From an uncultured Planctomycetaceae bacterium (GTDB lineage: Bacteria > Planctomycetota > Planctomycetia > Planctomycetales > Planctomycetaceae), in NCBI GenBank assembly GCA_963815195.1, contig CAWFGE010000011.1, forward strand, positions 51,756 through 115,755: a DNA stretch of 64,000 nucleotides. Reading direction: 5' to 3'. Both the position numbers and the translations under genes were made by a program. The notes under the pieces were generated by a model. It was not told the origin of the DNA. It searched no databases and saw only the letters and a program-made list of their open reading frames with translations. This document shows positions 1-64,000 of the stretch, piece after piece (the first letter of the stretch is position 1; every line of letters begins with the position of its first letter).

Positions 1-155
1 AATGACACCAATAACACGAATTATTTAAGATAGATTTGACCGCCGATAGTTCAGTTTACAGGGACGGAAACTACAAAGAAGAAAACAATCTGATTTTTAT
101 TCAGGATCGGCATTCGCTGGGTTTTCTTCGTGTGATTCGTGTGATTCGTGGTTGC
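1..155. repeat. Inverted 9-mer-type repeat pair enclosing an AT-rich unique core (left arm cut by the window edge)
   Basis: AATGACACCAATAACACGAAT at 1-21 faces TTCGTGTGATTCGTGTGATTCGTGGTT at ~127-154. Confidence 0.55.
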
Positions 156-194
156 CTTCGATTTAGTCAAAAACCTTTGATTGAGTTTGTTCCG

Positions 195-1481
195 ATGTTC
201 GATTCACAAGCCATCACTCGGCGGAATGTGTTACAGGGGGCTTTGGGGCTGGGGGTGTCGTTTGCGTTGCCGGCTCTGGATTTGCAGGCGGCTCGGAAGC
301 GTGGGGCGGAGCGGCCGAAGTCGCTGATCGTTTTGTGGCTGGCCGGCGGGCCGAGCCAATTGGAGACCTGGGACCCGCATCCGGGCACGAAGATCGGCGG
401 CGAAACCAAATCCATCGCCACTAAGCTGCCGGGCGTCCGGATCGCGGACTTTTATCCTCATCTCGCCGAGGAAATCGATTGCCTGAACGTTATTCGCTCC
501 TTGACATCGAAAGAAGGCGACCATGAGCGGGGGACGTATTTGCTGAAGACCGGTTTTCGCCCCGTGCCGAAATTGACGCACCCTGCGCTCGGGGCGGTGT
601 TGGCCCACGAACGGCCTGCGCCGAAGCTCGAGATTCCCCAATTTGTTTCGCTGGGCGGCACAGAGTGGCCGGGCCGGGGCGGGTATTTGGGGGATGAGTA
701 CGATGCCTTCCGCATTTTCGATCCCGGCCGAAACATCCAAAACATGCGGGCCCGGGTTCCCGAAGATCGCCATCAGCAACGGCTCAAGAACTTGGAAGTC
801 ATTTCCAACTCCTTCGCCAATCGCCGGCCGTTCGCTTCCCGGAAAACGCTGCATCAGGAAATGATCCAGCGGGCGCTGACCATGATGAGTTCCGAGCAGC
901 TCAATGCCTTCGAGATGGCAGGCGAACCGAAAGCCACCACCAAAGCGTATGGCGATTCGCCGTTCGGCCGCGGTTGCCTGGTGGCCCGGCGACTCGTCGA
1001 GCAGGGCGTCCGCAGCATCGAGGTGAACCTCGGCGGCTTCGACAGCCACGCCAACAACTATGAAGCCCACAAAACGAACGCCGCCATTCTTGACCCCGCC
1101 TTCGCAGCGCTCCTCAAGGATTTGAAGGAACGCGATCTGTGGGACTCGACGGTCGTCTTGTGCATCGGCGAGTTCGGCCGCACGCCGACGATCAACCCCT
1201 TGGACGGCCGGGACCATTGGCCCAAGGGCTTTTCCTGCCTCGTGGGCGGCGGGGGAATGAAACGGGGCCAGGTCATCGGCGAAACCGACCCCACCGGCCA
1301 AAAAACCGACCCCGCCGACCCCATCGAAGTCAAAGACCTCTACGCCACGTTGCTGCACGTCTTCGGCGTCGAATACGGCAAAGAACTCCAAACCCCCATC
1401 GGCCGCCCGATGCGCTTAAGCGAAGGCCAACCGATCCGGCGACTGCTTCAGGCGAGCGGGGGGCGTAAGCCCCCTGGTTAG
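195..1481 (+). CDS. DUF1501 domain-containing protein (Tat-like N-terminus)
   Basis: TRRNVLQG twin-arginine-like motif; WLAGGPSQLETWDP, FGRGCLVARRLVEQGV and GEFGRTP...GRDHWP motifs; start taken at the ATG at 195. Confidence 0.9.
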   Translation: MFDSQAITRRNVLQGALGLGVSFALPALDLQAARKRGAERPKSLIVLWLAGGPSQLETWDPHPGTKIGGETKSIATKLPGVRIADFYPHLAEEIDCLNVIRSLTSKEGDHERGTYLLKTGFRPVPKLTHPALGAVLAHERPAPKLEIPQFVSLGGTEWPGRGGYLGDEYDAFRIFDPGRNIQNMRARVPEDRHQQRLKNLEVISNSFANRRPFASRKTLHQEMIQRALTMMSSEQLNAFEMAGEPKATTKAYGDSPFGRGCLVARRLVEQGVRSIEVNLGGFDSHANNYEAHKTNAAILDPAFAALLKDLKERDLWDSTVVLCIGEFGRTPTINPLDGRDHWPKGFSCLVGGGGMKRGQVIGETDPTGQKTDPADPIEVKDLYATLLHVFGVEYGKELQTPIGRPMRLSEGQPIRRLLQASGGRKPPG

Positions 1482-1596
1482 CCATGAACGCTCAGGTTGC
1501 CGCCAATGGTTTTTGTCGTTTCAGAAACATTCGGCAATCGAATTGGGATTCACGAAACCAGGGGGCTGACGCCCGGGCTGACGCCCCCCGCTCGCC
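1451..1596. repeat. REP-like palindrome doublet, family A (GGCGAGCGGGGGGYGTMAGCCCCCYGGT)
   Basis: Arms at 1451-1478 and 1557-1596; further copies at 2517-2544, 37985-38017 and 57788-57926. Confidence 0.85.
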
Positions 1597-1655
1597 TTGG
1601 AAATTCCACAGACCTGAGTTTCCCCAGGGCGGCGCTCTGCTAAAATGGCGGGGCC

Positions 1656-2513
1656 ATGAACGACTCCGCTGCTTCGCCCGCTGATTTTCCGAAAGTCCTC
1701 GCCATCGTCGGCGTGGGTTTGATCGGCGGTTCCATCGCGGCGGCGCTCAAGTCGCGGGATTTCACTGGAACCATTTGGGGCGTCGGGCGAAATCCCGATC
1801 GGCTGAAAGCCGCGATTCAAGCGGGGTTGATCGATGAGTTCGCGGAACGCGTGGAAGATGTTTTTGCCGATCTGTGGGTATTCTGCACGCCGGTGGATCG
1901 GATCGCGGCCGGTGTTTTGAGCGTTCGCGGGCAGCCGGGGAAGACCACGTTGATCACTGACGCCGGCAGCGTGAAGCGGGCGATTTGCGAAGAGGTTCGA
2001 GGGAAACTCCCTGCGGGCGTGGAGTTTATCGGTTCGCATCCCTTGGCCGGTTCCGAAAAACGCGGCTTCGAGCATGCCGAGGCCGATTTGTTTGTCGACC
2101 GCCTGTGCGTCCTGACGCCGGATTCCTCGACATCGAAAATTGAACTTCAAAGGCTGCGGGGCTTTTGGGAGTTTTTGGGAATGCAGGTCGTGGAGATGGA
2201 CGCCGCGGCCCACGATCTGGCGCTTGCGGAAACCAGTCATCTGCCGCATTTGGTGGCGGCGGCTTTGGCGGGGACGCTTCAAGAACAAAACGCCCACCTC
2301 GCCGCCACGGGCTTTGCGGACACGACGCGCATCGCCGCGGGCGATCCCGGGTTGTGGTCGGCGATTTTTCTCGGGAACGCGGAGGGAATCTCTCAGGCCT
2401 TGTCGCGGTTTTCCGACAGGCTCGCGGAATTTCAAAGAGCCTTGGAACAGAAAGACGCCGGGGCCTTGCAAAACCTGTTAGAACACGCCAAAACCAACCG
2501 CGACCGGCTTTGA
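1656..2513 (+). CDS. tyrA: Prephenate dehydrogenase
   Basis: Rossmann motif IVGVGLIGGS; TDAGSVK, HPLAGSEKRG, SHLPH and TRIAAGDP motifs. Confidence 0.92.
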   Translation: MNDSAASPADFPKVLAIVGVGLIGGSIAAALKSRDFTGTIWGVGRNPDRLKAAIQAGLIDEFAERVEDVFADLWVFCTPVDRIAAGVLSVRGQPGKTTLITDAGSVKRAICEEVRGKLPAGVEFIGSHPLAGSEKRGFEHAEADLFVDRLCVLTPDSSTSKIELQRLRGFWEFLGMQVVEMDAAAHDLALAETSHLPHLVAAALAGTLQEQNAHLAATGFADTTRIAAGDPGLWSAIFLGNAEGISQALSRFSDRLAEFQRALEQKDAGALQNLLEHAKTNRDRL

Positions 2514-2516
2514 CAA

Positions 2517-2615
2517 GGCGAGCGGGGGGCGTCAGCCCCCTGGTTTCATGGAATATTGAAAACCATTCATCAAACAACAACCGACAAGCCACGGACAAAA
2601 GGACAACTGACAAAG
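2517..2615. repeat. Family A palindrome followed by degenerate heptamer tandem repeats (GGACAAA-like)
   Basis: GGCGAGCGGGGGGCGTCAGCCCCCTGGT, then CCGACAAGCCACGGACAAAAGGACAACTGACAAA. Confidence 0.7.
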
Positions 2616-2616
2616 A

Positions 2617-5535
2617 ATGCTGTGGGAAGTTGAAATCCAACCGGCCGCGGGGCGGCCGGACCGGGAAGCGGAACGGGTGCTGGCGGACAGCCGGGGCTTT
2701 GGGGCCGACTCGGTTCGCCGGGTGCGGTCGGCGAAATCGTTTTTGATCGAAGGCGATCTGGACCGGGCCGCGATCGAATCCGCCGCCGCGGGCCTCTTGG
2801 TCGATCCCGTCATCGAAACCTGGACCGCGCACCCGATCGAAGAGTCGGCCAAGCCCGATGCAATGAATGATGGCTTGCTGTTGAACGTGCTCTACAAGCC
2901 CGGCGTGACCGACAACGTGGCCCAGACCACAAAGGCGGCCCTGGCGGACCGGGGCATTCACGCCGACGCCGTCGCCACGTGCCGGAAGTATTGGATCAAT
3001 CCGGACGCAGCGCCGGCCGACCGCGAACGGCTCGCCACGAAGGTGCTTTCCAACGATGCTATCGAGCGGGTCGTGTGGGGAACGCTCCGGATGAAAGCCA
3101 TCTCCTTGGGCAGCCCTTATCAGTTTGAGCTGATCAAAGTCCCCATCCGCGAAATGGACGATGCTCGTTTGGAGCAACTCAGCAAGGCCGGGCAGCTTTA
3201 TTTGAATCTCACCGAGATGCAAACCATCCGGCGGCATTTTATCCAAGAGGATCGCGATCCCACGGATGTCGAACTGGAAACCCTCGCCCAAACCTGGAGC
3301 GAACATTGCTCGCATAAAACACTCGCGGGGCGGATCCATTACCGCGACGGCGAGCGGGAACTTCAGTTCGAGAACATGCTGAAGGAAACCATCTTCGCGG
3401 CGACCGTGAGCATTCGCGAGCAGTTGGCCGAGGATGATTGGTGCGTGAGCGTGTTCAAGGACAACGCGGGCATCGTGCGGTTCGATGAGAAGCAGAACGT
3501 GTGCTTCAAGGTCGAAACGCACAACCATCCCTCGGCTCTCGAACCCTACGGCGGAGCCAACACCGGCTTGGGCGGCGTGATCCGCGATCCCTTGGGCACC
3601 GGTTTGGGGGCCCGGCCGATCTGCAATACCGACGTGTTTTGCTTCGCCCCGCCGGAGACGAGCTATGACGATTTGCCGCCGGGCGTTTTGCATCCGAAGA
3701 TCGTTGCCCGCGGCGTGGTGGCGGGCGTGCGGGACTACGGCAACCGCATGGGCCTGCCCACCGTCAACGGGGCCGTGTATTTCGATTCCCGCTATCTCGG
3801 CAATCCGCTCGTCTATTGCGGCAACGTGGGCATGATCCCCGTGGACAAGTGCGAAAAGCATCTCTCGCCGGGCGATTTGATTGTCGCGGTCGGCGGGCGG
3901 ACGGGACGCGACGGCATCCACGGGGCGACGTTTTCCTCGGCCGAGCTGACCGAAGAAAGCGAAACGCTCTCCGGTGGAGCGGTGCAGATCGGAAATGCCG
4001 TCACCGAAAAGATGGTGCTCGACGTGATCCTCGCCGCGCGGGATCGCGGGTTGTATTCGGCCATCACCGATTGCGGGGCCGGAGGTTTCAGCAGTGCCGT
4101 CGGCGAGATGGGTGAACACACCGGAGCCGAGGTCTGGTTGGATAAAGCCCCGCTCAAATATGCCGGGCTGTCGTACGCGGAGATTTGGATCTCCGAAGCC
4201 CAGGAGCGGATGGTGCTCGCCGTCCCGCCCGCGAACTGGGAGGCGTTTCAAACCCTCTGCCAAAGCGAGGAGGTGGAAGCCACCGTCATCGGAAAGTTCA
4301 CCGAAACCAAGCGGCTGGTTTTAAAATACCACGACGCGTGTGTGGGCGATTTGTCGATGGAGTTCCTGCACGACGGCCGGCCGCCGATCGTCCGGCAGGC
4401 GGTGTATCAGGCTCCGGAGCCGACGCCGATGTCTATCCCGAAGAAGGGCCGCTACGACGAGGATTTGAAGAAAATTCTGGGTTCGCTCAACGTGTGCAGC
4501 AAGGAGTGGATCATCCGGCAGTACGATCACGAAGTGCTCGCGGGCAGCGTGGTGAAACCTCTGGTCGGGGCGGCAAGCGACGGGCCGTCCGATGCAGCGG
4601 TCGTCCGGCCGGATCTGAAATCCTCGCGCGGCCTCGTGATTGCCTGCGGCATGAATCCCCGCTTGGGGGATCTCGATCCGTATTGGATGGCGGCGTCGGC
4701 GATTGACGAAGCGGTGCGGAACTGCGTCGCCGTCGGTGCGGACCCGGAGCGGATTGCGATCCTCGACAACTTCTGCTGGGGCAACACCGACAAGCCCGAA
4801 ACCCTCGGCAGCCTGGTGCGCGCGGCGCTCGCCTGCCAGGAAACGGCGATCGCCTTTCAAACGCCGTTCATCAGCGGCAAAGACAGCTTGTACAACGAGT
4901 TTTCCTACGTCGATCAAACCGGCAACCGGCAAACGGTGGCGATCCCGCCGTCGCTGCTGATTAGTGCCCTCGGTCAGATTGAAAATATCGAAGAGGCGGT
5001 GACGATGGATCTCAAATCGCCCGGCAATCGCTTGTTCCTCGTGGGTGCCACGAAAGCCGAACTCGGCGGCAGCCATTGGGCGATGGTCAATCATCTCGAA
5101 GGCGGCGACGTCCCGCAGGTCGATCTCAAAACGGCCCCCCAAATCTTCGCGGCGGCGCATCGGGCGATTCGTGCGGGCTCTGTGCGGAGTTGCCACGACT
5201 TGAGCGAAGGCGGACTGGCGGTCGCGATCGCGGAGATGGCGTTCGCGGGCGAATGGGGCGTGGAGATTTCGCTCGATCTTCTTGCGAAAGCGTCAGGGAT
5301 TTCCGATGCGGGCACATTGCTCTTCGCGGAAAGCAACACCCGGTTTGTGATGGAAGTCCCGCCGGCCTCTTTGGAAGAGTTCAAGGCCCACTTCGCGGAT
5401 CTGCCGATTGTGGAATTGGGCACTGTCACCGAAGGCGAGCGCGTTCGCATTTCGGGAACGGCGGGGAATCCGCTGGTGGAGGCTATGTGGAGCGAACTCA
5501 AAGCCGCCTGGCAAAAGCCGCTGCATTGGGATTAG
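2617..5535 (+). CDS. purL: Phosphoribosylformylglycinamidine synthase PurL with PurS-like N-terminal extension
   Basis: [40 protein letters not shown] and HDLSEGG motifs; N-terminal KPGVTD is PurS-like. Confidence 0.95.
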
Positions 5536-5538
5536 CCC

Positions 5539-5790
5539 AAAGTCGCCCTTCGCTCCGCGAAGGCAGCGAGACGAAGAGTAATCCCGCAATCATAGCGCTG
5601 TTTGCAAAAACCATCAAATGGGCAATCCGCGACGTTCGCGGAGCGGCTGTGATTTTTTCCGCGGTGGCTCCAACTGCCGACTGGACGCCGAGCCGGCTAT
5701 TGGGGGCGGCTAGAAGCCGCCGCGACGATCACGTTTTCGCGCTACCATCGCGGAGCGATGGGCGACTTTCGCGGAGCGAACGGCGACTTT
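5539..5790. repeat. Palindromic repeat doublet, family D (AAAGTCGCC...CGCTCCGCGA)
   Basis: AAAGTCGCCCTTCGCTCCGCGAAGGCAGCG at 5539-5568, with inverted tandem copies ending at 5790 between convergent genes. Confidence 0.7.
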
Positions 5791-5856
5791 CTCTCTTAAT
5801 CTCTCACGGGGGCCTCAATGATTTTGGGCGGTTGGTAGCCGGGTTTCCAGTCTTCG

Positions 5857-6876
5857 TCATTTCTGACTATCCGGAACGGGAGGCGATTTCGGCGTCGCGG
5901 CGTTCTCCAAATTGAGGGGCCCCCAAATCGTGAGGTCCACCGGCTCTCCGGTGTCGAGGAAGACTTTGCCTTTCACCCGCTCCAGGACCTCCGCGACCGT
6001 CTGATAATAATAGCGTTCCAAGGCGAGCCGGCGGGCCGCGGAGCGGGCGTTTGCGTCCGGGGAATGCGGATCGTGAAATTCCTGGATGATCTGCAAGAAG
6101 CGGGCGGCCGATCCATTCGCGGCTTGCAAGGTTTCGCGGGCTTCGCTCTCCGCGGCATCGCGGATTTCGCGGGCGTCGGCTTCGGCGGACCGGCGGCGCT
6201 GATCGGCCGACGACAGCGCCATTTGAATCAACTGCTCCCGCTCCGCCCGCGCATTGGCCACGTCCAAAAAGTCCGCCTTGACCTGCACCGGCGGGGAAAT
6301 CTCTTCCAACGAAACATCGTCGATCACCAGTCCCAACCGCTGGGCGTCGGCCCGCCGCTGGAGCCGATCGGCGAGCATTCGCCTGAGTTCGGAGATCCCC
6401 GACACCTGCACGAAGTCCACGCCACTCTCGGCGAATCGCTCCGCGGCGACGGCTTCCGTGGAAGCAGCCAGCCGATTTTCGATCGAATCCGAACCGAAGA
6501 AAAACTCCTCGACGCCGGCTTCGGCGATGCGGTATTGCACGGCCAGCCGCACGTTGAGCAGGTTCTTATCGCCCGTCAAAAACACGAGCTCTCGGGGTGC
6601 CCCATCTCCCAGTAAAAGCGACTCGTCGTTCGCGCGGGAATCGCCCGCGGGAATTTCGAGCGTGCGGACTTCGTTGAGGTTCACGCGGTCCACTTGCGAG
6701 ATCGGCCAAGGCCAATCGAAGTGCAACCCGTTTCCATAAAGCACGAGCGAGCCGTCGTCCTGGCGAACCGCCCGCCCGCACCGCCGCACGACCGCCCGTT
6801 CGTTGCTGCCCACAATGGAAACCGCCGTGAGCAGCCACACGGCAACGAGAGCCAGGATGATTTTGAGAAAACGCAT
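5857..6876 (-). CDS. HflK/HflC-like SPFH (band 7) membrane protein
   Basis: N-terminal TM helix, ERAVVRRCGR, FLTGDKNLLNV and PPVQVKADFLDV motifs; coiled-coil C-terminal half. Confidence 0.85.
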   Translation of the reverse strand: MRFLKIILALVAVWLLTAVSIVGSNERAVVRRCGRAVRQDDGSLVLYGNGLHFDWPWPISQVDRVNLNEVRTLEIPAGDSRANDESLLLGDGAPRELVFLTGDKNLLNVRLAVQYRIAEAGVEEFFFGSDSIENRLAASTEAVAAERFAESGVDFVQVSGISELRRMLADRLQRRADAQRLGLVIDDVSLEEISPPVQVKADFLDVANARAEREQLIQMALSSADQRRRSAEADAREIRDAAESEARETLQAANGSAARFLQIIQEFHDPHSPDANARSAARRLALERYYYQTVAEVLERVKGKVFLDTGEPVDLTIWGPLNLENAATPKSPPVPDSQK

Positions 6877-6957
6877 CGGGCGGAAAAGTCGAGTGGAGAA
6901 ATTCGAGACACGAATTCTACCACGAGGTCCGTGTTGCGTCATGTCGCGGAGCCCGAT

Positions 6958-7908
6958 TTAATTGCACTCGGCCACCAAGGGGCCGGCGAGTTCTTTCAGG
7001 AAGTACAACCGGCCCGGCTGCGTGGGCATGTACGTGGACGGGATCCAGGGCGTGGGTTCGTGGCGGAGCGTCATCCACAGGCTGAGTCCTTGCCACATCA
7101 TGCCCCGGCCCAACGCTCCGTCCGCGCCGCCGATGATCGAATCCGCATTCAAAAACAGCCCCGGCCCGATCGTGTTCGCATACGCGGGGACCAAGGTGGT
7201 CCGGCTTTTGAAGCTCGTGATCGCGTTTTGCTCGACGGTGAGCGGATGCAGCTTCGCGCCGATGCGGTGCGTCTGCTGTTTCCACTCGGCTTCGCTTTCG
7301 TACTCGCCCGCGAACTGCGGCTCCCAAAATGCGATGTGGCACACCCGCCCGATCCCGAAGATCACCGTCAGCTTGCCGCCGGCCGCCCGCAATTCGCCGA
7401 TGCGGTCCCCGTAGGTCGGCAGCTTGTCTTTCGTGCCGAAGTGCCGCTGACTTTCGGGCACGGTGAGTGAACCCAAGGGGCCGTAAAAAGCCTGCTCCAT
7501 CGCGTTTTGAAACGCCCCCGGATCGGTCGCCGGCAGCGTGTTGCCTCGGGCGTCGCTCCACTCATCCATGTTGAACCCGTGGACGTGGTCGCAGGGCACG
7601 TTCCACTCTTTCAGAAAATACACCGCCCAGCGGTACATGCCCATCGGCCCGACCGGCAGAATCAGCACCGCTTTCTCGCCCGCCTCCCGACGCCGGCGGA
7701 TGGTGTGCGCGATCTCGTGGCCCATGAAGGTGTCAAAATCCGCCACCGACTCGCAGGGCACCGGCTCGAACTGCGGATGCCACCACGATTGGCGATCCGT
7801 GACCGATTGGGGATTGTCATCGACGCATCCGTCAATCTTCGCCAGGTCCCAACCGGCAGGATAAAAGCCTTCCATCAACGAACCGGGAAGCGTGTTGAGC
7901 AAATCCAT
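6958..7908 (-). CDS. Glucosamine-6-phosphate isomerase/deaminase (NagB-like) family protein
   Basis: [17 protein letters not shown] and [13 protein letters not shown] motifs. Confidence 0.8.
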
Positions 7909-7988
7909 GAGTCGTCCTTCAATTGAGAGCCGCGAGCTTTGCGAGATTCGGATTTCGGATTAACCGGCGCGGAACCACACATCGTGAT

Positions 7989-8408
7989 TTAACCGTCCAT
8001 GCCGGGGTGGACCCATTCGGTGCTGCCGTCGGCCCAGTTTTCTTTTTTCCAGATGGGCACGAGAACTTTCAGCTCATCGATCAAAAACTGCCCGGCTTCG
8101 AAGGCCTGGCTTCGATGCGGGCAGCTCACCGCGACCGCCACGCTGATGTCGCCCAGCTCCAGATGCCCCAGGCGGTGGACGATGCCTGCTTTGTCGATCG
8201 GCCATTTTTGCTCCGCGGCCGCGATGAGTTCCGCCATCTTCGCCTCGGCCATTTCGGGGAAGGCCTCGTAATCCAAAGCGGCCGTTCGCCGGCCCGCGGT
8301 CATCTCCCGCACCGTGCCCAAAAATAGCACCACCGCCCCCGACTGGGAAGACCGCACCCCCTCGGTGAGGGCCGTGTAATCGATCGGGTCTCGCGTGAGT
8401 TCAATCAT
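7989..8408 (-). CDS. moaE: Molybdopterin synthase catalytic subunit
   Basis: GAVVLFLGTVR, HRLGHL, CPHRSQAF and VPIWKKE motifs. Confidence 0.95.
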   Translation of the reverse strand: MIELTRDPIDYTALTEGVRSSQSGAVVLFLGTVREMTAGRRTAALDYEAFPEMAEAKMAELIAAAEQKWPIDKAGIVHRLGHLELGDISVAVAVSCPHRSQAFEAGQFLIDELKVLVPIWKKENWADGSTEWVHPGMDG

Positions 8409-8441
8409 CTTTGTGGATCATGCCAGATTCGGGAAATGGGC

Positions 8442-8827
8442 TTTAACGCAAAGACGCAAAGGCCGCAAAGAACATTAGGATTGCTCGATCAATAATTGTG
8501 GCATTTATTCCGGAATCGCGAAGCGATGGCAGCAGATAGCCTTGGGCGTAAGCCCAAGGATCTCAGCCAAAAGAAACAGGAAAGCCGCGAAGCGGCGACA
8601 GCAGGAGCCGTCGCGCCGTCACTTGAGATTTGCTGCCGCCGCTTCGCGGCTCTCGACTGTTTTTGTCCTGTTTCCGTGGGCTTACGCCCACGGCTACATG
8701 CTACCGTCGCTTCGCGACTCCGGAAATGCGCAACTTCAAAGCTTGCGCTTCGGGCCGATAAAACTGCGGAGAAACTTACGATGAAGGGCGTTATCATGTA
8801 CGTCTTCCTCGGCGTCTTTGCGTTAAA
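8442..8827. repeat. Nested repeats: 16-bp inverted pair (family C) enclosing a ~205-bp MITE-like multi-hairpin element (family E)
   Basis: TTTAACGCAAAGACGC (8442-8457) and GCGTCTTTGCGTTAAA (8812-8827); inner element 8514-8719 has CGCGAAGCG arms and GGGCGTAAGCCC hairpins. Confidence 0.8.
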
Positions 8828-8840
8828 AACGAAGATGCTT

Positions 8841-9092
8841 TCAGCCCCCACTGACCGGCGGAAAACACGCGGCTTGCCTGTGGCTGGCGATCGGCGTGTT
8901 GTCGTCGGCGTAGTCGGTGCCGAGGGCGATCAACAGGCTTTGTATGTGCGGCTCCAGTTTCGGATAGCTCTCGGCGAGCGCAAACCTGAGATCGCCGACG
9001 GTGGCGGAGTCCGCCAAGCTCAATGACACCTTCTCGGTGCCGGCGAGGTCGCGGGCGCGGGCGAACAGCGTGACATCAATCGTAACGGTCAT
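8841..9092 (-). CDS. moaD: MoaD/ThiS sulfur carrier protein
   Basis: 83 aa, LFARARDLAG and C-terminal PPVSGG; ATGA overlap with the upstream gene. Confidence 0.9.
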   Translation of the reverse strand: MTVTIDVTLFARARDLAGTEKVSLSLADSATVGDLRFALAESYPKLEPHIQSLLIALGTDYADDNTPIASHRQAACFPPVSGG

Positions 9093-12077
9093 GAGACGGT
9101 CAGTTTTCCGGTGGTGCGTTGGAGTTTGTTGGCGATCTGGGGCATGAGGCCGTAACTGTAGGCCAGCAGCTTGAGGGGATGCAGCGTGGGGATCGTCGTG
9201 CCTTGCTCCATCTGGATTTTGCAGCTTGCGCATTCGGTGGTGCCGATGGTGAGGTCGCCGTCCCGCATGCGGGAGATCAACCCCCAGCCGAGCTTGATCG
9301 AGGTTTGATAATTCTCGCTGGTCAGGCCATAAGCCCCGGCCATGCCCGAGCAGCCGCCGTCGATTGTAGAGAGCCTTAAATCGGGAATCAAAGCCAAGAG
9401 CCTCGCCAGCGAGGAACTCCCCGACATAGCTTTCAGATGGCAGGGGGTATGATAGCCCGCGTCGAGCGCCAACGAGGCGAAGTCCGTTTTCAGCCCGCCT
9501 CGCTTGTGCAGGTTTTCGAGGAACAACCCCGCTTCGATCGTTTGATCCGCCACCGAGCTGCACGTCGGGGTGATTGAGCAGCATCGGATATTCCTGCTTC
9601 AAACACAGGGCCGCCGACGGTTCGGTGCACAGGATCGGAATGCCTTCGCGGGCGTAATCGCCGAGCACGCGGAGATTCGTCTGGGCGACTTCGCGGGCGG
9701 CGTCCAAATCGCCGGCGGAAATCATCGCCATTCCCGACGAGGTCTGGCCGCGAGGCACGATCACGGGAATGTCGTGATGCCTTAAGATGGCGACGAGCGC
9801 CTGCGACAGCTCGGGATCGTAGTAGTTCGCATAATCGCCGACGAAATACACGACCGGCTTGTTGCCGGTGGCTCCGGAGCCGGCCATTGATTCCGACCGC
9901 AGCGACCGCAAGAACGACCGCCGGGCGAACAGCGGCAGCTTGCGATGCCGGGAGATGCCCAAGAGCTTCTCCATCAGCCAGCGGGCGGTGGGATGGCGGA
10001 TCATCCAGTTCGCGGCGAAGGCCATCGTGCTGCCCACGGCTCCCAGCGAATGGGCCCGCGACAAAATCCAATCCGCCCGCGACAGGCCGTTCGCCGCCAC
10101 GTAGGCGGCCTTGGCTTCGATCATCAACTGCGGGATGTTGACGTTCGTGGGGCATTCGAGCTGGCACTGCTTGCAGTTGAAGCACAAACTCGCGAGGTGC
10201 TTCATTTCGTCCGAGGCGAACTCCTCCGGCAGCATCGCCCCGGTGAGCACCCCGCGGACCACGTTCGCCTTGGAGCGCGGGCTGGCTTCTTCCACCGGGT
10301 CGATGCGGAAGAACGGGCACATCCGCAGGTCGGGCGATTGCGTCCGGCACACCGCGCAGCCGTTGCAGCGGCCGGCTTCCTCGGCCATTTCGTTCGGCGT
10401 CCAATTCAGTTGCAGTTCCACGAACTCCGGCGAGGCTTGGGCGGGCGGGCGAAAGTTCTTGGCGGTGATGTGGGCATCGTCGCTGATGATCTTGCCGGGG
10501 TTCAATAAGTTATGCGGATCGAAAATGTCCTTGACCTGCTGAAACACCCGGTACAACGGCCCGTACTGCGAACGGATGAACGACGTCCGCGCGAGGCCGT
10601 CGCCGTGCTCGCCGCTGATCGTCCCGCCCACGCTGCGGACCGCCTGATACAAATCGCGGGCCAGCGACTCCAGCCGGGTTCCATCCAAGGGCTGCGAAGG
10701 CGGCGGCAAGAACGGCCGCATGTGCAGCTGCCCCGAAGCCGCGTGCGCGTATAAAGACGCCGTCACCTGGTGCTTTTGAAACACCTTCTGCGACGACACC
10801 AGAAACTCGAGCATCGCCTCCGGGGGCACGGCGATGTCTTCCACGATAGGCAGCGGACGCGACGGGCCTTTGAGCTTCGTCAACAAGGGCACGACCTTCG
10901 CCGGCAGCGACCAGAGAAAATCGACTTCCTCGGGAGTCGAAGCTTCATGGGCGACGACGACCCGCAGGTTGATTTCGCGGACCGTCGCGACCACCATCCG
11001 CAGCCGGTCCCGGACTTGCTTTTCACTGGAGCCGAGCTGCTCGACCAACACCGCGGCCTCCGCCGCCGGGGAGATCAATTCCCCAAACCGCGGGTCGGCT
11101 TCGCGCGCGAGCGTCAACAGCCGGCGGTCCATCAAATCGCAGGCGCTCGGCTGCAGGCGGGCGATCTGCTGCACGCTGCGGATTGCCCCTTCGAGTTGCC
11201 CGAACAACAACAACACCACGCCGCGATGCGCGGGCAGCGGAGCCGTGTGCAACGTCGCCGCGGTCCATAATCCCAATGTGCCTTCCGAACCGACCAGAAG
11301 CCGCGGGAGGTTCAAATGCGTCTCGGAGAGCACCCCCCGCAGCATGTAGCCGCAAGAGTTTCGGATCAAAGCCGGCTGGCGTTCGCGGATGAGCTGTTCA
11401 TTGTCGGCGAGCAGCCGCGACAGCCGGCTGACGAGATTCCGCTTGACCGCGAACGCCGACTCGCCGTCGTCCGGCCCGGATTCGGTTCCCGGGCGAACGG
11501 CCGAGCGCTGGGGCGGCGGGGTTCTGAGCATCTCCAGAGGTTCCACGCCGGCTTCAAACACCTGCCCGCCGGCCAACACGACTTCCAGGCTTTCGACGTG
11601 ATCCCGCATCGACCCGACGCGGACCGCATGCGAACCCGCAGCGTCCACGCCCAGCATTCCGCCCACGGTCGTCACGCTCGTGTTGCTGGGATCGGGCGGA
11701 AAATATCGGCCGTGCGGACGCAGCAAATGGTTGAGCCGGTCCCGCACGATGCCCGGCTGCACGCGGATGGTCTCCTCGTTGATCGATTCCACCCGCCGCA
11801 TCGAGCGGGAGAAGTCCACGATCAATCCCGACCCCAAAACCGACCCCGCCAAGCCGCTGCCGGCCCCGCGGGGAATCAAAGGAATCCCCATCTCGGCGGA
11901 ATACTTGGCCAGCGTGACCACATCTTCGCGGTTCTGCGGATAGGCGACGCCGAAGGGCGGGATCTGATAGAGGCTCGCATCGCTGGCGTACATCTGCACG
12001 GCGAGCGCATCGCAGCGAATCTCGCCCGCGAGCAAGCCCGTGAGATCTTCCATCATCCGCCGGCGCTGTTCGTCCAC
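9089..12077 (-). CDS. FAD-binding/Fe-S oxidoreductase (GlcD-GlcF fusion, YdiJ-like); one frameshift near 9554
   Basis: PRGAGSGLAG, GSEGTLG, ISGEHGDG, CNGCAVC and CFNCKQCQLECP motifs; C-terminal CCG-type domain continues in ORF 9089..9553. Confidence 0.9.
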
Positions 12078-12120
12078 TGTGGGAATTTACCAATGAATGA
12101 GAAAAGGTGACGTGCGAAAC

Positions 12121-12176
12121 AAATCCGAAATCCGAATCTCGAAATCCGAAACAAATTCGAATGATCGAAATTCCAA
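12121..12176. repeat. Heptamer-based repeat, family B (AAATCCG...CGAAATCCGAAACAAATTC)
   Basis: Near-identical arrays at 12121, 24121, 25359 (with inverted mate at 25481-25535) and 27555. Confidence 0.85.
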
Positions 12177-12391
12177 AGAATGAACCAAAACCTGGAGATG
12201 GAAATCGATGGGAAAAAGGAAGGGGAACTCGATTGGTTGGGTGGCTGGGGCGCGGATTCCTCTTTGAATAAAGTTAGGCAAGCGAATACTGGGGCGATGG
12301 ACGCGAGAGAAAAATCTCGCATGGCCCCAGTTCTCGCAACGCCTGTTTCGTTTGATCCCTTCCTTTGCGCCCAGCCACCCCCGTTGTCTCG

Positions 12392-12622
12392 TTAACCTCC
12401 ATGAGTTATCAACGCCGCCGCAATCCATTTGATTAAGGCTTTCTGTTGAGCCCGAACCTCGGGATCGTCGTTCAATACAATCACTCGGCTCAGGGAACCG
12501 GCAAAGGCGTCGGCTTCTGGTTTGTCGGGCAACATATGAAAAATGCGTTTGCCAACGCGGAAAGCCATCACTAAGCAAACGCCTCCGCCGACCAATGCGA
12601 GCAGGCCCAGCACAGTTGTCAC
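12392..12622 (-). CDS. Small hypothetical membrane protein (76 aa)
   Basis: GTG start with GGAGAG RBS, hydrophobic N-terminus, visibly lower GC than neighbours. Confidence 0.4.
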   Translation of the reverse strand: MTTVLGLLALVGGGVCLVMAFRVGKRIFHMLPDKPEADAFAGSLSRVIVLNDDPEVRAQQKALIKWIAAALITHGG

Positions 12623-12726
12623 AGGAATTCTCTCCGAAATCGGTGTGTCGTTGTGAATGACGACAGATGGCCTTGCCTTTGCTCCTTTGCTCCTTTGTGG
12701 CCTGGTGTGTGGCCTTTGCCCCTGAA

Positions 12727-13197
12727 TTAAGAAGACGCCTTCTGCCGCAGGGATTCTTGCCGGTAGCGTTCCATGACTTCCAGGTTGAACTTGGGGTGCT
12801 GCTCGGGATCGCCGGTCTGCCGGTGCCGGGCTTCGCAGCGGTAGCAAACCAAGACATCCGGCATCATCGCATAGAGGAGCAAATCCACCAATGCGAATCC
12901 CATCAGGATGCCCAAGGCGGTTTTCGGCATCATGTACGCCCAGGCGACGGTGCTGAGGATGGCTCCGGTGGCGACCATCGACACGCCGAGCCATTGCGGG
13001 AAATCCTTCTGCCGCCAGAGATCATGGCAGCCGCAGGCCAGGCAGCGGGCGGGGGTGTCTTCGATCCAATCGCCCGCAGACAGAGGCCGCGACCAATCGC
13101 AATGCCCGCAGGCGATCCGCTCATCACCGGGAGAAACCGCGGTCCGCCGGGGCAATTCACAATGGGGACAGGCATAAGTCAGGTTCACCGCAATCAC
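12727..13197 (-). CDS. Hypothetical Zn-ribbon membrane protein
   Basis: Four CxxC motifs (CPHC, CGHC, CLAC, CYRC) around two TM segments. Confidence 0.75.
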   Translation of the reverse strand: MIAVNLTYACPHCELPRRTAVSPGDERIACGHCDWSRPLSAGDWIEDTPARCLACGCHDLWRQKDFPQWLGVSMVATGAILSTVAWAYMMPKTALGILMGFALVDLLLYAMMPDVLVCYRCEARHRQTGDPEQHPKFNLEVMERYRQESLRQKASS

Positions 13198-13426
13198 TCC
13201 GGTGCAAAATGGTTCAATTCAATCGCGACCGAGCGGCACATCTCGGTCGGCGATCTTGCGTTTCATTCCTTGTCCGTAACCCAGGCCGGCACTGCCCTTG
13301 GCCTGGGCTGAGAGAGGGCCGGGCCTTCGGCCCTAAATCCTTTTTGGGTCCAGGCATCTCGCCTTCCGCCGCCGAAGTTCGATAGCCGGCGGCAAGATGC
13401 CGCCGCGATTTTGGTTGCGGAAGTTG

Positions 13427-14122
13427 TTATTTGAGTTCCCGCAGTTTGACGTTTTTGTACCACACCTTGTGGCCGTGGTCCTGGAAGCCCACGTAGCCTT
13501 TGCGGGCGAAGTCTTTGACGGCGCGGGGTTTGCCGTCCAGCTTGTATTTGTGCTTTTGGCCGTCGGGGCAGACGCCGGGCTGGTCGAACTCGTCGGCGTT
13601 CATTTTGCAGACTTCTTCGCCGTTGACTTTGACGGCGATGTTCGGGCCTTGGCAGCGGATGTCGACGTGGTTCCATTCGCCGGTGCCTTTGGAGGTGTTT
13701 TTCGAGGTGGGCACCAGATCGTAGATTGCTCCGAACTCGTGCTTGCCGGTCTTTTCGCCGGCCATCACCTGGATTTCAAAACCGGTGTTGACGGGGTTTT
13801 TGGGATCCTCCACGCGGAAGAAGATGCCCGAATTGCAGCGGGGATCCTCCCAGCGCACATCGCAGCTGAGCTCGAAATCCCCGAAGGGTTTTTCGTAAAT
13901 GACGATGTACCCGCCCGACTTGTAAGGCACGAGACAGCCGTCTTCCACGGGCGTGGCGATCGGTTTGCCGGTGTTGCATTTCCAGCCGGCGTGGTCCTTG
14001 CCGTTGAACAGCAATTTCCAGCCCGCTTGTTTTTCTTCTTTCGTCAGTTGGTTGTCCTCGGCCTGGAGCGCCCCGGCCGAGACCGCAATGAGCACCGCGC
14101 ACAATCCTGGCAAAATCTTCAT
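13427..14122 (-). CDS. DUF1080 (3-keto-disaccharide hydrolase family) secreted protein
   Basis: Signal peptide; GWKLLFNGKD, NSGIFFR, GEWNHV and GFQDHGHKVWYKNVKLREL motifs. Confidence 0.92.
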   Translation of the reverse strand: MKILPGLCAVLIAVSAGALQAEDNQLTKEEKQAGWKLLFNGKDHAGWKCNTGKPIATPVEDGCLVPYKSGGYIVIYEKPFGDFELSCDVRWEDPRCNSGIFFRVEDPKNPVNTGFEIQVMAGEKTGKHEFGAIYDLVPTSKNTSKGTGEWNHVDIRCQGPNIAVKVNGEEVCKMNADEFDQPGVCPDGQKHKYKLDGKPRAVKDFARKGYVGFQDHGHKVWYKNVKLRELK

Positions 14123-14393
14123 GAGAAACCTTTCCAAGTTCGAGTTCAAAAAATCCATTGGCTATAATAACCGCGATCGCCCGCCGAAACGACCATTCCG
14201 TGGGGTTTTCGCGGTGCGGTCTTCGAGGAATCGGCGATTTGTCAAATAAAAGATCATGAATCACTTCACGCAGCGCGTGCGTGCCCGCTCAAAGCAAACT
14301 GTCGCGACCATTGCAAAAAGTGATTCTGCGCCCCATGATTTTGTGGTTTCAATGACACCGGATTGCATGATGCCTCTCATTGCTGACTGAACG

Positions 14394-14870
14394 ATGAACG
14401 AATTGGCTTACGAAATCGCGGACGCCGAGCCGCGGGATTTTCTTAAGGTGTCGGCTTTGGATCGGATCGCCTGGCCCGCGGAACCGGACGTGTTTATCCC
14501 CGATGGAGAACACGCCTGGCGGTTGTGGTGCGAGCACGCGACCGTACTTGTGGCAAAGATCTCCGGCCGGGAGGTTTCCGAATCGGGGAACATCGCCGGG
14601 GCATTGTTGATGTTTCCCACCAAGCACGGGGAAACGTTTCTGCACAAGATTATGGTGCATCCCGATTGCCGGGGCCTGGGCATCGGCTCGGCCCTGATGC
14701 GGGCGGGGCTTTCGCAAGCGACGACGCGGACGCTGCTGACGGTCAATCCGCAAAATGCGGCCGCGGTGAAACTTTATCAGAATTTCGGATTCGAAATCCG
14801 CGAACTCGTGCCCGGCTACTACCGCCCCCACGAAGACCGATACATCATGCAATTCACGCCTTCGGCCTGA
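14394..14870 (+). CDS. GNAT family N-acetyltransferase (RimI-like)
   Basis: VHPDCRGLGIGSALM acetyl-CoA motif and NAAAVKLYQNFGF. Confidence 0.9.
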   Translation: MNELAYEIADAEPRDFLKVSALDRIAWPAEPDVFIPDGEHAWRLWCEHATVLVAKISGREVSESGNIAGALLMFPTKHGETFLHKIMVHPDCRGLGIGSALMRAGLSQATTRTLLTVNPQNAAAVKLYQNFGFEIRELVPGYYRPHEDRYIMQFTPSA

Positions 14871-14947
14871 CGCAGAAAAAGCCGTAATATCGCCGCGGCA
14901 TCCACCTTGCCGCCGTCGAATGGGGTTTTGCTTTCCCTTCGCCAAAA

Positions 14948-16432
14948 TCAGGGAAGCTGGGTGCTGCCCATCAGCCAGCGGTCGCATTCGCGGGCGGCAC
15001 CGCGGCCTTCGTTGATGGCCCACACAATCAGGCTTTGTCCGCGCCGGCAGTCGCCCGCGGCAAAAATGCCCTCGATGCTCGTGTGGTACTTTTCAAACTC
15101 AGCTTTATAGTTCGAGCGGATGTCCTGCTCGATCCCCAATTGCTCGGCGATCAAAGTTTCCGGCCCCAGAAAGCCCAGTGCCAACAGCACGAGGTCGGCG
15201 TCCCAGACCTTTTCGGTGCCGGGAAGCCGCGAGAACGGCGGCCCGCCTTCGGTGACATGGTTCCAATCCACCTCGCAGGTTTTGAGGGCCTTCAAATGGC
15301 CGTTGTCGTCGCCGATGAACTCGATCGTCTCGATGCAGAACTGCCGGGGGTCGTCGCCGAACTTGGCGGCGGCCTCGGCATGGCCATAGTCCACGCGGAA
15401 AACCTTCGGCCACTGCGGCCAGGGATTGTTGGGAGCGCGCTCGGCGGGCGGGCGGGGCACGATTTCAAAATTCGTGAGCGACTTACATCCGTGCCGCATC
15501 GAGGTGCCCAGGCAGTCAGTGCCCGTATCGCCGCCGCCGATCACGATCACGTGCTTGTCCTTCGCGCTGATATAGTGCCCGTTGTCCAATTGGCTGTCGA
15601 GCAGGCTCTTCGTGTTGGCGTGCAAAAACTCCATCGCAAAATGCACGCCCTTGAGCTCGCGGCCGGGAATCGTCAAATCCCGCGGACGCGTGGCTCCGGT
15701 GCAAAGGACAACCGCGTCGAAGTCTTCCGTGAGGTTTTGGGCGGAGATGTCTTTGCCGATCTCGGTGTTGGTGACGAACTGGACGCCTTCCTCGGCGAGC
15801 AAATCGACCCGCCGCTGGACGATCCATTTTTCGAGCTTCATGTTGGGAATGCCGTACATCAGCAAACCGCCAACGCGGTCCGCGCGTTCGAATACGGTGA
15901 CCGTATGCCCCGCCTGGTTGAGCTGCGCCGCACACGCGAGTCCGGACGGTCCCGAACCCACCACGGCCACGGTTTTGCCCGTGCGGGTTTTGGGCGGCTG
16001 CGGTTTGATCCAGCCTTCCTCGAAGGCTTTATCGACGATGGAGCATTCGATGTTCTTGATCGTCACCGGCGGCTCGATGATTCCCAGGACGCAAGACCCT
16101 TCGCACGGAGCCGGGCAGACGCGGCCGGTGAACTCGGGGAAGTTGTTCGTCTTATGCAGCCGATCAATCGCTTCCCGCCATTGGTTGCGATAGATCAAAT
16201 CGTTCCATTCGGGAATCAGGTTATTGACCGGACACCCGGACGCCATATTGGCCATCAGATCGCCGGTATGGCAGAACGGCACGCCGCAGTCCATGCACCT
16301 TGCCCCTTGTTCCCTCAGTTCCGCCACGGGCATGTGCTCATGGAACTCGTTCCAATCGAGAATCCGCAGCAGCGGATCGCGCTCTCCGGGCGTTTGTCGC
16401 GTGAACTCCTTAAAACCGGTCGGTTTACCCAT
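14948..16432 (-). CDS. gltD: Glutamate synthase small subunit
   Basis: [33 protein letters not shown] and [18 protein letters not shown] motifs. Confidence 0.97.
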
Positions 16433-16450
16433 AATGACTAACCATCTCAA

Positions 16451-16523
16451 GTAGGGTCCGCTCTGCGGACCAAAAAACTAGAGGCTGAAAATGCTTTGGA
16501 ATGGTCCTGACAGCGGACCCTAC
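16451..16523. repeat. GTAG-type REP doublet
   Basis: GTAGGGTCCGCT...AGCGGACCCTAC inverted arms between gltB and gltD. Confidence 0.75.
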
Positions 16524-16556
16524 GAATTCTTCGCGGCTCATCCTCACGCGGTTCGC

Positions 16557-21229
<4,673 letters not shown>

Positions 21230-21259
21230 CAGACGGTCATCGAATTGAGAAGGTGTTTC

Positions 21260-21361
21260 GTGAGCGGCCAGGCGCTAGCCGCCGGTTTTGGTTTTAAGAC
21301 CGGAGGCTAGCGCCTACCGCTCACATTTTCATCGAGACCGGAGGCTACGCCTGCCGCTCAC
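21260..21361. repeat. Palindromic repeat cluster, family F (GTGAGCGG...GCGCTAGCCGCCGG)
   Basis: One forward and two inverted arms; other copies at 40101-40130 and 54147-54212. Confidence 0.8.
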
Positions 21362-21474
21362 ATTTTTCAAACACATTCGGACTGAACTCGGGCGGAAATC
21401 CGACCGGCTCCTGCCGCCTTTACGGGAGGAGTTTTCACGCGGCATCCTGCCAAAACAGCCGTCTCGAACTCACT

Positions 21475-22452
21475 TCAAGAGACGGTTTGGCGTCGGGAGC
21501 CCTGTCCCGGGGAATGGGTTTCGGAAGAAGGGAAGCTGCCCGCGAGAGAATCCGGCTCGTCGTGCAACATTTCGACAAACTTGTTCGCGGCCGTGCTAAG
21601 CGTTTTGTGCCGTTTATGAACAATGCCCAGCGGACGAAACCAGAGCGGCCTCTCCGGGGGATGATGATCCAAAGACAAGTGGACCTGACACAGCGAACCG
21701 CCGTCGCATTCCCGGCGGACGGTGGGAGCGGGCAACAAGGCGATTCCCGCGCCGATCTCCACGGCGCGTTTGATGTTTTCGATATTGTCGAACTCGTGCA
21801 CGACATGCACCGAAACCTTCGCCTGCTTGAGCCAACGGTCGATCTGGCGGCGAATGGTGAGTTCCGTGGTGAAGCCCACGAATTTTTCGCCGTTCATTCG
21901 GGCGACGTGGATCCACTCCTCGCCGGCAAGCCGATGAGCCGGGGAGACCACGAGCACCATCTCCTGTTCCAGCCAAGGAATGCAGCCGATCTCGCCGCCG
22001 TCCTTGGGAAATGAAACCAGCCCGATGTCCGCCGCATCCTGAAGCACCCGGTCGTAGACCGCTTCGGGATGCAGATATTCCAGTTGCAATTCCGTCTCGG
22101 GATACCGCTCCTCGAATTGTTTCACATACGCGTCCATTTGCAACAGACCGACCGAGTAAATCGCCGCCACGCGAACCCGCCCGCTGACCAGATCCTTGGC
22201 CTGGCGGACCTGGTCCTCGATCAGGCGGAAGCCTTCCAACAACTCCCGGCAGCCTTCGTAATAGATTTTTCCCGCCGCCGTCAGTTCAAACGGCCGTTTC
22301 GATCGATCGATCAGTTGGGTTTCCAGCCGTTTTTCCAATTGATGCACGGCCTGGCTCGCGGAGGATTGGGACACGTGATGCACCTCCGCCGCCTTGGAAA
22401 AGCTGCGCAGGCTCACCACTTCACAAAAAATCTCGACGTTCCGCAGGTGCAT
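21475..22452 (-). CDS. LysR family transcriptional regulator upstream of gltBD
   Basis: N-terminal HTH (SFSKAAEVHHVSQSSASQAVHQLE) and LysR substrate domain (FDNIENIKRAVEIGAGIALLP). Confidence 0.93.
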   Translation of the reverse strand: MHLRNVEIFCEVVSLRSFSKAAEVHHVSQSSASQAVHQLEKRLETQLIDRSKRPFELTAAGKIYYEGCRELLEGFRLIEDQVRQAKDLVSGRVRVAAIYSVGLLQMDAYVKQFEERYPETELQLEYLHPEAVYDRVLQDAADIGLVSFPKDGGEIGCIPWLEQEMVLVVSPAHRLAGEEWIHVARMNGEKFVGFTTELTIRRQIDRWLKQAKVSVHVVHEFDNIENIKRAVEIGAGIALLPAPTVRRECDGGSLCQVHLSLDHHPPERPLWFRPLGIVHKRHKTLSTAANKFVEMLHDEPDSLAGSFPSSETHSPGQGSRRQTVS

Positions 22453-22484
22453 CGCTGGGTGTGGATTCTGGGATCAGACTCTGT

Positions 22485-22499
22485 ATCGGTTAAACTAAT
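22485..22499. promoter_or_regulatory. Possible LysR T-N11-A autoregulatory site
   Basis: ATCGGTTAAACTAAT ~35 bp upstream of the LysR start; the motif is short and weak. Confidence 0.3.
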
Positions 22500-22720
22500 G
22501 GGCCGACCAGATATGTATTGGAAAAATTGAAATCGCAGTCTAGGCATGCTCGACCGCGTCCGTCAAGAGTTTGCCCCCGAAAAACCAAAATTCCAGACGC
22601 ATGGAGATTGTTCGATTTTAGATGCATTTGTTCAGAGATCGGCTCCCTTGCATTGAGGTTCCGGCTGGCAAACAATGGGGCGATGACCCCGTCTTGCCTC
22701 GCCTATTCGGAGAGAATCTC

Positions 22721-24115
22721 ATGAGCCTGCGGACTTTGTATCTGGCATTTTTGGTGTCGAGCACGATTGTCAACGTCGGCCCGGCGGCGGAATCGCGGCC
22801 GAACTTTGTGTTTATCATCGCCGACGATTGCACGCACCGCGACCTGGGATGTTACGGCGGGCAAGCTCTGACGCCGAACATCGACCGGTTAGCGAGCGAA
22901 GGCCTGCGGTTTACGCATTGCTTCCAGGCCGCTCCGATGTGCTCCCCCACGAGGCACAACATCTACACCGGACTCTATCCGGTGAAAAGCGGGGCCTATC
23001 CCAATCATACGTTCGTCAAGGGCGGCACGAAGAGCGTCGTCGGGTACCTGAAACCGCTCGGCTACCGCGTGGCCCTCAGCGGCAAGAAACATATCGCCCC
23101 AAAGAGCATCTTTGATTTCGAGTATTCCGGCAAAGGCAACAACCCCGATCCCGCGGCCATCGATCGGCTCTTCGGAGAATGCGAAAAGTCCGAGACGCCG
23201 TTCTGTTTGTTCGCCTGCTCGAACGAGCCGCACTCCCCGTGGAACAAAGGCGATCCCTCGAAATATCCCCAGGATAAAATCCAGCTCCCGCCCTACTTCG
23301 TGGACACGCCGACGACGCGCGAGAACATGTCCCGTTATCTCGCGGAGATCACGTATTTCGACGGGCAAGTGGCGACGATTTTGGATCTGCTCAAACAGCA
23401 CCATCTCGCCGAGAAGACGCTGGTGATCGTCACGACCGAGCAAGGCTCGAGCTTTCCGTTCGGCAAGTGGACCTGCTACGACACGGGCCTGCAAACCGCG
23501 CTCATTGCCCGCTGGCCGGGAACGGTCGCACCCGGCACCGTCAGCGACGCGCTCGTCGAATACATCGATGTGCTGCCCACGTTTATCGAAGCCGCCGGCG
23601 GCAAGGTGCCCGACGTTTTGGAAGGCAAAAGCTTAATGCCGGTGCTGACGGGGCAAGCGAAGGAGCACAAAGACTATGTGTTCGGCCTGCAGACGACGCG
23701 GGGGATTATCCGCGGCTCGGACTATTTTGGCATTCGCTCCGTGCGGAGCCGGCGGTACAAGTACATCAAGAATCTGACGCCGGAAGTCAAGTTTCAGAAC
23801 GCTTGCTCCACCAGCGAGCCCTTTTTGTCATGGAAGGACAAAGCCAAGACCGACAAGGACGCGGCCGAGAAAGTCCGGCGGTACGAGCGCCGCCCCGCGG
23901 AAGAGCTTTACGACGTGGAAAACGATCCCTACGAGTGGCACAACCTCGCCGACGATCCCAAGTACGCCCAGATCAAAACGGAGCATCAAAAAGAGCTCGC
24001 GGCCTGGATGAAACGCCAAGGCGACAAAGGCCAAGAAACAGAGCTCGCGGCCCTCGAGCACCAGGCCCGCAATCGAAAGAAGGCCGGGACTAATCAGAAG
24101 AATAAAAGGAAGTAA
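22721..24115 (+). CDS. Sulfatase (formylglycine-dependent)
   Basis: RPNFVFIIADD, CSPTR (CxPxR), GKKH and EELYDVENDPYEWHNLA motifs. Confidence 0.93.
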   Translation: MSLRTLYLAFLVSSTIVNVGPAAESRPNFVFIIADDCTHRDLGCYGGQALTPNIDRLASEGLRFTHCFQAAPMCSPTRHNIYTGLYPVKSGAYPNHTFVKGGTKSVVGYLKPLGYRVALSGKKHIAPKSIFDFEYSGKGNNPDPAAIDRLFGECEKSETPFCLFACSNEPHSPWNKGDPSKYPQDKIQLPPYFVDTPTTRENMSRYLAEITYFDGQVATILDLLKQHHLAEKTLVIVTTEQGSSFPFGKWTCYDTGLQTALIARWPGTVAPGTVSDALVEYIDVLPTFIEAAGGKVPDVLEGKSLMPVLTGQAKEHKDYVFGLQTTRGIIRGSDYFGIRSVRSRRYKYIKNLTPEVKFQNACSTSEPFLSWKDKAKTDKDAAEKVRRYERRPAEELYDVENDPYEWHNLADDPKYAQIKTEHQKELAAWMKRQGDKGQETELAALEHQARNRKKAGTNQKNKRK

Positions 24116-24361
24116 CGGTGAAATCCGAATCTCGAAATCCGAAACAAATTCGATTGAGCGACATCCCAAGGCTCCAAACCCCGCAAAAACGTTCCGACTC
24201 GCCGGCTTGGGATTTGAGGATTTCCGTGGTTCCAAATCACTGAAAAGGGCCTTGGGCCCTCAATCTTTTTGGTGCAGGCGCCTCGTGTGCTCATGTGGCC
24301 GGGACGGTTGCACCACAATCACACGAAGTTTGGAACGACTGAATTTGACGAATCGCGGGGA

Positions 24362-25279
24362 TCAGGCGATCGCGATCAGTTCCGCGACCTCCCAGACCGC
24401 GGGAGGCACGCGCTCGGCGGGCGTGCTCAACACGGCGCCGGCCCAAATCTGCCAGGCGGAACGCGGTTCGTGCAGCGGGGTGACGGCGATGGGATCCTCC
24501 CCGGCGGCGCGTTCGTAAGATCTCAAAATCTCAGCCGCGTCCCGGGCCGTGAGTTCCCCGAGCGGGATGTCGAAAAGCTCCACATCGACGGCCTGAGCCT
24601 CGAAACCGGCGGGAACCGTTACGATCGCGGCGGTCGTGGTTTCCGAAGCCCGCCGGAGCACCGCAAACCGCGTTTCGGAAAGGTCATCGGCCTTCGCATC
24701 GGCACCGAAAACCCGCACGCCCAACAGCGTCCCCAACGGAAGCCTGCGGTGATAAATGCGGAGCTGATCCCGGCCTCGGTCCAGCGAGCGGGACAATTCG
24801 CAATCGGGATCCGTTGGAACTCGCACGATATCCTCTGGCCGCGCCGCGGCTTTACCCGCGGAAGGCTGCGGCGGGCTCAGTTTCACCCCGCCGAGGGCCC
24901 GGCTTTTTGAAGCAGAAGCTGCCGGGGACGAGACCGCGGCTGATGCGGTTGGTTGGGCGGAAAGGCGGGATCGCATCGGCGAGGCGGCCGCGCGGGCAGG
25001 TTTCGGGCGGCCTTGGGTTCTCGCGACGATGGCTCCAATGCGGGCCAGTTTTCTCAAAGCGTGCGGCGAACGCGCGGCCTCGGCTTCCAACTCCCGCCGG
25101 TCTTCCGCGCTCAATCGCCCCTCGAAATAATCGAACATCGCCGCGGTGTCAATTTCGCTCGCCTCGTAAGCCGCCTCCAACACGGCTTCATCCACAACCG
25201 GCGGCTCGTGGTTCAAAAAATCGCGAATCTGCTCGAACCAATCGTCCGCCCCGGGCGAATGAAGTTGACCATATGACAT
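24362..25279 (-). CDS. Hypothetical protein with anti-sigma-like N-terminal segment
   Basis: DYFEGRLSAEDRRELEAE resembles the start of zf-HC2/anti-sigma domains but lacks HxxxCxxC; directly downstream of a sigma factor. Confidence 0.55.
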   Translation of the reverse strand: MSYGQLHSPGADDWFEQIRDFLNHEPPVVDEAVLEAAYEASEIDTAAMFDYFEGRLSAEDRRELEAEAARSPHALRKLARIGAIVARTQGRPKPARAAASPMRSRLSAQPTASAAVSSPAASASKSRALGGVKLSPPQPSAGKAAARPEDIVRVPTDPDCELSRSLDRGRDQLRIYHRRLPLGTLLGVRVFGADAKADDLSETRFAVLRRASETTTAAIVTVPAGFEAQAVDVELFDIPLGELTARDAAEILRSYERAAGEDPIAVTPLHEPRSAWQIWAGAVLSTPAERVPPAVWEVAELIAIA

Positions 25280-25358
25280 CGTCTGTATCTCCAACCAAGC
25301 AGCACTTTCATTGGGGCTGCGGTTTTTTTTGTTCTTTGGTTTCTGTCGTTATTTTGGA

Positions 25359-25535
25359 AAATCCGAAGCACGAGATTCGAAATCCGAAACAAATTCAAAA
25401 TCCGAAATTCCAAGGCTCCAAACTCCGCCGCCGACGGTTTTCCGTTCGGGAAACGTCATCCTCGCTTGGGGTTTGGAAGATTGGAATTTCGGTCATTGGA
25501 ATTTGTTTCGGATTTCGAGATTCGAATTTCGGATT
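25359..25535. repeat. Family B inverted heptamer pair enclosing a ~65-bp core
   Basis: CGAAATCCGAAACAAATTC arm and GAATTTGTTTCGGATTTCG mate. Confidence 0.85.
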
Positions 25536-25565
25536 GGAAAACTTCCGTGCAAAGCCGCGGCCGGT

Positions 25566-26588
25566 TTATTCGGACGCAAAGGGATTTCCTTCAAACCGCC
25601 CCAGCACGTGGGCTTTGACTTCCTTGACGAAGTTAAACATCTGCGTGGTTCCGTAGGGGTAACCTTGGCCCCTGAGGGTTTCCGCCACTTCCTGGTACGT
25701 CAGCCCTTCGCAGACATACAGCTTGAAAGCCAGGACCCGCTCGAACGGGCACACGCCGGTCTCCACAAGTTGGCTGCAAATCTCGTCCACTTGGCGGAGG
25801 GACTCGGCGACGTCCTGCTGCCGGCGGTAATCGCGAACGTAGCGGAGCGACTGCTTGGGGGAACTCGGAACATCATCGGAGGCGGTGTCTTCGTCGCCCG
25901 GTCCGCCGAGCCCGCGTTTGAGGGTGTCGCTTTTCCGCGGTCGGACCGCGGCGGCGAAAAGATTGTCCACGACATCATCGAACCAGGTGCTCAGCATGGC
26001 CCGGCGGGAATCATCTGGATTGAAGCGGGTGATCACCTGCTGAAAATGGGCTGAGGCCTCCTGGATCAAATCGTCCACTTCAAACCCCCGTTTGGCCGCG
26101 CTTTTCTGATAGCAATGAGCCACCCGTTCCACCTGCGGAGCCAATTCCAGCCAAAGTTCCTCCCGGATGCGTTTCTCCTGTTCCCGAGACAATTTCTCAT
26201 CGAGCAAAGTTTGCACCAAAATCAACTGCCGGAGGGCGTGGCGAAGTTTTTCGACCACGGGAGAGAGATCCGCTTCCGTCACCGCGGTTAGGGTGAGGGT
26301 TTGGCCGGTTCCCAGTTGCCGGGCTTTCCGCCGGGCGATGCTCCCCGCCTGCCGCCGAGTCCAGGCGTCCCGGTGCGGCTGGAGGCGTTCCCACCAAACG
26401 TGTTGCTGCTCTTGAAGTTCTGTCGATTGAAGTTTGCTCCCCGAGATGAGTTCTGCGAAAGATGGGTCAAATAGTCCGTTCCAGCTCGTTTTCAAATGGT
26501 TTTGCAGCGTGCTCATAATTTGCGAGCCAACTTCGTCCATTAAGTCTCCTTCTCGGTGTTCGATCAACTCCCCGGAAAAACGTGCCAT
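25566..26588 (-). CDS. Sigma-70 family (ECF-like) sigma factor with long N-terminal extension
   Basis: Region 2-like EVDDLIQEA...RFNP...LSTW and region 4-like AFKLYVCEGLTYQEVAETL; the start codon is uncertain. Confidence 0.75.
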   Translation of the reverse strand: MARFSGELIEHREGDLMDEVGSQIMSTLQNHLKTSWNGLFDPSFAELISGSKLQSTELQEQQHVWWERLQPHRDAWTRRQAGSIARRKARQLGTGQTLTLTAVTEADLSPVVEKLRHALRQLILVQTLLDEKLSREQEKRIREELWLELAPQVERVAHCYQKSAAKRGFEVDDLIQEASAHFQQVITRFNPDDSRRAMLSTWFDDVVDNLFAAAVRPRKSDTLKRGLGGPGDEDTASDDVPSSPKQSLRYVRDYRRQQDVAESLRQVDEICSQLVETGVCPFERVLAFKLYVCEGLTYQEVAETLRGQGYPYGTTQMFNFVKEVKAHVLGRFEGNPFASE

Positions 26589-26688
26589 CGCCTCGAAACG
26601 GTTGGGAACTCACCAACCCAACTCTCAATACGCCGCAGCCCTGCGATTTTTTCACAAAACTGCGGAATTCTCTGAAAAACCTGCTTTC

Positions 26689-26882
26689 AACGCAAAGGCG
26701 CAAAGAAAAGACGCAAAGGGCCGCAAAGATGAAACATTTCTCCACAATAGACTTTCTGTAGCATTTTCCTTGGCGCTTCGGCTCAGGTGTGTGTTTTGTG
26801 GTCATTCTTAAGTAAAAAACCTTTGCGCCCCTTTGCGTCTTTTTCTTTGCGCCTTTGCGTTTTTCTTTGCGCCTTTGCGTTA
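26689..26882. repeat. Family C (CGCAAAG) inverted tandem arrays around an AT-rich core
   Basis: AACGCAAAGGCGCAAAG... at 26689-26728 and CTTTGCG arrays at 26821-26882. Confidence 0.8.
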
Positions 26883-26911
26883 CCAAAATCGATTTCGACT
26901 TTGATTCGATA

Positions 26912-27474
26912 TCATTTACCCTCAGCACTTAGCAGTTTTTTTAAGGCCGCGAGCTCGGCTTCAACCTGGTCGGCCCGCGAGGCGTCGGCGTCGGCGTAAT
27001 CCTCTTCGGGTTCCATTTCCAATTCGGCGGCCTGGTTTTCCAGCGTCAGGCCCTGTTCCAGGAGGCGGAGCTTGCGGCGAGCTTCCGTCAGCCGGGCTTC
27101 CAGGGCCCGCAGCATCGTCTGCAAGTGGTCGCGGGTCGCGATCGCGGCGGCGTGCTGCTGCTCCAGACCGGCGACGACATCTTCGATCTCCTGCTTGCGG
27201 ACGAGGGCCGTCCGCGCCCGGCTTCGTTGCCTTTTTGGAGCTCCTCTTTCGCCTGGGCCATCCATTGGTCGGCCTGGGCCTGATGCTCCCCGATCTCGCG
27301 GTTCAGCCGGGCCACCGAACCGTTCGCCGTCGAGACGCTCCGCTTGGCCCCGGCCAGCCCTTCCTCCATTTCCCGCACAATCGTTTGAATCGCGGCTTTC
27401 GGATTGGATTCCTGCGACAGGATTTCCGTCAGGTTGCACGTGACGATATCCGTCAATCGGCTGAAATAACTCAT
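26912..27474 (-). CDS. pspA: PspA/IM30 family protein; frameshift near 27219
   Basis: MSYFSRLTDIVTCNL...IVREMEEGL, ARTALVRKQE and C-terminal VEAELAALK. Confidence 0.8.
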
Positions 27475-27711
27475 CGAACAAAACCTCTCAACGAAACCCC
27501 ACCGCCGGGCTTTAGTGATAAATTCTAAACCAGTGTGCGCGATTCCGGGCAGGAAAATCCGAAATTCGAATCTCGAAATCCGAAACAAATTCCAATGTCC
27601 GAAATTCGAATATCCAAACCCTGCGCGTGGACCTCTGCATCCAAGGATAACGTCTCAAATCCGTGTGCGGATCTGTATGTTTTTCTATCCACAATCCTCA
27701 TTCCTCTATCC

Positions 27712-28311
27712 TCAATCCTCAACCGACTTCCGCGGATCGGAGACGCCGCGCTCTTTCAGTTTCTCCTGCAGTTTCTCCCGCGCGAGCCGCAGCCGGCTCT
27801 TGGTCGTGGGGAGCGAAGTCTCCATGACCTCGGCGACTTCGGGGAGCGACAGGCCCGCGTAATGGTGCAGCGTGAACGTCAGCCGCTGCTCTTCGGGGAT
27901 CTCGTCCAACAGCCCATCCACAAGCTCCGCGAGTTCCCGCTGCCCCGCGTGAACGTCCGGCGGCAGGACTTCGCCGGCGAGCCGGGCCATCGCATCGGCC
28001 TGGTCTTTGTCGTGATGGCCTTTGACCGCCCGGATCAACGCATCACGCGACTGCTTGCGGACGTTGTCGATCATCAAATTCCGCCCGATGCGGTACATCC
28101 AGCCCCGAAACCGGCCCTGCGGCAGATAGTCCCACGACTGGTCATAAATCCGCAAAAGCGTTTCCTGCGCGAGATCCTCGGCCATTTGGGCATCCCGCGT
28201 GTTGCGGAAGAAAAACCCGATCAAAGGCCCTTGGTGCCGGTCCATCAAGTCCCGAAACGCCCGCGGATCTCCTTCCTGGATTCGGACCATCAACTGATCG
28301 TCTTCCGTCAT
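27712..28311 (-). CDS. ECF RNA polymerase sigma factor
   Basis: AEDLAQETLLRI, FRGWMYRIGRN and LPEVAEVMETSLPTTKSRLRLAREKL motifs. Confidence 0.92.
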   Translation of the reverse strand: MTEDDQLMVRIQEGDPRAFRDLMDRHQGPLIGFFFRNTRDAQMAEDLAQETLLRIYDQSWDYLPQGRFRGWMYRIGRNLMIDNVRKQSRDALIRAVKGHHDKDQADAMARLAGEVLPPDVHAGQRELAELVDGLLDEIPEEQRLTFTLHHYAGLSLPEVAEVMETSLPTTKSRLRLAREKLQEKLKERGVSDPRKSVED

Positions 28312-28495
28312 GGGCGAAACTTCCCGAGTGGCGAGAACCGCACCAGCCCGGCGTTTTGGGCTGATGTTTTCTCCTCGATGAATAGATCTCAGCGGGCAAA
28401 GAGAACGGACGCAAAACCCGCGGCTGTTGACCGCGTGTTTCTGCTTTCTACTATAATACCTTTGGCTGAGAGCCGAAAGTTGAAAGAAACGGATT

Positions 28496-28555
28496 GGGTG
28501 GCGATCGCAAAGACCACGCCCTTCGTTCCTCAGGGACGTGCCACCCGTGCCACCC
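28496..28555. repeat. Palindromic repeat, family H (GGGTGGC...GTGCCACCC)
   Basis: Shares CCACGCCCTTCGTTCCTCAG with copies at 55231-55309 and 63940-64000. Confidence 0.75.
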
Positions 28556-28652
28556 AAGTTCCTGTCTACTTTTGTGGAACACACTCTGTTTTAAACGTCA
28601 ATCCCTTCACGTTTCATGGAAAAGGCTGTTTGTGTCGTTGGCGAATTTGCGG

Positions 28653-29865
28653 ATGGTGAGCGTTCCGTATGGAACCCGAAAAGAGTTTTCCTGCGAGATC
28701 GATGCCTCGCGGATTATCGAAGTGGCTCCCAGCCCCCGGCCCCATCCGGATTTGGCGAGCCAGCTTCGGCAGGCGCTGGCGTGCCCGCTGGATTATCCGC
28801 CGCTCGCGCGGTCGGTGATTCCCGACGACCGCGTCGTTTTGGCCCTCGACCGCGAAACGCCCCAGGCGAAGGAACTGCTCGCCGGCGTCTGGGCCGACCT
28901 GGAAAAAGCCGGCGTCCGCCCCCAAGACGTGACCCTGCTCCAGCCCGCCCCTCGATCTGGATCGCCTTTTTTGGAGGCTGCCGAGATTCTGCCGCATCCG
29001 GAGATGATTTCCGTGGTGCATGCCCCGGCGTCCGAGGACGATTGCCGTTATTTGGCCTCCACGGTCGGCGGCGAGCGGATTTATCTGGCCAAGGAACTCC
29101 TGGAAGCCGAGGTCGTGATCACCATCGGCCCGATCGCGTTCGATGCGGTGATCGGCTACCGAGGCACGAACAGCGTGTTCTATCCCGGCCTGTCGTCGCC
29201 CGCCGCCAAAGTCAAAGCCGCGGGCCAAGGGCACCGGGAGCTCGGGCCCGAGAACGACCGCCCGCTCCGGCAGTTGATCGATGAAGTCGCCTGGCTGTTG
29301 GGCTCGCAGTTTTCCGTGCAGGTTGTGCCTTCGCTGTTCGGCGGCGCGGCCCATGTGCTGGCCGGGCAATCGGACGCCGTGCTCCGCCGGGGCAAGGAAC
29401 TCATCAATCAGCATTGGCTGGTCGAGTCTCGATTACCGGGCGGAGATCGTGGTCGTCGGCGTGGAAGAAGACGCCGCGGGCCACGGCTGGACGCAGATCG
29501 GATCGGCCCTCGCCGCCGCGCGGAGCCTGGTCTCCAAAGGCGGGCGGATCGTGGTGCTGTCGGACGTGAACGTGCCGCCCGGCGAAGGCCTCAAAATGCT
29601 GATGCGCTACGAAGACGCGACCGAAGGCCTGCGCCCGCTGAGGCAGGCGGCTCCCGAAGATTTGATTCCCGCGACCGAACTCGCCGAGGCCGCGGATTGG
29701 GCCGACGTGTACCTCTTAAGCCGGTTGGACAGCGACCTCGTGGAAGACCTGTTCATGGCCCCGTTGGAATCCGAAGCCGAGGTCAAACGCCTGTTGGGCC
29801 TCGATGAGCAGGTCCTGTTCCTCCCCTCCGCCCAACACCGCTTCGGCCGCATCCGCGAGCGGTGA
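28653..29865 (+). CDS. Lactate racemase (LarA)-like domain protein; frameshift near 29428
   Basis: ALACPLDYPPLARSVIPDDRVVLAL and YLASTVGGERIYL are typical of the planctomycete LarA-like family; the C-terminus is in ORF 29281..29865. Confidence 0.7.
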
Positions 29866-29898
29866 GAAACACCCGGCGAGGGAGAGCCGTAGAGTGGG
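29815..29898 (+). repeat. 84-bp perfect direct repeat, left copy (3' end of larA-like gene plus start of a GTAG REP)
   Basis: CTGTTCCTCCCCTCCG...CCGTAGAGTGGG is identical to 36368-36451. Confidence 0.95.
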
Positions 29899-29998
29899 CA
29901 CCAGTGGGCACTCTACTTGCTGCTGGAAAGCACCGGCAACAAGTTGCCAGTGGCACCCGAAAGACTCTTAACAATAACCCGGACTGACAGTGCCACCC

Positions 29999-31800
29999 CG
30001 CCGCGTTGATCGACCAGCCAGCCCTCATCGAACAGGTTGAGGAACGGCTTCCACACGTTGGGGTGGGCTTTCTCGGCTTCGTCCAAGAGGAACACCGCGT
30101 AGGGGTCGGCGTTGAGTTCGTTGACCAGCCGACCGCCTTGGTCGTGGCCCACGTAGCCCGGCGGCACGCCGATGATCCCCGACACCGTGTGCGGCTCGGT
30201 GAAGTTGCCCATCGAGTACACTTGTAATCGACCCGTGGCCGAGTACAACCGGGCCAGGGCCTTGGCCAGTTCCGTTTTGCCCACGCCCGTCATCCCGGCG
30301 AACAGCAGCACCGAGGCGGGGCGGTCCGGTTCGGTCAGGCCGGCTTTGATCAGCTTGAGTTCGGTGGCCACGACCTCGACGGCCTCCGCCTGACCCACCA
30401 CCGAAGCCTTGAGTGCCGCTTCGTAATCCGCCGAGCCGCCATCGCCGGAGAGCGTTTCGACCGGCACGCCCGTGAGTTCGGCGACCACCCGCACCACATC
30501 CTCGGCCCGCACCCGGTTCTCGTCCGCCGATGCTCTGAGTGCGGGCGAAGCTGACGTTCTCACAAGCCCGTCTCAGAATTTTTTCCGCCTTGGCCGGATG
30601 CCGTTCGCTGAGCACAAACGCCGAGGCCAGCGCCACCGTGCGTCTGGGCACATCGTCATCCAGTCGCACTTGATGCTCGCGTTCGAGTTCGTCTCGCTTC
30701 GCTTCCAGAAACGCCAGGCTCTCCTCATCGCTGGGCTCATCGATTTCGATGCGGGTGATGAGGTCCGAAAGCCCGGCATCGCCAGCCAGGAGGTCTTGAT
30801 ATTCCCAAGTCGAGAGACTGCCGATCAATTGCAATCCCGACCGCGTGAGCACCGCCCGCAGAAAGGCCAGGTTATCGGCGGAGCGTTTGAGGAGCGGACC
30901 CAAGCCATCCAGACACAGCACCAGATTCTCCCAATCCCCCACCTCACGGACGATTCGCTCCAACACCGCCCGCCCATCTTCGGGCGGCACACTCGAACAA
31001 TCCAACCGCAAAAACCGCTTGTCGGCCAGAAACGGATACCGCCCCTCCGCCGCCCGCCGCGCCAGTTCCCGAAGCACCACCGTCTTGCCCACCCCCTTAT
31101 CCCCGGTCACCACCACATGCTTCGCCTCCCCCCGAAACAGCGACCGAGCCATCTTCTCATACACATCCCCCTGGGCAAAACTCCGCTCCATCGCCGCCGG
31201 CAACCCACCCGACAAAGCCAAAAACGTCAAATCCTCCGCCCCCAATGCTTGCCGCATCACCGGCGAAAGCCGCTCCGTCCAATCATCCACCGAAGTGCGT
31301 TTCCTCCGCCTCATTGCCGGTTTCTTCTTCCCCCTGCTCAAACTCCACCTGAAACGGCAACTTCTCAAACACCTGCTTCAAGAAATGCGGCGCCTCCGCC
31401 AAAACCGCCGCCCAAAGATGCTGCGGTTCGATCTGTGATCTGCATCGTTCTCCGCAAACTCGAAGGCCGTCACTAACACCCGCTGCACATCCTCCGTCAG
31501 GAAGTTGCGTGATAGTTCTAACGGTTTCCGTGGTGTTTCCTCGGCTCCAACGACCTCCTTCAGTTTCGCCGTGAGTTCTTGAACTGCCTCAGCATTGTCA
31601 CCCTCACTCGGCTGATCGATCATTGAGAGCAGCAACGCGCTGAGGCCAATTTGCGCATGGCCTAATTGTTCGGCTTGGATCAACGACTTTTCGATAATGA
31701 GCCATGCCGTTTCGCCGAACAAATCTTCTGACAAGGCGACTGATCCACCAGGAAACAGCGTATCCGAAGGAATCTCGTTATTTACATCAACAGTGGACAT
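29999..31800 (-). pseudogene. ClpA/B/V-type AAA+ ATPase, 3'-truncated, with at least 3 frameshifts
   Basis: Clp-N repeat motifs (GHAQIGLSALLL; QIEPQHLWAAVL in a shifted frame), Walker A GDKGVGKT and GMTGVGKTELAK, and LLDEAEKAHP; similarity stops at DEGWLVDQRG. Confidence 0.85.
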
Positions 31801-31962
31801 ATTCGTATATTCCCGAAAGATAAGAGGATTTCATTCCCATATTGCTATCTAATGGTTTGTCGATGTCCCACCATGCTCGATTCATCCCCTTGTATTGTGC
31901 CATTTATCTCGCACAGCAACCTCCCCAAACACTGGCCGTCAACAGTAGCAATGATTTGACGT

Positions 31963-32781
31963 TCACAGGAAAATCAGATTCTCAGCCTTTAACGTGTCAA
32001 AAACAGCTTGGCGCTGATTATCAGAAACTTCCCAGAGCTTGACTCGCTCATCGATTTCCTTCAATGTTCCGCGTGAAGGGTCTGCCTTGATCCATTCCTC
32101 CAAACGCTTACCCTCCACATTACCATCGAGTTGATACGACGTCAGAAAATTCCACGGATAAACATCTCGAAGAATACCCTTCTTATAAACCTCGTTAGGT
32201 ATGGCGTTATATCCCCATCGCGAAATTCTGAGACCCTCAGCATCTCTCTCTTTTTCTATCTCCGGTGAAGGATCTGGAGAGCGATATTTATTCAATCCCA
32301 CTGCATACAAAACTGGCCCTAAACTGTGAGCACGAGCGTAACCAATCCCATAGCATGGCTGGAGCTTCTCGCAGATCGTATGTGCAAATTCAGTCAACAA
32401 TGTGTCTTCGAAATTCAAAAACGTCTTTCGAACTCCAAACGTGAAGTACGACTCCTCGCGAAGGTCTAAATCAGCCGTCGCCTCCCAATCTGAAACAGGT
32501 ATCTTACCACCAGGAGTCATACGATAAATCGATATTCCTTCGACATTACTTATGCCAGTACGTTGGAGCCTAGGATGGATTCGTTGAAATGAGCCTGGTC
32601 GTCCGGAAAAGCCCGTGCCGGTGACAGCAAGTTTGTCCGGCCCTAGTCCAAGTCTGGAAAAAAAATCAAGCAGAGCGTGATAAAATGATGTGACTGGCTT
32701 TGCACGCTTGCGCAATCCATAGAAAGCAAGCGCCACACACTCATCAGAAGCTTCATCAATCATGCTTTTATCCTTTCTCAA
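31963..32781 (-). CDS. Hypothetical protein, probable cognate immunity protein
   Basis: Starts 3 bp after the toxin stop; same low-GC composition; no recognisable enzyme motif. Confidence 0.6.
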   Translation of the reverse strand: MRKDKSMIDEASDECVALAFYGLRKRAKPVTSFYHALLDFFSRLGLGPDKLAVTGTGFSGRPGSFQRIHPRLQRTGISNVEGISIYRMTPGGKIPVSDWEATADLDLREESYFTFGVRKTFLNFEDTLLTEFAHTICEKLQPCYGIGYARAHSLGPVLYAVGLNKYRSPDPSPEIEKERDAEGLRISRWGYNAIPNEVYKKGILRDVYPWNFLTSYQLDGNVEGKRLEEWIKADPSRGTLKEIDERVKLWEVSDNQRQAVFDTLKAENLIFL

Positions 32782-32784
32782 ATT

Positions 32785-34421
32785 TCAAATTGGATCGCGG
32801 TCCAAGACCCGAATCTCACCCTGTTTGTCATCTGGCAATCGCTGCATTTCGCTAGATAATCTTGATCGAAGTTCTCGAGCTGTATCTCCTTCCGACAAAA
32901 CTTCCCAGGCATCAACTTTGCCATCACATCTAATGCCGATAATGTCTGGGCGGAAGCCTGAGGGATTTTCACGGCCTGTTGCGGTCCGCCAAGCCAAATC
33001 CATTGTCAAATACTGATACTTTCCAGTTTTGGCTTGTTCTTCCGCAATCCGCCGCACGGTTTCCGCATGTGGATTTAGTCCCGTGGTTTCGTCATCAGAT
33101 CCAGTTTCTTGAGCTTCTCCGTAAACAAAGACTGGGCCCTTAGAACTGTAGTATACTTGCGCACCAAATCCAGTTCGATAAACTATGTCAAAACCACTGT
33201 CGCATTCATTGTCCAATTCGCACTTTTCAGCGATCGCTTCTGCCAAAGCGTAGACGGCCTCCACAAGCGTTCGATACATGCGAGATTTTTCTTTGCCGAT
33301 TCCCTTTGTGAGTCGTATATTATCGTAGTCTCGTTCCGCATGTTCGACTGCATCCTTCTCACTCTGAACTTTCTTTTTGCATTTTGCGGACATCCCATCC
33401 CAATCCTTGGTCGGACTGGCCTTAATCCAGATCGTCCCGCCTTTATCAATCCAGACTGTGGCGAGTTGCTTCTTCGCACGAGCCGTTTTCGCAAAGACTT
33501 TATCATCGGATTTTATCCCAAACTTTGCCCCAACAGCTTTGACAACTCTCTCAATCGGTGAGAACACAGCTTCCACAAGCTTTTGCAGAAGTTCGTCTGC
33601 TTTTTTCTCTAGGCCGCCGAGAGCTTCGCTGATCTTTCCAGGTAAGTCAGCGATCTGCGCAATTTTCGCAATGAATTTGAAAATGGGAACCAATGTGTCC
33701 GAAAGCCCCTGTTCGACCTTTGTCGCGATGGTGCCAACCGCCTTACCGGTGACGACATCATCGACCGTTTCCACAAACTTATTCAGCAAGCATCTCAGGC
33801 CGGGACAACTTTCAAGGAAGCCGGCGATCACATCCAGAATCAAAAGAATCCAACCGGCTCCCGGAACGGCCTTGACCAACAGCTTCGTGACCAGTTTGGC
33901 GATGAAGCCCGGGAGGATGTCGGTAATAACGTTTGTGAACAGGGAGCCAATGTTTTCTTCCAACTTTTGTGGTAGCTGCTGCAAATACTCAAATGCCTTG
34001 TCGGCCCATGTCCCCAGAATATCCTTGATCCAATCAATACCGGCGTCAATCCCTTTATCGGCAAACTCTTGCAAAGCCCCTGCCGCTGACATGAAAAATC
34101 CGATAGCGCCCGGCAGGATCTGGTCAGCCTTGGAACGCACGTTTTCAAACGTCCAACCCAGAGTGTCGGCAAGCACCTTCACAAGCCCAAGGAAATTGAA
34201 TTTTGGATAAATGGCATTAACGAAGCCTTGAAAATCAATTTTATCCAGCTTCGTCCATTTCTTGAGGGCGTTTCCGAGTCTCTTGAAAAACTTATTTGGA
34301 TCCTTAAATCGCTCGAATCCCTGTCCTACGCCTTCGGCAAGGGTCTGAAAAGCCTTTTGGCTGCCGCCAAAAATCAAATCGAGCAGTTTCGATCCGGCAT
34401 TGGCACCATCTGTAAGTTTTT
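32785..34421 (-). CDS. 5'-truncated polymorphic toxin with C-terminal PD-(D/E)xK-like nuclease domain
   Basis: Helical core (TLGWTFENVRSK...VPGAGWI...KVEQGL...FIAK), WIKASP linker and C-terminal RPDIIG...VDAWEVLS; the frame stays open upstream into the REP at 34422 without a proper start. Confidence 0.7.
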
Positions 34422-34469
34422 GTAGGGCAGGCTCCCGCCTGCCTTTTTCCGTTATTTGGCAATCGTCAA
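34422..34469. repeat. Left half of a GTAG REP doublet split by IS1380 (right half at 36248-36290; partial tandem copy at 36292-36363)
   Basis: GTAGGGCAGGCTCCCGCCTGCC pairs with GGCAGGCAGGAGCCTGCCCTAC. Confidence 0.85.
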
Positions 34470-36247
34470 CCCGGATTATTCATCAGGTCCGTGCGTGGTG
34501 AGTATTTCCGTGGCGGAAAGTGCACAGGGTGGTTGGGGAGCGGAGGATGGGCGGACCGCCCCCTTTCCCCCTGGGGCCTGGCGATCGTTGGGTGAGTGAA
34601 GGAAAGAAACAGAAAGGCGGATGCCACGATGGCGAACTGCTCAGTCCCGAAGAACCAGTTGCTCATGGGCGTGACGTGGGAGAGGTGTGTAGGGCCGCGG
34701 GCGAGCTCCACGCGGACGTGGCCAGAGGTTGGCCAGACGCAGCGATCGGATGCGGGAAGACATCGCGGCCCAAAACGCGCTCACGCTTTCCTCAATGTAA
34801 ATCACGAGGCGGCGGGAGTGCTTCACGACCCGCGCTCCTGTCCGCAGCACCGACTGCTGGAAACGATGCAAGTCCCAGCAACCGCCCAACTCGTCCTCGA
34901 ACTCGATCCGCAGCATCGACGCCAGGTTGAACGCCAGCAGGCCCAACAGCAACGTCACTTCGTTCTCCGCAAACACCGATGACGAAAGACGGCAGCCAAT
35001 CACCGCGTTGAATTCGCCCAGCCGGTCCTCGAACGTGCCGCGCTTGCGGTAGTGCGACAACACCTCATCCGCCGAGCGTTGCTCCTCGGTCCAGTTTGTG
35101 ATCAGGAAGAAGTAACGCGGAAACAGAGCCAGTTGGCCCGTCTTCGCCTCCGGCTTGTCGACGATGACCAGAATCACCCGCTGCGGATGACGCCAGCCCT
35201 CGGCTTGGTACTTTCCGAGTTCGATCACGTCCTCATATCCCCCTTTGGGCGGCCGGCCCGCGGGACGTGTCAGATAGGGCGCGGCCATCTCTTCCAGCAC
35301 GTTGTTCTTCTTGATTCTCCCGCAAAAACGGATGTTTTCGTCGGTCAACTCATCCAACACCGGGCCGGCGATGAAACCCGCATCGATCCGGAGGTCGAAG
35401 CTCCACGCCAGTTGCCGGGCCTTGCCGACCACGTTGCGAATAAACCGCCGGATGCCATTGGCCGTATGCACGCTGCCTTGCCGCAGGATGGCATGAATGA
35501 AGCCGTTCCCCAGCCGCTGGCCTTCCCGCGCGCTATCGTAGTCGCCGCCGACCGAGAAACTAGCGACCAGCGGATGATAGACGGTCTCCTTGTAGTAACC
35601 GTTGTAGCGGGCCCCCGGCTGCTGGCCATAAACCTGCATCGGGAAACTGTCGATGTCGATGGTGGCGTAGCGGACGCGGCGGTCGCTGTCGCCGGTGCTT
35701 TTGATGTGCCGATGGATCCAGTCGAACAAGGCGCTCCGCACGGCCTCGAGATTCGTCTTGCAGTCGGCCAGCCAATCGATGAGCCGGGATTGGGTGGGTT
35801 GGCTGGCCAGGCGTTGGTTGAGCACTTCTTCGCCGGGCCGGTCCCAGGCGGCCATCTTCATGGCGGGATCATGGGCGAGCCGGTCGAGATCATCCTGATC
35901 GGACTCTCCCAGGGCCATGGCGTAGATTCTTTCCCGCAGCAGTTCGACGCCTTGATAGCGGACGCGGTCTTGCCGGCGAGGATCGATCAGTCGATCGGCA
36001 AGGGATTCGGTGAGTCCGAGCCGATGATCGAAGTCCCGCAGCAGAACGGCACCGGAGTGTGACGTGAGCCGCCCATCGACGGCCTTGACCTTGATGGAAC
36101 GATTGAAATCGGGCTCGAAAATGTTAGGCTGAGCTTCACCCATCGCGTGATTCCTCCGTATGGTGTTGGGATTGCATATAACACTTAAACGCAGAGGGTC
36201 ACGCGATGGTTCCTTCTTTTTTCAGCTTTTTTGGTGAATAATCCGGG
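34470..36247 (-). mobile_element. IS1380-family insertion sequence (1778 bp)
   Basis: 16-bp terminal IRs (CCCGGATTATTCATCA / TGGTGAATAATCCGGG, one mismatch) and a 5-bp GTCAA target duplication at 34465-34469 and 36248-36252. Confidence 0.95.
34641..36143 (-). CDS. IS1380 family DDE transposase
   Basis: LTSHSGAVLLR, ASQPTQSR, TIDIDS, YNGYY..YHPL, LRIDAGF and YRKRGTFEDRLGE motifs. Confidence 0.95.
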   Translation of the reverse strand: MGEAQPNIFEPDFNRSIKVKAVDGRLTSHSGAVLLRDFDHRLGLTESLADRLIDPRRQDRVRYQGVELLRERIYAMALGESDQDDLDRLAHDPAMKMAAWDRPGEEVLNQRLASQPTQSRLIDWLADCKTNLEAVRSALFDWIHRHIKSTGDSDRRVRYATIDIDSFPMQVYGQQPGARYNGYYKETVYHPLVASFSVGGDYDSAREGQRLGNGFIHAILRQGSVHTANGIRRFIRNVVGKARQLAWSFDLRIDAGFIAGPVLDELTDENIRFCGRIKKNNVLEEMAAPYLTRPAGRPPKGGYEDVIELGKYQAEGWRHPQRVILVIVDKPEAKTGQLALFPRYFFLITNWTEEQRSADEVLSHYRKRGTFEDRLGEFNAVIGCRLSSSVFAENEVTLLLGLLAFNLASMLRIEFEDELGGCWDLHRFQQSVLRTGARVVKHSRRLVIYIEESVSAFWAAMSSRIRSLRLANLWPRPRGARPRPYTPLPRHAHEQLVLRD

Positions 36248-36367
36248 GTCAATCAATAGAAAATAGAAGGCAGGCAGGAGCCTGCCCTACTCGCCTGCCT
36301 TTTTCCGTTATTTGGCAATCGTCAATCAATAGAAAATAGAAGGCAGGCAGGAGCCTGCCCTACTCGA

Positions 36368-36451
36368 CTGTTCCTCCCCTCCGCCCAACACCGCTTCGGC
36401 CGCATCCGCGAGCGGTGAGAAACACCCGGCGAGGGAGAGCCGTAGAGTGGG
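36368..36451 (+). repeat. 84-bp perfect direct repeat, right copy; runs into a GTAG REP doublet at 36442-36504
   Basis: Identical to 29815-29898; overlaps GTAGAGTGGGGATCGCCCACCA...TGGTGGGCGATGCCCACCCTAC. Confidence 0.95.
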
Positions 36452-36463
36452 GATCGCCCACCA

Positions 36464-36793
36464 TTATTTGGTCGAGAACCATTGGTGGGCGATGCCCACC
36501 CTACTTACCTTGCAAATGGACGCGACCGCGTTGCCCGCGAAGCCTGCGAGGATGCAGGCCAGCCAGAGATTCGAGAGGCCGCCGCCGGTGAGGAGGTCGG
36601 TGTAAGCGCGGGTCAAGCCGCAACCCGGGCAGGCGTGGAATGTCGCCTGGACCGGGCAAGACCAGCCGGCCAGCGGAACCAGAGCGCGGAGCCCGGCGTA
36701 CATCGTCCAGAGAACGAACGGCAGATTGTAGCCTATGACAATCCGCCACGCGCGCCGCTTCGGGCTAACGCTTGAGCTCGTTTCCCTCGGCAT
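36464..36793 (-). CDS. DUF2752-like small membrane protein
   Basis: CP...CPGCGLTRA motif; the C-terminus reads through a REP. Confidence 0.75.
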   Translation of the reverse strand: MPRETSSSVSPKRRAWRIVIGYNLPFVLWTMYAGLRALVPLAGWSCPVQATFHACPGCGLTRAYTDLLTGGGLSNLWLACILAGFAGNAVASICKVSRVGIAHQWFSTK

Positions 36794-36980
36794 CCTTCAT
36801 TTTTCCCATGAGGATCATGATGAAGTCGATCAGGGCCCAAACTCCGCAGCCGCCCAGCGTGAGAAGCTTCAAGACGCCGAGGCCCGTGTAGCCGAGGTAA
36901 AACCGGTCCACGCCCAATCCGCCGAGAAAGAAGGACAACAATGCCGTCGTCGTAAAGTCCCGTTGCTTCAGTTCATTCAT
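36765..36980 (-). CDS. TM2 domain-containing protein
   Basis: LLSFFLGGLGVDRFYLG...LTLGGCGVWALID is the TM2 signature. Confidence 0.9.
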   Translation of the reverse strand: MNELKQRDFTTTALLSFFLGGLGVDRFYLGYTGLGVLKLLTLGGCGVWALIDFIMILMGKMKDAEGNELKR

Positions 36981-37154
36981 CGTGAGAGGCTCCTGTTGCG
37001 AGAGGGGAAAGCAAGAAAGGCGGCCGTCGAAAGGTTCTTCATCAAGAACGGAAGGCATTCTGCCCCAAGCGTTACTGATTGTCAATTGTCCCGTGCTGTG
37101 CAGCTTTTGAGTTTCAACAGCCGACACCCCCCGGCGTGCAAGTTCTGCGTATCT

Positions 37155-38789
37155 TCACCGCCTGGGCCGGGTGAGCCATTCTTCCAGGGTGGGCAGGTTG
37201 GCTTGGATCAGGCTTTTGCCGGCTTTCCAGAATTGCTTGGCCAGCCGCTCCACGCGGTGGGCTTTGAGTTCCTTATGCAAGGTGCGGAGCAGCGAGCACG
37301 CGCGGGCGTTGTCCAACAGGGGCGTCATCGCGGGCAGAAGGGACTCGTCCACGCCGAATTCCCGATTCCGGGCCACGTCCGCGCACACCGGAACCACGCC
37401 GACGAGCGCGCTGGCAAACTGCTCGGCGTTGTAGCGGACGGCCTCGCGAATGTTGACCTCCTTCGGCCGGCTGCCGGACTGCCAATCGTAAGGCGGCGAC
37501 CATTCCATCACCGGGCTGAGCAAATCGATGTGCGTCAACACGCCCAGCACCGGCACGGGCTTGAGCTCTTTACGCACCTCGAACCAGGCCCTGAGCGTTT
37601 CGAGCATTTCCCGGTCCGGCTCGCGGGCGGGGCTGTTGGCGTTCATCACGAACAGCACCAAATCCGCGTCGCGGAGGGCCTGCTTGGTTTCTTCGAGTTG
37701 CTTGATTGTCGCGCCGTCCGCGGCGTAGCCCACCGTGTCGAGCAAGGTCAGATGGTCGTCGGCTTCCTCCCAGTCCAGCCGATACCGCGCGACCTCGCTG
37801 GTCGCCGGGAGAATATCCGTCTTGGCCTGTTGATCGCCCAGGATCGCATTGATGAGACTCGATTTCCCGGCTTTCGTTTGCCCGACCAAAGCGATCGTGA
37901 CTTCGGTGCGTTGTTCCTCGTCCGGTGCCTGTTGTCCGTTGTCGGGTGGGTTTGTTTTTTCGTCGGGCTTTGGAGCGGTCTCCGTGACCGGGGGGCTGAC
38001 ACCCCCCGCTCGCCTTTCCCGGGCTTCCATCTTCTTGAGCGTTTCGCGGAAGCGGTCGGCGCCGCCGGCGAGCCGGCCGCTGTTGAGTTCGATGGCATAA
38101 TAACCCACGCGTTCGATGAACATGATCGTGAACCACGCGAGCACGTTGGACTGGATGTCGCGCGTGACGGGGTTGACGACAAAATGCGACGCCGCGTACC
38201 GGGCGACCACGGTCTGCGGAGCCAGAATGGCGGAGATCGGCCAATAGAACTTCGAGAGCGTGTTCGACCACTTGGGGATTTTCGCGAGATGCCGATAGTG
38301 GTTGACGGTCATGAGATGCGACGCGGGCACATAGTCGTCGACAAGTTCCGCCAGATCCTCAAACACCAGTTCCAAAGCCGCGAGGATTTCGGGAATGGTG
38401 AGTTGGCTGACCGGGTCCTTGGCTTTGGGATGGTACACGTGGGCGATCTCCAGGGACAACTGCGTCGCGGTGTCCACGTAGAATTGGATCCGCGTCAAGT
38501 CGTCCGGCGGGATTTGCCCCAGGGATTTCGAGCGTTCCAGGACGAGCTTCCACGCGGCCTGGTCGCGGGGCGTCCAATGCATGGGAATCTCGCTGCTGAC
38601 GTCGGGCGGGGCGAAATACTTCTTCCACCAGCGGAGCAAAAAAAACGCGAGCCCCCAGCACACCGGCCAGGGCACCCATAGCCAGGTGTACCAGCCGTAC
38701 TTCCAGAGCGCCCAAGTGCCCACGGCCATATAAGCCAAGATCGGCAACAACAACAGCACAAGGACGACGAGCGAACGCCAGCGGCTCAT
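37155..38789 (-). CDS. Membrane-anchored P-loop GTPase (MMR_HSR1-like)
   Basis: Two N-terminal TM segments, G1 GQTKAGKSS, G3 DTVG and G4-like THID. Confidence 0.85.
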   Translation of the reverse strand: MSRWRSLVVLVLLLLPILAYMAVGTWALWKYGWYTWLWVPWPVCWGLAFFLLRWWKKYFAPPDVSSEIPMHWTPRDQAAWKLVLERSKSLGQIPPDDLTRIQFYVDTATQLSLEIAHVYHPKAKDPVSQLTIPEILAALELVFEDLAELVDDYVPASHLMTVNHYRHLAKIPKWSNTLSKFYWPISAILAPQTVVARYAASHFVVNPVTRDIQSNVLAWFTIMFIERVGYYAIELNSGRLAGGADRFRETLKKMEARERRAGGVSPPVTETAPKPDEKTNPPDNGQQAPDEEQRTEVTIALVGQTKAGKSSLINAILGDQQAKTDILPATSEVARYRLDWEEADDHLTLLDTVGYAADGATIKQLEETKQALRDADLVLFVMNANSPAREPDREMLETLRAWFEVRKELKPVPVLGVLTHIDLLSPVMEWSPPYDWQSGSRPKEVNIREAVRYNAEQFASALVGVVPVCADVARNREFGVDESLLPAMTPLLDNARACSLLRTLHKELKAHRVERLAKQFWKAGKSLIQANLPTLEEWLTRPRR

Positions 38790-39991
38790 GGAGTGTCGCC
38801 TCCCTCGTGGTGCTTCTTCCAAAGCTCGCGCGCTGCGGCGGTTTGCTCCCGCATGACTTGTTGCAACTCCTCCCGCGTCGGGGCGTGGCCCATCAATTTT
38901 TCCCCATAGTACCAGCAGCAGCCCCGCCCCAGGGCATAAGTCGCCCCAAACGCGAGCGCTGCGTTCGCGGCCAGGCCGACGCCGGGCACGATCTTTAACG
39001 TCTCGCGAATGACCTGTCGCAGCGCCAATCGGCTGCTGACGGCCCCGGCCATTTGAAAGAACTGCTTCGAATCAAAATGCTGCCCGTAAAGGGCCGCGAT
39101 CCGGCGGATCAATTCGGACTGCACACCCATCACCACGGGGATGTCGATCCAAGGCACGGGCACCGCCGCCGCCGACGCCGCCATCGTCGCCGCGCTCAAC
39201 ACGTAAGGCATCGCCCGCTCTTCGTGCAAATCCTTGAGGGAATCCATCACGTCGGTCATCGTCAAAAACGTCTGCCGATATGCATCGGGCAAGCGGCGGA
39301 CGAGCGCGGCCTTCAAGCGGTCGCCGCCGAAGTTCGGCTCGGCAAAGCCTTCCTCCGGTTTGGTCAGATCGACGGGCACGATCTCGTCCGCCAGTCCCGA
39401 AAACCGCCGGGATTGCTCCTGCAAACTGCGGCGGAGATCGTCGGGCACGGCGTCGATGTCCGTGAAGCCGTCGGTTTCCGCGACATCGAACGGATCGGGC
39501 TTCGGATGCTGCTGTTGGGGATACAAATCGTGGAGGCAAGTCAGGACGAGAACCACCGGCCGCGTGGGTTTGGCTTTGCGGATTTTTTTGAGCGGTCCCA
39601 CGACGGAATCGAGCGCATGGTCGGCAATCCGGGCGGTGACGATCATCAAGTGCGCGGATTGATCGCTGGCTTCGATGTCGTCGGCGGGATCGTACCGGCT
39701 TTCGCCGATGCCCCGCGTGTCCAGAAATTCCAGGATGGGGCTCTCTGCGCTGGGAAAGGCATACCGGCGGGAGAACCGCGTCTCGGGGCGAAAGCCCGTG
39801 CCGATCTCGGCGTCCTCGGCCCCGGTGAGGAACCGGATCACCGACGTCTTCCCGCTGCCGGTTTTGCCGAACAGCCAAAACACGGGCACGGGGCAGCGTT
39901 CGAGCAGCTTGCCCCGTTCGCGTTCAAAATGTTCGGACTGGAATCTGCGCAATAGCCGGTCTTGAAACCAGCCGCGCACCGAATCAAACAT
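38786..39991 (-). CDS. GTPase with C-terminal YcjF/DUF697-like domain
   Basis: G1 GKTGSGKTS and G3 DTRG; AAAVPVPWID...IAALYG...KIVPGVG. Confidence 0.85.
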   Translation of the reverse strand: MFDSVRGWFQDRLLRRFQSEHFERERGKLLERCPVPVFWLFGKTGSGKTSVIRFLTGAEDAEIGTGFRPETRFSRRYAFPSAESPILEFLDTRGIGESRYDPADDIEASDQSAHLMIVTARIADHALDSVVGPLKKIRKAKPTRPVVLVLTCLHDLYPQQQHPKPDPFDVAETDGFTDIDAVPDDLRRSLQEQSRRFSGLADEIVPVDLTKPEEGFAEPNFGGDRLKAALVRRLPDAYRQTFLTMTDVMDSLKDLHEERAMPYVLSAATMAASAAAVPVPWIDIPVVMGVQSELIRRIAALYGQHFDSKQFFQMAGAVSSRLALRQVIRETLKIVPGVGLAANAALAFGATYALGRGCCWYYGEKLMGHAPTREELQQVMREQTAAARELWKKHHEGGDTP

Positions 39992-40408
39992 GGCGGGACT
40001 TTATCCTAAAGGAAAGCTCGGCGAGGGAGCCGCTGTCATCGTTATTCGTTCTTGCCTTCTCAATCTTATCGTTTCACCAGGCGAGCCAGAAGCCCTTCTC
40101 GTGAGCGGCCGGGCGCTGGCCGCCGGTTTTGGGGATCGCAAGACACCCATAGGAACGTGAAGAAAATAACTTCAACATCGGGACAAAAAGGCGAGCAGAC
40201 CAACCTGCGGTCGGTGCCCGCGTAAGCCCCCTGGTTATGTCGAGTCGTTCAAATCTTAGATTATTTTCTTGGCGATCCAGAAAATCACCGGCGGCTCGCG
40301 TCCCGCCGCTCAAGGATTATTCCCCAATGATTTGGCAAACGCGATCGAAATTGCCAAGATGGAGACGGTATAGCGTTCCGATTCTCGTATCAAGAAGACA
40401 GATCTGCG

Positions 40409-41243
40409 ATGTTGCGAAAGAACCTTGGGCCGTGGTCGGCGATGCTTGCGGGACTCCTCTTGGCTTTGGCTGTTTCGCCGCTCCGCGCACAGATGCAATA
40501 TCCGCTCGCGGTCGCGGGGACCGAGAAGGGGCCGATCTATGTCGCCGACCGCAAGCTGCCCGGGATTTGGAAAATCACCGACGGCAAAGCGGAAGCGTTT
40601 TTTCAGGCCTCGAAAAAATTCCGCACCCCGCTGAACGCGGTCAGGTGCCTGGCGTTCGACAAGGACGGGAAACTGCTCGCGGGGGACTCGGCCACGCGGG
40701 AGGTTTACCGCTTCGACGACAAAGCCCAACCGCAGCCTTTGACCGCAGGCAAGATTGGCATTCCCATGTCGATCGCCGTGAACGGACAAGGCGAACTCTT
40801 CGTGGCCGACTTGGAAACCCAGCGGATCTGGAAGGTCCCCGCCAAGGGCGGCGAACCGGAAGAGTTCGCCGTGCTCGCGGGGGTCCGCGGGTTGGCGTTC
40901 GATTCCGAAGGGCAACCTGATCGCCGTCACCAATCTCTCCGATCCCGTCAAAAAGATCTCGCCCGAAGGCAAAATCGAAGTCCTGGTCAAAGGCAGCCCG
41001 TTTGAGTTTCCGCACCACGTCGCGGTGGGCGAGAACGACGAACTCTACATCGCCGACAACTACGCCGGGTGCCTCTGGAAAGTCCCGCCCGGCGAACAGC
41101 CGGCAAAATTCGCCCAAGGCAAACCGCTCCAAAAACCGGTGGGCGTGACCCGCATCGGCAAGACTCTTTATGTCGCCGATCCGCACGCCCAGCAGGTGTT
41201 CTCCGTCGATGCGGAAGGCAAAGTGACCCCGCTGGTCAAATGA
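40409..41243 (+). CDS. Secreted NHL/SMP-30-like beta-propeller protein; frameshift near 40911
   Basis: Signal peptide and repeated P.xIAV..G.LYVAD units continuing to 41243. Confidence 0.8.
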
Positions 41244-41293
41244 AATTGGTCCCCGAAGGATCTCCAAGAACAACGGACAAAGGACCAAAGACG

Positions 41294-42744
41294 ATGCTCT
41301 CTCTGTTTCGGCCAAAATGCCCGCTCGATCCCAGCGAGAAGACGTGGATGGAATCGCGCGTGTCCTGGCTGTTGGGGCATTTGGGGTTCGAGCGGCTCCA
41401 GCAGATGGAAACGATTTTGCCCACGGGCGAATTTTTCCCGCTGCCCTACCACGGCGAGCCGGAGCAGGCTCAAAAGGTGTTCGAGCAAGTCTGCCGCTAT
41501 ATGCAGGCCGACCCGGGCAACTATCGCTTGAATGTCTTCGACGATGACACCGACCCGCGCAAGCTGCCGCACATGGAAAAGTGGGTCAGTTGGAAAAATG
41601 CGACGGCGTTCCCGTTTTACGAAGGGGCGGTGTACGAGCCGAACGAAAACCCGGGCGAACCGCATCTCGCCACGCTGCACATTCATCAGTCGATGGCGCG
41701 GGATTTGGAACTGGTGATCGCGCTGTTCAGCCGGGACATCAGCCAATCGCGGCTGTCGGCGGTGCCGAATCTGGAGATGGATCAAACCGAATATCAGCAC
41801 ACGCTGGAACTGCTGCCGCTGTTTTACGGGCTGGGCATTTTCGGGGCGAACGCGGTGATGCGGGAGCGGGCGGAGAACCTGCTCGGCTGGCATTATTGGT
41901 CGATGGTTCCGCAAGGGGCCTTGCCCGCGAGATACATCGGCTATGCCTTGGCTCTTTTATCGTGGCTCAGGCAGGAACCTTTGCCGGCCTGGCGGTCGTA
42001 CTTGCGGAGAGACGCCGAGGTCACGATGCAAGCGGGCCTCAAATATCTGGAGAAGACGGGCGATACAATCCTCGATCGCGAGCCGTCGGCGAAACCTTAT
42101 GACAGGCGTTCGCCCAGCCAATGGCTTGATGACCTCAAGACGGGCACACCGAGCCGGCGGATTGCCGCCTTGTGGGCGATCCAGTCGCACCCGGCCACCG
42201 TGCAGCCCGGCGAGTCGATCCATTTGATGACCGAAAACCTCTCGCATGCGAACGCCGTGGTGCGGGCCTCGGCGGCGGCGGCTTTGGACGCGATCGGAGA
42301 CCCTGCCGCGGACGCCGTGCCCGCTTTGCTGGTTGCCGCGCTCGAAGACCGCCGGGGGACGGTGCGAACGGTGGCGGCCTTGGCTCTCGGCAAAATGTCC
42401 TCGCGCAGGAGGAGATCATCCCCGAGCTTCTGCCGCTCTTAAAGGACCGCAATCTCAACGTGGCGAACGCGGCGGCGTGGTCCTTGGGGCAGTTCGGCCG
42501 CCGGGCGGAAGCCGCCGGCCCCTCGCTGGTCTGGCTGTTGCGGAAAGGAATTCTGCACTGCGAGGAATCGACCTTGAACGACATCCTCGATGCGCTCCGG
42601 TTCGTCACCGATCGACCGGACGCCGTGATTCGCGAAACCCTCGCCGAGCGCGACGCGGAAACCTGCGAGCGGGCGGTCAACTTGCTCAAAGAGCGCCAGA
42701 TCGACGCCCAGTCGGAGCAGACTTCAGGCCAGGGGACCGATTAA
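41294..42744 (+). CDS. HEAT-repeat protein; frameshift near 42397
   Basis: VRASAAAALDAIG...AVPAL and NVANAAAWSLGQFG HEAT units after an uncharacterised N-terminal domain. Confidence 0.75.
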
Positions 42745-42874
42745 GCCACCGTGCGCGGTTCCGCGTTCTAGATTTGCTTGTGCATCTTGAACCGATCCTG
42801 TTCGGCGGGGGACTCATTTCGTAGAATCGGTGCAGTCAATCCTTTGCGAGGAAAATGGAACGGTCGAGAGTACG

Positions 42875-43879
42875 ATGTTTGTAGATCGCGTGACGATATA
42901 TTGTGAAGCGGGCGACGGCGGCGACGGCTGCATGAGTTTTCGCCGGGAAGCCCACGTGCCGCGCGGCGGTCCCGACGGCGGCGACGGCGGGCGCGGCGGC
43001 AGCGTCGTTGTGGTCGCGGATGAAAACGTCAGCAGCCTCTCGAACATCGTCGGCCATAAGCATTGGAAAGCCGAGCGCGGCCGGCACGGGGAAGGCGACC
43101 TCCGAACGGGCCGCAGCGGCGACGATGCCATCATCCGCGTGCCGCCGGGCACCCTGGTTCGCGATGCCGACCGCGGGCATCTGCTCAAAGATTTGACCGA
43201 AAACGGCGAATCGATCGTGATCGCCCAAGGCGGCAAAGGCGGCAAAGGCAACAAACGCTTCGCGTCCGCCACCAATCAGGCCCCCCGCGAAACCGAGCCC
43301 GGCGAACCGGGCGAGAAGCGAAACGTCGTTTTGGAACTCAAACTGATCGCGGACGTGGGACTCATCGGTCTGCCCAACGCAGGCAAGTCCACGCTGCTCA
43401 GCCGGGTCTCCAGGGCCACGCCCGAAATCGCCAACTACCCCTTCACCACGAAATACCCCAACCTGGGCCTCGTGCAAGTGGGGTTCGAGCATCAGTTCGT
43501 CGTCGCGGACATTCCCGGTTTGATCGAAGGCGCCCACGCCGGCGTCGGTTTGGGGCACGAGTTCTTAAAGCACGTCGAGCGCACCCGCGTCCTGGTGCAT
43601 CTCGTGGAACCCGATCCGATGGATCAAAGCGACCCTTTGGAAAACTACCGCCAGATCCGCGAGGAACTCAAACTCTACGATCCGAAGCTCAGCGAACGGC
43701 CGGAGATTCTCGTCGTCAGCAAATGCGAGCTTCCCGATGCAGACACCGTGGCCGAGTTTTTGGAGGAAACGTATCACCGCCCGGTGCTGAAAATCTCCTC
43801 CGCGACCGGGCAAGGCCTGGACCAGCTCATCGGCCGCATTCTGTCCGAACTGCAAAAACTGGAAGAGCCCGCGTGGTGA
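42875..43879 (+). CDS. obgE: GTPase ObgE/CgtA
   Basis: MFVD...GGPDGGDGGRGG, ADVGLIGLPNAGKST, YPFTT and DIPGLIEGA motifs. Confidence 0.97.
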   Translation: MFVDRVTIYCEAGDGGDGCMSFRREAHVPRGGPDGGDGGRGGSVVVVADENVSSLSNIVGHKHWKAERGRHGEGDLRTGRSGDDAIIRVPPGTLVRDADRGHLLKDLTENGESIVIAQGGKGGKGNKRFASATNQAPRETEPGEPGEKRNVVLELKLIADVGLIGLPNAGKSTLLSRVSRATPEIANYPFTTKYPNLGLVQVGFEHQFVVADIPGLIEGAHAGVGLGHEFLKHVERTRVLVHLVEPDPMDQSDPLENYRQIREELKLYDPKLSERPEILVVSKCELPDADTVAEFLEETYHRPVLKISSATGQGLDQLIGRILSELQKLEEPAW

Positions 43880-44002
43880 AACGCGATTGTGGAGCGAAAC
43901 GGCCTGCCTGCGGAATGGTTTCGTGGAACGCCGGTCCCCTCTGCCGTACAATAGTTTAGGCTCCTGGTAAAACCGCAACCTCCATCACCCGAAGGCCGGC
44001 TT

Positions 44003-44683
44003 ATGGCGACGACGATTACGGCTCCGCGAACCACGTGTCTCCCCACGCATTGGAGTCTCGCGGACATACAAAATCATCTCGGCGGGATTCCATTGGAACG
44101 CATCCGCAGTTTCCCGCCGCCTGGACTGGCCACCATCGAAGATGCGGAAAACCTGGCTTCCCGGAAAGAAGCGATCTGCGAACTGATCGACGGCATCTTG
44201 GTGGAGAAGACGATGGGCTTTTACGAATCGTTCCTGGCGATGCTGATTGGCACCAAGCTCACCACCTTCGTCGTCGAGAATCAATTGGGAATCGTGCTCG
44301 GCGAAGGGGGGACGCTGCAGATTCTACCCGATCAGGTTCGCATTCCCGATGTGTGCTTTATCAGTTGGTCCAGGATTCCACGCGGGGCACTGCCAAGGGA
44401 ACCGATTCCAGAACTCGTTCCCGATCTGGCGATCGAGGTCCTTTCGGAAGGCAATCGGCCGGGTGAAATGGAGAGAAAACGCCAAGACTATTTCCAAGCC
44501 GGCGTCCGCCTGGTGTGGTACATCGACCCCCGCGACCGCTCGGCCACGATTTACACCTCCGCCCAAGACCCAGGCACCCGCCACGCAGAAACCGAACCCC
44601 TCCCCGCCGGCGACGTGCTCCCCGGTTTTACATTGTCCCTCGCCGAAATCTTCCGGCAAGCGGATAGCCAAGCGGGGCGGTGA
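44003..44683 (+). CDS. Uma2 family endonuclease
   Basis: ELIDGILVEK, VRIPDVCFI, PDLAIEVLS, YFQAGVRLVWYIDP and VLPGF motifs. Confidence 0.92.
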   Translation: MATTITAPRTTCLPTHWSLADIQNHLGGIPLERIRSFPPPGLATIEDAENLASRKEAICELIDGILVEKTMGFYESFLAMLIGTKLTTFVVENQLGIVLGEGGTLQILPDQVRIPDVCFISWSRIPRGALPREPIPELVPDLAIEVLSEGNRPGEMERKRQDYFQAGVRLVWYIDPRDRSATIYTSAQDPGTRHAETEPLPAGDVLPGFTLSLAEIFRQADSQAGR

Positions 44684-44767
44684 AGCGCGAGATAAGGCGA
44701 ATGGGAAGCGAGCCGGCATCACGGAATTGCCCGCATACATTTTCAAGCGAAAATAGGCGAACAACCA

Positions 44768-45079
44768 ATGACGACTCTTGATCCACTTTACGCCCGGCTC
44801 CTGCAGCTCGGTTTCCTGATTCTGCGGGAAGCTCACGAGGCGAAAAACGTTGCGTGGGTTCGGGCCGAGATCGAACTCCTGCACAACGTGCCCAGCTTGA
44901 TCGGCGAACCGAACGCCGAGCGGCATCGTTATTTCCTTGAGAAAGAGCGAACGGCCTATCGCGAGTGGGTCTGCGGATCGGGATCGGAAGAAATTGCACA
45001 GAAGATGCGAACCTACTACGAGCCCCTCTGGGAAGAGCTCGACCGTCGGTTTGAAATGGAAGAGCAACAAGTCGGGTGA
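44768..45079 (+). CDS. Hypothetical 103-aa helical protein
   Basis: Clean ORF with host-like codon use, lying between the two copies of the Uma2 3' end. Confidence 0.7.
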   Translation: MTTLDPLYARLLQLGFLILREAHEAKNVAWVRAEIELLHNVPSLIGEPNAERHRYFLEKERTAYREWVCGSGSEEIAQKMRTYYEPLWEELDRRFEMEEQQVG

Positions 45080-45092
45080 ACCTTCCGCTTCG

Positions 45093-45194
45093 CGCGGAAA
45101 CCGAACCCCCTCACCGCCGGCGACGTGCTCCCCGGTTTTACCTTGTCCCTCGCCGAAATCTTTAGGCAAGCGGATAGCCAAGCGGGGCGGTGAA
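45093..45194 (+). repeat. ~100-bp imperfect direct repeat of the Uma2 gene 3' end (44584-44684)
   Basis: GAAACCGAACCCC...GCGGATAGCCAAGCGGGGCGGTGAA occurs in both; 5 substitutions and 1 indel counted by eye. Confidence 0.92.
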
Positions 45195-45294
45195 CGGCGA
45201 GAGAAGAAAGAAAAAGGTGGCACGATCTCGTGCCCGCCATCTACTCACTGCATGCGCATTCAGCGGACGACAGGATCTTATTGAGGGAGTAGTG

Positions 45295-46605
45295 ATGTCA
45301 AACGCCAATTCAGACGACCGCTTAAAGGTCACGGTTGACCAGAACGATCGCAACGCCGCGCACCGAGCAATGACCCAAAATTGGCCGAATCTCGATCCAA
45401 CGAGCAAGGAACATACCGTTTTGCTCGAAAACCTAGCCGAATTCCATAGTATTCTTGGTGACGAAAGCTTTGAACTGCGATACAACTTGCACCCTCCCAA
45501 AGATCGCACGGAAAAATGGAGGAAACAGTTCATGGAGGGGCAATTATCTGAAGAGGAGATGCGGGCTCGGCTGAGGGCAGACGCAGAACGGCCGATTGAC
45601 TTCGAAATGCTGACGACGTTCTGCAATGCATATCAGGACAATCTTGTTCATTACAGTGGTGTATTGCAGACTGCTGTTGTGAACCCAAGCGAAGCTGGTA
45701 GTTCCGTTTATCAAGAAAGGGAAAAGGCAATTGACGAGCACATCGCGGTTCTTCGAGGCAAACTTCCACTGTGGCGTGAGAATCTGGAGACGGTATTCGA
45801 TTTTCTGGAGGAACTGCGAATTGCGTCCGGTGCTGGCCTAATAAAGGTGGGCCAATTCGAGGGCACGTCGGCACACTGGCTAGCGCAACTTGTCTTTACG
45901 CGAATAACGGAGGCTTGGCGTTCTTGTACAGAAATCTCTGAGCGAAGCCACCATGACCCTCGCTACCTATATGCTGCCAATGCGATCGACCTTTTTCAGG
46001 AATCTTGGTGGCAGAGTTTCCCCACCCCCCAGAGCATTGGCGAGCGGCTTCGCGAGGAATTCATACTTGCTCGCGCTGCGCTTAAGCGTATGGAGGCGAG
46101 ACCACTCCCTTTAGACTTGCAGTCACATGAGACTACAACAACTTCTGACAATGTGCATTTGATGGACAACGAGAGTCGCGAGCTTCTCTTGGTCGGAAAC
46201 ATGTTTTCTCTTGTGGCCGCGGCGGGTTATATTTTCCGACCCACGCCAAACTCTGACTGGGGAATCGATGGAGAAATCGAGTTCAAAGACAGCGCAGGAC
46301 GCGCGAACGGACGGCGTCTTTACGTCCAACTAAAATCGGGCGACTCGCACCTCATGCGTCAAAAGAACGGGGATGAGGTGTTCACAATTAAGAATCTGCG
46401 ACACCTGGAGTATTGGAAACAGCACGAATATCCCGTTATGCTCGTGATCCGACAATCAAGTGGATTGATCCGGTGGATGGACGTGAGCGCCTACCTGAAA
46501 AAGCACGTCAACCAAAAAAAACGCCAGATTATTTTTCAGGGAGAGCAATTGACAATCGAAAGTATTCGAAGTGTTGCCGGAAGATGGCTTGAACGGCATG
46601 GTTGA
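45295..46605 (+). CDS. Protein with C-terminal DUF4365 (PD-(D/E)xK-like) domain and unknown N-terminal domain
   Basis: DWGIDGEIEF...YVQLKSG...YW...PVMLV; GAGGGAG RBS; lower GC than the backbone. Confidence 0.8.
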   Translation: MSNANSDDRLKVTVDQNDRNAAHRAMTQNWPNLDPTSKEHTVLLENLAEFHSILGDESFELRYNLHPPKDRTEKWRKQFMEGQLSEEEMRARLRADAERPIDFEMLTTFCNAYQDNLVHYSGVLQTAVVNPSEAGSSVYQEREKAIDEHIAVLRGKLPLWRENLETVFDFLEELRIASGAGLIKVGQFEGTSAHWLAQLVFTRITEAWRSCTEISERSHHDPRYLYAANAIDLFQESWWQSFPTPQSIGERLREEFILARAALKRMEARPLPLDLQSHETTTTSDNVHLMDNESRELLLVGNMFSLVAAAGYIFRPTPNSDWGIDGEIEFKDSAGRANGRRLYVQLKSGDSHLMRQKNGDEVFTIKNLRHLEYWKQHEYPVMLVIRQSSGLIRWMDVSAYLKKHVNQKKRQIIFQGEQLTIESIRSVAGRWLERHG

Positions 46606-46625
46606 CTGAACAGGTTTTAGAAATT

Positions 46626-46650
46626 GTAGGGCAGACGCCTCCCTGCCTAC
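46626..46650. repeat. Single GTAG...CTAC REP-like hairpin
   Basis: GTAGGGCAGACGCCTCCCTGCCTAC. Confidence 0.6.
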
Positions 46651-46688
46651 TCAACGATACATGATTCTTCGATGAACTGGGATGAAGT

Positions 46689-49688
46689 ATGAGAATTCTA
46701 GCCTTCCAACTGGTTGTCTTTTATTTTTTGAATCCCCCACTCTTTGCCGCGAACAAGGACCATCCCCACTCCACCGATCCCAACGTCGTGATCGAACTCT
46801 TCGCCGAGCAGCCGCAGATTGTGACGCCGACGGGGTTGGCGGTGGATGATCGCGGGCGGGTGTTTGTGGCGGAGAGTCATTCGCACTTTCGGCCCGATGA
46901 TTACGATGGGCCGGCGGCGGATCGGATTGTGATCCTCACAGACAGCGACGGCGATGGCAAAGCGGATAAGAAATCGATCTTCCACGAGGGCTACCGCTAC
47001 GTGATGGACCTGGCGTTTCATCCCGATGGGTCGCTGTACGTGGCCACGCGGTGGAACATTCATCGCATGCGGGACACCGATGGCGATGACAAAGCCGACG
47101 AGATTACGCGGATCGTCAACCTGGAAACCAAAGGCGATTACCCGCACAACGGGATTTCCGGGTTGGCGTTTCATGTGGACGGCCGGCTGAGTTTCGGACT
47201 TGGCGAAAACCTGGGGGCCGACTATAAGCTCGTCGGCAGCGACGGGAAACGCTACACCGGCGGCGGCGAAGGCGGCAGCACTTATGAAGTCCAGGCCGAC
47301 GGCACGAAGCTGCACAAGGTCTCGACCGGCTGGTGGAACCCGTTCGGGATGTGCGTGGATGCGTTCGATCGAGTGTTCGGCACCGACAACGATCCCGGCG
47401 CCTCGCCGCCCTGCCGACTGATCCAGGTCATCGAAGGCGGCGACTACGGCTACGAATACCGCTACGGCCGGTCGGGGCTGCATCCCCTCATCAGTTGGAC
47501 CGGCAGCAATCCGGGCAACCTGCCCATGATCTCCGGCACCGGCGAAGCCCCCTGTTCGGTGCTCGCCTACGAGTCCGACGCTCTTCCCAAAAAGTATCTG
47601 GGCCGACTCTTCGTGGCGAGTTGGGCGGATCATCGCATCGAGCATTACAAAATCACGCAGCCCAAAGACCGGGGCCTTGTCACCACGAAGCGGGAGGTGT
47701 TGATCCAGGCTGAAAACGAGTTCCGCCCCGTGGATTTGGCCCTGGCCCCCGACGGCACGGTCTATGTCACCGATTGGGTTTCGAGCAGTTACACCCTCCA
47801 CAAACAGGGCCGGGTGTGGCGGATTCGTCCGAAAGAGATGAAGAAACCACAAAGACCCGAAGAACCGGAGAAGGCCCTGTTAAGTTTGCACCGGCCCCTT
47901 CGCGAAGAGGCCGCCAAAGCAATCGTCGATGGTCTGAAAATCACGGATAAAATTCCCGCAGTCCTCGCAAAATATAAGAGCCCTCGCGCTCGCTCGGCGA
48001 TCGTTCAAGCGATCGCCGCGAAGAAACAGATTGAACTCGATGGGTTGAACGAATGGCTCAAGAAAGAACCCGATGTGCGCGTGCAACAACTGGGCGTGCG
48101 ATTGCTCGGCGAGCGGATGCAGAAATTGGGTTTCATTAAATGGCAAATGGAACTCCAGCGACGAAAGCTGAAAGAGAATATCGATCTCGATTCCCCTGAA
48201 ATCCAGAAGGAAGGATTAGAGCGATTAATCGTCGATGAGAGGTTGCGGGTGGATTTCAGCGAATGGAAAACGCCGCCGGAACTTTCAGTGAAGGCAATGG
48301 CCATTCTGTCGGGGGCGACCATGCTCCAGGGAAAAGACATTGCGACTTGGCGTAAAAGAAAGGATCCCTTGTTGTTTCAGGCAATTGTGATGGCCTGGCG
48401 GGTTTTTAACGTTGACTGGGCAAGCGTCGAACCCGAGACCAATCGTGAGCAAAATCGGGATGATGCTTTGTTATTCGGAATGGTCGCAGCTCGAAAGGGG
48501 GGCGGTGTGCCTTTATTGATGTGGGAGAAATCGCGGGATGAGACTCTTGCGGAGACTCTCAAAAGTTTGCGTGGCGACGTTCGCTTTCTGGCCATCAAGT
48601 GGATTGCCGACGAGCAGATCAAAGAGCTACGCCCGGATCTGGTGAAGCTCTTGGATGATCCGAAACTGAGCTACCGCAACTTTCGGGCGGTGGCGGCGGC
48701 GATTGATCGGGTGGACGGCAAACCGCCGGCCGATCACCCGGCTCCGGAGTTCTTGCTCGATCGAATCACGGCGAAAAACCCGCCGGCGAATTTGCTCAAG
48801 CTCTCGCTGCGGGAAATCGATCCCGGCTTCAAGAAGCTCAAACTCGAACATCTAATTCCGCTCCTAAAGCATGCGGACTTGAGCGTGCGGCTCGAAGCGA
48901 TTCGCACCCTGGCCCGGTTGCCGGACGCGAAGCGGTTTAAGCCGCTCACAGAAATCGCGAAGGATGAGTCGCAGCCATTGGAGCACCGCGCGACGGCGAT
49001 TGCGGGCTTGGCCGATGGGCCGCCGGAAACCGTGGAGACATTACTAACAATCGCTACAGGGCCGGAAAAACGTTTGCGGGACGAAGCCCTCCGATCGTTG
49101 GTGGGTAATAAACTGAATGCAAAGCAGCGGGAACGGTTGGAATCTGTCGGAGAAAATGTACCGGGAGTTCGGCGATTGCTGGCGAATTCTCTTGGACCAA
49201 AACCCGATGTGCAGAACCTTGGCGATTGGCAGAAATTCCTGGATGGTTCCAGCGATGCCGCGGCCGGGGAGCGGATATTCTTTGGGACCAAAGTCGGCAC
49301 CTGTTCCCGCTGCCATCAGATCAACGGCCGGGGCACCGCGGTGGGGCCGGATTTGACGCAGATCGCCCGGCGACTCGATGCACAGGGGCCCGAGAAAATC
49401 GATTGGCTCTTAAAGACGATCCTGCGGCCCAGCGAGGACATGGCTCCCCAGTACACGCCTTGGATCATCCTCACCAAGGATGGCAAAACGCTGACCGGCT
49501 TGCCCCGCCGGAAGGGAGGCAATCAGGAAGCTTACCTGGGCATCGACGGCAAGGAGTTCACCGTCAAGAAACCCGACATCGAGTTTCACAAGGAATCGGG
49601 CACCTCGCTGATGCCCAAGGATTTGCTCTTAAACCTGACCGACCAGGAACTCCGCGACCTGTTTGCGTTTTTGCTTCAACCGCGCTGA
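46689..49688 (+). CDS. PVC-type heme-binding CxxCH protein (beta-propeller dehydrogenase-like, HEAT repeats, cytochrome c)
   Basis: ELFAEQPQIVTP, DSDGDGKAD, FRPVDLALAPDG, CSRCH, GPDLT and SLMP motifs. Confidence 0.9.
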   Translation: MRILAFQLVVFYFLNPPLFAANKDHPHSTDPNVVIELFAEQPQIVTPTGLAVDDRGRVFVAESHSHFRPDDYDGPAADRIVILTDSDGDGKADKKSIFHEGYRYVMDLAFHPDGSLYVATRWNIHRMRDTDGDDKADEITRIVNLETKGDYPHNGISGLAFHVDGRLSFGLGENLGADYKLVGSDGKRYTGGGEGGSTYEVQADGTKLHKVSTGWWNPFGMCVDAFDRVFGTDNDPGASPPCRLIQVIEGGDYGYEYRYGRSGLHPLISWTGSNPGNLPMISGTGEAPCSVLAYESDALPKKYLGRLFVASWADHRIEHYKITQPKDRGLVTTKREVLIQAENEFRPVDLALAPDGTVYVTDWVSSSYTLHKQGRVWRIRPKEMKKPQRPEEPEKALLSLHRPLREEAAKAIVDGLKITDKIPAVLAKYKSPRARSAIVQAIAAKKQIELDGLNEWLKKEPDVRVQQLGVRLLGERMQKLGFIKWQMELQRRKLKENIDLDSPEIQKEGLERLIVDERLRVDFSEWKTPPELSVKAMAILSGATMLQGKDIATWRKRKDPLLFQAIVMAWRVFNVDWASVEPETNREQNRDDALLFGMVAARKGGGVPLLMWEKSRDETLAETLKSLRGDVRFLAIKWIADEQIKELRPDLVKLLDDPKLSYRNFRAVAAAIDRVDGKPPADHPAPEFLLDRITAKNPPANLLKLSLREIDPGFKKLKLEHLIPLLKHADLSVRLEAIRTLARLPDAKRFKPLTEIAKDESQPLEHRATAIAGLADGPPETVETLLTIATGPEKRLRDEALRSLVGNKLNAKQRERLESVGENVPGVRRLLANSLGPKPDVQNLGDWQKFLDGSSDAAAGERIFFGTKVGTCSRCHQINGRGTAVGPDLTQIARRLDAQGPEKIDWLLKTILRPSEDMAPQYTPWIILTKDGKTLTGLPRRKGGNQEAYLGIDGKEFTVKKPDIEFHKESGTSLMPKDLLLNLTDQELRDLFAFLLQPR

Positions 49689-51016
49689 AAAGTCGCGGCC
49701 ATCGTTGGAAGGTCGGATGATATTTCGGGCACCGCCGGCGTGCTCCAAAAGCGGACGACGTCGGCGGGCGTTTCGGCGGGGCGGAGGATTCGCATCGGCA
49801 CGCTCGCGGCGGGATCGTAACCGACGACCGCCGGGATGCCGCGATTGCAGTGGCGGGACCACAAACTCAGGGTATAAGCCCCCGTGTCGCGAATGGCGAT
49901 CCAATCGCCTTCTTCGATTTCGGGCAACAGAACCTCGCGGGCGATGATGTCCCCGGAAAAACACAACGGGCCGGTGATTGTTACGGGAACCATTGGACCG
50001 GTTTTCAGTCGGCCTTCGGCATCGAGCACGAAGAACTCGTGGGACCAATCTTCGGGGCGATACACCGGACGCAATAGAAAGTCGGCCCCCAGATGGATCA
50101 CGGCCATTCGCTGCTGCGGCCGGATGGTTTCCACGCGGCTGAAGGCGATGCCGCAGCCGGCTTGAATCGAGCGGCCGAACTCGGTGATGAGCTGTCTGCT
50201 TTCGGAAAACAGTTCCGGGACATCGCGCTTTAACCGCTGCCCATATTCGCGGGGCGATTTTGCGGATTGGTTTTGATGATACACCGCAGGCAGACCGCCG
50301 CCGATGTCGAGGAACTCCAGCGACAGCCCGGTGGTGAATTCAATCTCCTGCCGCAAGCCGTTCACCCGGGCCGCGGCTTCTGTTAACAGATCCAAACTGC
50401 ATCCCTGTGAACCGACATGAACGTGCAAACCCGTCAGCCAGGGGGAGCGCAAAAACGCGGCGACGATTTCCTCGCGGTTTGCAGAAATCGAAACGCCGAA
50501 CTTGGAACCCGCCTGGCCCACGCTCGTGTGCGAGATGGTTCCCGATCCCACTTCGGGATTGATTCGCAGGCCGATTTTCGATTTGGTGGACGATGTTTGC
50601 AGGATCTGTTCGATGCGGTCTAGCTCGGCGAAGTTGTCCGCATTGAGCACGACGCCCCACCCTAGGGCGTCGCGAATTTCGTTAAGAGTCTTCGCGGGCG
50701 AGTCGAACACGATCCGCTCCGGCGGGCAATCCGCGGCGACGGCCAGAGACACTTCTTCGATGCTCGCCGCTTCCAGCCCGGCCCCGGCTTTCACCGCTTC
50801 GCGCAGAACTTCGACCAGCGGATTGGCTTTGATGGCGAGGGCATGCAGCGTGCCTTTGGGAAACGCAGCGTACAACTGAGCGATCCGCGATCGCATTCGC
50901 CCGAGATCATGCACCAACAGCGACCGCGTGGTTTCGGTCAAGAATCCCAACTCGGCGGCGGTTTGCCAGATGTGCTCTGCGTCCGCCGGGCTGATGCGTT
51001 CGTGAAAATCGCTCAT
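49676..51016 (-). CDS. LysA-like group IV (fold-type III PLP) amino acid decarboxylase
   Basis: AIKANP, HVHVGSQ, DIGGG, EFGR, GPLCFSGD and TGAY motifs. Confidence 0.88.
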   Translation of the reverse strand: MSDFHERISPADAEHIWQTAAELGFLTETTRSLLVHDLGRMRSRIAQLYAAFPKGTLHALAIKANPLVEVLREAVKAGAGLEAASIEEVSLAVAADCPPERIVFDSPAKTLNEIRDALGWGVVLNADNFAELDRIEQILQTSSTKSKIGLRINPEVGSGTISHTSVGQAGSKFGVSISANREEIVAAFLRSPWLTGLHVHVGSQGCSLDLLTEAAARVNGLRQEIEFTTGLSLEFLDIGGGLPAVYHQNQSAKSPREYGQRLKRDVPELFSESRQLITEFGRSIQAGCGIAFSRVETIRPQQRMAVIHLGADFLLRPVYRPEDWSHEFFVLDAEGRLKTGPMVPVTITGPLCFSGDIIAREVLLPEIEEGDWIAIRDTGAYTLSLWSRHCNRGIPAVVGYDPAASVPMRILRPAETPADVVRFWSTPAVPEISSDLPTMAATFQRG

Positions 51017-52564
51017 GGCATGGTTTCTGGGAGGAGCATCTCGGCGGGCACGCGCTCGGCCGCGAGGTATTCCACCTTCCGGCGAAGACCATTCAGTTGC
51101 GTCCGCAGCCAATCGAGCCGGGCTTCCAGGGATTCGCCGAGCGATTGGTCCGTGGCCATGCGGACGATCAGTTCCCCGCCCAAGGCGATCCGCAGTGCGG
51201 CCGAGCCGTCTTCAAAAGGCACGGGTTGGCCGACGTGGAATTGTTGGGACATTGCGCGCGCCGGGAGTGTCGGATAGGCGTTTTGCACATCGGTGTTGAG
51301 TTCGCGGTGGAAGGTTTTGAGTTCCTTGAGGTCCAACGCCTGCCCGCCCGCTTCGACTTGAAACGAAAACACGGTCGTCTTGGATTCGAGCAGGCGGGTG
51401 TGCGAATCGTCCTGGATCGGCGGAAAGACCGGCATCAGGCGAATGCTGTGGGAGCCCGCGAAAATCCGCGGCACGGCTTCCTCGAACGCCCGCAGGATCG
51501 CGAGCCGAGCTTGGCTGGAGACTTCGTAATAGGCATCGATCTCCGCGAGGGCGGCTTCCCAGCGAAGGAGCGCCCATAGTTCGGCCAGTCCGTCAAATGT
51601 GCGCGGATTCTGCGGCCAGGATTCCGGGATCGCGGCGGCGTTGAAATATTGATCGAACGCGCCGGGCAGTCGGGTGATGCCCCGCGGCTCCGGCTGCCAA
51701 TGCGGCGGGACGAACAGCGCCCCGGAAAACGCCGGTCCGCCGTAGAATTTCGATCCGGTGAACATCACCAGATGGCCTTGGCGGAGCACATCGCAGAGTC
51801 CGCGTCGGCTGACGCGCCCCTGGGCGGCATCGATGACGACGGTCACTTCCGGCGCGAGCTTTCGCATCATGCGATCCACGCATTCCAGGCTCGGGGCGTG
51901 CATGCCCGTCTTGCTGTGGGCGACCAGATGCAAGAGCACGTGCGCTTCCTCGCCGGCAGCCTCTGACACCATCTCGGTCACCAGGGCATCGAGGTAAAAC
52001 TCATTAAGCATCTCGCCCCGCTCATCGCGGATGTTGACGGTCTGGACGGAAACTCTCTCGGCAAGTTCCGGACAAACCGGAGTGCCGGCCGTCACTTCGC
52101 CGCCGCGGGGAATGAGGTGATCGTAATGCAGACCGGCGGCGGCTTGGGGCGTGCCGCTGCCGACTTCGGTCGGGCCGACAATGATGTTGACGATGGGGCG
52201 TTCATGTCCGCCTGCCGCGAGCGCTGAAAGCCAGTAACTCCGCATCGGTCCCGGACGGGCAGAAGGCGACTTCCACGCCTTTGGGGAGTTCCATTTGCGA
52301 TTTCAGGCGGCCGCGATGTTGGCGGGAGATTTTTTTCGCGGCGAGCGCGGGATCCTCGGCCTGCCGGAGTTTTTCGAGAAGCCGTTTCGCCGCCTGGATG
52401 CCCCGCGCGGACGGCGTCGAACAGGTGCACGAACCGAAGGCCGCTGCGCCGCGAAGCTGCGGGCTGCAGCCGTAGCGGTTGAGTCCATCGTCCCCGATCA
52501 AGAGCCGGCTGTCGCCGCCGGCGGTGATGAGTTCTTCATAGCGAAGTTCGAGCGAGTTCTGCAC
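51013..52564 (-). CDS. Uncharacterised fold-type I PLP-dependent enzyme; frameshift near 52235 and a compensating pair at ~51575-51610
   Basis: GGDSRL...NRYGC, PSGTDAE, DAAQGR and TGSKFYGGPAFSGAL motifs. Confidence 0.75.
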
Positions 52565-52622
52565 GAGCGGCTTCCCCGTTATGATTTCGCGGACAATCCA
52601 GGCGGCCCACCGGGTCGATGGG

Positions 52623-53894
52623 CTATTTGGCCGAAGAGGCCGCTTCGGGAGTCTCGGCTTGAAACGCCGCCTGCACTTCTTGGGGATCGATCTCCTCGGC
52701 CGCGGGTTGGGCACCGGCGTTCTGCCGCTGAAGAAGCTGCGCAAAATTCTCCCGGAGAGCCTGGGAACGCCGGGCTCGGGCCTTGGCTTTCTTTTGTTTT
52801 TGGATTTCTTTGGCGCTGTCGATGAACCGCTTATAGCGTCCTTGAAGAAGGCCGCTCTCAAAGCAGAGTTGCTCCATGATCGGATCGCCGCCGTCGCCTT
52901 CGAGTTCGACCAACACCGGCCCACGGTCTGTGAGGGCCACGTCCCAGCCTTGGAAATAACATTCGGGCAGATTCACCGCCGCCCGCAGAACGATTTCCCG
53001 CATCGCCTCCCATTCGGGGAATTTCAGGTCCTCGAAACTCGCTCCGGTATTGGGATGCTTGGTGATCGGCTCGGTTCCGTCTTTCGTTCGGCGAAGCGTT
53101 TTCACGACGCGGCCGGTCTGCACGTCAATCCCTGCCAGGATGTTTCCCGTCCGCCAGAAATTGTCGGCCCCGTTGCCCACGGGGATCTTCCAGGAGGCCC
53201 TGAGCAGCTCGCAGCCATCGCAGTCCGAGAGCACAAACATTCGCACCGTGCTTACGCGGTCGCCGATGATCGGGACAATCGACGGGTGCGGCTTCAAGAG
53301 CGTTTGGAACTGGTATTGAAAGCCGAGCGCTTCGATCTGGTCGATGTAATCGTTGAGCCGGATGGTTTGCCCGCTGGAAAGCACCAGGCAATCATCTTTT
53401 GGGTTGTAGCGGGCGATGTTTGCGGTGCCCAGGCTGCAAGCGCTGTCGAACGGCTTGCCGAAGATGGGATACTTGGCCTGATGGCGGAAGAAACCTTTAA
53501 TCTGATCGCGGCTTCGCAGGGCCCGGGCGGAGCCGAAGTTTCGCGTGGGATGCACGATGGCCTGCATCTCCGGCACGGGTAGTTCGAGGCCCTTTAAGAG
53601 GGCGGTGAGCATTGGTTTGTCGTTGACGATTTCCGGCCAGGGCGAATGGATCGTGGGGCCGGCGATGCCCACGAAGGTCCGCTTGACCTCCGGCGTGTAG
53701 CGATTGTCGTCGTACAACTGATACATGAAATATTCTTGGGCCTGGAGCTTGCCCGGCCCGAACATCAACGAGCACATTTCCCGCATGAGCGAGCCCAGCC
53801 CTTTGCCGGCATGGGCGGCCTGGCGGAGCCATTTGATGTAGTTCAAAGCGGGAGTCGCGCGTTTGGTGTCGAGGGCGAAGTTGTTCGTGGACAT
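52623..53894 (-). CDS. Sugar-transfer-associated ATP-grasp (ATPgrasp_ST-like) ligase
   Basis: NDK..., FGKP, QTLLKPHP, STVR, ADNF, HPNTG and GWDVALTDRGPVLVELE motifs. Confidence 0.85.
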   Translation of the reverse strand: MSTNNFALDTKRATPALNYIKWLRQAAHAGKGLGSLMREMCSLMFGPGKLQAQEYFMYQLYDDNRYTPEVKRTFVGIAGPTIHSPWPEIVNDKPMLTALLKGLELPVPEMQAIVHPTRNFGSARALRSRDQIKGFFRHQAKYPIFGKPFDSACSLGTANIARYNPKDDCLVLSSGQTIRLNDYIDQIEALGFQYQFQTLLKPHPSIVPIIGDRVSTVRMFVLSDCDGCELLRASWKIPVGNGADNFWRTGNILAGIDVQTGRVVKTLRRTKDGTEPITKHPNTGASFEDLKFPEWEAMREIVLRAAVNLPECYFQGWDVALTDRGPVLVELEGDGGDPIMEQLCFESGLLQGRYKRFIDSAKEIQKQKKAKARARRSQALRENFAQLLQRQNAGAQPAAEEIDPQEVQAAFQAETPEAASSAK

Positions 53895-54215
53895 GGAGTG
53901 ATTCCTTGGGTTGGAAACCGATCGCTGTTTCGCCGGCTCCATCAGCCGCCGGCACAACGTTCCGACGCGGACGGCCCGCTGAGAATTCCGCGCGGAAAGG
54001 AAGCTGTTGCGAAAAGACCACGCAACTCTAGCTTGCAAATTCCCGGCAAGCCGACGATGCCGGTCCCGTAAGCTTCGCGGGAGACCCAAGTGCTCCGGTG
54101 CTGCGGGTTATGCCGGTGCTGAGCGAGACGCCGTTCGACAAAGAATTGAGCGGCCCGGCGCTAGCCGCCGGTTTTTGCGCGAAGAACCGGCGGCTAGCGC
54201 CCAGCCGCTCACCCC

Positions 54216-55112
54216 TTACACCGGCGCAGATGGTTTCCATCAGCCAATGATTGAGCTGGTTGAGCCGGAGCGGAGTCGGCCGGCCTGCGTTCTCGTCTTG
54301 CTCTGTCGCGAGGTTCAATCCAGCCGCCCGCCAGAGTCTGAGGTTTTGCTGCTCGGCCTCGGTGTTGATTGCGGAGGAGGACAGCGTGAGAAACACCCGC
54401 CGATCGCGGAGTTCGGGATGGAAGGACGATTTTGGATCAAACGCCGGCAACTCGCCGCCCAAGGCGAACACGCCCGCGAACCACTCCGGCCGGTTTAATA
54501 GGAGCCGAAGGGCCGCGTTCGCTCCGCTGCCCGATCCCGCGAGAAACACCCGCTCGCTGTGGATGTGGAATGTCCGCCGAACTTCGCAGACGGTCTCGAA
54601 GAGTTCGCGTTCCAGCCTCGAAAAGCCGTCGGCCTCCAACGGCCAGTCCCAGCCGCCCGCGCCGCGTTCCCCGCCGACATCGGGCCTTGAAGCGAAAGCC
54701 CGAACGCGTTCCGCTCGCTGACCCTCGGCATCAACGACAGCCATTCCTCCTCATCCCCGCCGGCATCGTGGAACCAGACGACGAGCGGATAGGGATAGTT
54801 CGGTTCGTATTTTTCGGGAATGAACAAGCCCGCCCGAGCCCCCGCCGGGTGCAAATCCTCGACCAGGCACGCGTGCGGACCGTCGTCGATTGGCTCATCG
54901 TCCAACTCGTCCAGAACGGTTTCATCGACGAAATGCCTGAGGATGTCCTCGTTGGGCTCCGCCGGGGCCAGAGGCTCCCAGTCGTGGCCCAGCGAAAGTC
55001 CGTAGGGCGCGAGGCGTCCCAAATCCCGCGGGCGGGACGCGTCCCAGCGGTAAGCGGGTTCGGTCTCCAGGTTTCGTCCGGACCAAAAATCGTGGGGGAA
55101 ACGTTGTGTCAT
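54216..55112 (-). CDS. Alpha/beta hydrolase (phospholipase/carboxylesterase-like); frameshift near 54670; 3' end uncertain
   Basis: [17 protein letters not shown], then in a shifted frame [15 protein letters not shown]...RPEWFAGV. Confidence 0.75.
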
Positions 55113-55978
55113 TGGAGGCGGCTCCCTGAAAGATCGGCGAGCGAGGCGAATCGTTGAGCGTTCCGAACCCGATCGGCAGACAGAACCAAACCGGCTGCCG
55201 AGACGTGATATTTTGCAACTCGAAGCGGCTGGGTGGCACGCCCTGAGGAACGAAGGGCGTGGTCTCGAGTACCGCCACGCCCTTCGCTGCGCTCAGGGAC
55301 GTGCCACCCAATCCCCGCCGTCAGGGCGGTGGCTTCGCGGACTTCGGCGATGGGAAACAGTTTTCCCGGGCAGGCGGTGGCTTTGACCTCGCGGTGCCCG
55401 ATGACGTGTTCGCTGTCGATGCGGTAGGCGGTTTTCAGCACGGCCACCAGCCGCTTGACGGACGCCAACTGCGCGGGCGTGGGCGGCTGTTTTTCAAAAT
55501 TGCCGATGAGGGCGATGCCGATGCCGTGCTGATTGTATTCCTCGGCCCCCGCATGGGCACCGTGAAGTTGCTCCCGCCAGCGAAACGTGGGTTCGATTTC
55601 GCCGTCGGGCATGCCGTTGCCGTTGCCGATGACGAAATGATAGCCAATCCCCAGCCATTCCCGCGCGAGGTGGGCTTCGTGAATGCTTTCCACGCTGCCT
55701 TGTTCGGTGGCGGTGTGATGGATAACGATCGAATTCCAATCGCGAACCGGAGCGCTCGGCTTCCAGGGGTTGTCGATGGCGGCGGAGGGTCCGGGTTCGA
55801 TGGGGGAGGGCGAGATGGCGGCCGGTTCCGAAGGCAGGACCCGCGTCGGGGAAAGCATGGACGGCAAAGGCTGGGCGGGCAGAGACAAGGGCGGCGGAAT
55901 CAGGGTGGGCGCGGGACGCATCGGTGCCTGCGGTTGGCAGGCTCCCAACGTTCCGAATACCGCAGCCAGAGAGAACAT
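55109..55978 (-). CDS. N-acetylmuramoyl-L-alanine amidase (Amidase_2), probable lipoprotein
   Basis: LGAC lipobox-like motif; [22 protein letters not shown] and [12 protein letters not shown] motifs. Confidence 0.9.
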
Positions 55979-56518
55979 CGCCAGTCCCCGAAAAGTCACC
56001 GTGGTTCTCCCTAACCCTACAATCTGTGAATTCGCCAAACTTTGTATTCATCCTGAATTGCCAAGTCTGGCTCGACTGGCGATGGAATTTACAGGGGGTC
56101 AAAAGATGTGTCAACGGGGAAGGTTTCCGTTGGGGATGCGCTTTGAGCAAACGGCCAAAATCGGTCGCGAAATGGCCGTAAACTACTCCCCAATTCACGG
56201 AAAAGCCGGTAGAACCGCGCCCCTATATGTTCCACAGCTTCCATAGTCCCCGCAGCCGTTAGTTCATGCGCGAGTTTTTGCGTTTTTGCCGCGTTTCTGT
56301 GAGAAATGCTGTCCGGACGCCCTATGGCCGCCTTCGGAAGTTAGGTGCGGCCGAGCCGCGTTCGCTGCCGGGCACGCGTCCTCCGCATCGGGACATCATT
56401 GCGGATGGGGAAACCGGCTCTTATACTCTGCTCATAATGTAAGTCCCGCTGTCCCCGCTTGAAACACAAACCAACCCATCCCTCCTCGCTTGGCTTCTCC
56501 CCGATAAAGGAGTTCTCG

Positions 56519-57789
56519 ATGCTTCGTTCAATGACACGATTCGTCTGCCTGGTGTGGCTTGTCTGCCCCAGTCTTTCCTGGGCCGCCGATAAGGCCCAGA
56601 GCGATTGGCCCGGTTGGCGCGGGCCGAACCGCGACGGGATTTCTCTGGAAAAGGGCCTGCTCGACACCTGGCCCGAAGGCGGCCCGGAGCTGCTCTGGCG
56701 TGTGGACAAGACTTTGGGCAAAGGCTTTTCCAGCGTGGCGATGGCGGACGGGCGGATCTTCACGATCGGCAAACGCGGCCGCGAAGCGGAGTTGATTGCT
56801 TTGGACGAGAACGGCGGCAAGGAACTCTGGTCGGCCCCCGTGGGCGGCGGCGATCCCAACTGCACGCCCACCGTGGACGACGGCCTCGTGTATGCCCTCG
56901 GCCGCGAAGGCGATCTCGTCTGCTGCGAAGCGGCCACAGGGAAAGAAGTCTGGCGGAAGAGCTTTCGGCAGGACTTCGGCGGCAAGATGATGTCCGGCTG
57001 GGGCTACAGCGAATCGCCGCTGATCGACGGCGAGCATTTGATCTGCACGCCCGGGCGCAGGACGCCATCATGGCAGCCCTCGACAAGAAAACCGGCAAAG
57101 TGATCTGGAAAACCGCGATGCCCGAGGACGTCGGCAACCGCGGCAAGGACGGGGCCGCTTATTCCTCCGTCGTCATCAGCAACGCCGGCGGCGTCAAACA
57201 GTACGTGCAACTCACCGGCCGCGGCGTGATCTCGGCCGATGCCAAGACCGGCCAACTGCTCTGGGGCTATAACAAAATCGCCAACGGCACCGCGAACATC
57301 CCCACGCCGATCGTGGACGGCGATTCTGTGTTCTGCTCCACGGGCTACGGCACCGGGGCGGCGTTACTGCAAATCACCAAGAACCGCGGAAAGCTCGAGG
57401 CCCGCGAAGTCTATTTCCTCAGTGGAAAAGATTTTCAAAACCATCACGGCGGGATGATCCTGATCGACGGCTACATCTACTGCGGCCGCGGACACAACTC
57501 GGGCTTTCCCGTCTGCATCAACATGAAAACCGGAAAGGAAGCCTGGAACGGCGGACGCGGACCCGGCGGCGGATCCGCGGCGGTCGTGTATGCCGACGGC
57601 AACCTTTACTTCCGCTACGAGAATGGCGTGATGGCCCTCATCGAAGCCACGCCCAAAAAGTACAACCTCAAAGGGCAGTTCCAGATCGACTCCAACAACG
57701 GCCGAAGCTGGCCGCACCCGGTCATCCACGAAGGCAAACTCTACCTCCGCGATCAGGGCACGTTGTTGTGCTACGACATCAAAAAGTAA
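56519..57789 (+). CDS. PQQ-binding-like beta-propeller protein; frameshift near 57055
   Basis: DWPGWRGPNRDG, WGYSESPLID and SWPHPVIHEGKLYLRDQ motifs. Confidence 0.9.
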
Positions 57790-57926
57790 AGGCGAGCGGG
57801 GGGTGTCAGCCCCCCGGTCATTCACGATCGCGCGATGAGACAATGATCCGCGATCGTCCCGCCTTCAGCCATTTCACCTCAACCTAGACTTCCACGAAAC
57901 CGGGGGGCTGACACCCCCCGCTCGCC
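57788..57926. repeat. Family A REP-like doublet
   Basis: Arms at 57788-57820 and 57899-57926. Confidence 0.85.
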
Positions 57927-57953
57927 CGGGGTTTTATTAGCACTCACCGAAGC

Positions 57954-59204
57954 ATGTCCACCAAGCCGTTGCCGTTTTCGGAATCGCAGATCCGCGAGAT
58001 TCAAAAGACCTGGCCCACGCCGTTTTATCTCTACGATGAAGCCGCGATCCGCGCAAACGCGCAAAGGCTCAACAAGGCGTTCTCCTGGTGCGAGGCGTTT
58101 AAAGAATACTTCGCCGTCAAAGCCACGCCCAATCCGCATCTGCTCAAGATTCTAAAGAGCGAAGGCTTCGGCGGGGATTGCTCCAGCCTCGCGGAACTCG
58201 TGCTCTGCGAGAAAGTCGGCATCACCGGCGAAGACGTGATGTTCACCTCCAACGAAACGCCCGCGTACGAATACCAAAAAGCGAAAGACCTCGGGGCGAT
58301 TTTTAACCTCGACGACATTACGCACATCGAGTACCTGGAGAAAACCATCGGGCTGCCGGAGGTGCTTTCCGTCCGCTATAACCCCGGCCCGCTGCGGGAA
58401 GGCAATGCGATCATCGGCAACCCCGAAGAAGCCAAGTACGGCCTGATGCGGGAGCAGATATTCGAAGCCTATCAGCTCGCCCAGAAGAAAGGCGTCAAAC
58501 GCTTCGGGCTGCATTCGATGGTGGCTTCCAATGAACTCAATCTCGACTTCTTCGTGGAAACCGCGCGGATGCTCTTCGAACTGGCCCGCGAAGTCGCCGA
58601 GCGGTTGGATATCCGCCTGGAGTTTATCAACCTCGGCGGCGGCATCGGCATTCCGTATCGCCCCGAGCAACAGCCCGTCGATCTGGAGCGCCTGAGCGCG
58701 GGCATCCAAGAGCTTTACAACGAGATGATCAAGCCGGCGGGCCTCGATCCGCTCAAGATCTACATGGAAAACGGGCGGTGCATCACGGGGCCTTACGGGT
58801 ATCTCGTCACGCAGGCGATTCACGAAAAGCATATTTACAAGAACTACGTCGGCGTGGATGCCTGCATGGCGAACCTCATGCGGCCCGGCATGTACGGGGC
58901 CTATCATCATATTACAGTGCTGGGAAAAGAAGACGCCCCCGCGACCGAGACGCTGGACGTCGTCGGCTCGCTGTGCGAGAACAACGACAAGTTCGCCATC
59001 GACCGCCAGCTCCCCAAGATCGAGCGCGGCGACCTGCTCGTGATCCACGATGCCGGGGCCCACGGGCATGCGATGGGCTTTCAGTACAACGGCAAACTCC
59101 GCTGTGCCGAGCTGCTGCTCCGTCCCGACGGCAGCGTCAAACAAATCCGCCGCGCCGAAACCCTCGACGATTACTTCGCCACCGTGGATTTCTCCGAGGT
59201 TTAA
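57954..59204 (+). CDS. lysA: Diaminopimelate decarboxylase
   Basis: PTPFYLYDE, FAVKATP, NLGGG, ENGR, GSLCENNDKFA and GFQYNGKLR motifs. Confidence 0.9.
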   Translation: MSTKPLPFSESQIREIQKTWPTPFYLYDEAAIRANAQRLNKAFSWCEAFKEYFAVKATPNPHLLKILKSEGFGGDCSSLAELVLCEKVGITGEDVMFTSNETPAYEYQKAKDLGAIFNLDDITHIEYLEKTIGLPEVLSVRYNPGPLREGNAIIGNPEEAKYGLMREQIFEAYQLAQKKGVKRFGLHSMVASNELNLDFFVETARMLFELAREVAERLDIRLEFINLGGGIGIPYRPEQQPVDLERLSAGIQELYNEMIKPAGLDPLKIYMENGRCITGPYGYLVTQAIHEKHIYKNYVGVDACMANLMRPGMYGAYHHITVLGKEDAPATETLDVVGSLCENNDKFAIDRQLPKIERGDLLVIHDAGAHGHAMGFQYNGKLRCAELLLRPDGSVKQIRRAETLDDYFATVDFSEV

Positions 59205-59282
59205 GTAGGGCGGGCATCGCCCACCAAAACACGGTGGGTATGGCCCGCCACAACGAAAAATGGTGGGCGGTGCCCACCCTAC
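59205..59282. repeat. GTAG-type REP doublet
   Basis: GTAGGGCGGGCATCGCCCACCA...TGGTGGGCGGTGCCCACCCTAC, same family as 36442-36504. Confidence 0.85.
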
Positions 59283-59301
59283 TCTTGGAACGAGCCTGCC
59301 C

Positions 59302-59637
59302 ATGCCTTTGTCGCAATACGTGTTATTCCTCGCTGAAACCCCGGCCGCCGGCGGGGGCGATCGATTGATGCTGTTGTTTACCGTGTTCGTGCTGGCGGTG
59401 TTTGTGGGGTTTGAGATCATCACCAAAATCCCGCCCACGCTGCATACGCCGTTGATGTCCGGCTCCAATGCCATCTCCGGGATTACCTTGATCGGGGCCC
59501 TGTTGTCGCTGAAAGTCGGCGATCCGGGTTTGTCGAAAGCCCTCGGCTGCCTCGCGGTGATCTTCGCCACCATGAACGTCGTGGGCGGCTTTCTGGTCAC
59601 CCACCGCATGCTGGGCATGTTCCGCAAGCGGAAATAA
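59302..59637 (+). CDS. pntA2: NAD(P) transhydrogenase subunit alpha part 2
   Basis: PPTLHTPLMSGSNAISG and NVVGGFLVTHRMLGMF motifs. Confidence 0.92.
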   Translation: MPLSQYVLFLAETPAAGGGDRLMLLFTVFVLAVFVGFEIITKIPPTLHTPLMSGSNAISGITLIGALLSLKVGDPGLSKALGCLAVIFATMNVVGGFLVTHRMLGMFRKRK

Positions 59638-59718
59638 TTTTTGAACCACGAAGACACGAAGGAAATGGACCACGAAATTCGCGGTCAAACTCATCCCGCC
59701 TGAGCGAAGGAAGCCACT

Positions 59719-61101
59719 GTGACGTCCGCTGTGACCGACTTTTCGTACCTTATCGCGGCCGTGCTGTTTATTCTCGGCCTGAAAGGGCTGACGCATCCCC
59801 GCACCGCGGTCCGCGGGAATGTGTTGGGGGCGCTGGGCATGCTGGTCGCGGTCGTCGTCACGTTGTCCGAAGCCGGCTTCGACTTCACTTTGATTGCCGG
59901 GGGCCTCGTCATCGGGACAATCATCGGCGCGGTGATGGCGGTGCGGATTCAAATGACCGCCATGCCCCAGCTCGTGGCGCTCTTCAACGGCTTCGGCGGC
60001 GGTGCCTCTGTCTTGGTGGCCGGGGCCTATCTATTTGCCTCCCCGGATTTGAAGATCGTAGGCGCCGAGACGCTCATCGCCACCGCGGCTTCGGGATTGA
60101 TCGGGGCGGTGACGTTCTCCGGCAGCCTCGTCGCGTTCGGAAAACTGCAGGAGCTGAAGTTCGTCAAGGATGTCCGCTTCTCCGGGCAGCAATTGTTGAA
60201 CCTCGTTTTAGCCGTGGTCTGCCTCGGGCTTTGCACCTGGCTGGTGACTGCGCCCGGATCGGCGAACGCCGCCTATTGGATCATGTCGGTCGTTGCCTTG
60301 GCGCTCGGCGTGTTTCTGGTGATCTCGATCGGCGGGGCCGACATGCCGGTGGTGATCGCGCTTCTCAACTCGTATTCCGGACTGGCCGCCGCGGCCACGG
60401 GGTTCGTGCTGGAGAATAACGTGCTGATCGTTGCGGGCTCGCTGGTGGGGGCATCGGGATTGATCCTCACGCAGATCATGTGCGTCGCCATGAACCGCAG
60501 CTTGCCCGCGGTCCTCTTCGGCACGCTCCAAGCCGGCGGCCACGTGCAGTCGGCCGAGGAAGTTTACACGAACGTCAAATCGACCTCGGCGGATGAAGTC
60601 GCGATGATGCTCGACGTCGCCCAGCGGGTTGTGTTCGTGCCGGGCTACGGCATGGCAGTCGCCCAGGCGCAGCACGCCGTCCGCGATCTGACCAACGAGC
60701 TCCTCTCCCGCGGCGTGGAGGTGGAGTTTGGGATTCATCCCGTCGCCGGGCGAATGCCGGGGCATATGAACGTGCTTTTGGCCGAGGCCGACATCGACTA
60801 CGACCGCCTCAAGGAGATGGACGACATCAACCCCACGCTGGACCAGGCGGACGTGTGCATTGTGGTGGGGGCGAACGACGTGGTGAACCCCATCGCCCGC
60901 ACCGATCCCCAAAGCCCGATCGCGGGCATGCCGATCATCGATGTGGACAAAGCCCGCACGGTGGTGGTCATCAAGCGGAGCCTTAGCCCCGGTTTCGCGG
61001 GCATCCCCAACCCGCTCTTCTCCGCCGACAACACGCTGATGCTCTTCGGCGACGGCCGCCAGGCGATCATGGACATCACCAAAGCCCTCCAGGAGAGCTA
61101 G
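59719..61101 (+). CDS. pntB: NAD(P) transhydrogenase subunit beta
   Basis: MTAMPQLVA, IGGADMPVVI, VPGYGMAVAQAQH and HPVAGRMPGHMNVLLAEA motifs. Confidence 0.96.
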   Translation: MTSAVTDFSYLIAAVLFILGLKGLTHPRTAVRGNVLGALGMLVAVVVTLSEAGFDFTLIAGGLVIGTIIGAVMAVRIQMTAMPQLVALFNGFGGGASVLVAGAYLFASPDLKIVGAETLIATAASGLIGAVTFSGSLVAFGKLQELKFVKDVRFSGQQLLNLVLAVVCLGLCTWLVTAPGSANAAYWIMSVVALALGVFLVISIGGADMPVVIALLNSYSGLAAAATGFVLENNVLIVAGSLVGASGLILTQIMCVAMNRSLPAVLFGTLQAGGHVQSAEEVYTNVKSTSADEVAMMLDVAQRVVFVPGYGMAVAQAQHAVRDLTNELLSRGVEVEFGIHPVAGRMPGHMNVLLAEADIDYDRLKEMDDINPTLDQADVCIVVGANDVVNPIARTDPQSPIAGMPIIDVDKARTVVVIKRSLSPGFAGIPNPLFSADNTLMLFGDGRQAIMDITKALQES

Positions 61102-61190
61102 AAAGCAGCTCCGCAAGAAGGGCGGCCTCCCATTAGCCGCAGGGGGGCACCGCCCGCAGGGTGGTCCGCCCCGGTTTGGACAGCGGCACG

Positions 61191-61865
61191 CTACGGTTCC
61201 ACGCGGGTTAAAAAGTACCAGGTTCCGAGCGAAAAACCGACAATGCCGAGCAGCGGGCAGATCATGGAATAGATCGCACCGGCATTCTCTCCCAGCGCGG
61301 GAAGCTCCAGGGCAAATGCTCCGAAATTCAAGCCCAGCCAGATCAGCAAGGGCGAAACGAGGCCGCCGGCCACGGCGAATGTCGGGCTCGATTGGAACGC
61401 CGAGATGCCCCAGCTCACGCCGTAGATCATTAAATTGGAGAGGGCGAGGTAGGGAAGGATTTCGCCCTCGTCGCGAAATTCCATCGAGTCCCGGAAAACG
61501 ATGCGGTGCAGACACCAGAACACGCCGAGATTCACGCCCCAAATCACCGCCGTCGCGGAAACGGACAAGCTGATCTTGCTAATAAACCGGCGCATCCGGG
61601 ACACCGGCAGATACGCCATGAACTCCGCCGAGCGATCCGCCCGCTCCCCCGCGATCGCATTGCCGGCCAGAAGCGCCGCCGTCAGTTGGGAGAGAATCAA
61701 GCTATACCAGCTCGCCGCGGCCATTTCACCAGCATGAGCCAAAACCCGCCGATGTGTCCACAAGTCCCCGATCAAGGCGAACAAATAGGGCAAAAGCAAA
61801 AGGACGATTCCCGCAATCACGATCAACCGGTTGAGGCGGTATTCTCGCCAGAGAAGCCATTTCAT
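61191..61865 (-). CDS. ABC transporter permease, paralog 2
   Basis: Multi-TM protein; MKWLLWREYR and AGERADRSAEFMAYLPVSR motifs. Confidence 0.85.
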   Translation of the reverse strand: MKWLLWREYRLNRLIVIAGIVLLLLPYLFALIGDLWTHRRVLAHAGEMAAASWYSLILSQLTAALLAGNAIAGERADRSAEFMAYLPVSRMRRFISKISLSVSATAVIWGVNLGVFWCLHRIVFRDSMEFRDEGEILPYLALSNLMIYGVSWGISAFQSSPTFAVAGGLVSPLLIWLGLNFGAFALELPALGENAGAIYSMICPLLGIVGFSLGTWYFLTRVEP

Positions 61866-61898
61866 GCTTTGCCCTTTCGTCCGCTGATGATGTCCATT

Positions 61899-62540
61899 TT
61901 ATGCTTCCACTTGATGCAAATAATGCCAGGTCCCGAACGCGAATCCCGCGATGCCGATCGGGGTGCAGATGCTCGGGTAAATGGTTTCAAAATTCTTTTC
62001 CAGCAACGCCAACTGGAACACGTAACCTCCATAAAACAGGCCCATGAAAATCAAAATGGGAGCGACAACTCCGCCGGCGACGGCGTACGTGGGACTGGAT
62101 TGAATCGCTGAGATGCCCCAGGCAACGCCATACATTGCAAGCCCCGTCATGGCGACATTCGTCAGGAACAGAGGAGTGCCCCGAGAAGCAAGCCTGCAAA
62201 CCCAGAGAATCAAAAGGTTCGTCCCCCAAATTGAGACGACGATGATAAACGCCAGACTCAACTTGCTGATGAACCGCCGAAGCCGGGACACAGGCAGATA
62301 GGCCATAAATTCGGCCGAGCGATCCGACCGTTCCCCAGCCATCGCGTTCCCTGCCAACAGAACGAACGTCACTGGGGAAAGAAGGAGGCTGAATTTCGCC
62401 GCCGATGTGAAGATTCCTCTGAGATGATGCGAGATTCCTCGATCCGCGATCAGCAGCAAATAGGGAAACACCAATAGCACGGCCCCAATGCCCAGAAGCA
62501 GCCGGTTCCGGCGGTATTCTCTCCAGAGGAGCCATTTCAT
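61899..62540 (-). CDS. ABC transporter permease, paralog 1
   Basis: Multi-TM protein; MKWLLWREYR and AGERSDRSAEFMAYLPVSR motifs. Confidence 0.85.
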   Translation of the reverse strand: MKWLLWREYRRNRLLLGIGAVLLVFPYLLLIADRGISHHLRGIFTSAAKFSLLLSPVTFVLLAGNAMAGERSDRSAEFMAYLPVSRLRRFISKLSLAFIIVVSIWGTNLLILWVCRLASRGTPLFLTNVAMTGLAMYGVAWGISAIQSSPTYAVAGGVVAPILIFMGLFYGGYVFQLALLEKNFETIYPSICTPIGIAGFAFGTWHYLHQVEA

Positions 62541-63453
62541 GGCGGTGCCCTTTCGGCCTTTGACAAAATCCTTGAAAAGATCTTCGAGGCCAATGTCGAT
62601 GACCTCCGCGTGTTCGACGCCGGTTTGCGGCGCGAAGTTGTTCCAGCATCTCCGGTTGGAAGTCCGTCACGGTAATCAGCCACTCCCGGCCTTGCAGTCG
62701 CTGCCAGATGATGGATTCCGGCTTTTTGTCAGGCGGTTTGCCTTCGGTGAGTGTGATGCGGATTCGCTTGGTCGTCGCGAGCAGGTCTTCGATGTTTTTA
62801 TGGATCAAGAGCCGGCCGCCGTAGAGAATGCCCACGGTATCCGCCAGCCGCTGCACATCATCGAGCGAATGCGTCGAGAACACGACCGTCTGCCCGCGTT
62901 CGCAAATCGTCCGCAGCACGCCGTCCAAAAATTCCTCGCGGGCCAAGGGATCGAGCCCGGCCATCGGCTCATCGAGCAGCAAAACCTCCGGCTCGTGCGA
63001 GACGGCGAGCACCAGCGAGAGCTTGACGAGCATCCCCCGCGACAGGTGCTTGACTTTTTTTTCGAGGCTCAGTTCGAAGAGAGCCGTCAGCTCCCGGCAG
63101 GTTTCTTCGTTCCATTTGTCGTAAAGAGACCTGCAAAAGCCCAGGGCTTCGCGAACCCGCATCCAGCGGTCGATGTAATGCCCATCCGGGACGTAGCCCA
63201 CGCGCTGTTTGACCGTCAAAGGCTCGGCGAATACGTCCAGGCCCAGCATCGTCGCGGTGCCTTTGGTCGGGCGCAGGAGGCCCATCAGCATTTTGATCGT
63301 GGTCGTCTTGCCCGCTCCGTTCGGCCCCAGCAGCCCGAACGTGCTGCCCCGCTTCACGGTGAGCGAAAGGTCGTCGACCGCCGTCTCGCGGCCGAATTGC
63401 TTGGTGAGACCGGAAAGCCTGATGGCGGCATCGTCGTCGGCGAGGGTTGTCAT
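62537..63453 (-). CDS. ABC transporter ATP-binding protein; frameshift near 62622
   Basis: GPNGAGKTT, LSRGM and LLLDEP motifs; tail IGLEDLFKDFVKG lies in a shifted frame. Confidence 0.9.
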
Positions 63454-63842
63454 TGGGATTTCTCCAGTTCGGTTTCGCGGGCCTTGAGCCTCTCGTTAAA
63501 CACGCTTTTGAGTTCCTTCGCATTCATCCCCGCCGAGATCCCGGCCCGGATGCCCTCGTCAAAAGACCGGCGGACCACTTCGCCGGCTTGGGTGAGGGCG
63601 TCGCTTTTGGCTTTCTCGGCGACGAACAGCCCCTTGCCTCGCTGGGCATAGATCAAGCCGCCGCGGGCCAATTCGTCATAAGCCCGCTGCACGGTGTTGG
63701 GGTTGACCTGAATCTCCAAAGCCAGCGTCCGGAGCGAAGGCAGCGAATCGCCGGGCCGATACACCCCCGCCGCAACCGCTTCGCGAATGCCGTCGGCGAT
63801 TTGCAGGTAGATGGGGATATGACTTCTGGGATCGATTTTCAC
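63450..63842 (-). CDS. GntR (YtrA-subfamily) transcriptional regulator
   Basis: PIYLQI...LPSLRTLA..VNPNTVQRAY...RGKGLFV; GTG start with AGGAG RBS. Confidence 0.92.
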   Translation of the reverse strand: MKIDPRSHIPIYLQIADGIREAVAAGVYRPGDSLPSLRTLALEIQVNPNTVQRAYDELARGGLIYAQRGKGLFVAEKAKSDALTQAGEVVRRSFDEGIRAGISAGMNAKELKSVFNERLKARETELEKSQ

Positions 63843-63859
63843 GCTGGGAATTGCTCCTG

Positions 63860-63883
63860 ACTGCATTAGTGACCTAATGCAGT
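63860..63883. promoter_or_regulatory. Probable GntR/YtrA operator
   Basis: Perfect inverted repeat ACTGCATTAG-TGAC-CTAATGCAGT immediately upstream of the RBS. Confidence 0.75.
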
Positions 63884-64000
63884 GTTTCAGGGTAACCCGA
63901 TGGACTTTGGAAGTCAAGAACATTTCATAAAAAGCGATTGGGTGGCGAAGCGAAGGGGGCGGCGATCGCACAAACCACGCCCTTCGTTCCTCAGAGCGTG

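Follow-up and report, generated by a model that had tools for sequence, protein, structure and literature searches.

A REP-bordered mosaic insert behind a duplicated larA-like gene end in a planctomycete genome, probably joined by RAYTs acting in trans

The window analysed here, a stretch of 64 kb on contig C11 of a planctomycete genome, contains a larA-like gene whose 3′ end recurs behind a 6.5-kb insert. This insert is a mosaic of gene pieces with CT or CG joints just outside REP hairpins, for which RAYTs acting in trans and replicative fill-in are the likely makers, and the site is one case of a genome-wide REP-linked process. Joint positions, duplications, empty sites elsewhere and RAYT genes are observed, and from these we infer the cut-and-join steps. 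The genome under study is designated G000 (contigs C11, C12, C13, C15, C19 and C20); three congeners (G001, G002 and G003) were compared with it, and G057 and G142 belong to other genera.

RESULTS

Duplicated target and insert at the larA site

The larA-like gene (Lar_N; 28494–29865, forward strand, stop codon 29863–29865) is split by a frameshift near 29420–29450, probably an assembly indel; the assembly is rich in frameshifts, with further cases in glutamate synthase and a PQQ gene. The last 17 codons of the gene belong to a duplicated target, X, which starts with CT and lies on the forward strand at 29815–29898 (left copy) and 36368–36451 (right copy). The perfect 84-bp repeat claimed in the sequence-only reading was confirmed: the copies are identical at 84/84 positions and 6469 bp apart, and no third copy was found in G000. 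X is made up of 74 unique nucleotides followed by 10 nt with which a GTAG REP begins.

The insert carries REPs at both borders. On the left, a collapsed double-foot GTAG REP (29883–29921, forward; AG-N4-GTAG ... CTAC-N3-CT) ends with CT at 29920–29921, tentatively the junction into the next element, which is half of a composite GTGC/GTGG REPIN (29920–30003, reverse). The outer end of this half is joined at CG 30002–30003 to a Clp ATPase-like gene (30002–31800, reverse) that runs through three frames and is 3′-truncated at this junction, where an uninterrupted homologue on C15 continues with different sequence. Homologues of this gene at about 90% are found at C15:323171, C15:542959 and C20:287880 and in an array of G001. 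The adjacent start remnant of a GTGG-type RAYT (31845–31936, reverse), comprising the upstream region and first nine codons, matches DNA in front of a RAYT fragment at C20:245838-246003. A low-GC ORF of 272 aa (31963–32781, reverse) has 10 homologues at 30–43% and no Pfam or NCBIfam family; its Atlas feature score of 0.96 to clusters holding 18–22% TsiV members gives a lead, and only that, towards an immunity-like function. The neighbouring low-GC ORF (32785–34416, reverse), with no family match, stays open in frame up to the AG/CT junction of the next REPIN and is thus a 5′-truncated gene, which from its position alone may be toxin-like.

This REPIN, E2 (34415–36369, forward; AG-N5-GTAG ... 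CTAC-N4-CT), contains a 73-bp tandem extra unit and is joined to the right X copy at CT 36368–36369. Its segment 36292–36370 has a 100% identical counterpart on C20, a REPIN by which a RAYT gene is cut at CT. An IS1380-family element (34470–36247, reverse; 13-bp inverted repeats, 5-bp target duplication GTCAA), with about 14 near-full-length copies elsewhere in G000, entered the E2 spacer later. The resident GTAG REPIN, E1 (36436–36510, forward; AG-N4-GTAG ... CTAC-N4-CT), has a single-stranded DNA hairpin z of −7.5. Two junctions of the window belong to those obeying the dinucleotide rule in the junction test below; at the left larA junction, the 10-nt REP portion ends on neither CT nor AG. 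Neither larA junction is bridged by any of the contigs listed from public runs, and cover is missing at the left junction.

Uma2 and ABC sites

The sequence-only reading had described three duplicated gene ends, two of them in regions ending at GTAG REPs, and had proposed a single process for all three, which could be an age series. Both the larA and the Uma2 repeat proved real, and the larA insert is indeed bounded at both ends, but the Uma2 and ABC junctions are without REPs, the ABC case is a tandem permease duplication shared with G001–G003, and the age series falls with them.

The Uma2 gene (44003–44696, forward) includes the first copy of its 3′ end at 44584–44696 and is followed by an older cassette (44697–45206, forward) with a gene tail (44697–44760; the gene is intact in G003), a 103-aa ORF without family assignment (44768–45079) and a second Uma2 end (45093–45206). 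The copies, 396 bp apart, are 93% identical over the first 100 nt; instead of the 6 differences in about 100 bp first counted, there are 8 substitutions and 1 indel in 114 columns. No REP lies at these junctions; the only GTAG REP found, a collapsed one at 46626–46650 (forward), comes 1.4 kb after the second copy, where a variable slot between Uma2 and a DUF7133 gene ends. The cassette contains no mobile gene. The unit also occurs in G001 and G003; G002 has a single Uma2 end but a different small gene in the slot, and hence does not offer a clean empty site. Copies cluster by genome (93% within G000 and 87% within G003, 80–85% between genomes). We regard the cassette as probably an older, homology-anchored unit.

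At the ABC site, the supposed ~35-bp repeat of an ATPase end is in fact a 43-nt match (61824–61866 and 62499–62541; 88%) at the starts of two tandem ABC-2 permease paralogues (61191–61865 and 61899–62540, together 61191–62540, reverse). These genes are 70% alike over 312 nt, their proteins are 52% identical over 225 columns, and upstream similarity covers only about 15 nt (RBS and ATGA overlap). The DNA between the two matches is the paralogue itself, two or more permease copies exist in each of G001, G002 and G003, and the only REP motif match at the site is GTAGGG inside a permease gene. With a full paralogue in between and tandem paralogy in all four genomes, a REP-linked origin was rejected; the site is an ordinary tandem gene duplication outside the REP process. 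This explanation, named beforehand as a possible refutation, holds here.

Junction rule of REP ends

REP families in G000 have 25–148 ends each, with a GT[AG]G foot before a hairpin (z −4 to −7.5) and arrangement in inverted doublets; one family has a GTGC foot. An outer CG stands exactly 3 nt outside GGGTGGCA at 36/41 and 27/27 ends of two families, and an outer AG stands 4 nt outside GTAG at 36/41 ends and 4–5 nt outside at 37/54.

In the junction test, REP ends were compared with uninterrupted homologues; 45 of 340 ends were used, those whose homology stopped >8 nt out being dropped (7/34 and 8/29 in an earlier run). At GTAG ends, AG was shared and homology stopped 0–2 nt later in 23/27 (control 32/162; p = 7e-11), and at GTGG ends CG was shared in 16/18 (control 21/108; p = 2e-8); G000 alone gave 11/14 and 15/16, respectively. 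According to the available text of PMC8266576 and PMC3333891, RAYT cleaves at C|T, 5′ or 3′ of the REP, with strand transfer from the 3′ C. The genomic GTAG-REP junctions, whose positions are known from sequence alone, match C|T near the REP (23/27). The guide rule as published predicts CC, not CG, for the GTGG foot, so that CG joins are assigned to the RAYT P0001 by co-location.

Duplications and empty sites

Low-copy direct-repeat pairs of at least 30 bp with mates within 30 kb were surveyed genome-wide, giving 82 pairs in G000, a mix of REP-linked cases, tRNA att sites and paralogues. The expected enrichment beside REPs was found: long direct repeats occurred at 20/228 REP ends vs 14/1656 controls (p = 6e-11) and, in a second set, at 10/97 vs 7/435 (p = 2e-4), i.e. 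6–10 times more commonly; a few matches of 19 bp, and tandem repeats with the REP inside them, are included in these counts. Duplication was seen for 12/438 pairs of REP ends and for none in five shifted sets. No enrichment appeared in G001, where 1.2 Mb was sampled (1/35 ends vs 3/249 controls).

Target duplications at REPINs span about 20–290 bp, copies of the pattern elsewhere in G000 are diverged by 2–10%, and the outer end of the duplicated stretch is also on the dinucleotide in several cases. Both polarities CT...AG (C20) and CT...CT (G142) occur. Empty sites sought in relatives were found, single-copy in G001, for four REP-linked duplications: C13:563467 (77 bp), C19:110612 (48 bp), C20:328658 (33 bp, CT...AG) and C12:900.4 kb (about 62–64 bp). 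For larA, however, neither G001–G003, where the downstream DNA is wholly different, nor JGI metagenomes yielded one. Inspection of 13 filled/empty pairs gave a long duplication in 3 and no duplication in 8; of the other two, one was ambiguous and one had an overlap of no more than 9 bp.

Anchoring at gene 3′ ends, another element of the original proposal, did not survive: gene 3′ ends occur in 8/26 curated REP-linked duplications vs 109/462 same-length windows beside REP feet (p = 0.48), counts that come from a rough gene caller. Gene ends are copied because REPs sit behind genes.

RAYT genes

Intact RAYTs of both REP types, for which a genome search had been suggested, lie elsewhere in G000, outside the larA insert. 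The GTAG-type gene at C12:908730-909293 matches NF047646 at 908835–909284 with 164 bits, and the GTGC/GTGG-type P0001 reaches 99.7 bits (cut-off 80). The G001 orthologue of the C12 gene aligns to E. coli TnpA-REP 4ER8 (E 8e-38) with HLH/HVH and Tyr conserved. G000 and G001 have 13 NF047646 matches each. Cognate REPs flank RAYT genes in G000; REPs of the P0001 type stand on both sides of P0001 relatives at 26/40 close loci vs 0/36 distant ones, and GTAG-type motifs occur at 27/30 top NF047646 loci. RAYT loci have non-syntenic flanks in congeners, RAYT genes are duplicated in G001, and a 326-bp half RAYT gene on C20, 99.4% identical to C12, is cut at CT by the REPIN of the window. Thus the single-copy, immobile, fixed-locus description of RAYTs does not apply to G000. 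A clean flanking target duplication was present at only 1/20 RAYT loci fetched.

Taken with the enriched REP-end duplications and the fixed junction dinucleotides, these intact RAYTs support the trans-acting, integrase-independent, REP-linked process of the sequence-only reading. Its statement that the window has no tyrosine or serine recombinase and no tRNA att site also stands: PF00589 and PF00239 have no match on the whole of C11 (36 and 23 matches, respectively, in the rest of G000), and no tRNA gene was found in the 64-kb window. An integrase island, integron or rAID-1 was rejected on these grounds.

Cargo and other genomes

Inserts reach 6.5 kb and are low-GC mosaic DNA, including RAYT genes and RAYT halves; the cargo is frequently cut mid-gene and mostly without family. 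In four REP families, 49/103 loci have unique low-GC DNA no more than 1.2 kb away, as compared with 15/561 loci of control repeats; in one GTGG family, rich in duplications, just 1/74 has low-GC neighbours. The immunity genes seen (SMI1, Imm22/26/50) are mostly in G001, where an array of four 238-bp copies (99.6–100% identity), joined at CG throughout, surrounds SMI1 and other small genes. The same architecture is found in G057, with a 253-bp duplication joined at CG, and in the single-contig genome G142 a REPtron stands between two 51-bp gene-3′-end copies bounded by CT.

DISCUSSION

In the mechanism that we propose, a RAYT bound to a single-stranded REP would cut 3–5 nt past the repeat, at C|T for GTAG or at CG for GTGG/GTGC, and the cut end would then be joined to other single-stranded DNA at an identical dinucleotide. 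Where two joins fall at staggered positions in one locus, a target duplication of 20–290 bp would result; two joins to different DNA would give capture or rearrangement, and replicative fill-in would likely copy the stretch between two cuts. Since cutting needs a nearby REP, new joins would pile up beside old REPs and arrays would grow. In the case of larA, the CT lying 74 nt upstream of E1 may have been nicked, priming a new copy of X, the cargo 3′ end (...CTAC-N4-C) being joined to the displaced strand and IS1380 entering afterwards.

Other origins of the duplications have to be weighed against this mechanism. RAYTs might place REPINs only, with duplications and cargo arrays arising from later host recombination or break repair between REPINs (unequal sister exchange, tandem duplication). 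Such an origin would suit the near-identical REPINs between cassettes in many arrays, whose best distant copy is equally similar (98–100%), the position of most checked REP clusters at synteny breaks, and the tandem REPIN-plus-flank repeats known from Pseudomonas (PMC3116915). However, a crossover between REPINs cannot copy unique DNA on both sides of one REPIN, whereas C13, C19 and C20 show just this X-E-X arrangement, with the empty site in single copy. A further point against host recombination, which we consider unlikely, is that X in several cases has its outer end on the dinucleotide too. One homology-anchored system targeting gene 3′ ends, the three sites being an age series, is very unlikely: the regenerated gene end at 2/3 sites, the G142 REPtron behind a duplicated gene end and the clustering of Uma2-end copies by genome would fit it, whereas 3′ ends are not in excess, Uma2 junctions lack REPs and ABC is tandem paralogy in all four genomes.

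IS1549 and IS1634 are DDE elements giving long, variable direct repeats. The REPs could be MITEs moved by such a transposase (IS1630 type, in the available text of PMC2853133), and the perfect 13-bp terminal inverted repeat of GTGG ends, a CT...AG polarity resembling 3′-end transfer on both strands and the abundance of DDE elements in G000 agree with this. Against it, REP-type ends occur on 0/22 listed multi-copy IS-sized segments, the transposase genes between such ends are RAYTs, and the junction base pair of GTAG REPs is the published RAYT site, making MITEs highly improbable. Least probable of all is that the perfect larA repeat is a long-read assembly artefact. The many frameshifts, and the lack of a bridging contig among those listed, would allow it, but the CT rule seen across the genome holds at the larA junction, further copies of the pattern are diverged, have empty orthologues and recur in other assemblies, and the same REPIN appears in a JGI contig with CG at both ends, the right end being joined into a gene.

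The proposed RAYT process resembles the E. coli REPtron/BIME system, whose TnpA-REP (RAYT group 2, subclass 2.2; PDB 4ER8) is of the same HUH/Y1 enzyme family. As far as the available text of PMC3333891 and PMC8266576 goes, that system has GTAG-footed hairpins in inverted pairs, C|T junctions and a rolling-circle amplification model with tandem REPIN-plus-flank units, as here, and capture of flanking genes was proposed as possible; the same text reports neither target duplication nor multi-kb foreign cargo and states 'no evidence of tnpAREP mobility'. The present case departs from this in its duplications of 22–288 bp, for which empty sites exist, in inserts as long as 6.5 kb, in CG junctions as a second class, and in the several RAYT genes and RAYT halves per genome that lie at non-syntenic places. 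REPINs of Pseudomonas fluorescens SBW25 are also non-autonomous inverted REP doublets with flank-including tandem clusters and REPINs beside REPINs (PMC3116915, PMC3337134, PMC5581495). Their movement is ascribed to RAYTs that are single-copy, inherited vertically and do not duplicate themselves (PMC3116915, PMC3337134, PMC5581495, 10.1101/2021.07.10.451892), whereas RAYT-bearing DNA is duplicated within genomes here; the term 'cargo' is absent from 10.1101/2021.07.10.451892.

Insertion of restriction-modification genes with long target duplication, described in the available part of PMC2853133, likewise gives long, variable direct repeats, some over gene 3′ ends, without integrase, and is the best match for the Uma2 cassette. 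Repeat, enzyme and junction rule are not identified in that part, whereas larA-type sites have all three. The rAID-1 arrays of Bacteroidales (10.1101/471110) share low-GC cassettes, a repeated intergenic sequence and immunity genes, but require a XerD-like recombinase on the 5′ side and genes in the same orientation; a tyrosine recombinase is absent here, and cargo is often cut mid-gene. TIRtrons (TIRYT; PMC3733652, in which the term 'duplication' is absent; mostly subclass 2.1, PMC6006769) also have Y1 genes between terminal inverted repeats, of GGGGWSAS type instead of GT[AG]G- or GTGC-footed hairpins. The IS200/IS605 family, with asymmetric ends and no target duplication, was rejected in view of the long duplications with empty sites and of RAYT proteins that score under the NF033573 cut-off, the two main types being over that of NF047646. 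A search of largely open-access literature yielded no report of RAYTs making cargo arrays or long target duplications.

A more far-reaching reading, possible though doubtful, is that planctomycete RAYTs are active gene-capture enzymes that splice in foreign single-stranded DNA at REPINs, each event duplicating the REPIN or the DNA around it. Integrase-free banks of orphan immunity and toxin-tip genes would be built up in this way, RAYT genes would be moved, and genome shuffling would be driven. The foreign strand would be cut at CT or CG, and the G001 array would be the type case. CRISPR adaptation likewise copies its repeat; gene capture would differ by gene-sized spacers.

REP spread in vivo and the role of RAYTs for the cell are stated as open questions in the available text of PMC8266576 and PMC3333891. 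In G000, dozens of footprints left in vivo can be read by a rule of junction dinucleotide, foot distance, duplication length and empty sites. They yield precise predictions for two named enzymes and contradict the notion that RAYT-bearing DNA is neither copied nor moved. If the proposed process is true, supposedly tame REP hairpins would move genes. If cargo capture is real, it would provide integrase-free gene acquisition and a route of genome rearrangement in planctomycetes.

Results

The 84-bp end of the larA-like gene (target X) recurs without a difference at 29815-29898 and 36368-36451, with 6469 bp between the copies, in a source assembly (G000) of 8.87 Mb and 25 contigs. From the left, the site opens with X, which starts with CT and has 74 unique nt. 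Next come a GTAG REP in collapsed form, one half of a GTGC/GTGG element, a Clp-ATPase-like gene that breaks off at CG, and the opening nine codons of a REP-associated tyrosine transposase (RAYT). Two low-GC ORFs lie beyond, one immunity-like and the other with its frame open up to the following junction, and then a GTAG REPIN (inverted REP doublet), E2, with an IS1380 inside that has a 5-bp target duplication. CT, the right copy of X and the resident REPIN, E1, then follow. On its right-hand side, E2 has a unit that matches at 100% identity a REPIN on contig C20, where that REPIN interrupts a RAYT gene at CT; this gene is intact on C12, and the half copy shares 99.4% identity with the C12 gene. 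A longer homologue of the ORF at 32785-34377 was searched for and not found. The window (G000:C11:51756-115755) has no tRNA, and its contig, C11, has no tyrosine or serine recombinase match; the sequence-only reading had likewise seen no recombinase and no tRNA att site in the window.

An empty larA site was absent from the congeners G001-G003 and gave 0 matches in JGI metagenomes. Searches of public sequencing runs X1-X4 over 28000-47000, and of X1 over 36200-45700, returned contigs that were short, at ~3x, and came from a near-identical strain. Among the matches listed from X1-X4, a minority of the pieces, none bridged the larA junctions, and 29268-29901 was without cover; one joint in X1, leading from 36508 back to 36340, probably belongs to a different REP locus. 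Frameshifts break up several core genes, so single indels in G000 were given no weight. Glutamate synthase lies in three ORFs (16557-21229), larA in two (28494-29865) and a PQQ-repeat gene in two (56459-57789), and the ABC ATPase frame runs into the permease (61987-63453); these split frames are probably assembly indel errors.

Long duplications accompany REP ends. The outer flank recurred within 15 kb at 20/228 GTGG ends (controls 14/1656) and 10/97 GTAG ends (controls 7/435), counts that include REP-containing tandem units and a few 19-bp matches, and 12 of 438 pairs of REP ends had a duplication, against 0 in five shifted sets. Among the 26 curated REP-linked duplications, lengths are 22-288 bp and inserts span 73-6479 bp, and some lack the dinucleotide at the start or end. 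Four of them, at sites on C13, C19, C20 and C12, are single-copy and empty in G001. Among 13 inspected filled/empty pairs, 8 have no duplication, one has ≤9 bp and one is ambiguous, and a 1.2-Mb sample of G001 gave duplications at 1/35 REP ends versus 3/249 controls. Duplication is one outcome of the REP process, not its rule. By a rough gene caller, gene 3′ ends occur in 8/26 duplications versus 109/462 windows beside REPs (p = 0.48); hence the anchoring to gene 3′ ends proposed in the sequence-only reading is a by-product of REP placement.

The joins follow dinucleotides. In REP families of G000, CG sits 3 nt outside GGGTGGCA in 36/41 and 27/27 ends, and AG sits 4-5 nt outside GTAG in 36/41 and 37/54 ends. 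The signal is weaker in two other families (CG within 7 nt, 116/148; AG within 7 nt, 19/25 and 21/27), and two further families have no fixed outer dinucleotide. Read on the opposite strand, AG becomes CT, and C|T on the 5′ or 3′ side of a REP is where TnpA-REP of E. coli and Stenotrophomonas cuts in vitro (PMC8266576, PMC3333891). The junction test took REP ends flanked on the outer side by sequence with an uninterrupted homologue (45 of 340 ends), leaving out composite ends, high-copy flanks and ends with homology stopping >8 nt out, which were 7/34 and 8/29 in an earlier run. AG was common to the homologue in 23 of 27 GTAG ends, homology ending 0-2 nt later (shifted controls 32/162), and CG in 16 of 18 GTGG ends (shifted controls 21/108). 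A published guide rule predicts CC for the GTGG foot, and the CG junctions depart from this prediction. A JGI metagenome contig (L354:351-518) carries the same GTGG REPIN as G000, with CG at both ends; its right end joins mid-gene in a gene that is Uma2-like by eye, and no flanking duplication is visible.

The sequence-only reading had tied the GTAG REPs to RAYTs, and a gene search of G000 indeed found an intact GTAG-type RAYT on C12. GTGC/GTGG-type RAYTs lie at C11:44484, C13:63157 and C13:936724, together with at least 6 RAYT fragments; a Pfam Y1_Tnp search found 6 places and missed the intact GTAG-type gene. On the family model NF047646 (cut-off 80 bits), the C12 gene scores 164 bits and P0001, the GTGC/GTGG-type RAYT of C11, 99.7 bits, and the G001 orthologue of the C12 gene matches E. 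coli TnpA-REP (PDB 4ER8). REP type tracks RAYT type among relatives. When congeners are aligned, the REPtron (RAYT gene plus REPs) alone aligns and its flanks do not, and RAYT genes of G001 are duplicated on 838-bp and 675-bp repeats. Three more Y1 genes, of other classes, lie at G000 C13:617065-617625, C19:251583-252059 and C23:603341-604603, with none of the studied REP ends within 500 bp.

Beyond the genus, the 16-nt GTGG end is present in 81/251 family genomes, and RAYTs above cut-off in 118/151 genomes. Duplications occurred at 5/88 GTGG ends of other genera versus 5/410 controls (p = 0.019), with flanks of mostly only 1.5 kb; three are clean, including one in G057. In the single contig of G142, from another genus, a REPtron lies between two 51-bp gene 3′-end copies bounded by CT (L344:7152-8931), the only clean case among 20 RAYT loci examined. 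This locus also has a tandem array of 221 bp, built of RAYT 3′ end and REP and joined at CT. Viral contigs gave 48 single motif matches, 1 with further REP motifs, which were taken as chance.

Unique DNA of ≤47% GC lay within 1.2 kb of 14/31, 15/23, 10/26 and 10/23 loci in four REP families, compared with 15 of 561 loci of control repeats and with 4.4% of random positions; the link is weaker in three families (13/59, 7/21, 3/22) and absent in two (1/74, 1/59). A family of AT-rich repeats of the AAATCCGAAA type, with 49 loci across G000 and window copies at 12121-12194, 24114-24184, 25356-25535 and 27552-27624, served as control and has no low-GC link. Before carB in G001 stands a nested cassette array of 9.5 kb (G001:C25:154755-164221; L049:1-9221 and L053:14755-20000), with four 238-bp GTGG elements joined at CG and at least 4 GTAG REPIN copies joined at AG/CT. 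Its genes include SMI1, ankyrin, small ones of no known kind, an ISAzo13-type transposase and a piece of the window's Clp-like gene cut at CG, and its older repeats are ~94% identical, the younger 100%.

Most cargo ORFs match no family. Among 69 ORFs hand-picked from 131, 12 match SMI1/SUKH, Imm or PT-HINT families, two of the SMI1 matches being below cut-off. Two G001 loci supply 10 of these 12, and an immunity bias is visible mainly there; with matches for only 2/35 G000 ORFs, such a bias is unsupported in G000. The PT-HINT row of L155 could be a polymorphic-toxin cassette array of the ordinary kind. REP loci form 24 clusters of at least three, versus a mean of 2.0 and a maximum of 7 in resampled controls; this count is too high, since each composite element enters it under several families, and it was given no weight. 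Many REP clusters lie at synteny breaks (in one comparison, 6/9 mapped G001 clusters and 3/15 mapped G000 clusters).

Classical insertion sequences also land in REP arrays, such as the IS1380 in the E2 spacer (34470-36247), and a 1.47-kb element adjoins CCACCC ends of REPs at G000 C13:60009-61480 and C15:411 kb. Nested 1.0-1.5 kb repeats at G000:C15:318-322 kb (L030:2014-6415) all end at one 43-bp stretch without a REP and look like a decayed array of one element. Between moaE and a FAD-oxidase gene (8508-8725) lies an imperfect palindrome of ~220 bp (73%), with a similar one in G002 (L044:2795-3020).

The Uma2-end repeat, proposed as a second case, is real, with 396 bp between copies, and has 9 differences in 114 columns. 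G001 and G003 carry its unit (gene tail, 103-aa ORF and Uma2-end copy) too, with 91-92% identity; in G002 another small gene occupies the slot. The end copies group by genome in G000 and G003, and no REP was found at the junctions. The unit fits insertion with long target duplication, as in the text of PMC2853133, or homology-driven cassette exchange; alternatively, it may be an eroded RAYT event. The small genes in the slot that separates Uma2 from the DUF7133 gene (44684-46688; L036, L038, L039) differ among all four congeners, and in G001 the Uma2 gene is on another contig with its end copy still in the slot. The ABC match, taken earlier for a recurring gene end, marks where two permease paralogues in tandem begin, which share 52% identity; G001, G002 and G003 each have two or more permease copies, and cargo insertion was rejected there.

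Discussion

Junction positions, duplications, empty sites, and enzyme genes with their REP types are directly supported. We consider it likely that RAYTs made the joins, with replicative duplication. RAYT would cut at fixed dinucleotides and transfer the strand there, and replication would copy what lies between two cuts. Both the larA site and that of G142 (CT...CT) fit the published nick-extend-rejoin model, as worded in the legend of Fig. 7B of PMC3333891, with an added donor strand, and C20:328658 (CT...AG) fits joins made on opposite strands.

Host recombination between REPINs is rather unlikely as the source. A single system adding cassettes behind gene ends at all three sites is very unlikely, with 3′ ends unenriched, paralogues at the ABC site and Uma2 junctions without REPs; the sequence-only reading was right in part, with a trans-acting, REP-linked process supported. 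A DDE enzyme behind the joins is highly improbable, since REP ends were on 0/22 multi-copy IS-sized segments, and least probable of all is that the larA repeat is an assembly artefact.

Tandem REPIN-plus-flank units are already published in the text of PMC3116915, and capture of flanking genes was put forward as possible in that of PMC3333891. Within text passages of the literature compared (PMC6006769, PMC3733652, PMC2853133, PMC3333891, PMC3116915, PMC3337134, PMC5581495, 10.1101/2021.07.10.451892 and 10.1101/471110), no published description was found of RAYT-made long target duplications with empty sites, RAYT-linked kilobase foreign mosaics, CG junctions or copied RAYT genes; Supplementary Fig. 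S7 in each of PMC3333891 and PMC3116915 may be relevant to their novelty. The process at larA-type sites works like the RAYT/REPIN systems and belongs to them, the exception being the single-copy immobile RAYT of those systems.
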